Of a stretch of DNA of 44,139 nucleotides, positions 1-44,139 are shown piece by piece. The stretch lies in NCBI GenBank assembly GCA_002269645.1, contig NIVC01004495.1, positions 1-44,139 of the forward strand. Reading direction: 5' to 3'. Each line of letters begins with the position of its first letter. The first letter of the stretch is position 1. The DNA comes from Macrostomum lignano. Its lineage: Eukaryota. The position numbers were made by a program, and so were the translations under genes. The notes under the pieces were generated by a model that was not told the DNA's origin, did no database searches, and worked only from the letters and a program-made list of their open reading frames with translations.

Positions 1-12
1 AGTCATGCTTGG

Positions 13-167
13 GCGCAACCTAGGGATTCACCCGGCCATTTCTATTGGCAACACACACATATGTAAGTTGCTATTGGATGGAATAGTAGTCACGTGACTG
101 CTTCAGCCAATAGCAACTTACATGTGTGTGTTGCCAATAGAAATGGCGAGTGATTCCAAGGTTGCGC
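13..167. repeat. ~155-bp imperfect palindrome (MITE-like hairpin)
   Basis: Left arm gcgcaacc...ccatttctattggcaacacacacatatgtaagttgctattgg is the reverse complement of right arm ccaatagcaacttacatgtgtgtgttgccaatagaaatgg...ggttgcgc; the centre is agtcacgtgact. Confidence 0.8.
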
Positions 168-2702
168 ATGTATACTTCTAGCGGATAACAAAAATGCTTA
201 TTCAAAAAAAAGATATAACTAATTAGATGATAAGGCATTTAACCTTAATAAGACAATCAAAGTTACTCTTGTTATTAACCTAAAATTGCATTAATTTTTG
301 CTTTAAAGTTTCTTTCTTAGATAAATCATTTTTTAGTCAACAAGGTAAACTGCATAGCTAGGCCTAGTGTAAATCAAAAGGGTTGGTTGCACATGTATGA
401 TTAACAATTAATATAACTGAAATTTTGGCATTCCTTTGGTTTATGATCACCTTCTATTTAACCAATTTTGGTTTATGATCATTTTATATTTTGCTCAATT
501 GTACAGAGTGAAAATGGCGTGCATGTTTAAAACTAAAAAATTAAATAAAAACAAAAAATATGCAAAGTTGAAAGTGCATTTGTTGGATGATACTTATATA
601 TCAGCTTCAATATATAATCATTTCAATGTGTAATCCAAACATAAATATCATCAAATAGAAATAGAAATATCAGGTTCAGCTTCAGGCTTTTGCTCATTAG
701 TTTTTGAGCAAAAATTGTCACTGTGCTAATTAGGCAAAATGTATTACAAAAATGAAAATTTAGTCTTAGAGAACAAAAAAATTGTAACTTTTTTATTATA
801 TTTGAACAATTTTTAAAAATTTTATAAAGGTGTCATATTAGCCTACTCATCAATCATCATTATGGAAATAAATAAGACTTATCAAAAGAAAAACAAAAAC
901 AAAAAATAACTTTAAAAATCTCACTACCTACACTGCCACAGTGTACAGACTACAGTCCCTAGTTATAGTACAGCCTAGATGTTTAATTTTAATTATATTT
1001 ACATGAAGTAGGCCTACTATAATATTGATTAATCGATGCATTGGAATGCTGCAACTATATGACAAAGACGAAAGTGAAATCAAAGCTGAGGTCTTGAGGA
1101 TAATGAGACAAGCTTTGTTATTGGACAAAAGATTGACTGTATGGATGCACCTAGCCAGCAGGAAAAAAAATTGGTGGCTTAGGCTTTGAAATTCTAATTT
1201 TGAATGGCGTTTCTATGACTATAGCTATATAACAACGTAATTGTGATTCGCTGTCTGAACATTTAGCCAGCTATGCCTACGGGCCTACGCGGCTACGCGC
1301 GCGCGGGCCACGTGCAGTTTGTCGGATTTTTAAATGCATATCATTAGAATAAGTATAACGATTATAAAACTCTTGAATAGATATCCAAAAAAATGTATGT
1401 CTCACTGTTTTTTATTTTATCTATAGTTTGTATATAAACTACAGGGTATACTTTGATGTATTAGTAAAATTGAAGCATAGTTGAGTGTTTTTGTTTTTGA
1501 CTTTGACAGGAAGTAGATATTTTTAAGCGAAGGAAGGAATATGATAAGCTCTGCCTCTTGTATTCGATAGTCTAGTCAAAATAACCGAACGAAACCTATA
1601 AAATATTACTTGATTTTGAGTATCTTAAGCATTTTGTTTAGTCTAAGTTATTTTCGCTATAATTTTCTTCAGATAAACACGGCTTCCATGTCTGTGCACT
1701 GCTTTCTGAGAAAATAAATCTGAGAGTAAAAAATGGCAATTTTGATATAATTGTTTTATTAGCCTTCTTCAATAATAACTGCTTGCATTAGTTGCATTAG
1801 GGTAGCCATATTTTAAAGAATACTATAACAATATATTAGTTAAAACAATCTATAGTCTTCTTCATATATATAACTACAGTCAACAGAGAAAAAAGGGTCA
1901 GATTTATAGAAACTTGACCTATATTTACTCATGGCTCATGATCAGTATTAGCGTTCCATAATGGTTTATAAAATTGGATTTCCCTGCATACTCCTGGGTT
2001 TTCCTGCTTTGAATGTGTTGTTGTTTGATGTATGTTCATTGTTCATACTCGTACATCTGCAGATCTGCTCATAGTTTACCATATTAAGCCAAAGCCACTG
2101 GCAGATTTTATTGAGGTTGGAGCCTTTTTTCTTTGATAAACTCTGAATGGGCATTTTTTTGTTTCCTAGTAAAATTTTCTATGGAGATCATAAGGGTCTA
2201 ATATATAATATGCCAATAATAACTCAAACTAAACTAAGTGTGATATTTTTTGTTTTGTCTAATTTTGTCTAAAAATTTTGTCTAATTTTTATAGCTAAAA
2301 ATGAACTATAGGTTGACTAACCATAAACTTATTTATTAATTTGCCTTGAAGCTCAAATGGACTGAACAATAAATGGGAAATAAAAACCTAAGCAAGACTA
2401 AAGCTTAAGCTATCAACTTATTGAAAATTTATATTGACCAGACAGGTCAAATTTGGATCAAAATCAGTGCAGATACCAGTGCATTGCTTGGCGTGTATTT
2501 AACCAAAAATAGTATCTATAAGAATAAAACCACCACGAAAGAACTGAAAAGACAAATTATTTAATTGTTTTGATTGGGAGACATCATATCTAGAGTATTT
2601 ATTATTTATATTTATTTAGTTTCCAGTAAATCAAATTTTCATCTCACGCCAAATAGTCCACCGCATCACATCTTGCTGCTCTGACTGAATAGCACCAACA
2701 AC

Positions 2703-3484
2703 ATGCAACCAGCACCAAACTTTGGGGCCCGCCTGCCTCGGGACCTCGCCTTCCGTTGCGTGCTTGTCTGCACTGTGCTGGCCTGCATCCTGTACTTTGT
2801 GGCCTTCGTGACGCCCAACTGGATCGAGCTGAAGCCGGAGATGGAGAGCACCTTCCTCCGCCTCGGCCTGTGGACCGCCTGCTTCAAAGGCTACCTGCAC
2901 CCCGAGGACTATGTGTCCAAGGCCTACTACGGCTGCTGGTACATCTACTACCCGAGTACTACTACATCCGCAGCTGGCTGAACCCGCCCTGGTTCTACGC
3001 TGTGCAGATGCTGTCCATCCTCACCCTCATCTTCCTCATCATCGCCACAGTGATCGTCAGCCGCCTCGCCTGCCACCGCTACGTCTCCAAGCGGCGCATC
3101 GAGGAGCTGCCGGCCAATCTCAAGCAGCTCAAGCTGTGCGGCGCCATGCACCTGCTGGCCAGCTGCGCCATCCTCGTCCAGATCATCTTCGTGGGCCTGA
3201 ACAGCCTCGACCGGCGGTGGATGCCGCGGCCGGACTACAACCGGCTCGGCTTCTCCTACGCCTGCGCCTGCTTCGCCAACTTCGCCAGCTTCTTCGCGCT
3301 GGCCTTCACCGTCATCCGCTTTGTTGGAAAGTCCGAGGAGGAGCTGCTGTTCGCCGAGCAGCAGCAGCTCATTGGCGAGGACGACGCCGAGACTGCGGAC
3401 AAATTTGCGGCCGGGGCCTCCGGCATCGACAAGAAGTTCACCGCGGCCCGGCGGCCGGCCCCGCCCGAGGACAGCCTGGTGTAG
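2703..3484 (+). CDS. Claudin/PMP22-family four-TM protein (invertebrate septate-junction claudin-like), intronless CDS, apparent 1-bp frameshift at ~2951
   Basis: ORF 2703-2981 has TM1, W-x-E and the claudin signature GLWxxC...C. It joins ORF 2756-3484 at YIYY|PEYYYIRSWLNPPW if the ccc at 2951-2953 were cccc. Three more TM segments and an acidic tail follow. GC3 bias is strong. Confidence 0.85.
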
Positions 3485-3520
3485 CCTCAGGGATCTGCGC
3501 TGCGGCTGGCTTGGGTGACT

Positions 3521-3992
3521 TATGAAGTGACTCTACGGGGACTATGAAGTGACTCTACGGGGACTATGGAGTGACTCTACGGGGACTATGGAGTGACTCT
3601 ACGGGGACTAAGGAGTGACTCTACGGGGACTATGAAGTGACTCTACGGGGACTAAGGAGTGACTCTACGGGGACTATAGAGTGACTCTATGGGGACTAAG
3701 GAGTGACTCTACGGGGACTAAGGAGTGACTCTACGGGGACTATAGAGTGACTCTATGGGGACTAAGGAGTGACTCTACGGGACTAAGGAGTGACTCTACG
3801 GGGACTAAGGAGTGACTCTACGGGGACTATGGAGTGACTCTTGGAGGACTCTATGGGGACTCTTGAGTGACTCTATGGGGACTATAGAGTGACTCTATGG
3901 GGACTATAGAGTGACTCTATGGGGACTATAGAGTGACTCTATGGGGACTATAGAGTGACTCTATGGGGACTATGGAGTGACTGTGCGGGGAC
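3521..3992. repeat. 22-bp minisatellite (tatggagtgactctacggggac), ~21 copies, degenerating to ~4070
   Basis: Tandem units visible directly, starting ~35 bp after the claudin stop codon. Confidence 0.95.
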
Positions 3993-5634
3993 CCTAAGCC
4001 AGCTCAAATGTGACTTTCAAGTGACTCTGTGGGACTGTGGGGTAGCTCTGTGGTGACTATTGGGTGACTCCGGGGTGAATGTGGAGCTGTTTCATGTGGA
4101 CAACAGCTGTAAACTGTAGGGCGAATCTGGTGCTACTCTGCTGTAATTCATTAGTGAATTAACTTACTGACGCGCTGTCTGAATAGAAATTCAATGATAG
4201 GCTTATTCACTGATTCTCGAAGCCAGAGTGGTTTTACAAATTTTTACTCTCACTTCACTTCATAATAGCTCGTAGAATCTTTTCACTACGTTGAAAGACC
4301 TGCTGAATGCTGTTTCTATTCTACTGAAGGCTTGTTTTACATTTTACTTGTCATTCTGTCCTGCGGCGAACTTTTGTCGCCGTCTTGTGGCGTGTCGTCC
4401 GCGCTGCCAAGCCTGCTGCTGCGAATCTCCTTTGACCTCCTTGCAGCTGGCAGCGGCTGATGCCATGGCCTGCCGCACTTCCCCGCAAATCGCTGACCTG
4501 AGACCTGAGCAGCCTCAAGCTCGGGCACCGCAGATCTCAAGGGTTTGCTGTGCGCAGGCCGCACTCCATCTTCCAGGCCAGTTTTTTAGGCCAAATCAAA
4601 TCATTCGTTTGTGTCCTTTTTGTCCAATGTGCTTCCTTTGTGTTTTTTATTTGACACTTTTTAACCATTTTACTAATCAATTTTTATGCAACTAAGCTCT
4701 GCTCTATCCGTGCTACTGCTTGTACCGTAGATCTCAGTACTCACTGCTATGCATCATTACACTTTTTATTTAGTTTCGCTCACTAATATTGTTTGCTACC
4801 TGTAGTACCTGTGCTGAGCAGTTCCTCATGCCGGTCCCTTTGTGCTCCGATCTCTGGCGCTCCTCTGTGCGCGACCTCCAATCGAACAAAATTGCTGGCG
4901 AGCTGTGGGGCTGCCGAACTCTGTACAAAGCTTTGCTGCTCTCCTGTTTTAGCTTTTCATTTTGGAACTCGTTGCGTCTTCCATGTCACCGCACTGGCGG
5001 TCAAATACATTCTCCGCCTGTACCAACAGCTCTGTTGCGAATGTTTTATTTATTAATCATTTCTGATGTAAAATGCAGCCAGTGCAGATCAAATGCTTTT
5101 GCGAGTTTTCATTTTTTATCGAAAATCTTTGACATGGCATCAAATTTCGGGTCGCGTTCGGCCTAAGCAAAGCATTTCGCCTTGGTGAGTTTTTCTCGGC
5201 TTCATCATTCCCACATTGCTATAATGCATTCAATACATTTGAGAGAGACACGGATGTGGAACGAGTGCGGTGTACGAGGACTAATATTATTTACTGGAAT
5301 TCTGCTCTGAGCAAAAGCTAGCAACGTCCGTTTGGGGATGCGAGCGCTGCAGTTACTAAGCCGGAAACGAGTCCGAATTCTGCAAGGCTGGGGAAACTGC
5401 ATGTAAAGAATGAAGCTTAAGGTAAGCGAAAAAGCGTGGTGCCCACTTTTACATTTCAGCTTCTAAAAGTGAGTTGCTGCGACTGCAACGTGAACGAATT
5501 ATTGATTGCGAATTGTGAATTTTCATTGTGTAAGTCTAATGTGCAAGCTATTAGCATCGCAAATGTTTATTTATCGCAAACTGGATTGAAACGAATTAAT
5601 CCAGCCTGAGCTTAATTGATTCCGGCGCCCCTCA

Positions 5635-8600
5635 TCAGTATCCTGGCATGTCCAGTGGCTGCTTCCCGAGCCACATCACCCAGAGCAGCTCCACCAGCAG
5701 GACGAGCCCACCGCACACGTACAGGCCCAGGCAGATGATGTAGGCGCCTCCGACACCCTCCAGCGATATGGCCGCCGCCTGAGCAGCCGCGTTGCTGCCG
5801 CCGCAGTCGTTGCTCTGCGGGACGTACTTCCGAGTCACAACATCCACGACGCCGCTCTCCTTGCCGCGCTGAAGACTGCAGAGTTGGGAGGAGTCAGCTA
5901 CTTTAATGGTTTTGAGAATTCACAGGTTTTCGCTTTTCTGGCCTTCTTGGAGGTATCAGCCCCAATAAACCCCCGCTTTGCACTTCAGATCAAAGTTTTA
6001 ATTTCGGCGTATCATTCTCTGCAACGACACACTTCGCACAGAATGTGTACAGTTTGTTTGCATTGCATAAAAACCAGAAGGAATGCGGAATGAAGAAAAC
6101 GTACAGCAAGTCGAACGCCGGCAGGTAATAGGCATCTCTGGGAAACGTCATCGCCTGGTAGTAATAGTTAAAAAGGCTGGTGGCCTGGTACACCTGGCTG
6201 CAGAATGCGCTGGCATAGAACGAGTTGCTGCTCTTGTCCGAGATGCACACCATGTACGGGTCGGCGTCCTTAATCAGCAGCTGGAATGGTCGGCATCAAT
6301 GATATCTATAGCTAATTAGGACCCCATGCATTTTATACAACAGAACAGCCAACAAAGAACCAGGGCATCAGCTCACGGTTTCAGCGCAGGTAGTCATTGT
6401 GTCTACGACAACCATCTGCCTGCGCAGCAAAGCCATGGGTCCGTCAGTTGCCAGCATGATAGTCGCGTAGATGTTGGTGCCCCGGGCAACCATGGCCTTG
6501 TAGTGCGGCATGGAGACCAGGTCTTCCAAGCTTTGGATCGGGTACTCGGCCACCGTCACAGCCAGCTTGGCCGTGAGGTCCCCTGTCCGGTAAGAGAAAA
6601 ACAACAGTAAAATGACGCCGATAACTCACGGCTATCAAGACAAAACTTTGGGTTGTAGCCTACTAGGGGGTTATAGTCTAATGGCTAGAACATCGGACTC
6701 ACGACCGAAAGGTCAGGGGTTCGATTCTCGATCCACCCGGAACAATTTGTGTCCTTGAGCTAGACGCTTAACTCTGCAATGCTTCAGTTCACCCAGCTGT
6801 AAAATGGGTGCCAGCATTAGCTGGGGTAATTGAAAGTGTGTGGCAATCCCTCAGTCCTTGAACTGAACAGCTGTACTCAGCCTTCAGATGCGCCGCGCAA
6901 TAGCTGCGGCTGAGCTGTCGGTTGCACACCTGCCCAGGCAGGTGTAATCAATTAATATTACGTATTGAAAAGACAATGCAGACGTCAGCCTCACCTGTGT
7001 ATGCGCCATAGAGAATAACGGTGAGCATCCACCAGAAGGCCAGAACAGTGCGGGGGCTCATAGCGAAGGGATAGAAGTCCTGGCCCTGCTGCAGGAAGCT
7101 GCCAATCACTGACCAGATGTACTCCTTCAGCCACACCTCATCGGCAAACGCGTACGAGATGCGTAGATTCCACCCGGAGAACGGATTGCAGCTGGCGAGC
7201 ACAAACACGATGATGGGAACGAAGACGAGCATGCCGAGAATGAGCAGCCAGGAGTCCCAGGCCAGCGGCGTGAACACATTCCACAGCTTGGACTCTGATG
7301 GCGGCCGCTTCACCAGAATGGTGTTGGCGGAGAACATGTAGTCCTCTGAGTAGTCGATCACTTGGTAGCGAATGTTGGTGATGGCAAACGGCATGGCAAA
7401 CTCGGCTTCCTGGGAAGAAGGCAACGAGAACAGAGTTTCAGACTGTCAATTCGAGCAAACTGTACTTTATAACATAAATTATCATTAAGCAGGCGCTGTC
7501 CTCACTCCTCTCTGCAGCATGCCGATGCAACCGCTGAAGTAGGGCGATCCTTCGACCGGCGCTCCGAACTGGATATCCGGTGGGGAGAAAATGTCATACC
7601 TGCCGCAATGAAGGTCAATAAGTTTCTGTACTCTATAATGCAACGGAGAATGAGTTGAGGCTCAATGCAAATCTGATTCAGACATACGAAAAATTCAGAT
7701 GCGAGGCATAATAGTTGACCATATCCACCGAGTGGCCAGAAGCCGTGCCAAAGGTGTAGTTGCTGTACCTGGTGAAAGGCGGGAACTGGTTGGGAAAATG
7801 GGACTCGTTATTAGATAAGGTTTATTATTAAAATGTTACAACTACTTTATCACTAACATAAATAACGTCCCGAAATAATTATTTGTTACTTTTTCTTATC
7901 TGAAGAAACAAGCAATGCCCTTCATACCATTTTACGAGCGTAATCCCAATTTCTTATTATGAAGTAAAACATCAAGTCTTCAGCTATTCGTGACTAACCG
8001 GCGGCGCGCAGACCCGCAGTCGAGCTCCCTTGAAGTCCACGAAGGTGTTGGGAAACAGCAGCTCGCGCTCCTTGTACTCGAAGGTCACTACAAGGCTGCC
8101 GTTCTCGACGATAAACCGGCCGCTTGGCACGAGTTCCGCGACTGCGTCCGGGTTGCTGAGCAGGCCCAGCATCTCCAGGAAGTAGTCGCTCCGGTGCCCC
8201 GCACTTCCGTTGGCTGGGCTGAGCCGCTGCTATGAGGCATGCCAGGAAATATGGGGTTAAGCATTAATTACAAGAAGCCGTGCTTCTATTAGGGCAATTA
8301 AGCTTTGCTTTCTGTTCTCTGATTCAGCTATTAAGTATGCCGGTGTAAAGCAAACTCAACCACAAATTGCACATGTCGCTAAGAATCTGAGTCAGACAGG
8401 CAACTGAACTCCAACCTGCTTCAGCTGCGCAGCCACTGCGGGACCCGCCGACCACGGCTGCAGCGGCCGACACGACGCGTTGCTGGCGGTCAGGCCGAGG
8501 TCGGAGCTGTCCAGCAGGCTCTGTGTAGCTCTGGCGAATGACAGCACGGCCTCCAACGCCTTCAGCTCCAGCATCTGAGGGATGTTCAGGGTCTACTGCA

Positions 8601-9908
8601 GATAGATCGCCAGCGCCTAAGCTCCATCGCAGAAGAAGTTTGCAGGGAACGAGTTCCTCACCGAACGCTTGCTGAACTGGCAGTCCGGATACACGACTCC
8701 GAGATCTACAGAGCAGTCCATTTCTTTGAGAAGAACTGTCGACTCACGGATCAAGAGGATGTTCGCAGACTCATTCGCGGGGATCAGAGTCTCGATAGTT
8801 CTTGGCGAAATTCCTGTGTCAATCACAGTCCAGAAGTAGTTGATCTGCAGTGTGGCTGTGTTCCGAGCCTGGAATGACAACCAAATGATATTAAGCCCTA
8901 ATCGATTGCGCGAAAGAATTTGTACCTGAGCTCACCTGCTCGAAGACGAGTGGGATCTTGTCGGGCTCGCAGACGACCACACAGTATCGAATCTGAGCCT
9001 TGACGCTGTTTTGCAGGATTTGGGTCAAATTGGTGGCCCATTCGTCGAACTGAAACATCACGCTGGCGATTCTCTTCTCCGAGAGCAGTTGCTGAAGCTG
9101 CTCAAGCAGCAAGTGGTCTGCAATGACGAGTGTTAGCCACCATGGTTGAGGAAGGCATTGCTGTCAACTTACAGATGGAGCAGTAGTCTTGAGGAAGCCA
9201 TGCGCACCCTGTTGTCTGTCGTGAAGGACAGCGACCAGATTAGCGGAGACTCGGTCCATTGCTTCTGCGGTCGCCCTCAAGAAGTCGGTCGCCAGTGGAC
9301 TCGACACGATCGCTGAGTCTGTAAAGATATGCGATTCATTCTTGTCTGTGATGTAAGCAAGTGTGCGTCAGTAGATAGGTTGTGGTAATAAGGGTTTTAC
9401 CTGGCACACTGGGTAGCCGACAAAGGCCTCTGAGAACTGCGACTGTCGGTAATTGTAGGGAGCCAGAGATTTTGAGCACATCCGAGACGAACTGACAAGA
9501 GCCGACGACGACCAAGCCGTTGAGACCTGTCGATCGACACACTGAAGTTTCAGAAGAGATTTTCCGGGTAAGCAAGCAAGTCGTCGTTGAACCTAATCAG
9601 CTATTGATTGTCACCAAAGTACATAATTTTCTTTCTTAGAATTCTACAATAAATTTGTATCTCAAGCTGTTTTTACCTCTCTGCGCAGCCTCCACTGAGT
9701 CCGCAGTCGGCAGCAGCTCCAGCGACATCGGACTGGTCTTGAATGCCGGATACCTCCAGTTTCCGTTGACCAGCTTGTCCACCGCTGTGGTGATGATCGA
9801 ACTGTCCGCGAGACTTCCGGCTTCGCTCACAACAGCCAGGCGCACGGATGACCCGCTGCAGGCGTGCAGGGCCAGCAGGAGCAGCAGCGTTCGCAGCTCG
9901 TGCCACAT
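5635..9908 (-). CDS. IR-A: ionotropic glutamate receptor / Ionotropic Receptor-like subunit with ATD, 13 exons, ~830 aa, frame intact
   Basis: Exons traced by GT-AG with consistent phase: 9908-9677, 9541-9401, 9318-9208, 9117-8936, 8868-8662, 8574-8416, 8229-7999, 7785-7688, 7599-7506, 7409-6995, 6582-6377, 6280-6105, 5875-5635. Motifs: signal peptide, S1 PFAITNIRYQVIDYS, M1, pore SFLQQG, M3 FWWMLTVILYGAYTGDLTAKL, S2, M4 LEGVGGAYI. Confidence 0.92.
6666..6955 (+). mobile_element. tRNA-derived SINE, copy 1 (intron 10 of IR-A, antisense to host)
   Basis: tRNA-like head with A-box- and B-box-like motifs (ggttcgattc), central tgtgtccttgagc...cccagctgtaaaatgggt domain, and 3' tail gcaatagctgcggctgagctgtcggttgcac shared with the copies at 16052 and 21754. 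Confidence 0.85.
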
Positions 9909-10079
9909 GACTGACTTAAAGATCGCGTGTGTGAGAGCCGCGAGCCGCTGCCGGAGTGGGACACTGGAGCTATTTATTGAGATCTTACTGAACTGAATCC
10001 GGTTTTGGTATCAGATGTTTCCGATCGATCAGAGGCTGGTTATTCAACTGCAGTCTCATTAAGTAAAAATGGAAAGGTT
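7999..10079. repeat. ~2.08-kb block (IR-A exons 1-7, introns 1-6 and ~170 bp upstream) nearly identical to 22147-24214
   Basis: Direct comparison shows about 20 substitutions in the 1263 coding nt, with alignable introns and unrelated flanks. Confidence 0.95.
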
Positions 10080-10439
10080 ACCTTCAATCAGAATGTGATG
10101 CTGCATTGACTTGGCGATGGGGCAGCGCCCGGCTGGAATTTCAGCCAGTTTGCCACCTGAGCTGTCCAATTATCGATAATGGGCTTTGCGCTTTGCCTTT
10201 TTTTGCAATATCTGCCGATGCACTAATGAAATTAGATATCCATCGCAAAGTAATAGTTAACCTATTAATCATTGGGGAGTCAACAAAAACAGAAATAAAA
10301 TGTTTGAAAGAACTTCAAGTAGGATATGACCTTGTTGATTAACCAGTGTTAAGTACGAGCTACCAAGGGGCAAACGATTTTGAATGCAAAAAGCACCAGC
10401 TATCTAGCCTAAGATATCAGATCCTTTGTGAGCTTTGGT

Positions 10440-11000
10440 TCATATAATCTGAGCAACACAAGTCACAATTTCAGCGATTCTCGCCTTGACATCTCAGCAA
10501 TTCTCCAATGAGCCACAGCATTCAGCAATCACCCACGAGCCTTTAATCTTAAGCACTCCCCTGTAAGAGCTTTGACATCTAAGCAAACCCCCATGAATCT
10601 TTTATGGTTGACAGGGGCGATTATTTCATAATTGAACCAATAATCCTAGCCCTAACCCTGCCGAGTTTCAACAATTCCCCTGAGCCTAAGAATTTCACCA
10701 ATTTGCCCTTGAGCTTTTGAAATCTTAGCGATTCCACACATGAGCCTTAACAACTCAGCATTTCACTCCCAACCCCTATGAGCTCGGGCATGTTGGCAAT
10801 TTCATATGATTCTTTTATGGTTGAACCCTAACGTAAACCTATGACTAACCCTGCCGAGTCACAGCATTTCGGCAATTCTCACCATGAACCACAGCATTTC
10901 AACAGTTACCCAATGAACCTTGACATTTCATGAATTCCCTCTGAGTCCCCAAGAATTCAGCAATTCGACTATGAACGTTTGACACCTTAGCGATTCCCTC
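10440..11000. repeat. Degenerate ~30-bp tandem repeat region (tgagccttgacatctcagcaattcccc-like); related units recur at ~12290-12370
   Basis: Recurrent gagcc(t)t.../cagcaatt(c)cc motifs; ttttatggttga...ctaaccctgccgagt is present twice. Confidence 0.55.
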
Positions 11001-11029
11001 CATGTTCGAAATGCCGCATTCCACAATCT

Positions 11030-11625
11030 CCAGGTGGATGATACTTTTCAAGACCTGAGCAGTTGCAGTACGTTAGGCACATGGTTGATGCCTATTTGAT
11101 TTGAGCCCAGAAAGAGGATCGCATGTCCAAGCAGTTCGAAAACTTCTTCGACGGTGGGAAGACAGCAGAATTGCTTAAATACAATAGTTTGATTTCCGTA
11201 GCACGCAATCTGCACATAGTGTACGCAGTATTTTGGACTTTATTTGTCGGCCGATGGATACTGACTGCATTGATCCAGAGATTGTGAAACAATCAGCGGC
11301 TTTCCAAAGCCTAGAAATATCACGGATCTTTGAGTAATAGTTGGTCTTGTGATCCAAGTTGGAACTTTTACTCCAGAAATAGCCGGAGTAACAGGCCATC
11401 AGAGAGAATGTTTAAATGGGGCCAAGAACAGCTAGACTCCTTTGAGAAGGCCCTAAATCGCCTTGCAAACACGCCTAAACTAATCTACCATGATCAGTAC
11501 ACACAGCCTCGCACACAGATGCATCGCGTCCTAAGGGAATCGGCTTCCTGCTCAGGCAGAAGGCCGACAGAAGTTAGGGCCTGGTTCAGACAGGATCCAG
11601 ATTCCTGTCTTGCTACTGCACGATT
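11030..11625 (+). mobile_element. Decayed Ty3/Gypsy pol fragment (end of RT, connection domain, start of RNase H)
   Basis: Across stops and frameshifts: FGLYLSADGY...ISGFPKPRNITDL*VIVGLV, FKWGQEQLDSFEKALNRLANTPKLIYHD, HTDASRPKGIGFLLRQ...LVQTGSRFLS. These are typical Gypsy RT/RNase H motifs. Confidence 0.75.
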
Positions 11626-12905
11626 GTTTTCTGATCCCCTGCTTTGGACCTGCTTGAAGTGCCACCTCATCAGCACCGTCTCAATACCGACATAGAGCGG
11701 CACTGGTTCATATTGGTGTGTCGCCCTCGTGTCGTCAGCGTAAAGGCAGGTTGTAAGTCTCCGTAGAGGGGCTTGGAGGAAGTTACTCGTGACGATCGAC
11801 ACCAGGAGCTGCAAAAACAAAGTTCAATTCGTCCGCGGATTGTCCAATTCCTGAAGATCTATGCAATGGATATTGGCAGCTTTTCCCTTCCTTTTCTTTT
11901 TCTTTCTCTCTTTGTCTCTTATCTTGGGCACAATCTGCATCTTGTGAGTCCTGAATTGACAATTGTCAGGCTCGTATCAAGTTTTTTAACTCTCGCCTGC
12001 AACAGGAAGTAGGATGCAGGATCGATGTCAGGATCTACATGGCTTATAGACAAGCAACAAAATGCTAAATAGGCCCCTGGATCATCTGCGAGTTCAAAGC
12101 TGAATCTGGCGTGAAAGTTTCTGTTGATCAAAAGAATTGGCAACAAGATCTTGTTTATCTGGGTTTGACTATTCAGCCTCTCTGAATACCGCTCGGGTCA
12201 AGATTTAGTAGCCACTAGCAATTTACGCCCCCCGTTGGGGAGCAAACAAAGAATGTACTAAATTTTTTAAATAAACTACATGTAGCTTCTAACCTTAGCC
12301 TTAACATCTTAGCAATTCCCCCCAAGACTTGAGATCTCAGCAATTCCCCCAGTAAGCCATTCCCCCAGTAATCGATTTTCGAATATTTCGTCGACAAGGC
12401 AACTCGTTCGTGAGGGAGAGTGAATGTTGTGTAGCTGTTTTGCAGATATGTACATCTGCTATGTACATCTGTTTGCCGATGTTAATCTGTCGCAACTAGA
12501 TAAATATATAAGTATAAATATACCAGTCGAAAGGCCAACTTGGTTTAAGTTCGTGTGTACCCACAAAAATCAGTTTGACTATCTCAACACAACACCATGC
12601 AGTTTCCAACGGTCAGAATCTCGACACCACTGCTTCTTGTTTCGTGAAGATTTTAAATAAAAAGAAATATGAATAGGCATATTGAATAGACCAGGTGCAT
12701 AAAACAGAGTTGACATCTAAACAGATTATCTTATTTTAATTTGGGCTTGTAAATAGTTGTTATTCTGCCTAACCTGGCTTATTCTGTCTGTACAAGTATC
12801 AGAATAATGCGAGGTAGATCTTGTATAGATTAGTGCTATATATTGTAGTGCACTGGCTTTGCTAATGTTAAATAAAGCTTACTGAACACACAAATAGAAA
12901 GAAAA

Positions 12906-15485
12906 ATGCGTGACCGGAATTGGAAAAAGGGCTTCATTTTTGTTGCTTTGCTGCTCTGCTCGCTGGCAGCCGGCCAGGTCTCCCAGTGCGCTCCCGCTGA
13001 CTCTCCGCGGCTCCGCTTCGTGGCGCAGCTCAGCGTGAACGGCTGCGCGCTGTTCGTGCACGACACGGGAGCGAGCGACGGTCCGCACTTGGCAGTCGAG
13101 CCGCTCATGTGCGTGACGGACAGCCTGAGAGGCATTGCTGCTCGATTCGACTTCATCACCCAGCAGCTGTACTTCAGCGTTCCTGTATTGATGAGGGATG
13201 CTGGGATGCTCGCAGATGCTCAGCGTCAACTGCGGCATCTGTCACCGAGGTCTGTGAGCTTCGCCACGGTCACCAACATCAGCGTCTCAGCCGACTTCAG
13301 CTCATTAATCCGGGTTTCTGACATCCTGTGGACTCCAGATGAACCAATCGCCACCCTGAGACTGCAAATTGAGAAGAGGGCCCGCAGCAGTGTGTGCCAA
13401 GCTGCAAGCAACTTGAGACTGGCAAATGTGCCTCGAATGCAAAGTCTGAGTTCATTAGAAATCCAGCCAGAGCAGAATGCCAACTTTAGAAGTTCGCCCG
13501 GCGAGGCCCTTGAAAAAGTTAGGCTGTCAGCTTCTATCATTTCGAACGGCTCTTGCTATGAAGTTCAGAGACACGTCCTGCTGCAAAACAGCAGCTTCTT
13601 CGACTTGGAATTCGGCAGACAAAGATTTGCAAATGTGTCGAATTGCCGACAGCTTCGGTTCATCCGCTCCGTCAATCTCGAGAACTGCTCAGTCCGAGTG
13701 CACCAGAGACTCGACATGAAGGGCCACTTCCTCATCGAGCCTCTGCTGTGCCACAACATCTCCAGCTTGAGCAGCGAGTCAGTCAGGTATGACTATAGCC
13801 GAGACATGCACTACCTGAAGCTGGATGTGGTGCTGCAAGATGAGGCCACACGCGATGCTGTGAGGACTCAGCTGGCCGACCTGTCGCCTCGATCGGTCGA
13901 TTTTATGCGGCTGTGGACTGCTGAGAGATCGGTGAGCTCCTCGTTGAGTTCTCGGTTCGAGGTCGGTCCGCTGATGGTGTCGACAGACTGGAAGTCCGCT
14001 CAGCTGCGGCTGCTCTGCGGAAGCTCGGGGCTGTGCGACGAACTCAGGTTTGATAATTGCTTGGAGAAACAGAAACAGAATTCACTTTACCTCACGACAG
14101 TTCTTTAAAATTCTGAGTGTTTTATTTGCCCAGTTGCCCTGATGTCTCACAGACCCTAAGGACCCCGTTTCAATGGGTCTTTCCAAATTCAAAATTCATG
14201 TCAACCAGTTCATTTCATTTCAAATGAATTTTTTTTGGAATATAACAGTGAAAAGCATTCGTCTTAAGAAAACTGAAATGGTTGACCTTTTTAGTGGCCC
14301 TCAAGAATTGCTTTAATTATTGTTTTCAGAGGTTACGCGTATTTTGGTGTTGTATTGCAATCTAAAAACTCCGCTGAATTTCAGATCGGCGGTGCTGAAT
14401 GAGCCCGCGGATTTGTGGCGACACCTGAGGTGGCGGGTGACGTCTCTGGTTGCTGACCAGTGCCGATCCGAGTCGGTCCAGACAACTTTATCATGGAGAA
14501 TGAAGGCGTCGGCAAGTGCGAGCTGCTCGAGTCCGCAGTCATGCGCCGCCGCTGACTCTTCTTACGCGCTTCAAGTTCAGCGAGACGGCCGCTGCTTCGT
14601 AAAGATTCAGCAGCGACTCACCGGCAGAGTGAGTTTCCAACGAGGCTGGACTGAGTACGAGACTGGCTTCGGTGACGGCACTGACTTCTGGATCGGTGAG
14701 CGGCCGCTTCGCGTTCGCAGCTCTGCTAACAGAGATAAAGCGTCTGCTTCATAACAAAGCTGATAAATTTGGCTGCACTGGCGCCTGGCAACCTGATCCT
14801 TCTCCCTTCCTCTCTTTCCCATCCCGCCTCGTTGCAGCCAGCCGCTGAGAATGCAGCAAGGTTTACTACCCTATTCAACATGTAAATACGATCACGAACT
14901 TAAACCAACCAAGGCAATTTACATTCTCCTGTGATCCAGTGAAAGCTCCGATTCGAAGGACAGTAGCCATACAATTTATGTTCGTTTTCGTCTGTTTTAC
15001 AGGTGTGTCACTAAAATGCCTGACCAATCAGAAGTGACCCAGACTCTGCCGCTTAATTTCTTCCCACAGGCCTCTCCACCATCCACTTGCTGAGCCAGGG
15101 CGGCGTCACTTTCAGATTGGAGATGAAGCTCTGGAACGGCTCTGAGCTGCATGCGGAGTACGCGGGATTCCAGGTGGGAGATGCCAGCACTGGGTATCGG
15201 ATGACGTACCGAGAGATGCTGAAGAGCAGGTCCAGTTTGAACTATGATGAACTGCAGAAAAACTCAGGAATGCGGTTTTCCACAATAGACAGGGACAATG
15301 ACGAAAGCAACCCAGGGTCATGCACAAACAGGTATGGAAAAGGAGGCTGGTGGTTTCGAGACTGCAACCACTCCAACCCGAACGGGATTTTTCCTGTGCG
15401 GGAGACGGCAAATAACAGCTATATGACCTGGTGGTGCGAGACTTGGCTGTATCTCCGTGAAGTGCGAATGCTGCTGCAGATATGA
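12906..15485 (+). CDS. Secreted fibrinogen-related domain (FReD) protein, 3 exons, ~622 aa, with two N-terminal ~214-aa repeats of unknown family
   Basis: Exons 12906-14047, 14385-14695 and 15070-15485 join in frame at GT-AG sites (phases 2 and 1). Signal peptide FIFVALLLCSLAAG. Fibrinogen C-terminal (FBG) domain motifs IQQRLTGRVSFQRGWTEYETGFG..FWIG, FSTIDRDND and GGWWFRDCNHSNPNG. Confidence 0.9.
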
Positions 15486-16051
15486 CTACTGTCTGGTTTG
15501 AGAACTCAGCGATGCACTCCGGTTAAAAATGCACAGGACTGGTTGAAACTAACAGTCATTTTTATAGCCGAAAATGTTTATTTCAGATAAAAATATTGTT
15601 TTATTAAAAGTGACAGCATGCAGTGCAGCCTGTTTCAATCGCATGATCCAGAATGCATATCTTAGTTTTGAAGAGGCATAAGTTTAAATGAAACTCATGT
15701 GCAGATATGGTGGTGGTGATTAAATTTTAATTAAGCATTCTCTACATTACTTAAATACAATGTAGCTGAAGTTGCTCTTCACTCAGCGGCATAGCAACAG
15801 TCTCGCCAGGAGCAGGCAAGCCATGCTAAATAAAGAGAGGAGTTTCAGAAGCTCAAAATTAAACATGCTCAAAACTTCTAAATAAACTTTCTAAACTCGA
15901 AACTTCACAATGTCAGTCACTTTGACAAGCCTGAAACTTCATTTGTTTCGAACTTCATTTCACTTTTTCGAATCTTGTTAGCCACTTTTGCTGGCTCACA
16001 ACTTGAACGAATTCGAAGATGTGAAATTTCAACGTGCTCTTCATGCTGTAA

Positions 16052-16300
16052 GGGGAGTGGCCCAGTGGTCAGAGCGTCGGACTCACGACTTGAAGGTCGG
16101 GGGTTCGATTCCTGATCTCACTTGGAACAATTTGTGTTCTTGAGCAAGACACTTCACTCTGCATTGCTTCCATTTTGCCCAGCTGGGGTAATTGACAATG
16201 TGTTTGGCGATCCCCAGTCCTTGGACTGAACAGCCGTACGCAGCCTTCAGATGCGCCACGCAATAGCTGCGGCTGAGCTGTCGGTTGCACATCTGCCCAT
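16052..16300 (+). mobile_element. tRNA-derived SINE, copy 2 (intergenic)
   Basis: A box tggcccagtgg, B box ggttcgattcc, and the same body and tail as the copies at 6666 and 21754. Confidence 0.85.
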
Positions 16301-16829
16301 TACTAGAGTCGGTTACTAGAGGTTACTAGATCGGTTACTACCTAGAGTCGGTTGCACTTTGGCAATTAGTTAGTTATCATTAATTTATGCTGTACTTAAG
16401 CATAAGGGTTTTAAATCGCATCATGCGCTTTACAAAACACGAGATTGCCAAACTGTGACGAGGTCAGACACCAATGACCTGTTCAAAATCTAGTCTTAAT
16501 AGGTTTTCGCGTCATTCGAATGCGTCTGTATTTGCTTATTTTTGTGTTGCTCACCACCCTCATACACAAGTCTTCAACATTTAATGCCCAAATGCCTGAG
16601 GCCTTAGAAGTACCATAACTGAGTCAATTGCAAGCTCAACTGGTTACATATCTCCAGCACCGCCTGCTGCTTTATAAGAAGAATGTCTTCCCAGAGCCAT
16701 GCCCGACCTTCATGTTGTTTGCAATCTCTTCCTCTTAGCTCCAGCTCCAATCGATGATATTTTGATTTCTCAAAAACCACCTTCGTAGAAAAGCCAAGGC
16801 CAAGTCCACAGGTCACTGGTCTGCGACTG

Positions 16830-17159
16830 GGGACGCTTTCATAAGACCTAAATTTCACAACGCCTAAAACCACCACACTTCACAACGCCTAAATTTCAAA
16901 TCGCCTATATTTCACAACGCCTAAAATCTTTGCTTCTTTCCTTCACATTCAGTTTTAGGTGTTGTAAAATTTAGGCGATATGAAATTTAGGCGATATGAA
17001 ATTTAGGCGATGTGAAGGAGCGTGCAGAAATCCGGATTAATGAGCTGAAGTTTCGCATTTTCGATTTTAGGCGTTGTGAAATTTAGGCGTTATGAAATTT
17101 AGGTGATGTGAAGTCATGTGCTTTAGGCGTTGTGAAATTTAGGTCTTATGAAGCGCCCC
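16830..17159. mobile_element. 330-bp MITE with ~100-bp terminal inverted repeats built of 16-bp subrepeats and a 9-bp TSD (Mutator/Foldback-like)
   Basis: Left gggacgctttcataagacctaaatttcacaacgcct... mirrors right ...aggcgttgtgaaatttaggtcttatgaagcgcccc; flanked by ctgcgactg at 16821-16829 and 17160-17168. Confidence 0.85.
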
Positions 17160-17449
17160 CTGCGACTGGACTGCTCCTTCCCTATCGAGAGGAAATGACT
17201 GTAGGTATAGGGGTTATTGTTGTTGGCGGAAACCTGCTTACAGGACCTCCCGTAGCTGCCGATTCAGCACTGGTGGCCAGCCCAGCTCCCAGTGGGGCTT
17301 AACTACTTCCTGAAGCTGTTCGGCGGCTTGCTGGACGTCAGGCTGCAGTTTCTGCAGCTGCAGATCGCGCATCAGCCTGTCTGCAAATCTCTTCTGTCAG
17401 CAGACTGCTTCAAAGCAAAGAAAATTTGTATAGACAGAAAAATTCTAAC

Positions 17450-17962
17450 TCCATTGCTCATTCTGCTGTCTGTAGTCATGAACAATTCCTGTTCCATTGC
17501 TCATTCTGCTGTCTGTACTCATGAACAATTCCTGTTCCATTGCTCATTCTGCTGTCTGTACTCATGAAAATTTTAGTTCCATTGCTCATTCTGCTGTCTG
17601 TACTCATGAACAATTCCAGTTCCATTGCTCATTCTGCTGTCTGTACTCATGAACAATTCCTGTTCCATTGCTCATTCTGCTGTCTGTACTCATGAACAAT
17701 TCCTGTTCCATTGCTCATTCTGCTGTCTGTACTCATGAACAATTTTAGTTCCATTGCTCATTCTGCTGTCTGTACTCATGAACAATTCCAGTTCCATAGC
17801 TCATTCTGCTGTCTGTACTCATGAACAATTCCAGTTCCATTGCTCATTCTGCTGTGTGTACTCATGAACAATTCCAGTTCCATTGCTCATTCTGCTGTCT
17901 GTACTCATGAACAATTCCAGTTCCATTGCTCATTCTGCTGTCTGTACTCATGAACAATTCCA
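17450..17962. repeat. 43-bp minisatellite (tccattgctcattctgctgtctgtactcatgaacaattcctgt), ~12 copies
   Basis: Units start at 17451, 17494, 17537 and so on. Confidence 0.95.
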
Positions 17963-18229
17963 ACATGGATAATAAATAAAATACTCGTAGATCCGACGAT
18001 AGTAAATTAGATTTCGAAAACACAAAAGTTGCTTTCTGAACTCATTTTTCTCCATCTGATGCTTGAATCTCAGTTCAGAAGCGAAAATGCGTTGGTTTGT
18101 GACTGGTCTTGCCAAGTCACTAATTAACCATAGATAATAAAAATGTTTTTAGTATCTGTGTAATTAACCAGTTTTAAACCCCCTCCTCTGCCCTGCCCTC
18201 TTTCTAAAATGGTAACTCGAAGGAAGCAG

Positions 18230-18430
18230 CGCTGCCGCTGATGCCCATCAGTATGTTCAAGGAGCAGCTCGAGAACAGCCGGATCGCCCTCTACATTGAC
18301 AACAGAGCGGCGGTGGGCTTCATCAACAACGGTGCATCTCGTAACGCGGCCATCATTGCCCTGCTGCGAACTGCCACTCTGGCAGCACTCAAGCACAACA
18401 TCAGCTTCCGAGCCTTTCACATGCCTTGCG
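18230..18430 (+). mobile_element. DIRS/Ngaro-type retrotransposon RNase H fragment
   Basis: RIALYIDNRAAVGFINNGASRNAAIIALLRTATLAALKHNISFRAFHMP matches the DIRS1-type RNase H pattern (DN.A.V..IN.G.SR...LLR.....N..F.A.H.PG). It is truncated on both sides. Confidence 0.65.
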
Positions 18431-19529
18431 CCTGGAAGCTGCATCGGCATCTGCTACTCTTCCTGCTTCCTGATGCGGTTCTACGGGCATCCAGCCTTGG
18501 CCTGTGGAAAGCTGCGTTAGCGTTGCCTTAGTGACCACGTCGCTGATCAACTGGAAGTGCAACTGCGTGAACGGTGCTCTGTGTGGCGCGGTGATTTTCT
18601 TCTGCCTGTCACCTTTCATGTTTCATGTTTTTTCTTGTTCTTTTTGGGTTTGGGGTTGCTACCGCGCTTCCCTTCTCCAACGCTACTCGAATCTTCTTTA
18701 GGTTTAACTCCAATCAACAGCAAAATAGACGGGTCAATTTGGTTTTGCCTGATTCAGTGAGGAATAAATGAGTTTAAAGATGCCTCCAGATCAATTTGGT
18801 TCACTTGCTGCATCATGGAAGTTGCAGAAAATATTTGCAGAAATGTATATTTCTATTGTGTACTTGGATAGGATTAAGTGTTCTAATAGCTACTGAAATT
18901 TGTGTTAGGGATTGGAGAATCATAAAGTCCATAAAGTTATAGATAGGTAACAACAACCTTCTCAGGCATCGCTAGCAAGGCATGGCAACAAACCGGTGCT
19001 TCAAAAATGTTTCTCAAGTGCGATTGAAAATAAAAGTTGTTTCAGTATACTAGCGTACAATATAACTTTTCTTCACGTCCTCCATCAATTTTAGGTACTT
19101 TCGTACATAATAAAAGAAAATCCACAGTTATAAAAGTGCAACCCGGAAAAGGCTCTTAGCTCCAAGCACTATTCTCTAAATAATTTTTTTCCAGAATCTT
19201 TATCTGCATCAAATTTGGGTCTACCATGGAAAGTCTTGATTTTAAAAAAATCCGGACTAAAAATCTCCGTACAGAAAAAGTACATTGGAGAGATAGGACC
19301 TCCGATCAAACACAGGATAGCTTCATCCGATTGAATGATTAAGTTGTAGTTCTTCTGTCTCTCCAATGACATTCCAGCAGAATTAAGCCCTAAAATAAAA
19401 TTCAATAGAAGGCGAGTGATACGCCCTGAAACAACAGTAATTGGTTTGGTCCTAGCAAGAACGGCTCAAAGTTATATTTAGACTGCACTTATTCCAATAG
19501 TACATGGTTCGCCCGGCTGGCCGATGCCA

Positions 19530-22500
19530 TCAGTATCCGGGCATATCGAGCGGGTCCCTCTGCAGCCTGACCACCCAGAACAGCTCGATCAGCAGGATGA
19601 CACCGCCGCACAGGTAGAGCGACAGACTGACGATGTAGGCGCCACCCACACCCTCCAGCGGGATGGCTGCGGCCTCAGCGGCGGCCGTGTTGACGTTGCA
19701 ATCGCTTGTCGAAGGAATGAACTTGCGAGTCACCACATCGACAAAGCCGCTCTCCTTGCCGCGCTGCAGTCTGTAGGGTTCGAGTTTTTGGCGTGACTTT
19801 ACATGTTCTGGTTCAAGGTTCGGTTGTGGCACTTAGTTCTGTGGTGGTTCAAGGTTCGGGTGTGGCACTTAGTTCTGTGGTGGTTCAAGGTTCGGGTGTG
19901 GCACTTAGTTCTGTGGTGGTTCAAGGTTCGGTTGTGACACTTAGTTCTGTGGTGGTTCAAGGTTCGGGTGTGGAATATCGTTCTGTGGTTCGAGGTTCGG
20001 TTGTGGAATGTCGTTCTGTGGTTCGAAGGTTGGTTGTCGCTTGCAAGTATTTGAAGCCAAAAAATCGTAAAATTAATGCACAGCCGAGTAAGTTTTTTTC
20101 ATATGGCACTATACATGTAATAAAGCCAAGAAGCTATAACCAAAGTCTAGCGGAGATGGCTTCAATGCAATTTAACAGCTGGAGGTAGCTATATCCAAGA
20201 AAATTAAAATATATTGAAAGAGCATGAAACTTACAGAAAGTCAAATGCTGGAAGGTAGTAGACATCCTGTGGAAAAGTCATAGCCAAGTAGTAAAAGTTG
20301 AAGAAATTTTTGGCTTGGTAAACCTGCTTGCAGAATGCGCTGGCGTAATAAGAATTGCTGCTCTGGTCTGAGACGCACACCAGGTACGGGCTCGCGTCCG
20401 GCTTGAGGAGCTGAGGGTAAGTTCGGTGAAGTGCTTTTTCAGATCCTAACTGAGAGCCTCAGGCTTTGTTGATTTCATCGAGTGTAAATAAATCTAAAAC
20501 CATGTCAGTCAGACTCACAGTCTCGGCGCAGGTGGCCATTGTGTCAACAAGCTCCATCTGTTTGCGTAGCATGGTCAAGGGACCTTCCGTCGCCAGCATG
20601 ATTGAGCCGTAGATGTTGGTGCCCTGGGCAACCATGGCCTTGTAGTGCGGCCTGGCGATCAGATCCTCCAAGCTCTCGATCGGGTACTTGGCCACCGTCA
20701 CAGCGAGCTTGGCCGTGAGGTCCCCTGAAGGAAAGGGATAGAAAACGCACTAACATTTGATCAACTGCAGATTTGATAGAACAGCCTAGCTTAACCACCT
20801 GTATATGCTCCAAAAATGACTACTGTGAGCATCCACCAGAACGCCATGACAGTTCGAGGACTCATCGAGAACGGGTAAAAGTCCTGGCCCTGCTGCAAGA
20901 AGCTGCCAATGACCGACCAGACGTATTCCTTTAGCCAGACTTCGTCAGAAAACGCATAAGGCAAGCCCAAAGTCCAGGCGCTAAAGGGACTGAGCTTGGC
21001 GAAAATGAAGATAACGACTGGAACAATGACGAACATGGCAATAATGAGCAGCCAAGAGTCCCAGGAGAGCGGCGTGAACACATTCCACAGCTTGGACTCT
21101 GGTGGAGGCATTTTCACTAGGATGGTGTTAGACGAGAACTGGTACTCATCCGAGTAGTCGACTACTTTATGGCGGAAAGTAGTAGTAGCGAACAGCATCG
21201 CGAAATCCGCTTGCTGAAAGACAGAAACAGATTCAGTCACTCAGTGTGTTGAATTCATTTGGAAGTACGCTCGTATGTTCACTGCGCTCACTCTTTTCTG
21301 CAGCATGCCGATGCAGCCAGTAAAGTAGGGTGAGCCCTCCACTGGTGCCCCGAACTGGTTATCCGGCGGAGAGAACAGGTCGTACCTTCAAATTGAGGCA
21401 TAAAAAATGAAGCATATTTTCATCTAGAGATGACTGATGAAAAATAATATGGCTTACGTAAAATTGAGGTGCCTGGTAAAGTAGCTAAGCATTTCGACCG
21501 AGTGTCCAGAAGCTCTGCCAAATGTGTAGTTCTCGTAGACCGTGTAAGGTGGAAACTGGATTGGTTCGTGCAGAGTATCAGCTTAGCATGCAGAAAAGAT
21601 AATTAAATCATGCCAGTTTTGCTTCAGTATATGAATTACTGTCATTTCCAGCGTTTCACTGTTTGTGCAACTGTATGAATCGAACACTACTTCATTAATC
21701 CAAGCACAATTTAAAACAAAATTAAGCTTCATCAGACAACCTCAGCATCTTCAGGGGGGTCGTAGCCCAGTGGGAGAGCGTTTGACTCACGACTGAAAGG
21801 TCGGGAATTCGATTCTCGACCCGCTCGAAACAAGTTGTCTTTGAGCATGAACAATAAAACATAACTCTGCATTGCTTCAGTTCACAAAGATGAAAAATGG
21901 GTACCAACATTAGCTGGGATAATTCAGGGTGAGTGGCGATTGAGAGTCCTTGGACTGAACAGCCGTACGCAGCATTAAGAGGCGCCGCGCAATAGCTGCC
22001 GCTGAGCTGTCGCTTGACCATTGGGGCATGGGTAATCAATTATTATTATTTAAGATCTGCACCAAAAGAGATATTTGATTGAAAGTAAATTCGAGAAACG
22101 CTCATGAGGCAAAAGTTACATATTTCGCTGAAAAGAAAGCCCTTACCGGCGGCGCGCAGACTCGCAGTCGAGCTCCCTTGAAGTCCACGAAGGTGTTGGG
22201 AAACAGCAGCTCGCGCTCCTTGTACTCGAAGGTCACTACAAGGCTGCCGTTCTCGACAATAAACCGGCCGCTTGGCACGAGTTCCGCGACTGCCTCCGGG
22301 TTGCTAAGCAGGCCCAGCATCTCCAGGAAGTAGTCGCTCCGGTGTCCCGCACTTCCATTGGCTGGGCTGAGCCGCTGCTATGAGGCATGCCAGGAAATAT
22401 GAGGTTAAGCATTAGTTACAGCCGTGGTTCCAGTACGCTTTGCTTTCTGTTCGCTGATTCAGCTATTAAGTATGCCGGTGTAAAGCAAACTCAACCACAA

Positions 22501-24042
22501 ATCGCACATGTCGCTAAGAATCTGAGTCAGACAGGCAACTGAACTCCAACCTGCTTCAGCTGCGCAGCCACTGCGGGACCCGCCGACCACGGCTGCAGCG
22601 GCCGACACGACGCGTTGCTGGCGGTCAGGCCGAGGTCGGAGCTGTCCAGTAGGCTCTGTGTAGCACTGGCGAATGACAGCACGGCCTCCACCGCCTTCAG
22701 CTCCAGCATCTGAGGGATGTTCAGGGTCTACTGCAGATAGATCGCCAGCGCCTAAGCTCCATCGCAGAAGAAGTTTGCAGGGAACGAGTTCCTCACCGAA
22801 CGCTTGCTGAACTGGCAGTCCGGATACACGACTCCGAGATCTACAGAGCAGTCCATTTCTTTGAGAAGAACTGCCGACTCACGGATCAAGAGGATGTTCG
22901 CAGACCCATTTGCGGGGATCAGAGTCTCGATAGTTCTTGGCGAAATTCCTGTGTCAATCACGGTCCAGAAGTAGTTGATCTGCAGTGTGGCTGTGTTCCG
23001 AGCCTGGAATGACAACCAAATGATATTAAGCCGAATCGATTGTGCGAAAGAATTTTTACCTGAGCTCACCTGCTCGAAGACGAGTGGGATCTTGTCGGGC
23101 TCGCAGACGACCACACAGTATCGAATCTGAGCCTTGACGCTGTTTTGCAGGATTTGTGTCAAATTGGTGGCCGACTCGTCGATCTGAAACATCATGCTGG
23201 CGATTCTCTTCTCCGAGAGCAGTTGCTGAAGCTGCTCAAGCAGCAAGTGGTCTGCAATGACGAGTGTTGGCCACCATGGTTGAGGAAGGCATTGCTGTCA
23301 ACTTACAGATGGAGCAGTAGTCTTGAGGAAGCCATGCGCACCCTGTTGTCTGTCGTGAAGGACAGCGACCAGATTAGCGGAGACTCGGTCCATTGCTTCT
23401 GCGGTCGCCCTCAAGAAGTCGGTCGCCGGAGGACTCGACACGATCGCTGAGTCTGTAAAGACATGCGATTCATTCTTGTCTGTGATGTAAGCAAGTGTGC
23501 GTCAGTAGATAGGTTGTGGTAATAAGGGTTTTACCTGGCACACTGGGTAGCCGACAAAGGCCTCTGAGAACTGCGACTGTCGGTAATTGTAGGGAGCCAG
23601 AGATTTTGAGCACATCCGAGACGAACTGACAAGAGCCGACGACGACCAAGCCGTTGAGACCTGTCGATCGACACACTGAAATTTCAGAAGAGATTTTCCG
23701 AGTGAGCAAGCAAGTCGTCGTTGAACCTAATCAGCTATTGATTGTCACCAAAGTACATAATTTTCTTTCTTAGAATTCTACAATACATTTGTATCGCAAG
23801 CTGTTTTTACCTCTCTGCGCAGCCTCCACTGAGTCCGCAGTCGGCAGCAGCTCCAGCGACATCGGACTGGTCTTGAATGCCGGATACCTCCAGTTTCCGT
23901 TGACCAGCTTGTCCACCGCTGTGGTGATGACCGAACTGTCCGCGAGACTTCCGGCTTCGCTCACAACAGCCAGGCGCACGGATGACCCGCTGCAGGCGTG
24001 CAGGGCCAGCAGGAGCAGCAGCGTTCGCAGCTCGTGCCACAT
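19530..24042 (-). CDS. IR-B: iGluR/IR-like subunit with ATD, 13 exons, ~830 aa, frame intact
   Basis: Same exon lengths and phases as IR-A. Exon 1 24042-23811; exon 7 ends 22147; exons 8-13: 21555-21458, 21385-21292, 21213-20799, 20724-20519, 20410-20235, 19770-19530. Confidence 0.92.
19805..20030. repeat. 36-bp minisatellite in intron 12 of IR-B, ~6 copies
   Basis: Unit gttctgtggtggttcaaggttcgggtgtggcactta. Confidence 0.9.
21754..22050 (+). mobile_element. tRNA-derived SINE, copy 3 (intron 7 of IR-B, antisense to host)
   Basis: Head gggggtcgtagcccagtgggagagcgtttgactcacgactgaaaggtcgggaattcgattc; same body and tail as the other two copies. Confidence 0.8.
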
Positions 24043-24214
24043 GACTGACTTAAAGATCGCGTGTGTGAGAGCCGCGAGCCGCTGCCGGAGTGGGACACTG
24101 GAGCTATTTATTGAGATCTTGCTGAACTGGAGCCGGTTTTTTGTATCAGATGTTTCCGATCGATCAGAGGCTGGTTATTCAACTGCAGTCTCATTAAGTA
24201 AAAATGGAAAGGTT
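22147..24214. repeat. Partner of block 7999-10079 (IR-B exons 1-7 plus upstream sequence)
   Basis: Near-identity starts at the last base of exon 7 and ends at ...aaaatggaaaggtt. Confidence 0.95.
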
Positions 24215-24896
24215 CTAACGAGATCAGGCGATTTTCAAGGCAGCATAAGATGGGATGTGTTCTGTACTACATCCTGATGTCTGTCTTTGCAGCCAGAAAG
24301 ATCTCACCTTTTTCGGATAACAAGCTTGAGTCGATTGGGTTTCCAGTTACAGCTATTTAGTCGCGGTGCTGTTGGTCCGGTGGCAAAACACCCGCGGTAG
24401 CAGGGGCTCAGGACTGCTGAGTTCCGCATCTCTATGAAATAGAATCTTCCGCAGGGCTTGGCAACCTTCAAATTGCCTGGCTTCACCTTCGATATCTTAT
24501 TTAATGAGGTTCGCTTCAGCGATCGGGTTTCTCATTGTCCACGCGGGACTTTTCCTTCATCAAACCTAAAGAACGCTGGTTTTTTTATTTTAGTAGTAAC
24601 ATCCAAGGTCACTATTGGTACGAAAGGGTATTTCCTGAAACAACCCCGTAAAAGCAAGAGCTCAAATTAAAGCTAAATTTGGCGCATCGAATGCAAACAG
24701 GGATGCTAGAAATTGGAAAAACTCTTTAAGTAGAAAATATTTTTAAGCTCACGCAGGCGAGACGCAAAGAAAGGGGCGACGGCGCCACGACTTTCGCCAA
24801 AATACTTGTAGTACAGTTATAAAAAGGTAAAAAAAGATTATCCTAGATCATGTGGCTTTTACTTTTTAAGTTTAATAACGTTTTAAGCATCATATA

Positions 24897-25500
24897 GCAC
24901 GCAGAGACAAGCACGCAGAGACAAGCACGCAGAGACAAGCACGCAGAGACAAGCACGCAGAGACAAGCACGCAGAGACAAGCACGCAGAGACAAGCACGC
25001 AGAGACAAGCACGCAGAGACAAGCACGCAGAGACAAGCACGCAGAGACAAGCACGCAGAGACAAGCACGCAGAGACAAGCACGCAGAGACAAGCACGCAG
25101 AGACAAGCACGCAGAGACAAGCACGCAGAGACAAGCACGCAGAGACAAGCACGCAGAGACAAGCACGCAGAGACAAGCACGCAGAGACAAGCACGCAGAG
25201 ACAAGCACGCAGAGACAAGCACGCAGAGACAAGCACGCAGAGACAAGCACGCAGAGACAAGCACGCAGAGACAAGCACGCAGAGACAAGCACGCAGAGAC
25301 AAGCACGCAGAGACAAGCACGCAGAGACAAGCACGCAGAGACAAGCACGCAGAGACAAGCACGCAGAGACAAGCACGCAGAGACAAGCACGCAGAGACAA
25401 GCACGCAGAGACAAGCACGCAGAGACAAGCACGCAGAGACAAGCACGCAGAGACAAGCACGCAGAGACAAGCACGCAGAGACAAGCACGCAGAGACAAGC
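24897..25500. repeat. 14-bp satellite (gcacgcagagacaa), ~43 apparently perfect copies
   Basis: Direct tandem repeat; I saw no variant unit. Confidence 0.97.
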
Positions 25501-26382
25501 GACTCCGCTCGAGAGAGCACGCACGCACGCAGGGCAGAGTAGTGGAGTTTCTACTCAGAATCAGTAACAAACCAACGCAAGAATTGATACAAGAGTTTGA
25601 CGCCACGCAGTTAATGTGAGCGCATTAGCGTCAAAGTATCTGCTGAATGTGTTCTCCGCTGCGATCTCTTTGATCTCATTCACGCTCTCTTTGAACTTGG
25701 AAGATTTTTCTTCAGACGAGCGACAGCCTCTGATTAGTCAGAGCCTGCTGCAAAGTATTTCATAAGAATGTAAAGAAAATTGTTCATAGCCACGGCTTTC
25801 CTTTTATCTTTCGATTGTACGCACTTCCTTCCATGTATTATTGTGAAGCAGAGTTCACCAATATTTGAACACCTTCGGGATAAAGCGGAAGTAGCTACTT
25901 GGTCAAAAAAATATTTTCCTCTGACTGTTTTGTGATTTTTTGGAAGCATTTTCGTAACTTTTTGGGTGTACACGTACCAACTCCTGCGGCGAAAGTGATT
26001 GCGAGTATGCAAAAAGTAATTTAGACGAAGAAAGTTATTGACAACAGGAAAAATAGGTTCTTGAATCAAGACTTTTCCCATTTTTATTTTGCAGTTGATT
26101 TTCACTGTTAAAAAGCAGAAGCAAAAAAACTTTTAATAAGAATTCTTATAGCTGCTTGCCTTCTATGCCTGCTCGGGTGTATTATATGCCTGTAATTCAC
26201 TGTCTGAAAAATAACTTCTGAAGGAAATGTAAGCTTCAGTTGTTTGTGAGAAAATAGTGGCACTTCTAAGGTTCTGGGTGTTGCTTACTATGGCTACCAA
26301 GCTACCAAGCAGGTGTGGTACAGGTGCAATAATGAATAGCCTGTTTTATTATTATTGTGAGTTGCAGATAGAACGGTAGCTA

Positions 26383-29300
26383 TCAAAAACCCGGAAAATC
26401 CAGCGACTCCTTCTTCAACAGCAACACCCAGAGCAGCTCAATCAACAGGATGAGGCCGCCGCACACGTAGAGGCTCAGACTGACGATGTAGGCACCACCA
26501 ACGCCCTCCAGGGGGATGGCCGCAGCCTCAGCAGCTGCGCTGACGGCGGAGCCGCACTCGGCAGTCTGTGGGATGTACTTGCCAGTGATCATGCTCATGA
26601 CGCCGTTCGCTTTGCTTCTCTGAATCCTGAGAAGAATAGTTTGAAAGGAGACTTGGCAAAAAACGAATACGAATTATTGTAGAATTTACAGTACGAAGCA
26701 CTTGCAGATGCAGTCTCACTAGAAGGCAGAACTTCTGTTTCAGGCAAAACTGTCAATTTTATGGTACATAAAGTACGTTCAAATTTTTAAATGATACAAA
26801 TAATGATTTAAAAATTCGAGGTTTGAGGTTTAAAGTTTGCAAGAGACCTATTAATTTAGAGTAAAAGAATAATTGCAGTAATTTTCGAGTGCATGGGGAT
26901 ACTTGTTCACAACTCGCATCCACACATTACTGATCCCTCGTTCCCACTTACAGGAAGTCAAAGGCAGGCAGGTAGTATGCATCCTGTGGGAAGGCCATAG
27001 CCAGGTAATATGTGTTGAAGTAGTTCTCTGCGTTGTAGATCTCGCTGCAGAGCTCGTTAGCGTAGAACAAACTGATGCTGAGGTCCGATATGCACACCAG
27101 GTATGGGTCCGGCATCCTCACCAACTGAAGTTGGGTTGGTATATTTTGCAAATGTAGATCAGAAAAAATTGAGTACAAGTACCTTCCTTGCCTAAGTCTA
27201 ACTCTTAATCCTCATCAGTTATATGTAATTACATTGGTAGCGCAGGTGTCGAAGGAGTCAACCACCATCCATTGCTTGCGCAGTTGCAGCAGCGGCCCCT
27301 CTGTGGCGCTCAGCACAGCAGCGTAAATGTTGGTGCCTCTGGGCAGCATGGCCTTGTAGTGCGGTTTGGAGATGAGATCGTCCAAGCTCTGGATTGGGTA
27401 CTTGGCTACAGTCACTGCCAGCTTGGCCGTGAGGTCCCCTGAGCAGTGCCGAAGAGCGGTTCTTATGATCGCAAAAAACGCAAGTTACAAGCAATCAGAA
27501 ACAATAAAAAAATAGCTAAGCAAGTTCTATTATATTTTGCCTGAGTTTTGACTCGAGCAGTTAATCTACGCCATAAAACACACTTGCTTGTAAAAATTGT
27601 CAAACTCCGATTTTGAAAGTCTATAAAACATCTCAAAAGTGTAGAGACAGTGACCGGAAGGCCGACTCACCAGTGTAGGTAGCAAAAATGATAACGGTGA
27701 GCATCCACCAGAAAGCCAATACTGTCCGAGGGCTCATGGCAAACGGATAAAAGTCCTGGCCCTGCTGCAGGAAGCTGCCCACTGTCGACCAGATGTACTC
27801 CTTGAGCCAGACCTCGTCAGCAAAAGCGAAGGGCAAGTTCAAGTTCCAGCCAGTGAATGGACTCAGCCGAGCTAACCCGTAGATAAGGAGCGGTACGGCC
27901 AGGAACATGGCCACAATGAGAGTCCAGGAGTCCCAGGAGAGCGGCGCAAACACATTCCACAGCTTGGACTCGGCCATAGGCCTTTTCACCAGGATGGTGT
28001 TTGAGGAGAAAAGGAATTCTTCTGAATAGTCGATCACCTTCGATCGGATTGTCGTGATGGCGAATGGTGTGGCGAAGTCGGCCTCCTAAATGTGATTTGA
28101 GGAACATTTCAGAATGACAAGCTTGTCGAAATAATTGGTTAGTCTGGGCTACTCACGCCTTTCTGCACCATACCGATGCAGCCTGTAAAGTACGGAGAGC
28201 CAGGAGACGGGGCGCCAAACTGGTTGTCCGGTGGCGTAAAGATCGAGTAGCTGAAAAATTAATGTTTAACTCTCTAACTAAATTATTTGATGTCTAGACA
28301 AAAGCCCCAGCATTTATTTAAAGTAAATCAATCGTACGTGAAGTTGAGATGCTTCGAAAAGAACGCAGCCAAATCGGCTGTAATGCCAGAAGCATTGCCC
28401 ACTAACCCGCCGGAGTACATGGTGTAGGGCTTCGACTGAAAATGAAAAACTATTTTAGGACTAAAGAGATAACCGAAATTTTTCATTTCTTTGCTCTTCC
28501 ACCTACCGCGACAGCGCAAATCCGAATAGTCTTGTTCTTAAAGTCGATAAACGTGTTGGGGAAGATTAGGCTCCGACCTTTGTAGCGGAAGCTGACCTCT
28601 AAAGAGCCGTTCCCTACAAAGAAACGGCCGCTGTTGACGAACCGGACCGGGTCGGAGAACTCGTCGTGGAACGTCGCCTGCACCTCCAGAAAGTAGTCGC
28701 TGGGTGTCCAGCTGCTCCCAGCTGACAGCGGCTGTCGCAGCTACAAAGGTGAACGGTTTCGACTGAGCAGACTGAGAAAGAGGACATCATCCATGAGCAC
28801 CTGTTTCGGTACGATCCGTACCTGCTTCAGCTGCGCAGCCAGTGCGGGACCCGCCGACCACGGCTGCAACGGCCGACACGACGCGTTGCTGGCAGGAAGA
28901 CCGGAACTGTCCAGTAGGCTCTGCGTAGCGCTGGCGAACGACAGCACGGCCTCTACTGCCTTCATCTCCAGCATCTACAGTCATGATCAGAGTCTGGGGC
29001 TGGTGACAGCGCCTAGAATCTATTGCAGAAGTGTGTAAATAAAAGCTTACCGAGTATTTGCTCATTTGGCAGTCCGGAAACACGGCCTTGAGCTGTGAGG
29101 TGCAACCGGCTGAGGCCGTTTTCAAGTCTATGGGCGACTCTCGGATCACAAGAATGTTTGCAGACTCGTTTGTAGGGAGCAGGTCCTCGATGGACACAAG
29201 TCGAACTCCCGTGTCGATCACTGTCCAGAAGTAGTTGAGTTTCAGTGTGCCCGTGTTCCGAGCCTGTGTTGAGAAAGGCTCTAATGAATTAACATGCTCT

Positions 29301-30720
29301 TAGTGAATGCCAGGATAGGTATAAAGTGTGCCAAAAACAATTATGAATTCGCACCTCTCGTAAAACGGCGTCGACATTTTCAGGCGTGCACAGAACCAAT
29401 GTGTTGCGATAACGCTTCCAAACGACGTTTCTCAGTATGCTGGTCAGGTTGCTTGCTGAGTCATCGATTTGGAAAGTCAGGCTGGGGATGCTTTTATCCG
29501 ATAGCAATTGCTGCAGCTTCTCCAGAAGACGGTGATCTGCAATCAGATTAGAGAGCTTGTGAGACTCACACTGCAAAGCTGTACGTGCACCTTTGTGACT
29601 TACCTTGATACTTATCGTAAAAGACAACGACGGCCTTTTGCTCGAGCCGACTCACGATTGTCGCAGCAGCTTCCAGGAAACTTCCGACGTCCGGGTTCGA
29701 GATTAGAGTCACGGCTGCAAAATTGTGAGGAATGCAAACTCTTTAACTGACTGTTTCATGGAGCACATGTCATAAAGACAAAGATTGATAAATATCATTA
29801 CGATTGGTATTGTTGATGAAGCAGAGGTCGCGAAAGACAGCGACTGCCGGCACGCTGATTGAGGTGGAGACGGCCAGAACGTCGGTCACGAAGGCGCAGG
29901 AGCCCACGGCGACTACTCCGTGCAGGCCGGGTGTGTTGCACACTGGAATTTTTTTTTCAGTCTTCATAGAAAACTGCACCTATGCAAATTTTGTTTGCCT
30001 GTGGCTTGGTGACAGTGACAGATTTATTGACCATACTCGTACGTTGCTAGACATGCTACTTGTAGTGTGACAAATCGTTTTGCTCGGTTTGGATTATGTT
30101 TTAAACTGGCATTTATGGAAGTGTCTAGACTTATGTGCCTTGAATTACGCTTGTAGCTAATCTGTCTGTATTGTTAAGTTTTAAATCGAAAAAGAATGTG
30201 TTGAAGATATAAAACCGAGGCAGGTGCAAAACAACTGGTAGTGTAGTGCATCTTGGTTTCTAATGTGTATCGAAATCTGACTCTCCTCAGGAGTCTCTGA
30301 CTTTAAAGCGGAAATGATATTAGCAATATTCTGATGGCCTAGTTTAATCGCTCAGTAAATATTTAGATTTGTAGATTTGAGCGATTAAGGAGATAAGCTA
30401 CAAGGTTATCTCCTTATCCGAGCGACAGAACCACAACGCCTCATCTGAAAAGCTTATTAGTAATAAGACCAACCAGTTCGCATAGCCTCGACAGCATCGC
30501 TGGCCTGAACAAAGACGTGCGTCATGGGGTTTGTCTTGAATGCCGTCAGCTTCCAGTAGTTGTTGATGAGCAGGTCGATGGCTCGGCCCACGGCCAAGTC
30601 TCCAATGCTGCCGTTCTGAGCGACCACCGCCAGTTTGACGGCTCCTGCGCAGGTGGACAGCGCGAGGAGAGCGCAGAGCGGCGCGGCGACAGCTCGGAAG
30701 CTGGCGTGCCAAGCGGTCAT
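26383..30720 (-). CDS. IR-C: iGluR/IR-like subunit with ATD, 13 exons, ~836 aa, frame intact
   Basis: Exons 30720-30474, 29942-29802, 29714-29604, 29536-29355, 29263-29051, 28974-28822, 28740-28507, 28435-28338, 28250-28157, 28085-27671, 27438-27233, 27124-26952, 26626-26383. The sum is 2511 nt, in frame. Confidence 0.92.
28517..29951. repeat. ~1.43-kb block (IR-C exons 2-7 with introns) nearly identical to 38240-39674 of IR-D
   Basis: Direct comparison. Exon 1 (30474-30689 vs 39817-40040) is also nearly identical, but intron 1 is unrelated. Confidence 0.93.
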
Positions 30721-31589
30721 CTCACTGGCTGGACTGAAGGACGGGGGACTCTGTAGCCGGAAAACAAAACTTGGTCAGCCTCCCCCGCAAAATCCTCTCG
30801 CTTAAATATGCGCCAATGTTTATCCGTGATTGGCGAAGCTGTGGCCGGTTGAGTCAAGCGTTTGTGATAATTCCAAATTTGATTGCTTCTTATTTGCGAG
30901 AATCAAAATGACCCGATTATCGGATTGGTGCAAGCTTACATTGATTCGTCACTTAGACTTTGCTAAGCCCCATAGAACCTGAGCTGTCAGTCAATATTCC
31001 CTGTCTCGAAGTCACATCGCTTCGCAACGCCGAGCTGCTGGGCTCAGCTTTTCTATTGAATTCAGCAGGTCATTAGCGCCGCTGCTCCGTCTATGGATCA
31101 ATAATCTGCTCACAGCTCACCTTCATATCTGATTTCCGTGAAGATAATGAGGCTTCGAGAGTTGAATAGCAATCGAAGAAGACTTCCGATGGATAGTTAT
31201 TGATCTCCCACAGCCCTAGCCCGTTTTTTATGATGAGGTACTTGTTTGCTTTACTCAATCAGTTATAAAAGTTTTCTGACTCTACCTCCAGCTTTCTAAT
31301 GGCCGGAAGTCAATATTTTCTCAGCTTTCCCTTCGCACGTCAATAAAGCTCGGTTATAAATAAATCTATCCATTCTTTGGCTAGATTGTGCTTCATTGCT
31401 CATCTGTGGCTGTTTTTGCTTTTAAAGTTGAGAATAATTCTTATTGAAGCCGGATTTCTACCTAGGTTTACTTTAATTACAGGTTAATTACAGATTTTTG
31501 ATGCACCCTTTTCGATTCAATTAGTCACATCAGCGTTTGCGACTAACTTCGTCAAGCCATTCATTTAAACCGCATTGTCGGCTGATTTT

Positions 31590-33260
31590 CCATGCAAGAA
31601 TGGCATTCTTGCACTCTTTTGCGTGCAAGAATGGATGTCTATGGTAAAATCTCACTGAAAAAGCATTAGGCGCAGAAATGCATTCCTGCACGGTTTTGTG
31701 CATTCCTGCACGATGAATCATCCGACAATGGAATTCCTTCACGTTCACTCGTGCGTGAAGGACATCGTGCACTCGTGCGCTAGCGCGCACTCGTGCAGAT
31801 GTCATTCCCGCACTCGTGACCGTGCAGGAATATAGCATTCTTATTTGATTCTGCGTGCAGGATTGCTGATCTGGCACGCCCAAGCGTGCAGAATTGATGT
31901 TGTCTATGGCAAATTATCCTTTAGGTCTAATGCATCTTACGTGCAGGATTGCAATTTATTTTTAGACAACAAGAAAACAACGAGTGAAAATTGGTTAATA
32001 TCATTACTATTTTTTCGCTTGCGATCAGATGCTACTCAAATACAAATTCAATGACGTTGGTGTCACCATTGGCTCGAATCTTCAAATTCTTCCGATTTTC
32101 CGGAATAACTCGCACACAGCGCACCGAGCCCGACGTAGGATCATTGATAACGTCAACTAGGTCACTTGCCTCAGTGCCTACAACTTGAGGGTCGGCCGTA
32201 GTAGCCACCTCCACGGCAGCCGTTAGTTGATGGCTCATAGCACAGATCGCTTGCTCTCGTTTATTCCCTCGTCGAATGTAGCGCTCGACGGATGCACCTC
32301 GCTTGTGGCCAGTCACTTTAGCGATAGTTTCGACATTAAATCCAGCGTCGTGAAGTTCTGTGATTACAGTTGCACGCACACAATGCGCAGTGTATGGCTT
32401 GGACAATCCGGCGGACGTAGAAATTTTCTTCATCAGAGGCCCAAGGGTGTTGACTCCTACTGCACTCTTGCTGTACGAGCTCGTACCACTTACCAGATGA
32501 ACGAAAGTTAGCGTTTGGTCGCAGAAAGAAGTCCACTCCGTTCCATCCTTCAACTTCGGTGACCTTTTGCTTGTACAGTCTGAACGCCTCAACTGGGCAT
32601 TTGGCAGAATCTCCCTTTGACACCATCAACGCTTGCTTGTTGTCAACCATGACGGCGACGCTGGTAGAACCATGTAGATTCTTTGAATCTCCCTGAACAA
32701 GCTCAATCGCGTAGAGTCCATTGGCGAGCCGCTTCTCACAAAACCGATCAAACCTCAAACCACGCAACCATTCACGGCCTCTATTCCCATAGTAATAAAT
32801 GACGTTAAAGTATACTTCCTCTTGAAGACGCACCGGATTCGACCGATCGAAGTATTTACCGAGCTTCTTCAGGTCGTCACTCTCAATAGCATCGTAGTGC
32901 TTCACTCTTCCTCCAGATCGAAGGAAAGCGTTGCAAATGTTTTTATAGTGGCAACTAGCTTTCAATTGTAATCTCCTTTCGTTACCCCCTCCCCTCTTCA
33001 TCTCCAGCGTGCAAGATTGATTTTGTCTATGGTTAAAATGTGGGGGCTTCGCCCCCACGCCCCCAGCGGGGCTCTGCCCCCGCACCCCCGCTAGCAGCGG
33101 GTAATGTCTATAGTAATATCAATTATAACCTCCTTTTTTGGGCAGAATTTAAAATGGAAGAATCAAATAAGAATGAGATTCATGCACGCCAACTCGTGCG
33201 TCTATGGCAAAGAGCACTCGTGCGCTTCGCGCACTCGTGCTTTTGCCAATGACGCACTCG
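31590..33260 (-). mobile_element. Crypton-like tyrosine-recombinase (YR) DNA transposon; boundaries approximate
   Basis: YR ORF bracketed by clusters of cactcgtg and tgtctatgg motifs; no long terminal inverted repeats seen. Confidence 0.7.
32032..33001 (-). pseudogene. Tyrosine recombinase (Crypton/DUF3504-type), frameshifted by a 10-bp insertion at ~32477-32486; ~319 aa if repaired
   Basis: Overlapping ORFs 32336-33085 and 32032-32592 give EDLKKL-like DDLKKL, YGNRGRE (R), DSKN (K), CPVEAFRLY, YTAHCVRAT (HxxR), VTGHK (H) and SVERY (Y). Confidence 0.85.
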
Positions 33261-33524
33261 TTAGCGTTCAAGAATCCTAACAGTGTGAGCCACACTTGGG
33301 TTCAAATATAATAACCCCCCCCCCCAGATTTGCTGTCTATGGCGTAAAGAATGGCTGAGGATGCGTTTCTAGGCCGAGGCGAACAAGCCAAAGAAACAAA
33401 TCTGGGGGTGTAACTTCAAATGGGGCTTTTGGGGGAAACAAAATAGGCTTCTCTATGGGCAAACCAATGTGAGAAATGAAGAGACTAGAAATGGATTTCG
33501 GCAAAACTGCCTTAACTTTCGCCT

Positions 33525-33920
33525 ATGACTCATGTGCTATCTAAGGAACTATTCATGGCTCATGTGCTATCTAAGGAACTATTCATGGCTCATGTGCTAT
33601 CTAAGGAACTATCCATGGCTCATGTGCTATCTAAGGAACTATTCATGGCTCATGTGCTATCTAAGGAACTATCCATGGCTCATGTGCTATCTAAGGAACT
33701 ATTCATGGCTCATGTGCTATCTAAGGAACTATTCATGGCTCATGTGCTATCTAAGGAACTATTCATGGCTCATGTGCTATCTAAGGAACTATTCATGGCT
33801 CATGTGCTATCTAAGGAACTATTCATGGCTCATGTGCTATCTAAGGAACTATTCATGGCTCATGTGCTATCTAAGGAACTATCCATGGCTCATGTGCTAT
33901 CTAAGGAACTATTCATGGCT
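33525..33920. repeat. 30-bp minisatellite (atggctcatgtgctatctaaggaactattc), ~13 copies
   Basis: Direct tandem repeat. Confidence 0.95.
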
Positions 33921-34813
33921 ACTGCTGCTGAAATTAAACGCAGTGCCCCTTTTTAGTGGCACACGATCTTATTCCATGTATTAGTATGTTCGATCAATGG
34001 ACAAAATCAAACGCTAAAGTGGCGAATTCAATAGCAAAAAGGTATAATAGTGCGCATCCATTCTGCCCTGCAGTCTGTGTTTTTAATCTTGACTTGTTCA
34101 GCAGCTTCTTTTGCTAACGAAATTTCTTGATTTGTTTCGTCATGGTGTGGCTAAGAATTCTGCCTGGTAAATGAAGGCCAAAAGAAATACCATTAAAAAG
34201 TTATTTTTGCGATGCGCCAATTAATTTAGATACATTGAACAAAAGCGAAATCGTTTGACAATGAAAATTTTCTTGGATGGACTTCAGTGAGTGCTGAGCG
34301 GTTCGTTCAATGGTCAAAATTCTTCTCTGGGGGATTAACCTAAAAAATCTAAATCGAAGAAGAAAACGCTTCTGCTTTATAATTATTAGGAGTTCGCATC
34401 GCAAACAAAGAACTATTTTTAACATTTGAGTCATAGGCTGTTGTTTTTCAACACAGCTTCAAAGTAGCTAAGTCCAACGCAGTTGTAGAAAACTTATTGC
34501 GCTTTCAATGGAGACCAAGTATTCAAGAATCGGTTGCGCCTTTTCGATTTTGTTAAAGCTTGAGAGAAATGCTAAATTTGTTATATTTGTCAGCTTGGCA
34601 TTTTTAAAGCAAATTCAGACAAAACTGAATGGCTTGGATTGGCCCGGTTGCTCGAACAATTCAAGTATAAGCAAGGTACTGTAGACGGCTCATTCCTCCC
34701 CAGCAGAGCACGAAGGAGAGATTACAGCAGCTTGGGGACAGAATCTAACGGCCTACAGTTTAGAATTAAAACTTTGATTTATTGTCAAATTTGTCCTCCA
34801 GAAAATTTACCGT

Positions 34814-35452
34814 TTGCCTCAAGCACTCAAACACTCGGCTACCTGATGCAGGGTTGCCTCAAGCACTCAAACACTCGGCTACCTGATGCAGGGTTGCCTC
34901 AAGCACTCAAACACTCGGTTACCGGATGCAGGGTTGCCTCAAGCACTCAAACACTCGGTTAACGGATGCAGGGTTGCCTCAAGCACTCAAACACTCGGCT
35001 ACCTGATGCAGGGTTGCCTCAAGCACTCAAACACTCGGTTAACGGATGCAGGGTTGCCTCAAGCACTCAAACACTCGGCTACCTGATGCAGGGTTGCCTC
35101 AAGCACTCAAACACTCAGTTACCTGATGCAGGGTTGCCTCAAGCACTCAAACACTCGGTTACCTGATGCAGGGTTGCCTCAAGCACTCAAACACTCGGTT
35201 ACCTGATGCAGGGTTGCCTCAAGCACTCAAACGCTCGGTTACCTGATGAAGGGTTGCCTCAAGCACTCAAACACTCGGTTACCGGATGCAGGGTTGCCTC
35301 AAGCACTCAAACACTCGGTTGCCGGATGCAGGGTTGCCTCAAGCACTCAAACACTCGGTTACCTGATGCAGGGTTGCCTCAAGCACTCAAACACTCGGTT
35401 ACCTGATGCAGGGTTGCCTCAAGCACTCAAACACTCGGTTACCTGATGCAGG
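34814..35452. repeat. 40-bp minisatellite (acctgatgcagggttgcctcaagcactcaaacactcggtt), ~16 copies
   Basis: Direct tandem repeat with few variants. Confidence 0.95.
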
Positions 35453-35479
35453 ACAGTTATCGCAAGAAGGATCATCTTG

Positions 35480-35750
35480 CTACGCCCCTTACACATAGGA
35501 GAGTCTCCAGCGCTTCTGGTGTGGTCGGCGCAAGATGCAGCCAAATGCCGATATGCCAGCCCGGGTCTCTGGCCGACATCAGCTCAGGACAGTTAGCGTC
35601 GTGAGCGCACGCCCATGGTATACCGTAACAGCCTGTGCGAACGCATCCAGAGCTTGCTGTCGAGTATCGGCTATAAAGACAGCCTTCATGCCATACCGGT
35701 AAAGCAGTACCAGCTCTGCTGCAGCATGGAGAATGCGCAGCCGCCGCATC
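35480..35750 (-). mobile_element. Decayed RTE-like LINE RT C-terminal fragment
   Basis: Minus frame IKMRRLRILHAAAELVLLYRYGMK...RQQALDAF resembles the RTE motif KLRIFRA.VESVLLYG.E.W......LD.F, with stops. Confidence 0.5.
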
Positions 35751-36177
35751 TTTATCTCTCAGTGCATGTTTCAAATTTGAGACTTCATGCCTGACCATTC
35801 TATAATTAATCAATGCACCAATCGAATGCTTGAATCCGATTGAAACCTTACACTGCTGAGAAACCACGCTTTGGACGGACGTTTACTTGGGAACTTTAAA
35901 ATCAATTACCAATTATCAATTAGCAGATGTTGATTGCCAAATGTTCGTAAACATCGGTCTTGGTAGCAACGAAAACTTGCGATGACCCTCACTTGATGTA
36001 TTTGATGTAGAAAGCTACGGGGCGTGGGATAAAATAGCATATCGCACCCGTCATCAAGTCAGACCGGATTTTGCTATCAAATAAAAAGAGCTCAGCAAAT
36101 TCATTGATATTTCGGTAGGAGTAGTTTGGTAGGAGCATCGTTGCAGTTCAACTGAGTATTTTACTCGTATTTTTTAA

Positions 36178-36311
36178 AACTGAGTCACTTGCTCCAATGT
36201 CAGCAACTGAGTCACTTGCTCCAATGTCAGCAACTGAGTCACTTGCTCCAATGTCAGCAACTGAGTCACTTGCTCCAATGTCAGCAACTGAGTCACTTGC
36301 TCCAATGTCAG
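36178..36311. repeat. 27-bp minisatellite (aactgagtcacttgctccaatgtcagc), ~5 copies, just downstream of the IR-D stop
   Basis: Direct tandem repeat. Confidence 0.93.
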
Positions 36312-36354
36312 ACAGCTGCAAAAGTCTTCAAGACAACAAGTACCATGGTCGAGT

Positions 36355-39300
36355 TTAAAAACCCGGAAAATCCAGCGGCTCGTTCCTTAGTTTGAACACC
36401 CAGAAAAGCTCCACGAGCAGGATGACGCCGCCGCACACGTAGAATGCTAGACTGACGATGTAGGCACCGCCAACGCCCTCCAGGGGGATGGCCGCAGCCT
36501 CAGCAGCCGCGCTGACGGCGGAGCCGCACTCGGCAGTCTGGGGATGTACTTGCCAGTGATCATGCTCATGACGCCGTTCGCTTTGCTTCTCTGAATCCTA
36601 AAAGAAAAAAAAACTGCTCCATTCAGAACTGTTTGAGAGTAAAAACATTTCAAAAATTCTCTTCCTAAAATTCCATCCATCATGCATTCGCTGACAACCT
36701 GAGACTAAACTACAGAACTTCTGAGCTCCAAGCCGTCAGCCATTCAGGCCAACTCACAGGAAGTCAACCGCGGGCAGGTAGTAAGCGTCCTGAGGGAAGG
36801 CCATGGCCATAAAGTACGGGTTGAAGTAGTTGTCGGCGTTGTAGATGTCTTCGCACAGCTCGTTGGCGTAGTGCAGACTAACAATCAGATCCGAAATGCA
36901 CACCAGGTATGGGTCCTTGATGGTCACCAGCTGCGCGATTCGAGGAATACGAAGACTATTTTTAAAATTGGATTCGCATTTTCGCAAGCAAACACTCTTT
37001 GTTCAAATTTGAAAAACGCTACGCTGAATTGACGCATCAAATCCAAAACTACAAGCCAAAGCAATCATCGCTGGACTTACATTCGTAGCGCAGGTGTCGA
37101 AGGAGTCAACTAACTCCCACTGATCCCTAAGCTTGGCAAGCGGCCCCTCTGTGGCGCTCAGCACAGCAGCGTAGATGTTGGTGCCTCTGGGCAGCATGGC
37201 CTTGTAGTGCGGCTTGGAGATGAGATCGTCCAAGCTCTGGATTGGGTACTTGGCCACAGTCACTGCCAGCTTGGCCGTGAGGTCACCTGCAAATGAGAGT
37301 CCCTGTATTGCTGCATGGTTTCATGCATTGCTGACAAGTCACAGACGCACCAAACTTACCAGTGTACGAAGCGAATATGATAACCGTCAACATCCACCAG
37401 AAAGCCATCACCACTCGAGGACTCATGGCAAAGGGATAAAAGTCCTGACCCTGCTGCATGAAGCTGCCAATCGCTGACCAAATGTAATCCTTCAGCCAGA
37501 CCTCGTCAGCAAAGGCGAAGCTGAGTTGAAGGTTCCAGCCAGTGAATGAGCTGCTGCTAGCCAACCCGTAGATGAGAAGCGGCACTACCAAAAACATGCT
37601 CACAATTAGAGTCCAGGAATCCCAGTAGAGCGGCGCAAACACATTCCACAGCTTGGACTCGGCCATGGGTCTTTTCACCAGAATGGTGTTGGAGGAGAAA
37701 ATAAACTCTTCTGAATAGTCAATCACCTGCGACCGGATCAACGTGGTGGCAAAGGGCGTAGCAAAGTCGGCCTCCTGCAATTCGTCCGCGGACCGTTTCC
37801 AGCTTAATGTAGTCTCTATTCAGCATATTTATTTCTCGCAAAAGGAAAAAACAAGGGCACTCACTCCCTTCTGAACCATTCCGATACAGCCTGTGTAGAA
37901 GAGCGAGCCAGGGACTGGAGCCCCAAACTGGTTGTCTGGGGGCGTAAAAATCGTGTAACTGAAAGTAAAAAAGTGTTTCCGATTAAAATAAAAATTTGAG
38001 ATTCAGCTGTTCGACTTAAATAACATCAACATCTCTTAAATCGGCATTACCTAAAATTCAGATGTTTTGAAAAGAAAGCTGCCAGATCAGCAGTGATACC
38101 CGAGGCAACGCCAAAAGTTCCGTTTGAGTACTCAGTTTGTGGTTTCGTCTAAAATGCGAAACAATGCGAAACAAATGCGAAACAAAGAGGACACGACAGT
38201 TGGTTTACTAACAAGAAAAATCAACGAACCGCAACAGAACAAATCCGAATAGTCTTGTTCTTAAAGTCGATAAACGTGTTGGGGAAGATGAGGCTCCGAC
38301 CTCTGTAGCGGAAGCTGACCTCTAAAGAGCCGTTCCCTACAAAGAAACGGCCGCTGTTGACGAACCGGACCGGGTCGGAGAACTCGTCGTGGAACGTCGC
38401 CTGCACCTCCAGAAAGTAGTCGCTGGGTGTCCAGCTGCTCCCAGCTGACAGCGGCTGTCGCAGCTACAAAGGTGAACGGTTTCGACTGAGCAGACTGAGA
38501 CAGACGACATCATCCATGAGCACCTGCTCCGGTACGATCCGTACCTGCTTCAGCTGCGCAGCTAGTGCGGGACCCGCCGACCACGGCTGCAACGGCCGAC
38601 ACGACGCGTTGCTGGCAGGAAGACCGGAACTGTCCAGTAGGCTCTGCGTAGCGCTGGCGAACGACAGCACGGCCTCTACTGCCTTCATCTCCAGCATCTA
38701 CAGTCATGATCAGAGTCTGGGGCTGGTGACAGCGCCTAGAATCTATTGCAGAAGTGTGTAAATAAAGGCTTACCGAGTATTTTCTCATTTGGCAGTCCGG
38801 AAACACGGCCTTGAGCTGTGAGGTGCAACCGGCTGAGGCCGTTTTCAAGTCTATGGGCGACTCTCGGATCACAAGAATGTTTGCAGACTCGTTTGTAGGG
38901 AGCAGGTCCTCGATGGACACAAGTCGAACTCCCGTGTCGATCACTGTCCAGAAGTAGTTGAGTTTCAGTGTGCCCGTGTTCCGAGCCTGTGTTGAGAAAG
39001 GCTCTAATGAATTAACATGCTCTTAGTGAATGCCAGGATAGGTATAAAGTGTGCCAAAAACAATTATGAATTCGCACCTCTCGTAAAACGGCGTTGACAT
39101 TTTCAGGCGTGCACAGAACCAATGTGTTTCGATAACGCTTCCAAACGACGTTTCTCAGTATGCTGGTCAGGTTGCTTGCTGAGTCATCGATTTGGAAAGT
39201 CAGGCTGGGGATGCTTTTATCCGATAGCAGTTGCTGCAGCTTCTCCAGAAGACGGTGATCTGCAATCAGATTAGAGAGCTTGTGAGACTCACACTGCAAA

Positions 39301-40063
39301 GCTGTACGTGCACCTTTGAGACTTACCTTGATACTTATCGTAAAAGACAACGATGGCCTTTTGCTCGAGCCGACTCACGATTGTCGCAGCAGCTTCCAGG
39401 AAAGTTCCGACGTCCGGGTTCGAGATTAGAGTCACGGCTGCAAAATTGTGAGGAATGCAAACTCTTTAACTGACTGTTTCATGGAGCACATGCCATAAAG
39501 ACAGAGTTTAATAAATATAAATACGATTGGTATTGTTGATGAAGCAGAGATCGCGAAAGACAGCGACGGCCGGCACGCTGATTGAGGTGGAGACGGCCAG
39601 AACGTCGGTCACGAAGGCGCAGGAGCCCACGGCGACTACTCCGTGCAGGCCGGGTGTGTTGCACACTGGAATTTTACGGACATGAAAAAATCATTTGTAC
39701 CTAAACCTAAAATTCGGCTACCTTCCGTAAAAATTGGGGTTGAAATGGTTCGCTCCGTGGCTCAAAATTATACTGCATTAACTGGCGATGCAGTGAGTAT
39801 ACCAGCGCACGCGTACCAGCTCGCATAGCCTCGACAGCATCGCTGGCCTGAACAAAGACGTGCGTCATGGGGTTTGTCTTGAATGCCGTCAGCTTCCAGT
39901 AGTTGTTGATGAGCAGGTCGATGGCTCGGCTCACGGCCAAGTCTCCAATGCTGCCGTTCTGAGAGACCACCGCCAGTTTGACGGCTCCTGCGCAGGTGGA
40001 CAGCGCGAGGAGAGCGCAGAGCGGCGCGGCGACAGCTCGGTCAGAAGCTTTAGTATCAGGCAT
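36355..40063 (-). CDS. IR-D: iGluR/IR-like subunit with ATD, 13 exons; apparent 1-bp deletion in exon 13 at ~36540
   Basis: Same exon plan as IR-C. Exon 13 reads YIP|QTAEC only if one base is restored (IR-C ctgtgggatg vs IR-D ctggggatg); it then ends in EPLDFPGF*. Confidence 0.88.
38240..39674. repeat. Partner of block 28517-29951
   Basis: Direct comparison. Confidence 0.93.
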
Positions 40064-41127
40064 CTCACTGGCTAGATTTGTTGTTGTTTCGAGCGTAGAT
40101 TTTTTCGGGCAGATTGGAGAATTCGACGCTACAGTCAGATTTTTATACTGGGGGCCTCTGACGGACTACTCAGGAAAGCTGATGCATTCTAATTATTGGC
40201 CTCGTTATTAGGAAAAGCTCCATTTTCTCATGGCGAGTCCCCTTGTAAACTTGAATATCCAATGCATTGATTCGCGTTAATTAAGAGCTTTGGCGAAGAT
40301 GCTTTGCCTTGGAGGACAGACTGCATTTTTCAAGAAATTCTTCTTTGGTTTGCGTTACCAGCCCTTGGCAGTCTTGTTGTGTCGCGAATAGCTTGTTTTT
40401 ACATGGTGTCGCATTTTTGATGGTTATGCAAGATGATCCGAAGGGGCTCTTTACGTCGTTTTCGATGGGGTCATGGTCGATTTATCAATAGGATTGACCA
40501 TTTCTGTTCTTTTTAAAGTAATCTGCAAATTAATGGCGTTGCCATGTTCGATTCCATGTTCAGCTCACGTTGCACATGAGCAGCTTTGGCAGAGTAGCAA
40601 ACACGGCTGTTTCACAGTGAGCCACAGCCGCTTTCAGATGGGCAAAGGACACAAAAAGACATCTTGGCCCATAGTGAATATTTCTGTAATAGTAATTAGC
40701 TTTCTTAATACCTGCTTTTAGTTACGCTGCAAAAATTGAAATCATCTTCTTCACAACACTTTTGATTCATCCTTTTAAAGAGGAAGTTTTTGAGAAGTTG
40801 AGGCACTGCTTCGTTCATATACTAAGCTCGTCACTAGTGGTATAAAGCGAATATTCTTGAGCTGCTTGGTGTTGAGACAGCTGACTCACCATTTCATTAA
40901 CGGAAATGTATTTCGTTTTATGTCAAAATCTACATCTGAGGACTCAATATTGATAGCAAGAATATAGAAAATCTCTGATAATTTACGGCATCCAATTAAC
41001 TGCAGACTGTTCAATTAATCAGGGATCCAAGAATCGATATTGGCAGTTCAAGCGCGAATGCTCTGTTATATTCAGAGTCACCTAAAAACCCGACAGATGG
41101 ATGGATCGATATTTTTAAAAAAAATTT

Positions 41128-41132
<5 letters not shown>

Positions 41133-41158
<26 letters not shown>
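41133..41158. repeat. (GA)n microsatellite
   Basis: About 13 GA units. Confidence 0.95.
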
Positions 41159-41163
<5 letters not shown>

Positions 41164-41434
41164 CTATCGAGCCGGTGTGACGCAGTCAGAAAACATTACT
41201 CTATGCCGTGGGGTTACCTTAGAGTTGAATCCAAATTAAATGACTTTTTTTGCTCCCTATATCTGTGGTACGAGCGTACGTGTGGGAATAAAGTGCTTGT
41301 CTTGTAGCGCATCAGACTCACTCTACCGTAGACGTGAGCTCAGGTGCGAATTAATAGGTGCATTTGTAGACTTCACTGCAAGTCTAATATCAGAGCAGAC
41401 CACAAATGAAAAGTATTCGGAGATCTGAGCAGTC

Positions 41435-44115
41435 TCAAAATCCTGGAAAATCCAGCGTTTCCTTCTTCATGAGGATCACCCAGAGCAGCTCCACCAGCAG
41501 GATGAGGAAGCCGCACACGTACAGCCCCAAGCTGAGGATGTAGGCGCCTCCCACGCCCTCCAGCGGGATGGCCGCCGCCTCGGCAGCCGCTGTGGCGCCC
41601 GTGCCGCAGTCTGAGGTCAGTGGAATGTACTTGCTGTTGATCAGGTCGACCACGCCCGCAGCTTTGCCACGCTGAATGCTGCAATTGGCAGGCAAATGCT
41701 GCCTTTACGCTTTCGTACCCAGAATAATAAGTATGAGTTATTATAAAAAGATAAGATAATATTAATAAAGAGTTATTAAAAAGTCTGTATGATTATTGAA
41801 TCAAAAGTTTCTTAGTTTCATTAGCGAAATTTTAATTTGCCTTTAATTGGTATTTAGGGCTAAACTAAAATATAACGGTGAAATATAACGATGACACCTG
41901 GCTTTATTTCCCAGAGATCTAATTGTTTTGCTAATTTTTTACGTTTTCTTAATGACGTTCTTTCGTCTTAACGTCGTAACATTGTAGCTCGTAGGCCAAA
42001 AATTATACGCATAGATTTACGAAAAGAACCTAAAATAACAATAAGAAGTTTTCGAATTTAAATATAGTACCATTAGTCACTTAAAGACAATACCAAATAT
42101 TAACTAGAAGTATTCGATTCAAGCAGAAAAAATTTCTAGCTGTTAATACATGCAAATGCATCCCACGTGTTACTGCAACATCTAAGTTTAGTCAGTTTTA
42201 ATAGTTTAGTTTTTGGATAATAACTTACAGCTGCTTTTCATAAAATTTTTGAAATTTGAATAAAGTTAAATTTGTTTTACTGATGTGCGTGAACCACAAA
42301 TTATAAGTACAAGCTACTTGAAAGCACCATTTGCCAATCCAAGAGTTCATTTTGCCTTTCGTTTCAGATTTTCGTTTTGAGACTAATATAAACGCATTAA
42401 AGAGCATCGCAAAGCGTCAGAATGAAGTTTTACTTACAAAAAGTTGAATGCATCGATATAATATGAGTCCTTTGGAAAGGCGATTGCAATGTAGTACGGA
42501 TTGAAGTAGTTGTAAACATTGTACACGTACTGGCAGTACCGGCTGGCGTACAGAAGGTTCACGTTCACGTCAGAGATGCACACCAGGTAAGGATCCGTGC
42601 TGGTAATCAGCTGAAAGAATTGAAAGCAGTTTGATTGCAGCTTAAGCTTGTGTAATGAACTGTGGTTTGGTGCAAATGCGCTTGTACAGCTGGCGCTAGT
42701 AGCTCACACTCATGGCGCAGGTGTCAAAGGACTGCGTCAGCACTTTCATCTGCCGCAGCTTGACCAGCGGTCCCTCTGTGGCGGCCATCATCGAAGAGTA
42801 GATGTTGGTCCCGAGCGGCACCATGGCCTTGTACTGCGGCAGGGACACCAGCTGTTCCAGGCTTTCGATTGGGTACTTGGAAACCGTCACGGCCAGTTTT
42901 GAGGTCAAATCGCCTTCATCGGGACGGATATAGGAGTTTATAGCGGCATTAAAAAACAAACTGTGCTCATGTTTCTATACGAGCTACAAAGCGTTTGCCT
43001 CAAAAAGGCTTTTCGAACACTTACTGTAGGCAGCGCCTACTATCGTGTGTGTTGGGGCGGTTGTTAGCGGCTGCGCCGCGTGATTCTGCTAGCTCTCCCC
43101 TATGCGTACAATATCAAATGTGCATGGTGCGACTTTAGCTTGACTCAGCTCAATTACTCAATAAATATACTGATCGCAATTCTTCTCGCCTGCAAGCTTT
43201 CGGCAACTATCGACGACAACGACAACAACAACAACAAAAACAAACTACAGCAACCCTGTAGTTCGCGAAAATGCGCACGCAAGCGCAGATTTGCGCAGAA
43301 TAACGAGTCCTATACAACAAGCAGTCTAGTCTCGTTTCACTCACTACACTTACCTGTATAGGTGCCAAAAATGATCACAGTGAGCATCCACCAGAACGCC
43401 AAAACAGTCCGGGGGCTCATGGCGAATGGATAGAAATCCTGGCCCTGCTGCATGAAGCTGCCTATGGCGGACCAGATGTACTCCTTCAGCCAGACCTCGT
43501 CCGCAAACGCGAATCGCAGACCAAGGTTCCAGGCGGAGAACGGGCTGAGCCTGGCAAACAGAAAGATGACACCCGGCACCAACAGGAGCATGCAGACTAT
43601 CAGCAGCCACGTGTCCAGGCAAGCGGCGTAAACACATTCCACAGCTTGGACTCGGAATTCGGCCGCTTGACCAAGATGGCATTCGATGAGAACATGTACT
43701 CCTGAGAGTAGTCGATCACCTTGGATCGAAATGTGTTAATAGCCATGGGAATGGTGATGTCTGCTTCCTGCAAATCAGAGCAAAGCAGGGGTACCCTCTT
43801 CGAAGCCAGTATTTTTTCAAAACATTCTGATTAAAAAGTGAATATTTCTTACGCCTCTTTGAATCATGCCAATGCAGCCCGTGTAATAGACCGAGGCCGG
43901 GTCTGGCGCTCCGAACTGATTGTCCGCAGGAGCGAACAGCGAGTAGCTGCGAGGGTGTGGACAGGAAATTCTTGGGAACTTACTATTTCAGCCCATTTGT
44001 GTATTTCAGGTAACTTACGAATAGTTCAGATGCAGTGAGAGAAAGTGAATGATGTCGGTGGAAATTGCACCAGGAATGCCAACCGTTCCGTTTGAGTACT
44101 GCATGTACGGCCGCG
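41435..44115 (-). CDS. IR-E: 3' part (exons 8-13) of a fifth iGluR/IR-like gene; ATD exons lie beyond the window; apparent 1-bp deletion at ~43615
   Basis: SRPYMQYSNGTVG..HLNYS, YSLFAPADNQFGAP..GCIGMIQRG, EADITIPMAINTFRSKVIDYS, SFMQQG, TYTGDLTSKLAV, LVCISD, LEGVGGAYI, ETLDFPGF*. PLAW|DTW needs one extra G. Confidence 0.88.
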
Positions 44116-44139
44116 ACTAAAGTTGAAATGTGAATGCTA

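What the first reader, a model, noticed from the sequence alone, without database searches (positions are those of the whole stretch)
7999..24214. IR-A and IR-B: near-identical ATD half, old and divergent LBD half, sharp switch at the exon 7 donor
Blocks 7999-10079 and 22147-24214 are ~98% identical in coding sequence (about 20 changes in 1263 nt, counted by eye), with alignable introns. From intron 7 onward the introns cannot be aligned, and exon 8 differs at 11 of 33 residues. A plain duplication gives uniform divergence, so this points to gene conversion or half-gene replacement that stops where the LBD begins. It resembles the domain-restricted conversion known in clustered protocadherins. 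Inference: a constant assembly module is homogenised while ligand specificity is shielded.
Basis: partly seen in the sequence, partly recalled or inferred. Interest (0 to 1): 0.8.

Follow-up and report, generated by a model that had tools for sequence, protein, structure and literature searches.

The report
Half-gene homogenisation in tandem glutamate receptors
In a tandem array of five glutamate-receptor-like genes of the flatworm Macrostomum lignano, neighbouring genes share an almost identical front half (the amino-terminal domain, introns included) but have old, very different ligand-binding and channel halves, most likely because gene conversion keeps copying the front half and stops at one intron.

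Summary
The window holds five tandem minus-strand iGluR genes (A–E) of Macrostomum lignano, each with 13 exons. A and B differ at 21 of 1263 coding sites in exons 1–7 (dS 0.035), and introns 1–6 are near-identical. In exons 8–13 dS is 0.98, and introns 7–12 are no more alike than shuffled sequence. A maximum chi-square scan puts the switch 2 nt from the exon 7/8 junction.

- **Second pair:** C and D show the same pattern at the same junction (dS 0.027 versus 0.64–0.83).
- **Gene E:** a UniProt model shows E's exons 5–7 are C/D-like, again ending at exon 7.
- **Second cluster:** another M. lignano iGluR cluster has ATDs 93–97% identical beside LBD/channel halves 52–56% identical.

Best explanation: regional interlocus gene conversion (concerted evolution) of the ATD half, bounded by the unalignable intron 7 and the highly diverged exon 8.

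The "constant assembly module, shielded specificity" reading is only partly supported. ATDs are alike only within neighbour groups (54% identity between types) and evolve faster than LBDs. Small young patches also occur in LBD-half exons 11 and 13. No positive selection is seen.

This is a known kind of process in a new family. Mis-assembly is unlikely but needs spanning reads to exclude.

The parts
5635..9908 (-). Gene A, 13 exons, 830 aa iGluR-type subunit. Exons (high-low): 9908-9677, 9541-9401, 9318-9208, 9117-8936, 8868-8662, 8574-8416, 8229-7999 | 7785-7688, 7599-7506, 7409-6995, 6582-6377, 6280-6105, 5875-5635.
   Evidence: Spliced DP alignment. Exons 7-13 match UniProt A0A1I8FU98 exactly. 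Pfam finds ANF_receptor, Lig_chan-Glu_bd and Lig_chan.
7994..10079 (-). Young block in A: 171 nt of 5' flank plus exons 1-7 and introns 1-6 (the ATD half).
   Evidence: 43 substitutions in 2067 aligned nt (2.08%) and 4 small indels against B. Both edges are sharp.
22142..24214 (-). Young block in B, the partner of 7994-10079.
19530..24042 (-). Gene B, 13 exons, 830 aa. Exons: 24042-23811, 23675-23535, 23452-23342, 23251-23070, 23003-22797, 22709-22551, 22377-22147 | 21555-21458, 21385-21292, 21213-20799, 20724-20519, 20410-20235, 19770-19530.
7786..7998 (-). Intron 7 of A (213 nt), the first old segment. It is unalignable with B intron 7 (21556-22146, 591 nt), which contains a ~300-nt dispersed repeat at 21755-22048.
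   Evidence: SW score 18 against 18.8+-2.2 for shuffles. Repeat hits.
26383..30720 (-). Gene C, 13 exons, 836 aa. Exons: 30720-30474, 29942-29802, 29714-29604, 29536-29355, 29263-29051, 28974-28813, 28731-28507 | 28435-28338, 28250-28157, 28085-27671, 27438-27233, 27124-26952, 26626-26383. The exon 6/7 junction may instead lie 9 nt earlier, as in the UniProt model of E.
36355..40063 (-). Gene D, same structure as C. Exons 1-7: 40063-39817, 39665-39525, 39437-39327, 39259-39078, 38986-38774, 38697-38536, 38454-38230. A 1-nt deletion in exon 13 (within 36536-36547) shifts the frame.
28507..29951 (-). C/D young island 2: exon 2 through exon 7 with introns 2-6. Partner in D is 38230-39674.
   Evidence: 26 substitutions in 1445 nt (1.80%) and no indels. 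Introns 2-6 give z = 53-72. The edge lies at or within 12 nt of the exon 7 donor.
30474..30733 (-). C/D young island 1: exon 1. Partner in D is 39817-40076. It has a ~21-nt divergent patch at codons 2-8.
29943..30473 (-). Intron 1 of C (531 nt). It is unrelated to intron 1 of D (39666-39816, 151 nt) apart from the last 9 nt, although it lies between two ~98.5% identical exons.
   Evidence: SW z = 1.3. Sequences.
41435..44116 (-). Gene E, exons 8-13 only; its ATD half lies beyond the window end. A 1-nt deletion in exon 10 (within 43610-43623) shifts the frame.
   Evidence: The ATD protein of E was recovered from UniProt A0A1I8HC06.
8416..8574 (-). Exon 6 of A. It is 90-92% identical in nucleotides to exon 6 of C/D (28813-28974, 38536-38697), while the other ATD exons are 57-71% identical. 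This is an older patch shared between the two ATD types and limited to the exon.
   Evidence: (D17, D19).
27284..27438 (-). First ~155 nt of C exon 11 (partner in D ~37132-37286): about 98% identical, starting exactly at the acceptor.
26477..26626 (-). First ~150 nt of C exon 13 (partner in D ~36449-36597): about 98% identical, starting exactly at the acceptor.

Best explanation
**What it is.** The window holds a tandem array of lineage-specific, full-length ionotropic glutamate receptor genes (ATD + LBD + channel) from Macrostomum lignano. A/B and C/D are old sister pairs. Both halves give the same tree, ((A,B),(C,D)), with E outside in the LBD half.

**How it works.** Non-reciprocal copying between neighbours (interlocus gene conversion, or concerted evolution) has kept or made the 5' half nearly identical. 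That half runs from the 5' UTR/promoter edge to the last base of exon 7, introns included. The 3' half has diverged to synonymous saturation. The exchange is homology-dependent. It runs through the contiguous homologous block and stops where homology ends: at the unalignable intron 7, which is followed by the short and most diverged exon 8.

**Why the edges are at splice junctions.** Other, smaller young patches also begin or end exactly at exon-intron junctions next to unrelated introns. These are exon 1 of C/D, exon 6 between ATD types, and the 5' parts of exons 11 and 13 of C/D. This suggests that introns act as heterology barriers.

**Timing.** Several separate islands in C/D have the same ~1.4-2% divergence. 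I therefore favour repeated or ongoing conversion of homology islands over one single event.

**Shown:** the mosaic, its significance, the positions of the edges, and its recurrence.

**Inferred:**
- the conversion mechanism itself;
- the role of heterology as the stop;
- whether selection against homogenising the LBD, or a 5'-biased start of conversion, first let the 3' half escape.
For: - **Divergence step (A/B):** dS 0.035 against 0.98. **C/D:** 0.027 against 0.64-0.83.
- **Introns share the age of the exons around them:** A/B introns 1-6 and C/D introns 2-6 give z > 40; all others give z <= 2.1.
- **Breakpoints:** 2 nt and 10 nt from the exon 7/8 junction, with 0 of 2000 permutations reaching the observed chi-square.
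- **Same tree in both halves**, so depth differs but not relationship.
- **Exon-limited patches:** exon 6 is 90-92% identical between types, against 57-71% for other ATD exons. C/D exons 11 and 13 have 5' parts about 98% identical. C/D intron 1 is unrelated although it sits between near-identical exons.
- **Third case:** E exons 5, 6 and 7 are 86%, 94% and 93-95% identical to C/D in protein, while exon 8 is 45% and exons 1, 3 and 4 are 35-44%.
- **Second gene cluster:** ATDs 93-97% identical against LBD/TMD 52-56%.
- **Independent gene models** join the AB-type exon 7 to LBD_A (P0001) and to LBD_B (P0003).
- **Possible reticulation:** P0003 has the LBD of B but carries A's residues at positions 298 and 306.
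- **Literature:** diverged introns impede conversion, and compact introns can be carried along (PMC3966223).
Against: - GC3 is not higher in the homogenised half (0.70-0.73 against 0.69-0.78). Long-running conversion often raises GC3, as it does in fugu protocadherins.
- There is no gradient of identity toward the block edges, which a slowly eroding island might show.
- If conversion requires homology, it is unexplained how intron 7 became wholly heterologous right up to the donor in three separate comparisons.
- The block divergence (1.8-2.1%) equals the reported divergence between the subgenomes of this neopolyploid (2.2% genome-wide). That leaves room for an assembly or homeolog-related confound.
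- No sister-species or read data could be reached.
Confidence: 0.75

Rival explanations
1. Assembly artefact. In this neopolyploid genome (three subgenomes about 2% apart), the contig could be a mosaic in which a homeologous or paralogous ATD segment was wrongly placed in front of another gene's LBD half.
For: The ATD blocks differ by 1.8-2.1%. That is the same order as subgenome SNP divergence (2.2% genome-wide, 1.1% in CDS). The genome paper warns that collapsed or mosaic sequences are common in such assemblies (PMC10733133). D and E carry 1-nt indels that may be sequencing errors.
Against: - Every block edge is a transition from shared sequence into unique sequence. An assembler misjoins inside shared repeats, not at their borders.
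- The same mosaic appears four times in one contig and in a second gene cluster.
- UniProt models contain both the ATD-LBD_A and ATD-LBD_B junctions. P0003 is a non-identical copy of the B junction.
- Differences between the copies are spread evenly along the blocks.
Confidence: 0.08
2. Unequal crossing-over (NAHR) within or near intron 7 between misaligned paralogs created hybrid genes. This would be half-gene replacement by crossover rather than by conversion.
For: The genes lie in tandem in the same orientation with the same exon structure. A hybrid gene would combine one gene's ATD half with another gene's LBD half and show a single switch point.
Against: - A crossover product should share the whole upstream intergenic region with its ATD donor. 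It should also have an LBD twin elsewhere in the array.
- Identity stops 171 nt (A/B) or about 13 nt (C/D) upstream of the ATG.
- No LBD half in the window is closer than 85% in protein to any other.
- C/D intron 1 is unrelated inside the shared region.
- Both halves give the same tree.
Confidence: 0.07
3. RNA- or cDNA-templated conversion. Transcripts of one paralog served as the repair template, which would explain why the edges sit at splice junctions and at the transcript's 5' end.
For: At least eight edges of young segments coincide with exon-intron junctions:
- the exon 7 donor in A/B and in C/D;
- both sides of C/D intron 1;
- both sides of exon 6 between ATD types;
- the acceptors of C/D exons 11 and 13.

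The C/D 5' edge follows an AG in both copies.
Against: - Introns 1-6 (A/B) and 2-6 (C/D) are co-homogenised at the same ~2-3% divergence as synonymous sites. The template would therefore have to be largely unspliced yet end exactly at the exon 7 donor.
- No introns have been lost.
- Heterology-limited DNA conversion explains the same edges more simply.
Confidence: 0.04
4. There was no exchange. The ATD half is simply under very strong constraint, or the LBD half evolves very fast after an ordinary recent duplication.
For: Exon 8 has the highest non-synonymous divergence in both pairs (pN 0.18-0.19).
Against: - Synonymous sites and introns show the same step as the coding sequence.
- Between the two types the ATD is the less constrained half (dN 0.40 against 0.25).
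- Omega in the LBD half is 0.05-0.47, which indicates purifying selection.
Confidence: 0.01

Closest known systems
Regional gene conversion in clustered protocadherins (teleost and human Pcdh variable exons; PMC1852091; Noonan et al. 2004 as cited there)
   Same: Tandem paralogs of a neuronal surface receptor family. One defined part of the coding region is >98-99% identical at the nucleotide level, including synonymous sites, while the rest is old and diverse. Homogenisation occurs within sub-clusters of neighbours.
   Different: In protocadherins the tract lies inside one large variable exon, in its 3' part (EC4-6, TM). GC3 is raised in the converted part. Here the tract is the 5' half, spans seven exons with their introns, ends at a splice donor, and shows no rise in GC3. 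There are no shared constant exons here.
Human fetal globin genes HBG1/HBG2 (5' ~1.5 kb homogenised, sharp boundary in IVS2; Slightom et al. 1980, recalled from memory and not checked here)
   Same: Two tandem duplicates whose 5' flank, exons and an intron are near-identical, while the 3' part is much more diverged. The boundary is sharp and located in or at an intron.
   Different: The globin boundary sits at a simple-sequence repeat inside the intron, and the 3' halves are only moderately diverged. Here the boundary is at the first bases of the intron. The 3' halves are at synonymous saturation and encode different functional domains.
Interlocus conversion including compact introns in Caenorhabditis paralogs (col-12/col-13, act, hsp70, fog-2/ftr-1; review PMC3966223)
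   Same: Adjacent paralogs with short introns. Conversion tracts can include the introns, the flanks are fully diverged, and diverged introns or 'terminator mutations' limit the tracts.
   Different: Those cases mostly homogenise whole ORFs. Here the tract is restricted to one structural domain, and this recurs in several gene groups.
AMPA/kainate/delta-type ionotropic glutamate receptors (GluA4, GluA2, GluK1, GluD2 structures)
   Same: Collinear alignment over ATD, S1, M1-M3, S2 and M4 (E = 4e-40). An ATD-only profile hits only iGluR ATDs. Pfam finds ANF_receptor, Lig_chan-Glu_bd and Lig_chan. The ligand-contact Arg and a QQG pore motif are present.
   Different: The M3 gating motif is YTGDLTAKL rather than SYTANLAAF. 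The S1 Thr that contacts the ligand is Ala. The ATD has no detectable relatives outside M. lignano in 1.84 billion representative proteins.

Membership tests
Ionotropic glutamate receptor superfamily (ATD-LBD-TMD subunit) | Ligand-gated channel domain with M1, pore loop, M3 and M4 (Pfam Lig_chan PF00060) | tested here: met
   A: E = 1.8e-21, 76.9 bits. C: 2.9e-22. Both are above the 30.8-bit cut-off. Collinear with GluA4 and GluA2.
Ionotropic glutamate receptor superfamily (ATD-LBD-TMD subunit) | S1 ligand-binding lobe (Pfam Lig_chan-Glu_bd PF10613) with the conserved ligand-contact Arg | tested here: met
   A: 48.1 bits. C: 60.7 bits. The cut-off is 30. The Arg aligned to the GluA TxxR position is present in A-E.
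Ionotropic glutamate receptor superfamily (ATD-LBD-TMD subunit) | Amino-terminal domain of the LIVBP/ANF_receptor type | tested here: met
   - C: ANF_receptor at 28.9 bits, above the 25.4 cut-off. A: 20.4 bits, below it.
- The ATD-only profile hits only iGluR ATD structures, weakly (best E = 0.0065).
- The full-length alignment is in register with GluA4 from residue 140 and with GluK1 from residue 60.
- The AF2 single-sequence model was too poor to use (pLDDT 41.6).
Ionotropic glutamate receptor superfamily (ATD-LBD-TMD subunit) | SYTANLAAF gating motif in M3 | tested here: not met
   The sequence is (A/S/T)YTGDLTAKLAV in all five genes. This is a divergent member, as many invertebrate iGluRs and IRs are.
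   All four complete genes have a ~420-aa ATD. Arg is kept, the S1 Thr is replaced by Ala, and an acidic residue lies at or next to the S2 position.
   No tree with reference IRs and iGluRs was built. The best PDB matches are AMPA-type receptors.
Interlocus gene conversion / concerted evolution of tandem paralogs | Regionally discordant divergence that includes synonymous sites and introns, with a statistically supported breakpoint | tested here: met
   (chi2 276 and 163; 0 of 2000 permutations).
Interlocus gene conversion / concerted evolution of tandem paralogs | Within a species, paralogs are more alike than orthologs between species in the converted region only | not testable with these tools
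   No Macrostomum DNA other than the window could be retrieved.
Interlocus gene conversion / concerted evolution of tandem paralogs | GC3 enrichment of the converted region (a frequent, not obligatory, signature) | tested here: not met
   GC3 is 0.70-0.73 in the ATD half and 0.69-0.78 in the LBD half.
Interlocus gene conversion / concerted evolution of tandem paralogs | Phylogenetic incompatibility or reticulation among copies | tested here: inconclusive
   P0003 groups with B in the LBD (63 of 63 residues) but carries A's states at residues 298 and 306. Window B carries the C/D/E states there. This rests on two sites only.

The most novel reading that the evidence does not exclude
The ATD/LBD boundary may be a maintained evolutionary module boundary. 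Under this reading, selection keeps the assembly domain identical among neighbouring subunits so that they co-assemble, while keeping their ligand-binding and channel halves distinct. That would be a protocadherin-like combinatorial design realised in an ion-channel family. The exon 7 donor would then be a hard stop used repeatedly, seen in A/B, C/D, E and a second cluster. A more exotic variant holds that the splice-junction-precise edges reflect transcript-templated repair.
Probability: 0.15. Interest if true: 0.8.

Novelty: new member of a known kind. Interest (0 to 1): 0.5.

Why it matters
In iGluRs the ATD governs which subunits pair, while the LBD and channel determine what the receptor senses and conducts. 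A gene array in which neighbours are forced to share the pairing domain but stay different in the sensing half would be a natural experiment in modular receptor evolution. It would also offer a simple genetic route to families of co-assembling subunits with different specificities.

There are practical consequences:
- Trees, orthology calls and dating for this flatworm receptor expansion will be wrong unless the ATD and LBD halves are analysed separately.
- Short-read mapping and gene models in these clusters will be error-prone. The UniProt models for this locus are truncated, fused or misextended.

The process itself, regional gene conversion, is well known. The finding is a clear and recurrent new example, not a new mechanism.

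Tried and rejected
- **First Pfam scan of the N half.** A crude ORF concatenation gave no ATD hit. With correct splice models, ANF_receptor is found.
- **Word-indexed homolog searches.** The full-length search returned only P0001, and the ATD search returned nothing.
- **Genomic context lookups.** No other Macrostomum DNA could be obtained.
- **Structure prediction.** The single-sequence AlphaFold model of the ATD had pLDDT 41.6, so I did not run a fold search on it.
- **tblastn HSP chaining for gene models.** It read through the short introns. I replaced it with my own spliced dynamic-programming aligner.
- **Global intron alignments with cheap gaps.** They gave misleading 'aligned identity'. 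I replaced them with local alignment scored against shuffles.
- **Test for biased gene conversion via GC3.** No signal.
- **Search for TE ends, target-site duplications or simple repeats at the block edges.** None seen.
- **Polarising A/B and C/D differences with the other type as outgroup.** Changes fall on both lineages (A/B 5 against 8; C/D 3 against 10, with more derived changes in D). No donor direction can be read from this.
- **Literature.** Searches found no prior report of this in Macrostomum or in iGluRs/IRs.

Full report
**What is in the window.**

Self-comparison shows five tandem copies of one gene on the minus strand. They are A (5635-9908), B (19530-24042), C (26383-30720), D (36355-40063) and E (41435-44116). 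E's 5' half lies beyond the window end.

A protein search identified the organism as Macrostomum lignano. UniProt A0A1I8FU98 (P0001) is a truncated and misextended model of gene A that matches exons 7-13 exactly.

I built gene models with my own spliced aligner, checked against hand-read splice sites. All genes have 13 exons of the same or nearly the same lengths. All end in a conserved ...PLD(M/F)PG(Y/F) stop.

**What the genes encode.**

Pfam on the corrected proteins gives three domains:
- ANF_receptor. In C it covers residues 142-351 at 28.9 bits, above the curated cut-off. In A it scores 20.4 bits, below it.
- Lig_chan-Glu_bd, starting at residues 419-434.
- Lig_chan, residues 536-800.

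Full-length A aligns collinearly with GluA4 (query 140-814, E = 4e-40) and with GluK1 from residue 60. A profile of the N-terminal halves alone hits only iGluR ATD structures, weakly (best E = 0.0065).

The 'ATD half / LBD half' labels are therefore right. Exon 7 ends at residue 421, where the S1 lobe begins.

These are full-length, divergent iGluR-type subunits, not typical ATD-less IRs. The M3 motif is YTGDLTAKL, and the ligand-contact Arg is kept.

The ATD has detectable relatives only in M. lignano itself. An exhaustive search of 1.84 billion representatives gave 17 hits, and the ten looked up (with their cluster members) are all M. lignano UniProt entries.

**Checking the observation.**

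| Measure (A vs B) | Exons 1-7 | Exons 8-13 |
|---|---|---|
| Differences | 21 of 1263 nt | 291 of 1230 nt |
| dS | 0.035 | 0.97-0.98 |
| dN | 0.011 | 0.16 |
| Protein identity | 98% | 72% |

Sources.

- Introns 1-6 are near-identical (local alignment z = 43-132 against shuffles). Introns 7-12 are indistinguishable from shuffled sequence.
- Exon 8 differs at 11 of 33 residues.
- The whole block 7994-10079 / 22142-24214 has 43 substitutions in 2067 aligned nt (2.08%) and four small indels.
- A maximum chi-square scan places the breakpoint at CDS position 1265, with the exon junction at 1263 (chi2 276; 0 of 2000 permutations reach it).
- At base level, identity runs to ...GCCGCCG|GT and vanishes after the donor consensus. 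The 5' edge, 171 nt upstream of the ATG, is equally abrupt.

**The pattern is recurrent.**

C and D show the same mosaic.
- Exons 1-7 differ at 17 of 1239 nt (dS 0.027). Exons 8-12 have dS 0.83, or 0.64 when exon 13 is included.
- The breakpoint lies within 10-12 nt of the same exon 7 donor.

Gene E gives a third case. Its ATD protein was recovered from the fused UniProt model A0A1I8HC06.
- Exons 1, 3 and 4 are of a third, old type, 35-44% identical to both other types.
- Exons 5, 6 and 7 are 86%, 94% and 93-95% identical to C/D.
- Exon 8 falls to 45%.

A second M. lignano iGluR cluster, known only from UniProt models, has the same property.
- P0026 is a fused model of two neighbouring genes. 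Their first 105 mature ATD residues are 101/105 identical, while their LBD/channel halves are 52% identical.
- P0020 shares 93-97% ATD identity with both, but is 56% identical in S1 to the LBD of one of them.

**Finer mosaic.**

- C/D intron 1 (531 against 151 nt) is unrelated except for the last 9 nt. Yet it lies between exons that are ~98.5% identical.
- Exon 6 is 90-92% identical between the AB and CD types, while the other ATD exons are 57-71%. The flanking introns are not alignable.
- In C/D, the first ~155 nt of exon 11 and the first ~150 nt of exon 13 are about 98% identical. Both patches start exactly at the acceptor.
- At least eight edges of young segments therefore coincide with exon-intron junctions.
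- The separate C/D islands have similar divergence: 3 substitutions in 216 nt, and 26 in 1445 nt.

**Interpretation.**

Both halves give the same relationships, (A,B) and (C,D). Only the depth differs. The pairs are therefore old tandem duplicates whose 5' halves share recent ancestry. Selection on the protein cannot explain this, because introns and synonymous sites show the same step.

The simplest process is homology-dependent, non-reciprocal copying between neighbours. It covers a contiguous homologous block and stops at heterology. This fits the exon-limited patches next to unrelated introns. It also fits the published view that diverged introns impede conversion while compact introns inside a homologous block are carried along (PMC3966223).

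Intron 7, followed by the short and most diverged exon 8, splits each gene into two homology domains. Exon 8 is 65-72% identical in nucleotides and has the highest pN. A tract crossing intron 7 would have to resolve in the LBD exons.

Two things could have let the 3' half escape in the first place. One is selection against homogenising the LBD. The other is a 5'-biased start of conversion. Either could also have kept intron 7 heterologous. I cannot distinguish between them.

Equal ages of several separate islands favour repeated or ongoing conversion over one event. P0003 adds a hint of reticulation: it has B's LBD but A's residues at positions 298 and 306. Both lines of evidence are weak.

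**What does not fit, or limits the claim.**

- GC3 is not raised in the homogenised half, unlike in fugu protocadherins.
- There is no identity gradient toward the edges.
- The ATD is not a family-wide constant module. The two types are 54% identical with dN 0.40, more diverged than the LBD/TMD halves (63-66% identical, dN about 0.25).
- The LBD half is under purifying selection (omega 0.05-0.47 per exon) with no sign of diversifying selection.
- D and E each have a 1-nt frameshift, which could be real or an assembly error. D also carries more derived ATD changes than C, 10 against 3.

**Assembly artefact.**

The block divergence of ~2% equals the reported divergence among the three subgenomes of this neopolyploid. 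The genome paper warns of collapsed or mosaic sequences (PMC10733133).

Four points argue against an artefact:
- All block edges are transitions into unique sequence, which is not where assemblers misjoin.
- The mosaic recurs four times in this contig and again in another cluster.
- Separate UniProt models contain both the ATD-LBD_A and ATD-LBD_B junctions, one of them as a non-identical copy.
- Differences are spread evenly along the blocks.

I rate mis-assembly at about 8%. Only spanning reads can exclude it.

**Other rivals.**

- **Unequal crossover.** It predicts shared upstream flanks and LBD twins. Neither is present.
- **RNA-templated conversion.** It would explain the junction-precise edges. 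It is contradicted by the co-homogenised introns.

**Comparison and novelty.**

Regional homogenisation of part of tandem paralogs is well known. Examples are the protocadherins (PMC1852091), Caenorhabditis paralogs (PMC3966223) and the fetal globin genes (from memory).

Three things are new here:
- the family (iGluRs);
- the coincidence of the stop with the ATD/LBD boundary at one splice donor;
- its repetition in at least three comparisons plus a second cluster.

I found no prior report. I file it as a new member of a known kind, of moderate interest.

Noticed in passing
window 12906-15485 (+): An unrelated gene lies between A and B on the opposite strand. It consists of a 400-aa ORF with a signal peptide and no Pfam hit (12906-14108), followed by ORFs with the Fibrinogen_C domain (14320-14754 and 15087-15485; E = 7e-8 and 2e-20). 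It is probably one fibrinogen-related protein gene with introns.
   Followed up: partly
window 32032-33085 (-): Overlapping ORFs between C and D carry a Phage_integrase (tyrosine recombinase) domain (E = 1.7e-7) and a weak DUF3504 match. This is probably a fragment of a Crypton/DIRS-like mobile element.
   Followed up: partly
window 2756-3484 (+), and 2951-4902 (-): A plus-strand ORF has a Claudin_2/PMP-22 domain (E = 9e-9). The last ~290 residues of UniProt A0A1I8FU98 (P0001) are built from antisense and downstream pieces of this region. They are a mis-annotation: gene A really ends at the stop codon at 5635-5637 (...PLDMPGY*).
   Followed up: partly
window 36536-36547 (gene D exon 13) and 43610-43623 (gene E exon 10): Each gene has a single-base deletion relative to its paralogs (CATCCC-CAGAC in D; GCCT-GGAC in E), which shifts the frame. 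These are either young pseudogenes or long-read indel errors. D also carries more derived ATD changes than C (10 against 3).
   Followed up: partly
window 6666-6960, 16057-16299, 21755-22048: A dispersed repeat of ~230-300 nt (72-79% identity) sits in A intron 10, in the A-B intergenic region, and in B intron 7. This accounts for much of the length difference of those introns.
   Followed up: no
window 3521-3992, 17450-17962, 19809-20022, 24896-25500, 33525-33920, 34814-35452, 36178-36311: There are seven minisatellite arrays with periods of 22, 43, 36, 14, 30, 40 and 27 nt, most at 96-100% unit identity. They lie in the intergenic spacers of the array. The 14-nt array at 24896-25500 has 43 perfect copies.
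   Followed up: no
window 30690-30720 vs 40033-40063: Codons 2-8 of C and D differ almost completely (MTAWHASF against MPDTKASD), inside an otherwise ~98.5% identical exon 1. The identical 13 nt AGCCAGTGAGATG lies just upstream. C's version resembles A and B (MWHE...), so D's start appears to have been replaced.
   Followed up: no
UniProt models P0002, P0026, P0004, P0006 (outside the window): Published M. lignano gene models for these receptor clusters are often fused (two neighbouring genes, or a gene plus an RNase H element), truncated, or contain retained introns. Near-identical ATD exons probably mislead gene prediction and read mapping.
   Followed up: partly

Follow-up and report, generated by a model that had tools for sequence, protein, structure and literature searches.

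What kind of receptor is encoded by a run of divergent iGluR-like genes in the flatworm Macrostomum lignano, and does its expansion point to chemosensation? The window, by which we mean the whole stretch of 44,139 nucleotides that was analysed, contains five paralogous genes of this kind (g1 to g5), which the sequence-only reading had framed as an expanded set of tuning IRs that, exceptionally, retain an ATD. We consider it likely, from the encoded residues and from relationships among proteins, that g1 to g5 are subunits of a flatworm-specific branch of non-NMDA (AKDF-like) iGluRs, tandemly duplicated in the Macrostomum lineage and operating as amino acid-gated channels.

Organization of the array and gene models

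Self-BLASTN and spliced models placed the five paralogues in direct orientation. All of them lie on the minus strand; the sequence-only reading had called them same-strand without naming the strand. Its tandem array stands insofar as the paralogues are real, but they are not contiguous, as a fibrinogen-domain gene and a Crypton-like element lie between copies. The features are as follows.

9908-5635, minus: g1, intact, 13 exons, 839 aa
12906-15485, plus: fibrinogen-domain gene between g1 and g2
24042-19530, minus: g2, intact, 13 exons, 839 aa, exon lengths and phases as in g1
30720-26383, minus: g3, intact, 13 exons, 844 aa
32035-33118: Crypton-like tyrosine-recombinase element between g3 and g4
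40063-36355, minus: g4, 13 exons, conceptual product of 844 aa, 1-bp deletion
beyond 44139 to 41435, minus: g5, exons 8 to 13 only within the window

No additional fragments of the family were found in the window outside these five genes. A 400-aa open reading frame at 12906-14108 (plus), considered as part of an iGluR, was rejected; it has neither iGluR features nor a Pfam match and adjoins the fibrinogen-domain exons. An intronic repeat considered as a tRNA-derived SINE was also rejected, as ARAGORN and Rfam found no tRNA in it.

The g1 model was read by hand and then checked with a spliced-alignment script; exons 1 to 7 lie at 9908-9677, 9541-9401, 9345-9208, 9117-8936, 8868-8662, 8574-8416, and 8229-7999, and exons 8 to 13 at 7785-7688, 7599-7506, 7409-6995, 6582-6377, 6280-6105, and 5875-5635. 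An AATAAA signal follows the stop codon by 63 nt in g1 and by 32 nt in g3. The g1 product matches UniProt A0A1I8JJF5 (P0002), a mis-modelled and mis-fused public version of this gene, and P0003, and the ATD is corrupted in the sole near-complete database model of the family; P0007 is 98% identical to g2 over exons 6 to 9. The five genes and their close paralogues are represented by ab initio UniProt models only and are absent from the NCBI annotation of M. lignano.

The 13 exons of g1 to g4 have matched lengths across copies (232/247, 141, 138/135, 182, 207/213, 159/153, and 231/234 nt for exons 1 to 7; 98, 94, 415, 206, 176/173, and 241/244 nt for exons 8 to 13), the intron phases are identical (1,1,1,0,0,0,0,2,0,1,0,2), and all introns have GT..AG ends. 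In g5, exons 8 to 13 (44116-44019, 43946-43853, 43767-43354, 42913-42708, 42610-42438, and 41678-41435) follow the same pattern; just 23 nt of the window lie upstream of exon 8, and the ATD exons fall past its end. The spliced models thus bear out the proposal of common intron positions and phases, over the complete genes in g1 to g4 and over exons 8 to 13 in g5.

Micro-exons of 4 to 8 nt that automatic alignment had placed at g3 exon 1/2 and g4 exon 12/13 were artefacts and were corrected by eye, and correction of the g4 junction revealed a frameshift: exon 13 of g4 has lost one base pair between 36541 and 36540, which displaces the frame before M4 (ATCCCACAGACTG in g3 versus ATCCCCAGACTG in g4). 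A 1-bp deletion in exon 10 of g5, between 43615 and 43614, displaces the frame before M1. Apart from these single bases, both genes are free of stops. The deletions could represent pseudogenization or assembly error; as the C terminus of g4 is present in UniProt and, in P0024, has its frame intact, they may stem from errors of assembly or be confined to single alleles. P0003 and P0024 gave no matches when sought on the contigs.

Domain architecture

Each of g1 to g4 encodes a signal peptide, an ATD of roughly 400 aa, S1, M1, a pore loop, M3, S2, and M4, and the region N-terminal to S1 comprises about 420 aa with the signal peptide included. The Pfam ANF_receptor domain was recognized in g3 at 28.8 bits, over the cut-off of 25.4, and in g1 at 20 bits, under it; an ATD-only profile matched the ATDs of GluD1, GluD2, and GluK1-3 among solved structures (2e-10 to 3e-3), the delta ATDs best (GluD1 at 2.4e-10). 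The predicted ATD of about 420 aa is therefore genuine in g1 to g4; of the five ATD-bearing genes that had been proposed, four are observable, the ATD of g5 lying outside the window.

The core of the iGluR superfamily, S1-M1-pore-M3-S2-M4, was recovered by full-length alignments to GluA2 and GluA4 and by Pfam in g1, g3, and g5 (the last as a frame-corrected translation), with Lig_chan at 77 to 80 bits (79.5 in g3; cut-off, 30.8) and Lig_chan-Glu_bd at 48 to 61 bits (60.6 in g3; cut-off, 30). After M4, only 11 to 12 aa remain in all five genes, in agreement with the earlier description of an almost absent cytoplasmic tail. They end in PLD(M/F)PG(Y/F), and the short tail and end motif are kept in 42%-identical paralogues (PLDCIIY or PLDCFFY).

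Ligand pocket, pore, and gate

In a family-wide table of pocket residues, R485, T655, D705, Q586, and D590 were invariant, the last two being the Gln of the Q/R site and the Asp at +4, and the aromatic lid and the pair of LBD cysteines did not vary either; the equivalents of Arg485 and Asp705 are present in g1 to g5 and in all members that cover those sites. Variation was found at position 704 and at position 653, which is never Gly and is occupied by eight different residues across the family. The alpha-F motif of g1, R-G-T-N (6484-6473, minus), is the equivalent of GluA2 G653-S654-T655 in the GluA4 alignment, and the codons for position 653 are as follows.

6484-6482, minus: Arg in g1
20626-20624, minus: Gln in g2
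27340-27338, minus: Arg in g3
37188-37186, minus: Arg in g4
42815-42813, minus: Leu in g5

Position 653 is the main determinant of agonist selectivity in iGluRs, with a contribution from 704 and with R485 absolutely conserved, but prediction of the ligand from residues 653 and 704 is explicitly unreliable (PMC13648236). The equivalent of Thr480 is Ala in g1 to g5, P0005, and P0006; paralogues farther removed (P0008 and P0010-12) have Thr. LBD divergence, as proposed earlier, holds for overall sequence, which is at most 31% identical to any non-Macrostomum protein, but not for the residues that would hold the ligand backbone, which are intact.

In g1, exon 10 covers the last part of S1, where PFAITNIR supplies the ligand Arg, followed by M1, the pore loop, and the beginning of M3.

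7409-6995, minus: exon 10 of g1, with the pore loop GSFLQQGQDFYP and its QQGQD codons at 7091-7077, minus
21213-20799, 28085-27671, 37774-37360, and 43767-43354, minus: homologues of this exon

Permeability to Ca2+ and block by polyamines accompany the pairing of a Gln at the Q/R site with an Asp at +4 in AMPA and kainate receptors. The M3 motif, AYTGDLTAKL in g1, is interrupted after YT by a phase-1 intron. The gate motif reads (A/S/T)YTGDLT(A/S)KL, so that four of the nine residues of the canonical SYTANLAAF are kept and an Asp and a Lys have been gained; the canonical gate sequence of the superfamily is thus lacking. A search of the six-frame translations of the window for SYTANLAAF-like motifs returned no matches, a result explained by the degeneracy of the motif and by the intron within it. 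Weaker conservation of the M3 motif is also known in Lambda and some Phi receptors (PMC6307864).

Relatives of the family

A set of 1.84 billion representative proteins was searched for homologues with the mis-modelled UniProt P0002 as the query. Matches of at least 42% identity belonged to M. lignano wherever the name could be looked up, and the next matches were at most 31% identical. A word-indexed protein search was insensitive, missing even proteins that hold the query exactly, and its blanks were not counted as evidence. In neighbour-joining trees of the top 150 matches, which include no NMDA, Epsilon, labelled Phi/Zeta, or verified IR25a/IR8a sequences, the family formed a clade with 100% bootstrap support and grouped with other flatworm iGluR-like proteins; divergent iGluR-like relatives are present in parasitic flatworms (cestodes and Fasciola). 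These data uphold the idea of a lineage-specific expanded family, and neither nesting inside a canonical synaptic class nor one-to-one orthologues, which would have spoken against it, were found in the tree and the protein search.

The family falls outside the SYTANLAAFLTVER clade (amphioxus GluA P0088, bird GluK2 P0080); the AMPA/kainate clade excluded it in 90 of 100 bootstrap replicates. The family also lies outside the clade of the IR93a-like P0118 and widely conserved TYSGNLIAFLT proteins, presumably IR25a, in a tree that includes no tuning-IR references. Amphioxus "delta-like" P0031 and P0073 fall in another clade, the tree being without vertebrate delta receptors. Among the matches looked up, the best-scoring named relatives from outside the flatworms were "delta-1-like" proteins of Pecten and Haliotis, with N termini of ATD length; these automatically named proteins differ from the family in being 29 to 31% identical to it and in keeping TYTANLAAFLT. 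One of the closest, P0014 of Pecten maximus (29% identity), may belong to the Phi/Zeta (GluF) class.

Of the solved structures, the AMPA receptors GluA4 and GluA2 gave the best matches (about 1e-40, about 141 bits, roughly 25 to 30% identity). They align with the family from the ATD through M4 in the same order of domains and share with it the pore sequence FxQQGxD with the Q/R-site Gln and +4 Asp, Arg485, the aromatic lid (Y450 replaced by F), Thr655, and both LBD cysteines. They differ in the alpha-F motif (G-S-T versus R/Q/L-G-T), in beta10 (L-E versus S-D), in T480 (Ala in the family), in the M3 gate (SYTANLAAF versus YTGDLTAKL), and in the family's tail of 11 to 12 aa; by clade and by the alpha-F and beta10 motifs, the family falls outside the AMPA class. 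Likeness to GluD1 and GluD2 is seen in the ATD-only profile and in a residue other than Gly at 653.

In Drosophila, IR8a and IR25a are the sole IRs with a discernible ATD (Croset et al. 2010, PMC2924276). The Macrostomum family resembles protostome IRs in being a divergent, lineage-specific iGluR expansion with a short tail and, in g1 to g5, in the loss of Thr480, one of three glutamate contacts, but it differs in its clear ATD and in keeping the Arg and the Asp. Molluscan Phi/Zeta (GluF) receptors are a tandem-duplicated, ATD-bearing AKDF expansion with variable residues at 653 and 655 (PMC8437780), so retention of the ATD upon expansion is not unusual outside the IRs of arthropods. These spiralian receptors likewise conserve Arg485 and an acidic side chain at 705 (PMC8437780), but they belong to another phylum and a separate clade and vary at 653 and 655, whereas Thr655 is fixed in the Macrostomum family and 653 and 704 vary; a degenerate gate motif and a homogenized ATD further set the latter apart. 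Arg at 653 in ctenophore receptors has been linked to glycine binding (PMC6307864, PMC8437780), and the equivalent Arg occurs in g1, g3, g4, and several paralogues, but the glycine-gated ctenophore/Epsilon receptors are of another subfamily, and g2 and g5 have Gln and Leu at this site. With Arg485, Asp705, the lid, the cysteines of the LBD, and the Gln and Asp of the pore all invariant, the framing as ATD-bearing, odorant-type tuning IRs is not supported; judged by these residues, the proteins look like amino acid-gated iGluRs and not like IRs whose pocket has been rebuilt.

Homogenization of the ATD-coding half

Two tracts of high identity were detected between neighbouring copies.

g1 7994-10079 and g2 22142-24214, minus: 97% identical, introns included
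g3 28504-30739 and g4 about 38227-40076, minus: 95 to 100% identical barring an indel in intron 1

The g1/g2 tract begins about 170 bp before the ATG and stops with exon 7, at the ATD/LBD junction; the g3/g4 tract likewise ends where exon 7 meets intron 7. Values of dS were 0.033 in the ATD and 0.92 in the LBD plus TMD for g1-g2, and 0.031 and 0.63 for g3-g4. Identity of about 97% in the ATD half that stops at the ATD/LBD exon junction argues for gene conversion: the ATD-coding half has recently been homogenized within neighbouring pairs. Pairwise dN/dS was 0.16 to 0.30 (0.16 to 0.25 across the LBD and TMD), except in the near-identical ATDs (0.36 for g1-g2 and 0.64 for g3-g4), and these low values indicate that the copies are constrained. 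The family has evolved by birth and death under purifying selection.

Proposed function and alternatives

The subunits would most likely form tetramers that conduct cations and are opened by a small amino acid, as suggested by the invariance of the residues for the alpha-carboxyl (Arg485) and alpha-amino (Asp705) groups of the ligand. Given that 653 is never Gly and that 653 and 704 vary, the agonist is probably something other than glutamate and probably not the same for every copy. The degenerate M3 gate, YTGDLTAKL, suggests unusual gating and could render the channel non-conducting or ligand independent. Vertebrate delta receptors are largely non-conducting or ligand independent. Searches found no record of expression or function for any member of the family.

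Where such channels would act is a matter on which we are tentative. They may be peripheral chemoreceptors, for instance for dissolved amino acids from food, whose own ATD would permit assembly without a co-receptor of the IR25a/IR8a type; this is a possibility to which we give about one chance in three. A lineage-specific tandem expansion with possible pseudogenes follows the birth-and-death course that characterizes chemoreceptor families, variation is concentrated at the selectivity positions 653 and 704, long sequences for scaffold binding are missing from the very short tail, and absence from the NCBI annotation fits, weakly, with low or restricted expression. However, the pocket is of the classic amino acid receptor type, and the Epsilon/Phi expansions of amphioxus are enriched in the nervous system and the GluF receptors of scallop are broadly expressed (PMC6307864, PMC8437780), so expansion alone does not imply chemosensation. 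A literature search found no molecular study of chemoreceptors in flatworms. To the same degree, we can envisage internal receptors for a neurotransmitter or neuromodulator (such as glycine, alanine, serine, or GABA) at synapses or neuromuscular junctions, the copies providing subunit diversity: the full iGluR architecture, the backbone-binding residues, and the pore Gln and Asp are intact, many invertebrates have AKDF and Epsilon receptors for which glycine, GABA, or other compounds are the agonists (PMC13648236), and the relatives in parasitic flatworms (cestodes and Fasciola) hint at a conserved internal role in the wider group. Rapid turnover and gene conversion speak against such a role, as do a tail without a recognizable synaptic anchoring motif and a search of 1.84 billion proteins that found no one-to-one orthologue outside Macrostomum at more than 31% identity.

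It is improbable that the products are not ligand-gated channels at all, being instead delta-like adhesion or organizer molecules acting through the ATD, or that the array is decaying with g4 and g5 as pseudogenes. The ATD profile is closest to delta receptor ATDs, the M3 gate is strongly altered, and two of the five copies are frameshifted, but the dN/dS of 0.16 to 0.25 in the LBD and TMD, with an invariant pore loop and ligand Arg and Asp, argues for selection on channel function and ligand binding, g4 and g5 carry no stops beyond their single deletions, and P0024 has the g4 C terminus intact. Returning to the amino acid-gated channels that we favour, a speculative extension, to which we attach little probability, is a "constant/variable" system in which recurrent conversion bounded by the ATD/LBD junction keeps the ATDs, as assembly modules, nearly identical while the LBD/channel halves and position 653 diverge, so that neighbours would form heteromers freely and act as combinatorial, co-receptor-free chemoreceptors for amino acids. 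If this were true, neighbouring genes could yield heteromers of mixed ligand specificity.

The array leaves the general picture of iGluR evolution unchanged, and its analysis corrects the mis-fused gene model A0A1I8JJF5. M. lignano is a transgenic model amenable to RNAi. In this animal the array offers a compact, testable family of candidate amino acid receptors, and its paralogues constitute a natural mutagenesis series at 653, the main yet poorly predictable determinant of agonist choice in iGluRs (PMC13648236), and at neighbouring sites. Homogenization confined to the ATD provides a clean case in which to ask whether the assembly and ligand domains of multimeric receptors evolve differently.

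Architecture of the receptor array

Comparison of the window with itself resolves a 4- to 5-kb unit present as five direct repeats, with starts near 5633, 19528, 26380, 36357, and 41435, and the long open exons of all five units are carried by the minus strand. The model of g1 was read by hand from three-frame displays and projected onto the other copies with a purpose-written protein-to-genome spliced aligner, doubtful junctions being fixed by eye. The five paralogous iGluR-type genes, numbered in array order along the coordinates, are as follows.

9908-5635, minus strand: g1, 839 aa
24042-19530, minus strand: g2, 839 aa
30720-26383, minus strand: g3, 844 aa
40063-36355, minus strand: g4, 844 aa conceptually
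44116-41435, minus strand: exons 8 to 13 of g5, the sole part of this gene inside the window

Genes g1 to g4 each comprise 13 exons, matched in length from gene to gene and separated by introns of the same phases (1,1,1,0,0,0,0,2,0,1,0,2), a scheme to which the six g5 exons conform; no additional family fragments were found elsewhere in the window. Introns are short, with GT..AG borders, base composition is 44 to 53% GC over most of the window, and an AATAAA signal lies within 70 nt downstream of the stop codon in g1 and g3. The self-comparison and the spliced models bear out the sequence-only reading in its claim that five paralogs on one strand have intron positions and phases in common, that strand being the minus strand. 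Its count of at least five genes bearing an amino-terminal domain (ATD) holds for g1 to g4, the corresponding exons of the fifth gene lying beyond the window end, and its tandem array stands as regards the five copies but not as regards contiguity, which is broken by a fibrinogen-domain gene and a Crypton-like element.

Two of the genes carry a frameshift. In exon 13 of g4, one base is missing between 36541 and 36540 (ATCCC-CAGACTG against ATCCCACAGACTG in g3), shifting the frame directly ahead of M4, and in exon 10 of g5, one G is missing between 43615 and 43614 (GCCTGG-ACACG), shifting it directly ahead of M1. Both genes are otherwise stop-free and well conserved. The g4 defect may be an assembly error or confined to a single allele, since the database protein P0024 has the g4 C terminus with its frame intact; taken together, the two deletions could represent assembly error, allelic nulls, or young pseudogenes. 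With the strand, the fifth ATD, these frameshifts, and the interruptions corrected, the original observation is essentially right.

The elements that flank or interrupt the array are listed here.

2693-3481, plus strand: claudin/PMP22-like ORF (PMP-22/EMP/MP20/claudin domain, 35.5 bits)
12906-15485, plus strand: FReD/FREP-like gene with a fibrinogen C-terminal domain, between g1 and g2
32035-33118, minus strand: Crypton-like element with two overlapping ORFs, between g3 and g4

The claudin/PMP22-like ORF, reported as upstream of g1, occupies a GC-rich stretch that adjoins an AT-rich region (positions 1 to 2000, 31.5% GC). The FReD/FREP-like gene opens with a 400-aa ORF without a Pfam match, in which a stretch of about 190 aa is duplicated and a signal peptide is present, and continues into the fibrinogen C-terminal exons. 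The ORFs at 32035-33118 give a weak DUF3504 match together with a phage-integrase-type tyrosine recombinase domain, and the element is called Crypton-like because this combination is that of Crypton-type DNA transposons. A short interspersed repeat occurs in three copies, at 6666-6960 (g1 intron 10), 16071-16299 (intergenic), and 21755-22048 (g2 intron 7); a tRNA T-arm-like stretch is visible by eye, and ARAGORN and Rfam made no call on the repeat. Minisatellites are numerous between and inside the genes (3521-3992, 17450-17962, 19809-20022, 24896-25500, 33525-33920, 34814-35452, and 36178-36311); the one at 24896-25500, between g2 and g3, is a perfect array of 43 14-bp units, and g2 intron 12 holds six units of 36 bp.

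The database proteins P0003, P0007, and P0024 correspond to g1, g2, and g4. UniProt A0A1I8JJF5 (P0002, 1,162 aa, Macrostomum lignano) includes the g1 protein and is identical to it over the exons common to both models; set against window positions 5635-14081, it is a chimera whose first approximately 340 aa are an antisense translation of the neighboring fibrinogen-gene ORF; several of its ATD exon borders are misplaced, and one stretch is read out of frame. Retroelement ORFs are fused in a similar way in P0006 and P0009. The matches to these public proteins identify the window as DNA of M. lignano, a free-living macrostomid flatworm.

Domains and relatives of the family

Pfam recognizes the channel (Lig_chan, 77 to 80 bits) and the glutamate-binding region (Lig_chan-Glu_bd, 48 to 61 bits), and the ANF_receptor match is weak, being above the cutoff in g3 (28.8 bits) and below it in g1 (20 bits). 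Among solved structures, the AMPA receptors GluA4, GluA2, and GluA1 match best (about 141 bits at about 1e-40), in an alignment that starts at residue 150 and runs through M4. A profile restricted to the N-terminal 420 aa matches the ATDs of GluD1 (2.4e-10), GluD2 (2e-7), and GluK1 to GluK3; this region is thus a genuine, if divergent, ATD. M4 is followed by a tail of 11 to 12 aa that ends in PLDMPGY or (S/T)LDFPGF, and as more distant paralogs terminate in PLDCIIY or PLDCFFY, the short tail and its terminal motif are a family trait rather than the product of a missed exon.

With P0002 as the query, a full HMMER scan over 1.84 billion representative proteins returned 3,270 matches. Every match of at least 42% identity for which a name was available comes from M. 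lignano, and one of them is an entry of the NCBI M. lignano annotation (BOX15_Mlig017883g2); identity then falls from 42% to 31% or less, the range of other M. lignano iGluR-like proteins, of mollusk proteins to which the name "delta-1-like" was given automatically, and of proteins from cestodes and Fasciola. The annotated member, 40% identical, is at another locus (NIVC01000845.1, 10159-12846), beside an Unc5-like gene; because tblastn places an ATD-like match some 9.5 kb upstream, the 571-aa product of the entry is probably truncated.

Neighbor-joining trees of 101 sequences spanning the ligand-binding domain (LBD) and the membrane part (TMD; M1, pore, M3, and M4), built with two distance corrections, recover the family with 100% bootstrap support. 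Its sister is formed by other flatworm sequences, namely, the M. lignano proteins P0013 and P0026 (57% of replicates) or neodermatan proteins (about 35%). A clade that includes bird GluK2 and amphioxus GluA is recovered without any family member in 90 of 100 replicates, and the family also falls outside a clade in which an IR93a-like protein of a crustacean is joined by many conserved, putatively IR25a-like proteins with the motif TYSGNLIAFLT. The class of the family within AKDF-like receptors is not fixed by these trees because NMDA, Epsilon, and labeled Phi/Zeta references are absent from the set. Its lineage-specific character, as originally proposed, is well supported by the named matches, the identity gap, and the bootstrap value.

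Ligand site, pore, and gate

Residue states were taken from the HMMER alignment to GluA4 and from the family alignment.

Residue states in the family (numbering of mature GluA2)
Y450: Phe or Trp in most; Ile in one paralog
P478: mostly Pro
T480: Ala in g1 to g5; Thr in more distant paralogs
R485: Arg, invariant
G653: Arg, Gln, Arg, Arg, and Leu in g1 to g5; elsewhere in the family also Lys, Ala, Thr, Asn, and Glu
S654: Gly
T655: Thr
L704: Ser in g1 to g5; elsewhere in the family Ala, Thr, Asn, Glu, and Val
E705: Asp, invariant
Q/R site: Gln
+4 site: Asp

The two LBD cysteines are present as well. In M3, the gate motif reads (A/S/T)YTGDLT(A/S)KL, which retains four of the nine residues of SYTANLAAF and has gained an Asp and a Lys. 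Recent mutagenesis work on diverse iGluRs found that Arg485 is absolutely conserved, that residue 653, the first of the alpha-F "GST" motif, is the most important determinant of selectivity, being Gly in every glutamate-selective receptor aligned and some other residue in the remainder, glycine-selective receptors included, and that the beta10 "LE" position contributes as well, with the authors' caution that agonist prediction is unreliable (PMC13648236). In ctenophore receptors, Arg at 653 is tied to glycine binding (PMC6307864, PMC8437780). From these residues, we infer that the family consists of amino acid receptors; they are probably not glutamate selective, and the agonist probably differs between paralogs. 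What had been described as a divergent LBD is better put as a conserved amino acid pocket, with Arg485 and Asp at 705 invariant, and a hypervariable selectivity position at 653.

Homogenization of the 5' module

The genes are constrained, as dN/dS is 0.16 to 0.30 in all comparisons except those of the nearly identical ATDs of g1 and g2 (0.36) and of g3 and g4 (0.64). Between g1 and g2, the ATD half is 97.4% identical (dS, 0.033) and the LBD-plus-TMD half 73% (dS, 0.92); between g3 and g4, the values are 96.9% (dS, 0.031) and 85.5% (dS, 0.63). The tracts of high identity are as follows.

7994-10079 versus 22142-24214: g1/g2
about 28504-30739 versus about 38227-40076: g3/g4

These tracts, which take in introns and some 100 to 170 bp upstream of the ATG, are 96 to 100% identical, compared with 55 to 85% over the rest of each gene, and both stop at the exon 7/intron 7 junction, the ATD/LBD boundary. 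These alignments are most simply read as a 5' module having recently passed between neighbors, by gene conversion or by unequal exchange, long after these would have been duplicated; the boundary common to both tracts may reflect either selection or only the loss of homology in intron 7. Homogenization limited to the ATD is a small new observation.

Standing of the family

Literature searches found no description of this family. An early transcriptome survey assigned iGluR activity to 67 M. lignano sequences, compared with 12 genes in human (PMC3447372), and flatworms were unsampled in the major iGluR phylogeny (PMC6307864). The surprise of the initial reading at an ATD in an expanded family goes back to Drosophila, where IR8a and IR25a are the only IRs with a discernible ATD (PMC2924276). 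This scarcity applies to arthropod IRs and does not extend to expanded iGluR families generally. The mollusk Phi/Zeta (GluF) genes are AKDF receptors that carry an ATD, have expanded in tandem and by lineage, and vary at residues 653 and 655 (PMC8437780). The kind of expansion that we describe is known, but this clade is undescribed. A chemosensory role for the M. lignano family, with independence from a separate coreceptor, is plausible.

What the first reader, a model, noticed from the sequence alone, without database searches (positions are those of the whole stretch)
12906..15485. Fibrinogen-domain protein with a duplicated ~214-aa N-terminal domain of unknown family
Residues ~36-249 and ~250-460 align internally: LRFVAQLSVNGC..VH / LRFIRSVNLENC..VH; EPLMC / EPLLC; RFDF..YF / RYDY..YL; QLRHLSPRSVSF / QLADLSPRSVDF; LRLQ..C / LRLL..C. 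Established FReD partners are collagen (ficolin), coiled coil (angiopoietin, fibrinogen), IgSF (snail FREPs) and EGF/FN3 (tenascin). This cysteine-containing, beta-rich repeat looks like none of them. Inference: a new architecture for a secreted lectin or immune effector.
Basis: partly seen in the sequence, partly recalled or inferred. Interest (0 to 1): 0.7.

Follow-up and report, generated by a model that had tools for sequence, protein, structure and literature searches.

The report
Flatworm fibrinogen lectin with novel repeats
This Macrostomum lignano (flatworm) gene encodes a secreted fibrinogen-type lectin whose front two-thirds is two copies of a ~200-residue domain that matches no known family or solved structure, and the same domain also carries C-type lectin heads in this flatworm lineage.

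Summary
Window 12906-15485 (+) is an intact three-exon gene with GT-AG introns. It encodes a 622-aa protein: signal peptide, two tandem ~200-aa units (aa 31-244 and 245-432), and a C-terminal fibrinogen-related domain (Pfam Fibrinogen_C, E 2e-33).

The units align at 33% identity (BLASTP E 4e-12; Smith-Waterman z = 19 against 2000 shuffles).

No unit matches Pfam or PDB sequences. A confident AlphaFold model of unit 2 (pLDDT 88) has no Foldseek PDB match; the best TM-score is about 0.2. Its only structural neighbour is an uncharacterised Medusavirus protein (TM 0.49).

An exhaustive HMM search of 1.84 billion representatives found 13 clusters. Every named one is M. lignano. Members carry one or two units before a fibrinogen domain, or six units before a C-type lectin domain.

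The unit is therefore a lineage-restricted extracellular module (co-varying cysteine pairs, N-glycosylation sequons) that carries interchangeable lectin heads, as the IgSF modules of snail FREP/CREP proteins do.

Close paralogs are mosaics. Near-identical segments flank two divergent segments, one in unit 1 and one in the fibrinogen binding loops.

Most likely function: a secreted multidomain lectin. An immune role is plausible but untested. This is a new variant of a known kind; interest is moderate.

The parts
12906..14047 (+). Exon 1: start codon, signal peptide, unit 1 and most of unit 2
   Evidence: ORF and GT donor at 14048; tblastn of the product back to the window
12906..12974 (+). Signal peptide, aa 1-23 (MRDRNWKKGFIFVALLLCSLAAG|QVSQ)
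   Evidence: The only hydrophobic 19-mer in the protein (Kyte-Doolittle 1.85). Basic n-region and small residues at -1/-3 are read from the sequence; the cleavage site is inferred
12996..13637 (+). Repeat unit 1, aa 31-244 (conserved core aa 35-158)
   Evidence: Internal alignment; family HMM hit aa 39-164, E 4e-40; unit alignment A2
13344..13610 (+). Variable segment 1, aa ~147-235: the helical part and tail of unit 1. It differs in sequence and length between otherwise near-identical paralogs
   Evidence: Paralog alignment; sliding-window pS 0.5-0.65 and pN 0.47-0.59 here, against <=0.1 in the flanks
13638..14538 (+). Repeat unit 2, aa 245-432; spans intron 1 (14048-14384)
   Evidence: Family HMM hit aa 254-401, E 4e-58; AlphaFold model of aa 245-444, pLDDT 88.3
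14385..14695 (+). Exon 2: end of unit 2 and start of the fibrinogen-related domain
   Evidence: AG acceptor at 14383-14384 and GT donor at 14696; this was the only splice combination found to give an open frame
14539..15482 (+). Fibrinogen-related domain, aa 433-622 (Pfam match aa 445-619); spans intron 2 (14696-15069)
   Evidence: PF00147 E 2e-33; about 35% similar to fibrinogen alphaE-C, ficolins, ANGPTL2 and FIBCD1 chains
15288..15305 (+). DRDNDE, aa 558-563: the Ca2+-site motif of fibrinogen-related domains
   Evidence: Aligned with the DxDxD motif of ficolin-1/-3, ANGPTL2 and fibrinogen-420 chains; the Ca2+ role is taken from established knowledge of those structures
15321..15365 (+). C569...C583: the P-domain cysteine pair that flanks the ligand pocket
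   Evidence: Both Cys align with the conserved Cys pair of ficolins and ANGPTL2
15219..15482 (+). Variable segment 2, aa 535-622: the fibrinogen P-domain loops, divergent between paralogs
   Evidence: pS 0.27-0.46 and pN 0.20-0.42 (pN/pS 0.6-1.2), against pN 0.01-0.05 in aa 485-525
15070..15485 (+). Exon 3 with stop codon (15483-15485)

Best explanation
The gene encodes a secreted, glycosylated, disulfide-bonded lectin of the flatworm Macrostomum lignano. Its C-terminal fibrinogen-related domain is the sugar- or acetyl-group-binding head; the Ca2+ motif and pocket disulfide are kept, while the pocket loops are diversified among paralogs. The head is preceded by two copies of a previously undescribed ~200-aa alpha/beta extracellular domain. 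That domain is a lineage-restricted building block used as a stalk or presentation module for lectin heads. One or two copies precede fibrinogen heads and six copies precede C-type lectin heads. This is the same design as snail VIgL proteins, where IgSF modules carry FBG, C-type lectin or galectin heads. Unit 1 also carries a hypervariable helical segment that may form a second diversified surface. Shown here: gene structure, duplication, absence from known families, predicted fold, family distribution, cysteine covariation and mosaic divergence. Inferred: secretion, lectin activity, the stalk or oligomerisation role, and any role in non-self recognition.
For: The gene is intact with canonical introns. 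The fibrinogen domain is well above Pfam's threshold, with the DRDNDE motif and Cys pair aligned to ficolins, FIBCD1 and ANGPTL. There is a signal-peptide-like N-terminus, no other hydrophobic segment and 9 sequons. The repeat is significant. There is no Pfam, PDB-sequence or PDB-fold match. A single unit gives a confident alpha/beta model, pLDDT 88.3 and pTM 0.79, with all five models at 86-88. The exhaustive profile search found only 13 clusters, all at E < 1e-10 with nothing between 1e-10 and 1e-3. All named clusters are M. lignano. Architectures are 2 units + FBG, 1 unit + FBG (P0029), and 6 units + Lectin_C (P0022, P0034). P0022 also has a signal peptide and a Ser/Thr/Pro-rich stretch. 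Cysteine presence co-varies in pairs across the 28 units: 20 both / 8 neither / 0 discordant, and 23/4/1. This is as expected for extracellular disulfides. The family is expanded and partly tandem. Divergence is concentrated in unit 1's helical segment and in the FBG binding loops. The VIgL design is described in PMC5433772, and FReD architectures and diversification in PMC7588048.
Against: No expression, localisation or binding data could be found. The His that follows the second pocket Cys in ficolins and FIBCD1 is Asn here, with His one position later, and it varies among paralogs, so the ligand cannot be predicted. The Pfam match starts at profile position 36, so the N-terminal FBG subdomain is shortened. 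In the variable segments pS is as high as pN. The pattern therefore fits old divergent cassettes plus gene conversion, or relaxed constraint, at least as well as positive selection. Fold novelty rests on Foldseek against the PDB and BFVD only.
Confidence: 0.6

Rival explanations
1. The unit is not a new fold. It is a very divergent member of a known extracellular alpha/beta superfamily, for example a ferredoxin-like or SEA-like sandwich with an added N-terminal beta-hairpin. On this reading only the family is new, not the structural class.
For: The secondary-structure order beta-alpha-beta-beta...beta-alpha-beta in aa ~49-166 of the model resembles beta-alpha-beta sandwiches; this is my reading, not a test. 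The six-unit relative P0022 carries a mucin-like Ser/Thr/Pro stretch, a context in which SEA domains occur (general knowledge). One BFVD neighbour with TM 0.49 shows the fold is not unique to flatworms.
Against: No PDB chain reached E <= 0.001, and the best TM-scores were 0.17-0.21. No SEA or other Pfam hit appeared in any of the 28 units, even at E <= 10. Profile searches of PDB sequences were empty.
Confidence: 0.3
2. The protein is a lectin-like extracellular protein with a non-immune role: matrix, mucus or adhesion, or reproduction (seminal fluid, egg coat or sperm interaction). The rapid paralog divergence would then reflect sexual or ecological selection rather than pathogen recognition.
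For: Fibrinogen-related domains also serve matrix and signalling roles: tenascins, MFAP4 and angiopoietin-likes are among the closest solved relatives. The family is lineage-specific and fast-evolving, a pattern typical of reproductive proteins as well (general knowledge). No immune data exist for it.
Against: Nothing found here argues against it. The combination of one module with two kinds of lectin head, plus diversification of the binding loops, is the pattern described for snail immune VIgLs (PMC5433772, PMC7588048). That is an analogy only.
Confidence: 0.3
3. The locus is a decaying or mis-assembled paralog, and the 622-aa product is an artefact of reading through it.
For: The 98.6%-identical copy in GenBank assembly GCA_002269645.1 changes frame at aa ~235-237. 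It was therefore annotated only from an internal Met as a 352-aa protein. Several database relatives are fragments or frameshifted models.
Against: The window copy has an uninterrupted frame across 1866 coding bases, with canonical splice sites. Full-length paralogs share the same architecture and junctions. The conserved segments show pN well below pS.
Confidence: 0.04

Closest known systems
Snail VIgL proteins (Biomphalaria FREPs, CREPs, GREPs)
   Same: Secreted proteins in which one or two copies of an N-terminal module precede a C-terminal lectin head. The same module is combined with alternative heads (fibrinogen or C-type lectin). They form an expanded, partly clustered gene family, with diversification attributed to gene conversion and point mutation (PMC5433772, PMC7588048).
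   Different: The N-terminal module here is not IgSF. There is no Ig Pfam hit, the predicted fold is alpha/beta, and the unit is ~200 aa rather than ~100 aa. No coiled-coil interceding region is present. Somatic diversification and immune function are untested. The taxon is a flatworm, not a mollusc.
Ficolins, FIBCD1 and tachylectin-5-type fibrinogen-related lectins
   Same: The C-terminal fibrinogen-related domain is ~35% similar, with the DxDxD Ca2+ motif and the pocket Cys pair conserved. The protein is secreted.
   Different: There is no collagen-like stalk (ficolins) and no transmembrane or coiled-coil segment (FIBCD1). The pocket His after the second Cys is shifted or replaced and varies among paralogs. 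The N-terminal FBG subdomain is shortened (the Pfam match starts at position 36).
Annotated but uncharacterised M. lignano paralogs (BOX15_Mlig009453g1, Mlig019144g2, Mlig006198g1, Mlig006328g1, Mlig015699g1 and others; UniProt 'Fibrinogen C-terminal domain-containing protein')
   Same: Same architecture, 44-75% identity over the N-terminal region. BOX15_Mlig024225g2 (P0017) is a truncated model of a 98.6%-identical (DNA) copy of this locus in the GenBank assembly; its protein differs from the window product at one residue.
   Different: None covers this gene full-length at more than 75% identity. Variable segment 1 and the FBG loops are specific to this copy.
M. lignano six-unit C-type lectin proteins (BOX15_Mlig001890g2, Mlig001546g1, Mlig001894g2; Logan transcript-like contig P0022)
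   Same: Built from the same ~195-aa unit: six HMM hits each, at E 1e-33 to 1e-49.
   Different: Six units instead of two. The C-terminal Lectin_C domain replaces Fibrinogen_C. P0022 adds an N-terminal Ser/Thr/Pro-rich repeat.
Medusavirus stheno uncharacterised protein A0A7S7YF07 (BFVD model)
   Same: The only structural neighbour found: Foldseek E 4e-4, probability 1.00, TM 0.49 over 176 columns.
   Different: 16% identity, rmsd 5.6 A, a 417-aa protein of unknown function from a giant virus of amoebae. No sequence-level link was shown.

Membership tests
Fibrinogen-related domain proteins (Pfam PF00147) | Match to the Fibrinogen_C profile above the gathering score | tested here: met
   116.4 bits against a cut-off of 22, aa 445-619. 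Only profile positions 36-217 of 221 are matched, so the N-terminal subdomain is shortened.
Fibrinogen-related domain proteins (Pfam PF00147) | Ca2+-site acidic motif and P-domain Cys pair | tested here: met
   DRDNDE (aa 558-563) and C569/C583 align with ficolin-1, ficolin-3, ANGPTL2 and fibrinogen-420.
Fibrinogen-related domain proteins (Pfam PF00147) | Binding of carbohydrate or acetylated ligands | not testable with these tools
   Needs a recombinant domain and a glycan array. The pocket residue after the second Cys is Asn rather than His and varies among paralogs.
Snail FREP / VIgL family | One or two N-terminal IgSF domains | tested here: not met
   No Ig-family Pfam hit in this protein or in the 28 units. 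The predicted unit is alpha/beta with four helices. Fab chains in Foldseek scored only TM 0.17-0.21.
Snail FREP / VIgL family | The same N-terminal module combined with alternative lectin heads | tested here: met
   The unit precedes Fibrinogen_C or Lectin_C in different proteins. This is functional analogy only.
Ficolins | Collagen-like Gly-X-Y stalk before the FBG domain | tested here: not met
   No Gly-X-Y run in the translation and no Collagen Pfam hit.
Angiopoietin / fibrinogen chains | Long N-terminal coiled coil | tested here: not met
   The N-terminal region folds as globular alpha/beta units with helices no longer than 13 residues.
Tenascins / FReM | EGF and/or FN3 repeats before the FBG domain | tested here: not met
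   No EGF or fn3 Pfam hits.
SEA-domain / ferredoxin-like extracellular modules (considered only) | Beta-alpha-beta-beta-alpha-beta sandwich detectable by profile or structure comparison | tested here: inconclusive
   No SEA Pfam hit at E <= 10 and no SEA structure among the Foldseek PDB hits. ECOD, AlphaFold DB and HHpred were not available, and model coordinates could not be inspected.

The most novel reading that the evidence does not exclude
The family is a flatworm counterpart of snail VIgLs built on a non-immunoglobulin scaffold. A lineage-specific new fold carries interchangeable lectin heads. Two variable cassettes, the unit-1 helical segment and the fibrinogen pocket loops, are shuffled between otherwise homogenised paralogs by gene conversion. 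Together these would give a diversified repertoire of non-self receptors.
Probability: 0.2. Interest if true: 0.75.

Novelty: new variant of a known kind. Interest (0 to 1): 0.5.

Why it matters
Fibrinogen-related lectins are a main arm of invertebrate recognition, and much of their variety comes from what is fused in front of the lectin head.

This work defines an undescribed ~200-aa extracellular domain with a confident predicted structure and no match in the PDB. It is modular, occurring in one, two or six copies, and it is paired with two different lectin heads.

That would be an independent invention of the 'variable module plus lectin head' design known from snails.

It provides three things:
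- a candidate for a new Pfam family;
- a target for structure determination;
- a tractable candidate recognition family in Macrostomum lignano, a flatworm model in which RNAi and transgenesis are established (general knowledge).

If the mosaic variable cassettes prove functional, the family would also be a new system for studying how receptor families diversify in the germ line.

Tried and rejected
- AlphaFold on the whole N-terminal region with 8 close paralogs gave pLDDT 38 and was discarded. It worked only after a single-unit alignment of 28 diverse units was built.
- The search for homologous proteins with that unit alignment returned only 3 proteins, because of the candidate cap, and added nothing.
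- Pfam scans of the protein, 7 relatives and all 28 units gave only single, non-recurring weak hits: CBF_beta, Rpb2_4, HopW1-1, CbiX and DUF6707. These were treated as noise.
- PDB sequence searches with both profiles gave no match below E 0.2.
- The Foldseek PDB top hits were antibody Fabs at TM ~0.2 and were rejected as noise.
- Literature searches found nothing on this family. Terms tried were Macrostomum with fibrinogen, ficolin, lectin or immune, and the gene identifiers.
- The 5' end of the P0022 contig gave no clue to its organism.
- A second copy of the gene in the window was looked for and not found.
- In one search the per-unit row labels were printed in the wrong order. Only the pairwise co-occurrence counts, which do not depend on the labels, are used.
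- UniRef names on fragmentary relatives (PHM7_ext, EST3, SHR-BD, CAP10) were considered and set aside. Two of them belong to fragments that are out of frame with the family, and no such family hit any unit.

Full report
**What is there**

The finding sits on an intact gene on the + strand. The long ORF 12906-14108 ends its coding part at a GT donor after 14047. An AG acceptor before 14385 and a second intron (14696-15069) complete the model. This was the only splice combination found to give an open frame, and it yields a 622-aa product ending at the stop at 15483-15485. Both introns are GT..AG. The junction peptides (..GLCDELR|SAVLNEP.. and ..DFWIG|LSTIH..) are identical in the GenBank protein P0017 and conserved in all paralogs. 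There is only one copy in the window.

**Checking the observation**

Pfam finds one domain, Fibrinogen_C, at aa 445-619 (E 2e-33, 116 bits, profile positions 36-217 of 221), and nothing in the first 440 residues.

The internal duplication is real:
- BLASTP aligns aa 36-119 with 250-333 at 33% identity, E 4e-12.
- A profile-profile comparison of the two halves, built from paralogs, gives 96% probability.
- phmmer extends the match to 124 residues at E 3.5e-13.
- The Smith-Waterman score is 143 against 33.6 +/- 5.8 for 2000 shuffles, z = 19.

Beyond about 124 residues the two copies in this protein are too diverged to align on their own.

**Origin and relatives**

A search with the N-terminal 428 residues found 20 proteins, all from the free-living flatworm Macrostomum lignano. 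All carry PF00147 and no other domain, at 44-100% identity.

The window is about 98.6% identical across this gene (93-99% in the neighbouring blocks) to contig NIVC01003610.1 of assembly GCA_002269645.1. In that copy the reading frame shifts at aa ~235-237. The gene was therefore annotated only from an internal methionine (P0017, 352 aa, BOX15_Mlig024225g2). The window copy is open throughout.

An exhaustive HMM search, using a profile of the N-terminal region, covered 1.84 billion representative proteins. It returned 13 clusters, all at E < 1e-10 and none between 1e-10 and 1e-3. Every cluster that carries a name is M. lignano. One comes from a transcript-like contig of an SRA run (P0022). One comes from a JGI metagenome contig (P0026).

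**The unit is a module**

An HMM iterated on these proteins converged on a 149-position core. It found 28 units in 11 non-redundant proteins:
- two units in the fibrinogen-type proteins (this gene, P0013, P0018, P0021, P0023, P0027, P0028);
- one unit in P0029 (452 aa);
- six units, at a ~195-aa period, in P0022 and P0034.

Pfam shows that the six-unit proteins end in a C-type lectin domain instead of a fibrinogen domain. No member has any Pfam hit in the repeat region.

The 28 full-period units align end to end (alignment A2). Conserved features are G-C, EPLxC, SVxF, LRLxC-x5-C..L and a cysteine in the tail. Unit 1 of this gene carries a ~24-aa insertion.

Cysteine presence co-varies in pairs across units:

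| Pair | Both present | Neither | Discordant |
|---|---|---|---|
| First pair | 20 | 8 | 0 |
| Second pair | 23 | 4 | 1 |
| Tail pair | 17 | 6 | 5 |

This is the signature of disulfides in an extracellular domain.

The protein has a single hydrophobic segment at the N-terminus (aa ~7-28), 9 N-glycosylation sequons, and 17 cysteines after the presumed signal-peptide cleavage. P0022 also has a signal peptide and a Ser/Thr/Pro-rich repeat before its units.

**Is the unit a known domain?**

- Pfam: none of the 28 units gives a recurring hit, even at E <= 10.
- PDB sequences: profile searches with A1 and A2 find nothing below E 0.2.
- Structure: the first AlphaFold run, on both units with 8 close paralogs, failed at pLDDT 38.
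- With the 28-unit alignment, unit 2 (aa 245-444) gave pLDDT 88.3 and pTM 0.79, and all five models scored 86-88.
- That model is a mixed alpha/beta fold of eleven strands and four helices. The last 30 residues are disordered.
- Foldseek against 350,542 PDB chains gave no hit at E <= 0.001. The best hits were Fabs at TM 0.17-0.21, which is noise.
- Against BFVD there is one hit, an uncharacterised 417-aa Medusavirus stheno protein (E 4e-4, TM 0.49, 16% identity).

AlphaFold DB, ECOD and HHpred libraries were not available, so a remote relationship to a known alpha/beta superfamily remains possible. My reading of the strand-helix order suggests a ferredoxin- or SEA-like sandwich as a candidate. 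That is a lead, not a test.

**The lectin head**

The fibrinogen domain is most similar to fibrinogen alphaE-C, ficolin-1/-2/-3, ANGPTL2 and FIBCD1 (E 1e-21 to 1e-23). The alignments conserve the acidic Ca2+ motif (DRDNDE, aa 558-563) and the pocket cysteine pair (C569, C583).

The residue after the second cysteine is His in ficolin-1 and ANGPTL2 in those alignments. Here it is Asn, with His one position later. In the paralogs it is L, L, H, R, P, M or Y.

**Mosaic divergence among paralogs**

Five close paralogs were compared at the DNA level (loci L005-L008).

| Region | pS | pN |
|---|---|---|
| Exon 1, aa ~27-72 and aa ~263-350 | <= 0.15 | <= 0.08 |
| Exon 1, aa ~147-205 (with length changes) | 0.51-0.65 | 0.47-0.59 |
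| Exon 3, aa 485-525 | about 0.1 | 0.01-0.05 |
| Exon 3, aa 535-622 (P-domain loops) | 0.27-0.46 | 0.20-0.42 |

In exon 1, values stay intermediate up to aa ~250. Synonymous divergence rises together with non-synonymous divergence. The simplest reading is therefore homogenised constant segments, through gene conversion or recent duplication, flanking older or unconstrained variable cassettes. Point-mutation positive selection alone does not explain it.

Tandem arrangement occurs elsewhere in the genome. Three copies lie head to tail on NIVC01001149.1.

**Interpretation**

The best-supported explanation is a secreted multidomain lectin. A lineage-specific extracellular module serves as the stalk or presentation scaffold for interchangeable lectin heads, and it may also provide a second variable surface.

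This works like the snail VIgL proteins, in which IgSF modules carry fibrinogen, C-type lectin or galectin heads and are diversified by gene conversion and point mutation (PMC5433772; PMC7588048). It is not a member of that family, because the defining IgSF domain is absent. It is also not a ficolin (no collagen), an angiopoietin or fibrinogen chain (no coiled coil), or a tenascin or FReM (no EGF or FN3).

An immune role is an inference from analogy. A matrix, adhesive or reproductive role is equally open, because no expression or functional data were found.

**Verdict**

This is a new variant of a known kind: a fibrinogen-related lectin with an undescribed partner domain. The architecture is already present, unremarked, in public protein sets. 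Interest is moderate (0.5). It would be higher if the fold proves new against AlphaFold DB/ECOD and the variable cassettes prove to be a recognition repertoire.

Noticed in passing
window 13344-13610 and 15219-15482; loci L005-L008: Close paralogs are mosaics. Near-identical segments (pS and pN <= 0.1) flank two strongly divergent segments: one in unit 1 (aa ~147-235, with indels) and one in the fibrinogen P-domain loops (aa 535-622). pS rises together with pN. This suggests gene conversion around retained variable cassettes.
   Followed up: partly
L004 9890-9902 (GenBank NIVC01003610.1), equivalent to window ~13605-13620: The 98.6%-identical copy in assembly GCA_002269645.1 changes reading frame at aa ~235-237. 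It is therefore annotated only as a 352-aa N-terminally truncated protein (BOX15_Mlig024225g2). Whether this is an assembly indel or a real allele is unknown.
   Followed up: partly
L001 6698-16170 (NIVC01001149.1): Three family members lie in tandem. These are P0018, P0013 and a third copy whose N-terminal repeats (13440-14582) are unannotated. Only a 132-aa fibrinogen fragment is called for that third copy.
   Followed up: partly
window 32032-33085 (-): Overlapping ORFs hit Phage_integrase (tyrosine recombinase, E 2e-7) and weakly DUF3504. This looks like a remnant of a Crypton/DIRS-type tyrosine-recombinase mobile element.
   Followed up: no
window 2756-3484 (+); 6948-7424 (-); 37283-37780 (-): Neighbouring coding fragments are a claudin/PMP22-like ORF and two ligand-gated ion channel (iGluR-type Lig_chan) exon-like ORFs on the minus strand, 30 kb apart.
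   Followed up: no
window 3521-3992, 17450-17962, 19809-20022, 24896-25500, 33525-33920, 34814-35452, 36178-36311: There are many minisatellites with periods of 22, 43, 36, 14, 30, 40 and 27 bp. One is a perfect 14-bp x 43 array at 24896-25500, which produces spurious long ORFs on the minus strand. A 30-bp array gives a false Pentapeptide hit.
   Followed up: no
window 7994-10079 and 22142-24214 versus L004: Each of these ~2.1-kb window segments matches a second, non-collinear place in the homologous GenBank contig at 97% identity. This points to a dispersed repeat or a local duplication around the gene.
   Followed up: no
model of window aa 245-444; BFVD entry A0A7S7YF07: The only structural neighbour of the new domain is an uncharacterised 417-aa protein of Medusavirus stheno, a giant virus of amoebae (Foldseek E 4e-4, TM 0.49). 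It is long enough to hold two such units.
   Followed up: no
window protein C28, C164, C607: After the cysteine pairs inferred from family covariation and FBG homology are assigned, three cysteines remain unpaired, and the mature protein has 17 in total. They could form inter-chain disulfides for oligomerisation. C28 is conserved in most close paralogs but absent in P0018.
   Followed up: no

Follow-up and report, generated by a model that had tools for sequence, protein, structure and literature searches.

Probable regional gene conversion in two sister gene pairs of a tandem iGluR-like array in Macrostomum lignano

How did two pairs of neighbouring receptor-like genes come to carry nearly identical 5' parts on old, diverged 3' halves, and why does the near-identity end at the same exon in both pairs? 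These questions arise from a stretch of Macrostomum lignano DNA of 44,139 nucleotides (NCBI GenBank assembly GCA_002269645.1, contig NIVC01004495.1), here referred to as the window.

Composition and family identity of the array

The window contains a tandem array of five iGluR-like genes (A to E), all located on the minus strand. The exon numbering was built independently from ORF segments and splice sites and resulted in 13 exons with GT-AG sites and conserved phases, a structure shared across the array, with gene E represented by exons 8-13 only. The exon called exon 7 in the first-pass annotation is the same exon in this numbering. The following gene models were obtained:

5635-9908, minus strand: gene A, 13 exons, 829 aa
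19530-24042, minus strand: gene B, 13 exons, 829 aa
26383-30720, minus strand: gene C, 13 exons, 833 aa, intact
30720-30474, 29942-29802, 29714-29604, 29536-29355, minus strand: gene C exons 1, 2, 3, 4
29263-29051, 28974-28822, 28731-28507, 28435-28338, minus strand: gene C exons 5, 6, 7, 8
28250-28157, 28085-27671, 27438-27233, minus strand: gene C exons 9, 10, 11
27124-26952, 26626-26383, minus strand: gene C exons 12, 13
36355-40063, minus strand: gene D, 13 exons as in gene C, projected from gene C with identical phases and exon lengths
40063-39817, 39665-39525, 39437-39327, 39259-39078, minus strand: gene D exons 1, 2, 3, 4
38986-38774, 38697-38545, 38454-38230, 38148-38051, minus strand: gene D exons 5, 6, 7, 8
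37958-37865, 37774-37360, 37286-37081, minus strand: gene D exons 9, 10, 11
36930-36758, 36597-36355, minus strand: gene D exons 12, 13
36541, minus strand: 1-bp deletion in exon 13 of gene D, ATCCCACAGACT in C and ATCCCCAGACT in D
41435-44116, minus strand: gene E, exons 8-13 only, with the ATD beyond the window end

The exons of gene A were 100% identical to the UniProt entry A0A1I8JJF5 (Macrostomum lignano). As assembled, the deletion in gene D leads to a frameshift upstream of M4, and a 1-bp deletion after 43615 shifts the frame in exon 10 of gene E. No protein of gene E was found in the protein collection searched, the best match being 51% identical. Minisatellites were abundant throughout the window.

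Pfam matches in gene C comprised ANF_receptor, Lig_chan-Glu_bd and Lig_chan. Lig_chan-Glu_bd reached 60.7 bits (residues 416-524) and Lig_chan 79.5 bits (residues 538-802), with gene A likewise; ANF_receptor scored 27.0 bits in gene C (cut-off 25.4) and 19.7 bits, under the cut-off, in gene A. Over its full length gene C matched GluD1, GluK and GluA chains (E about 1e-38), and phmmer aligned residues 69-819 to full-length GluD1, ATD included. The genes are thus predicted to encode a bipartite S1/S2 LBD flanking the channel domain, which places them in the iGluR superfamily, together with a putative LIVBP-like amino-terminal domain (ATD). The pore-loop QQG was conserved (GSFLQQGQDFYPF). According to the alignment to GluD1 the M3 gating motif was only partly conserved, with TYTGDLTAKLAV in place of SYTANLAAF, and the S1 Arg (TIRSK) and the S2 Asp (CISD) aligned with the R and D of GluD1. 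RGTN is a candidate for the S2 Thr with ambiguous assignment, and the position matching GluA2 T480 appears to be Ala when the alignment is read by eye. GluD1, GluK1-2 and GluA1-4 show the same architecture of ATD, S1, M1, QQG pore loop, M3, S2 and M4, but the relationship is very remote (136 bits in an alignment of about 750 residues).

The genes had initially been labelled IRs. Most IRs, co-receptors excepted, lack the ATD and at least one of the ligand-binding Arg, Thr and Asp residues. Variant IRs belong to the same superfamily, and tandem chemoreceptor-like arrays are typical of them; however, the ATD is retained in the flatworm genes, as are at least two of these residues (Arg and Asp), so we would rather regard them as divergent iGluR-like subunits. 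The best arthropod IR match (IR21a-like) was only 20% identical, and protein searches found the clade only in flatworms, namely in M. lignano, where it is expanded, and in distant flatworms. In a literature search, no publication was found that deals with iGluR arrays of M. lignano or with conversion restricted to the ATD in iGluR or IR genes.

Near-identical 5' parts and diverged 3' halves

Identity within the pairs was mapped by self-BLAST, MAFFT sliding windows and base-level alignments, which delimited the following regions:

28517-29952, minus strand: main homogenised tract, C copy, starting 10 nt ahead of exon 2 and ending 10 nt short of the exon 7 end
38240-39675, minus strand: main homogenised tract, D copy, exons 2-7 with introns 2-6
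30472-30697, minus strand: exon 1 tract, C copy, from codon 9 to 2 nt beyond the exon 1 donor
39815-40040, minus strand: exon 1 tract, D copy
29943-30473, minus strand: C intron 1, not homogenised, 531 nt
39666-39816, minus strand: D intron 1, not homogenised, 151 nt
7996-10079, minus strand: A/B homogenised tract, A copy, beginning 171 nt before the ATG (9908) and ending at exon 7 donor +3
22144-24214, minus strand: A/B homogenised tract, B copy, 97.2% identical to the A copy
26383-28435, minus strand: C exons 8-13, old diverged half (S1 remainder, M1-M3, S2, M4)
36355-38148, minus strand: D exons 8-13, old diverged half

The main C and D blocks were collinear, contained no indels and differed by substitutions at 23 of 1436 positions (1.6%), which bears out their earlier description as nearly identical. 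Divergence was 1.1% in exonic and 2.9% in intronic sequence, and introns 2-6 were 93-100% identical. Six of the differences fell within 40 nt (p = 0.004), a clustering expected if the tract is a mosaic of events. As had also been noticed, exon 1 was homogenised although intron 1 was not: the exon 1 tract differed at 3 of 226 positions (exon 1 pS = 0.06), whereas intron 1 was unalignable and shared its last 10 nt only (AAAATTCCAG). An indel or a TE was rejected as the source of the intron 1 mismatch, the 151 nt of D being absent from the 531 nt of C, and no other copy of either intron was found within the window.

Across the 2085 alignment columns of the A/B tract, about 44 substitutions and 3 indels were counted, and divergence within the tracts of both pairs was only 1.3-2.1%. 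For A/B, dS was 0.035 in exons 1-7 and 0.98 in exons 8-13; for C/D the values were 0.038 and 0.64, respectively. Identities of exons 8-13 between C and D were, in order, 65, 79, 83, 90, 79 and 91%, and 72-83% between A and B. C/D introns 7-12 were unalignable like intron 1, as were the flanks and introns adjoining the tracts. Against this surrounding, the near-identity of the tracts is far beyond chance. Since introns and synonymous sites were identical too, it points to a DNA-level event and not to protein-level conservation, and purifying selection alone was rejected as its source. Additionally, the C-type and D-type diagnostic residues were seen again in UniProt, in two distinct M. lignano fragments (P0009 and P0010).

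ATD protein identity was 97-98% within the pairs and 54-56% between them, so that calling the two versions only distantly similar was roughly right. Between the classes, the ATD had diverged more than the rest of the protein (dN 0.40 vs 0.24-0.27). The tree of exons 8-13, ((A,B),(E,(C,D))), clustered the back half of gene E with C/D and matched the ATD tree in its sister pairs. This agrees with the earlier view of separate events, independent in two sister pairs.

In the 3' half of C/D, dN was 0.10 and dN/dS 0.16; back-half dN/dS values of 0.16-0.17 indicate purifying selection, with no sign of diversifying selection in exons 8-13. Exon 8 was the most diverged of these exons in six of six pairwise comparisons (54-72% nucleotide identity) and had the highest pN of the 3' half (0.18-0.42), with a C/D pS of 0.87. 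Raised GC3 is typical of repeated conversion, although a recent event does not require it. No GC3 excess was found in the homogenised half (0.69-0.73 in exons 1-7 vs 0.68-0.78 in exons 8-13), and intron GC, considered as another possible sign of biased conversion, showed no clear difference.

Tract ends and additional patches

The region next to the exon 7 donor and a further patch were delimited as follows:

28436-28516, minus strand: C breakpoint zone, exon 7 end (10 nt), donor GT at 28506-28505, intron 7 (71 nt)
38149-38239, minus strand: D breakpoint zone, exon 7 end (10 nt), donor GT at 38229-38228, intron 7 (81 nt)
26537-26636, minus strand: further C/D conversion patch, covering the first part of exon 13 and 10 nt of the acceptor
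36509-36606, minus strand: D counterpart of this patch

C/D identity ended 10 nt before the exon 7 donor (exon 7 ends at 28507 and 38230, respectively); the last 10 nt of the exon contained three substitutions and intron 7 was unalignable. A/B identity ended 3 nt beyond the donor (exon 7 ends at 7999 and 22147). The breakpoint is therefore the same in both pairs, as the first-pass annotation proposed, in that the tracts end at most 10 nt from the exon 7 donor. According to Pfam and sequence alignment, exon 7 encodes the ATD-LBD linker and the first S1 strand, and the breakpoint lies 8-9 residues within the LBD and not at the ATD/LBD boundary. Intron 7 of gene D contains a short GTTTCGCATT repeat.

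The recurrence of this breakpoint had been taken to argue for selection. However, each C/D tract end that could be mapped lies at an exon edge, namely at the donors of exons 1 and 7 and the acceptors of exons 2 and 13. A realistic null model therefore asks only which intron is hit; a coincidence in both pairs then has a chance of about 1/12 (p ~0.08), and the argument is weak. The recurrence is that of two pairs, the family loci L001 (NIVC01000845.1) and L002 (NIVC01001700.1) carrying one family gene each; the predictions P0012 and P0003 were discarded as breakpoint evidence, being fused or chimeric and thus uninformative. Because exon 8 is the most diverged exon in all comparisons, a homology barrier alone predicts a shared breakpoint, without selection for a constant ATD. 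C/D intron 7 (71 and 81 nt) is no longer than the crossed introns 2-6, so the length of heterology alone is insufficient for the stop; the homology-barrier argument needs exon 8 to be too diverged as well.

Two further patches were found. At the C/D exon 12/13 junction the spliced alignment contained a perfect run of 99 nt, including the last 10 nt of exon 12, compared with a permutation maximum of 68 (p <= 0.0005, GENECONV-type test on the C/D 3' half), and sliding identity in the exon 13 patch was 97-98%. Exon 6 was the exception to the distant ATDs, with 86-88% nucleotide identity between the classes and a pS of 0.25 vs 0.54-0.84; its sequence points to an exchange between the A/B and C/D classes. 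Taken together, the exon 13 patch and the exon 6 exchange show that exon-limited conversion is active across the array. The pattern of a constant ATD and a variable LBD is thus real, but the two halves are not cleanly separated: exon 13 and exon 6 depart from it, the linker and the first S1 strand lie inside the tract, the back half is under purifying selection (dN/dS as above), and D and E are frameshifted as assembled.

Origin of the pattern and its meaning

We consider it probable that interlocus (non-allelic) gene conversion between adjacent sister paralogs overwrote the 5' part in each pair. Near-identity at synonymous sites and in introns stands beside old divergence in the same genes. 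A/B and C/D would be two old sister pairs from tandem duplication, in each of which the 5' part of one gene was recently replaced by the copy of its neighbour. Conversion would start and resolve only where the copies still pair. Unconstrained introns have presumably diverged beyond recognition, so that tracts would end at exon edges, and a long tract with its anchors in exon 2 and exon 7 could carry along the short introns 2-6. The conversion of C/D exon 1 is separate from that of exons 2-7; exon 1 would have been converted alone because intron 1 is a heterology of 151/531 nt. That both tracts end at the exon 7 donor would follow from what comes next, which is in each comparison the least similar stretch of the 3' half and in C/D spans about 420 nt from intron 7 through exon 8, intron 8 and exon 9 to intron 9. 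Exon 8, short and fast-evolving, would be part of the divergence island that halts the tract. This island may either be kept by selection for S1 ligand-binding segments that differ (an Innan-type balance of conversion and selection) or be simply historical; the two pairs would fit either. The missing GC3 excess gives no hint of biased conversion over a long time, and one or a few recent events fit equally well. As a side effect, the different LBD/channel bodies of each pair would be joined to almost identical ATDs, linkers and first S1 strands.

An adaptive reading, in which selection holds the ATD identical within each pair for co-assembly of A+B and C+D as two assembly classes and diversifies the ligand-binding module, with the breakpoint as a domain boundary, seems rather unlikely to us. 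ATD-driven subfamily-specific assembly is reportedly established for AMPA, kainate and NMDA receptors; here the two classes truly differ in their ATDs by dN, and the breakpoint is common to two independent pairs. That coincidence, however, has only p ~0.08 once tract ends are tied to exon edges, and the breakpoint lies off the ATD/LBD boundary. The divergence peak in exon 8, which encodes S1, is what the Innan model of conversion and selection predicts (PMC3966226). On the other hand, the introns are homogenised too, which makes protein-level selection unnecessary, and the low dN/dS of the variable half, the frameshifts in D and E and the conversion of C/D exon 13 and, between classes, of exon 6 do not fit. 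In a stronger form, conversion might maintain one ATD 'handle' per pair for mixed tetramers while selection on the S1 part of exon 8 blocks its spread. We regard this as improbable; if true, the receptors would be modular, and their combinatorial diversity would have a genetic basis comparable to that of constant and variable regions.

Alternatively, a 5' half could have been duplicated by unequal crossing-over or template switching in intron 7, or the 3' halves of young duplicates could have been replaced from paralogs outside the window. The sharp edges of the A/B tract (171 nt before the ATG and at the donor) resemble a block duplication, and a GC3 signature of repeated conversion is missing. 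But unequal crossing-over in A/B would leave a third gene with a common 3' half, and none is present in the window; C/D would need two tracts, intron 1 being unrelated; the 3' halves of each pair are still mutual closest relatives in the tree; and the clustered tract differences suggest several events. Such a chimeric origin is accordingly hardly probable. Misjoined or collapsed copies or over-polishing, suggested by the highly repetitive and recently duplicated M. lignano genome, the minisatellite-rich window and single-base deletions in two genes typical of long-read consensus errors, are very improbable, since the copies differ by 1.3-2.1% with diagnostic substitutions that also separate P0009 and P0010, all 13 exons are ordered with valid splice sites in each gene, the pattern is seen twice, in unlike sequences and with intron 1 behaving differently, and polishing is unable to make unalignable introns identical.

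Gene conversion as favoured here has parallels in known systems. Regional conversion with sharp domain boundaries has been described in teleost clustered protocadherins (fugu Pcdh2 and zebrafish, PMC1852091; also Noonan et al. 2004, as cited there) and in RHCE/RHD (PMC3966226). In the tandem protocadherin paralogs, nucleotide identity exceeds 99% over part of the coding sequence, also at synonymous sites, up to a sharp domain boundary, the specificity-determining domains stay diverged, and each sub-cluster is homogenised to its own version. However, the Pcdh tract lies in one large variable exon of many paralogs, affects C-terminal ectodomains and has raised GC3, whereas the M. lignano tract covers seven exons with their introns, is N-terminal, involves pairs only and shows no GC3 excess. 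In RHCE/RHD, treated with the two-locus model of conversion vs selection of Innan (PMC3966226), duplicated neighbouring genes are likewise homogenised across most of a region, with a divergence peak at the exon for the exposed specificity-determining surface, comparable to exon 8 here; but the RH genes are mostly similar with a small island, while in M. lignano the whole 3' half is old.

The locus is a real and tidy but ordinary example of regional gene conversion in a tandem array and no new kind of mechanism. It offers a clean, compact case of exon-edge-limited conversion recurring in two sister pairs of one array, in which one could examine how heterology and selection determine where conversion stops, and whether an identical ATD is important for iGluR co-assembly. 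The entries for these genes in UniProt are at present fragments or fusions, and the gene models given here serve their annotation. For this flatworm receptor family, phylogenies and orthology calls made from the ATD half will mislead.

Gene content of the window

When the gene at 26.4-30.7 kb was translated in draft form, a single database match emerged, the Macrostomum lignano protein UniProt A0A1I8JJF5, to which the exons of gene A were 100% identical. By this match the window represents DNA of this free-living flatworm. Self-BLAST of the window revealed five related genes, every one on the minus strand. Exon models, drawn from open frames and GT-AG sites together with conservation between the paralogs, gave 13 exons with identical phases and near-equal exon lengths in all five.

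Genes of the array (self-BLAST and exon models)
Gene A, 5635-9908, minus strand: intact, 829 aa
Gene B, 19530-24042, minus strand: intact, 829 aa
Gene C, 26383-30720, minus strand: intact, 833 aa
Gene D, 36355-40063, minus strand: 1-bp deletion in exon 13
Gene E, 41435 to beyond the window end, minus strand: 1-bp deletion in exon 10; ATD located outside the window

The Pfam domains ANF_receptor, Lig_chan-Glu_bd and Lig_chan were identified, and phmmer aligned residues 69-819 of C to full-length GluD1, GluK1/2 and GluA1-4 (E about 1e-38). The genes encode divergent full-length iGluR-like subunits. The label 'IR' used in the first-pass annotation is not justified, since the proteins still have the amino-terminal domain (ATD), as well as the conserved Arg and Asp of the ligand site in the phmmer alignment. 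An exhaustive search with exon 10 returned only 10 cluster representatives at E <= 1e-30. All source-named representatives that were looked up belonged to M. lignano, and the next relatives were monogenean and cestode proteins with about 40% identity. The genes belong to a flatworm clade that has undergone expansion in M. lignano.

The M3 gating motif SYTANLAAF, near-universal in iGluRs, reads TYTGDLTAKLAV in all five genes (in C at 27671-27690 and 27420-27438); the pore-loop QQG is kept. As a model of gene A, A0A1I8JJF5 represents a fusion, because its N-terminal extension of 345 residues maps to the opposite strand in the 12906-14108 region. It also carries wrong frames in exons 4 and 7.

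Further features of the window
2756-3484, plus strand: 242-aa ORF with a Claudin_2 / PMP-22 match (35.8 bits), directly followed by a 22-nt minisatellite (3521-3992)
12906-14108, plus strand: 400-aa ORF with a hydrophobic N-terminus and without Pfam match
32032-33085, minus strand, between C and D: two ORFs that overlap, with a match to Phage_integrase (31.6 bits) and a weak one to DUF3504, resembling the remnant of a tyrosine-recombinase (Crypton-like) transposon
6666-6960 (A intron 10), 16071-16299 (A-B spacer) and 21755-22048 (B intron 7): dispersed repeat of about 250 nt, 72-79% identical, accounting for much of the extra length of B intron 7 (591 nt versus 213 nt)
3521-3992, 17450-17962, 19809-20022, 24896-25500, 33525-33920, 34814-35452 and 36178-36311: seven minisatellite arrays with periods of 14-43 nt in spacers and B intron 12, one of them made up of 43 perfect copies of AGCACGCAGAGACA

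Homogenised front halves in two gene pairs

Base-level alignment confirmed that C and D are nearly identical in exon 1 and in exons 2-7 with their introns. The segments C 29952-28517 and D 39675-38240 aligned without gaps and with 23 differences in 1436 positions, introns 2-6 being 93-100% identical, and exon 1 (30697-30472 versus 40040-39815) differed at 3 of 226 positions. Exon 1 is indeed homogenised although intron 1 is not: the C copy of this intron has 531 nt and the D copy 151 nt, the two agree in no more than their last 10 nt, and D intron 1 was not contained within C intron 1. Introns 7-12 were unalignable, and exons 8, 9, 10, 11, 12 and 13 showed identities of 65, 79, 83, 90, 79 and 91%, respectively. 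In the A/B pair a tract of 97.2% identity (10079-7996 versus 24214-22144) began 171 nt before the ATG and reached 3 nt beyond the donor of exon 7, with 72-83% identity in exons 8-13. Exon 7 of C and D contained three substitutions within its last 10 nt. Given these ends, both tracts stop at most 10 nt from the same exon 7 donor, in line with the first-pass annotation, which had put the end of identity within a few codons of it.

An assembly artefact behind the near-identical front halves is unlikely. The copies differ by 1.3-2.1%, all exons of every gene stand in order, their splice sites are valid, the flanking sequence is unique, and the pattern was seen twice in different sequences. Four diagnostic C/D residues (S/T, V/I, D/N, S/R) also separate two UniProt M. 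lignano protein fragments (P0009 and P0010), which is supporting evidence, not independent proof. Protein-level constraint as the cause is ruled out by the identical introns and synonymous sites.

Divergence of front and back halves (Nei-Gojobori estimates)
C/D: dS 0.038 in exons 1-7, dS 0.64 in exons 8-13, dN/dS 0.16 in exons 8-13
A/B: dS 0.035 in exons 1-7, dS 0.98 in exons 8-13, dN/dS 0.17 in exons 8-13

These values point to 5' gene parts homogenised at the DNA level and 3' parts that have long been separate. The back-half tree was ((A,B),(E,(C,D))), and its pairing of A with B and of C with D matches the ATD tree. ATD identity was 97-98% within and 54-56% between pairs; for the back half it was 72% (A/B), 85% (C/D) and 63-66% between pairs. 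Since both trees pair alike, the tracts represent independent exchanges between adjacent sister paralogs, and the view of C/D as a second, separate event is upheld. No GC3 excess was found in the converted half, and one or a few recent events fit as well as long-term concerted evolution. The differences inside the C/D tract were clustered (p = 0.004), which suggests more than one event.

As assembled, two genes are frameshifted. D exon 13 has a 1-bp deletion relative to C at about 36541 (ATCCCACAGACT to ATCCCCAGACT), just before M4 and inside a patch of 97-99% identity. In E exon 10, a 1-bp deletion in a G run after 43615 (GCCTGGGAC to GCCTGGAC), at the conserved PLAWD motif, shifts the frame in M1. 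These may be consensus or assembly errors or mark young pseudogenes. The long-term dN/dS of 0.16 shows that D was functional for most of its history.

Boundaries of the converted tracts

The pattern of a constant ATD and a variable ligand-binding domain (LBD) is real in both pairs, but the split is not clean. Exon 7 of C ends at residue 424 and the Pfam LBD model begins at residue 416; according to the GluD1 alignment the exon 7/8 junction lies inside the first beta-strand of S1. The module common to a pair therefore comprises the ATD, the linker and the first S1 strand. Within the 'variable' half, the spliced alignment of C and D has a 99-nt perfect run where exons 12 and 13 join, in the S2-M4 linker (C 26537-26636 and 26952-26961, D 36509-36606 and 36758-36767, minus strand). 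The longest run in 2000 permutations was 68 nt (p <= 0.0005), and we interpret the shared run as a separate short conversion patch. Exon 11 of this pair, 90% identical, had a pS of 0.23, so that conversion in C/D extends beyond the ATD. A further exception was found between the two classes, in exon 6.

Exon 6 (all minus strand)
A, 8416-8574
B, 22551-22709
C, 28822-28974
D, 38545-38697

The ATDs of C/D and A/B are distantly similar overall (54-56%), as described before, but exon 6 is 86-88% identical, with a pS of 0.25 compared to 0.54-0.84 in the other ATD exons. Two of its residues (V, S) are common to B and C/D and absent from A, and intron 5 is alignable in part between the classes. This looks like an older conversion between them.

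All mappable C/D tract ends were located at exon edges.

C/D tract ends
Exon 1 donor, +2 nt
Exon 2 acceptor, -10 nt
Exon 7 donor, -10 nt
Exon 13 acceptor, -10 nt (further patch)

The mechanism is probably interlocus gene conversion of the ordinary kind, with homology at exon edges setting its limits. Pairing would be confined to exons, with unconstrained introns having diverged past recognition, so that tracts end at exon edges. A tract anchored in two exons would carry along everything between them, including introns 2-6, and a large heterology such as intron 1 would split the converted region into separate tracts.

The common stop after exon 7 may be due to a low-identity block around exon 8, which in C/D spans about 420 nt (exon 8, introns 7-9 and exon 9). 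In each of the six gene pairs exon 8 (98 nt) has the lowest conservation among exons 8-13, with 65% and 72% identity within pairs and 54-58% between classes, and nowhere in the back half is non-synonymous divergence higher. Since intron 7 of C/D does not exceed the crossed introns 2-6 in length, this explanation holds only if exon 8 itself has diverged too far to pair. Under the exon-edge model two pairs would hit the same intron with a chance of about 1/12, or more if exon 8 acts as a barrier throughout the family. Recurrence, which had been taken to argue for selection or a mechanism, is thus weak evidence that selection maintains a constant ATD. With two pairs, exon 8 may have been kept diverged by selection on the S1 segment that binds the ligand (a balance of the Innan type, PMC3966226) or may have drifted apart early; selection on exon 8 possibly reinforces the conversion limit.

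Relation to known systems

The ATD directs subfamily-specific assembly of iGluRs. It is a reasonable hypothesis that identical ATDs make the members of a pair interchangeable in the ATD layer and would so define co-assembly classes; such classes are not demanded by the sequence data.

Regional gene conversion with sharp domain-level boundaries is well documented in tandem arrays (PMC1852091, PMC3966226). In the protocadherin clusters of fugu and zebrafish, paralogs of a sub-cluster are >99% identical in the 3' part of their variable exons and diverged in EC1-EC3 (PMC1852091), and selection opposing conversion was invoked for the divergence peak that RHCE/RHD show at an exposed exon (PMC3966226). 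In M. lignano the tract covers seven exons with their introns and its ends coincide with splice junctions, both uncommon features. A literature search found no work on iGluR arrays of M. lignano or on conversion restricted to the ATD in iGluR or IR genes. The M. lignano array adds a new gene family and a new phylum to the documented cases of regional conversion.
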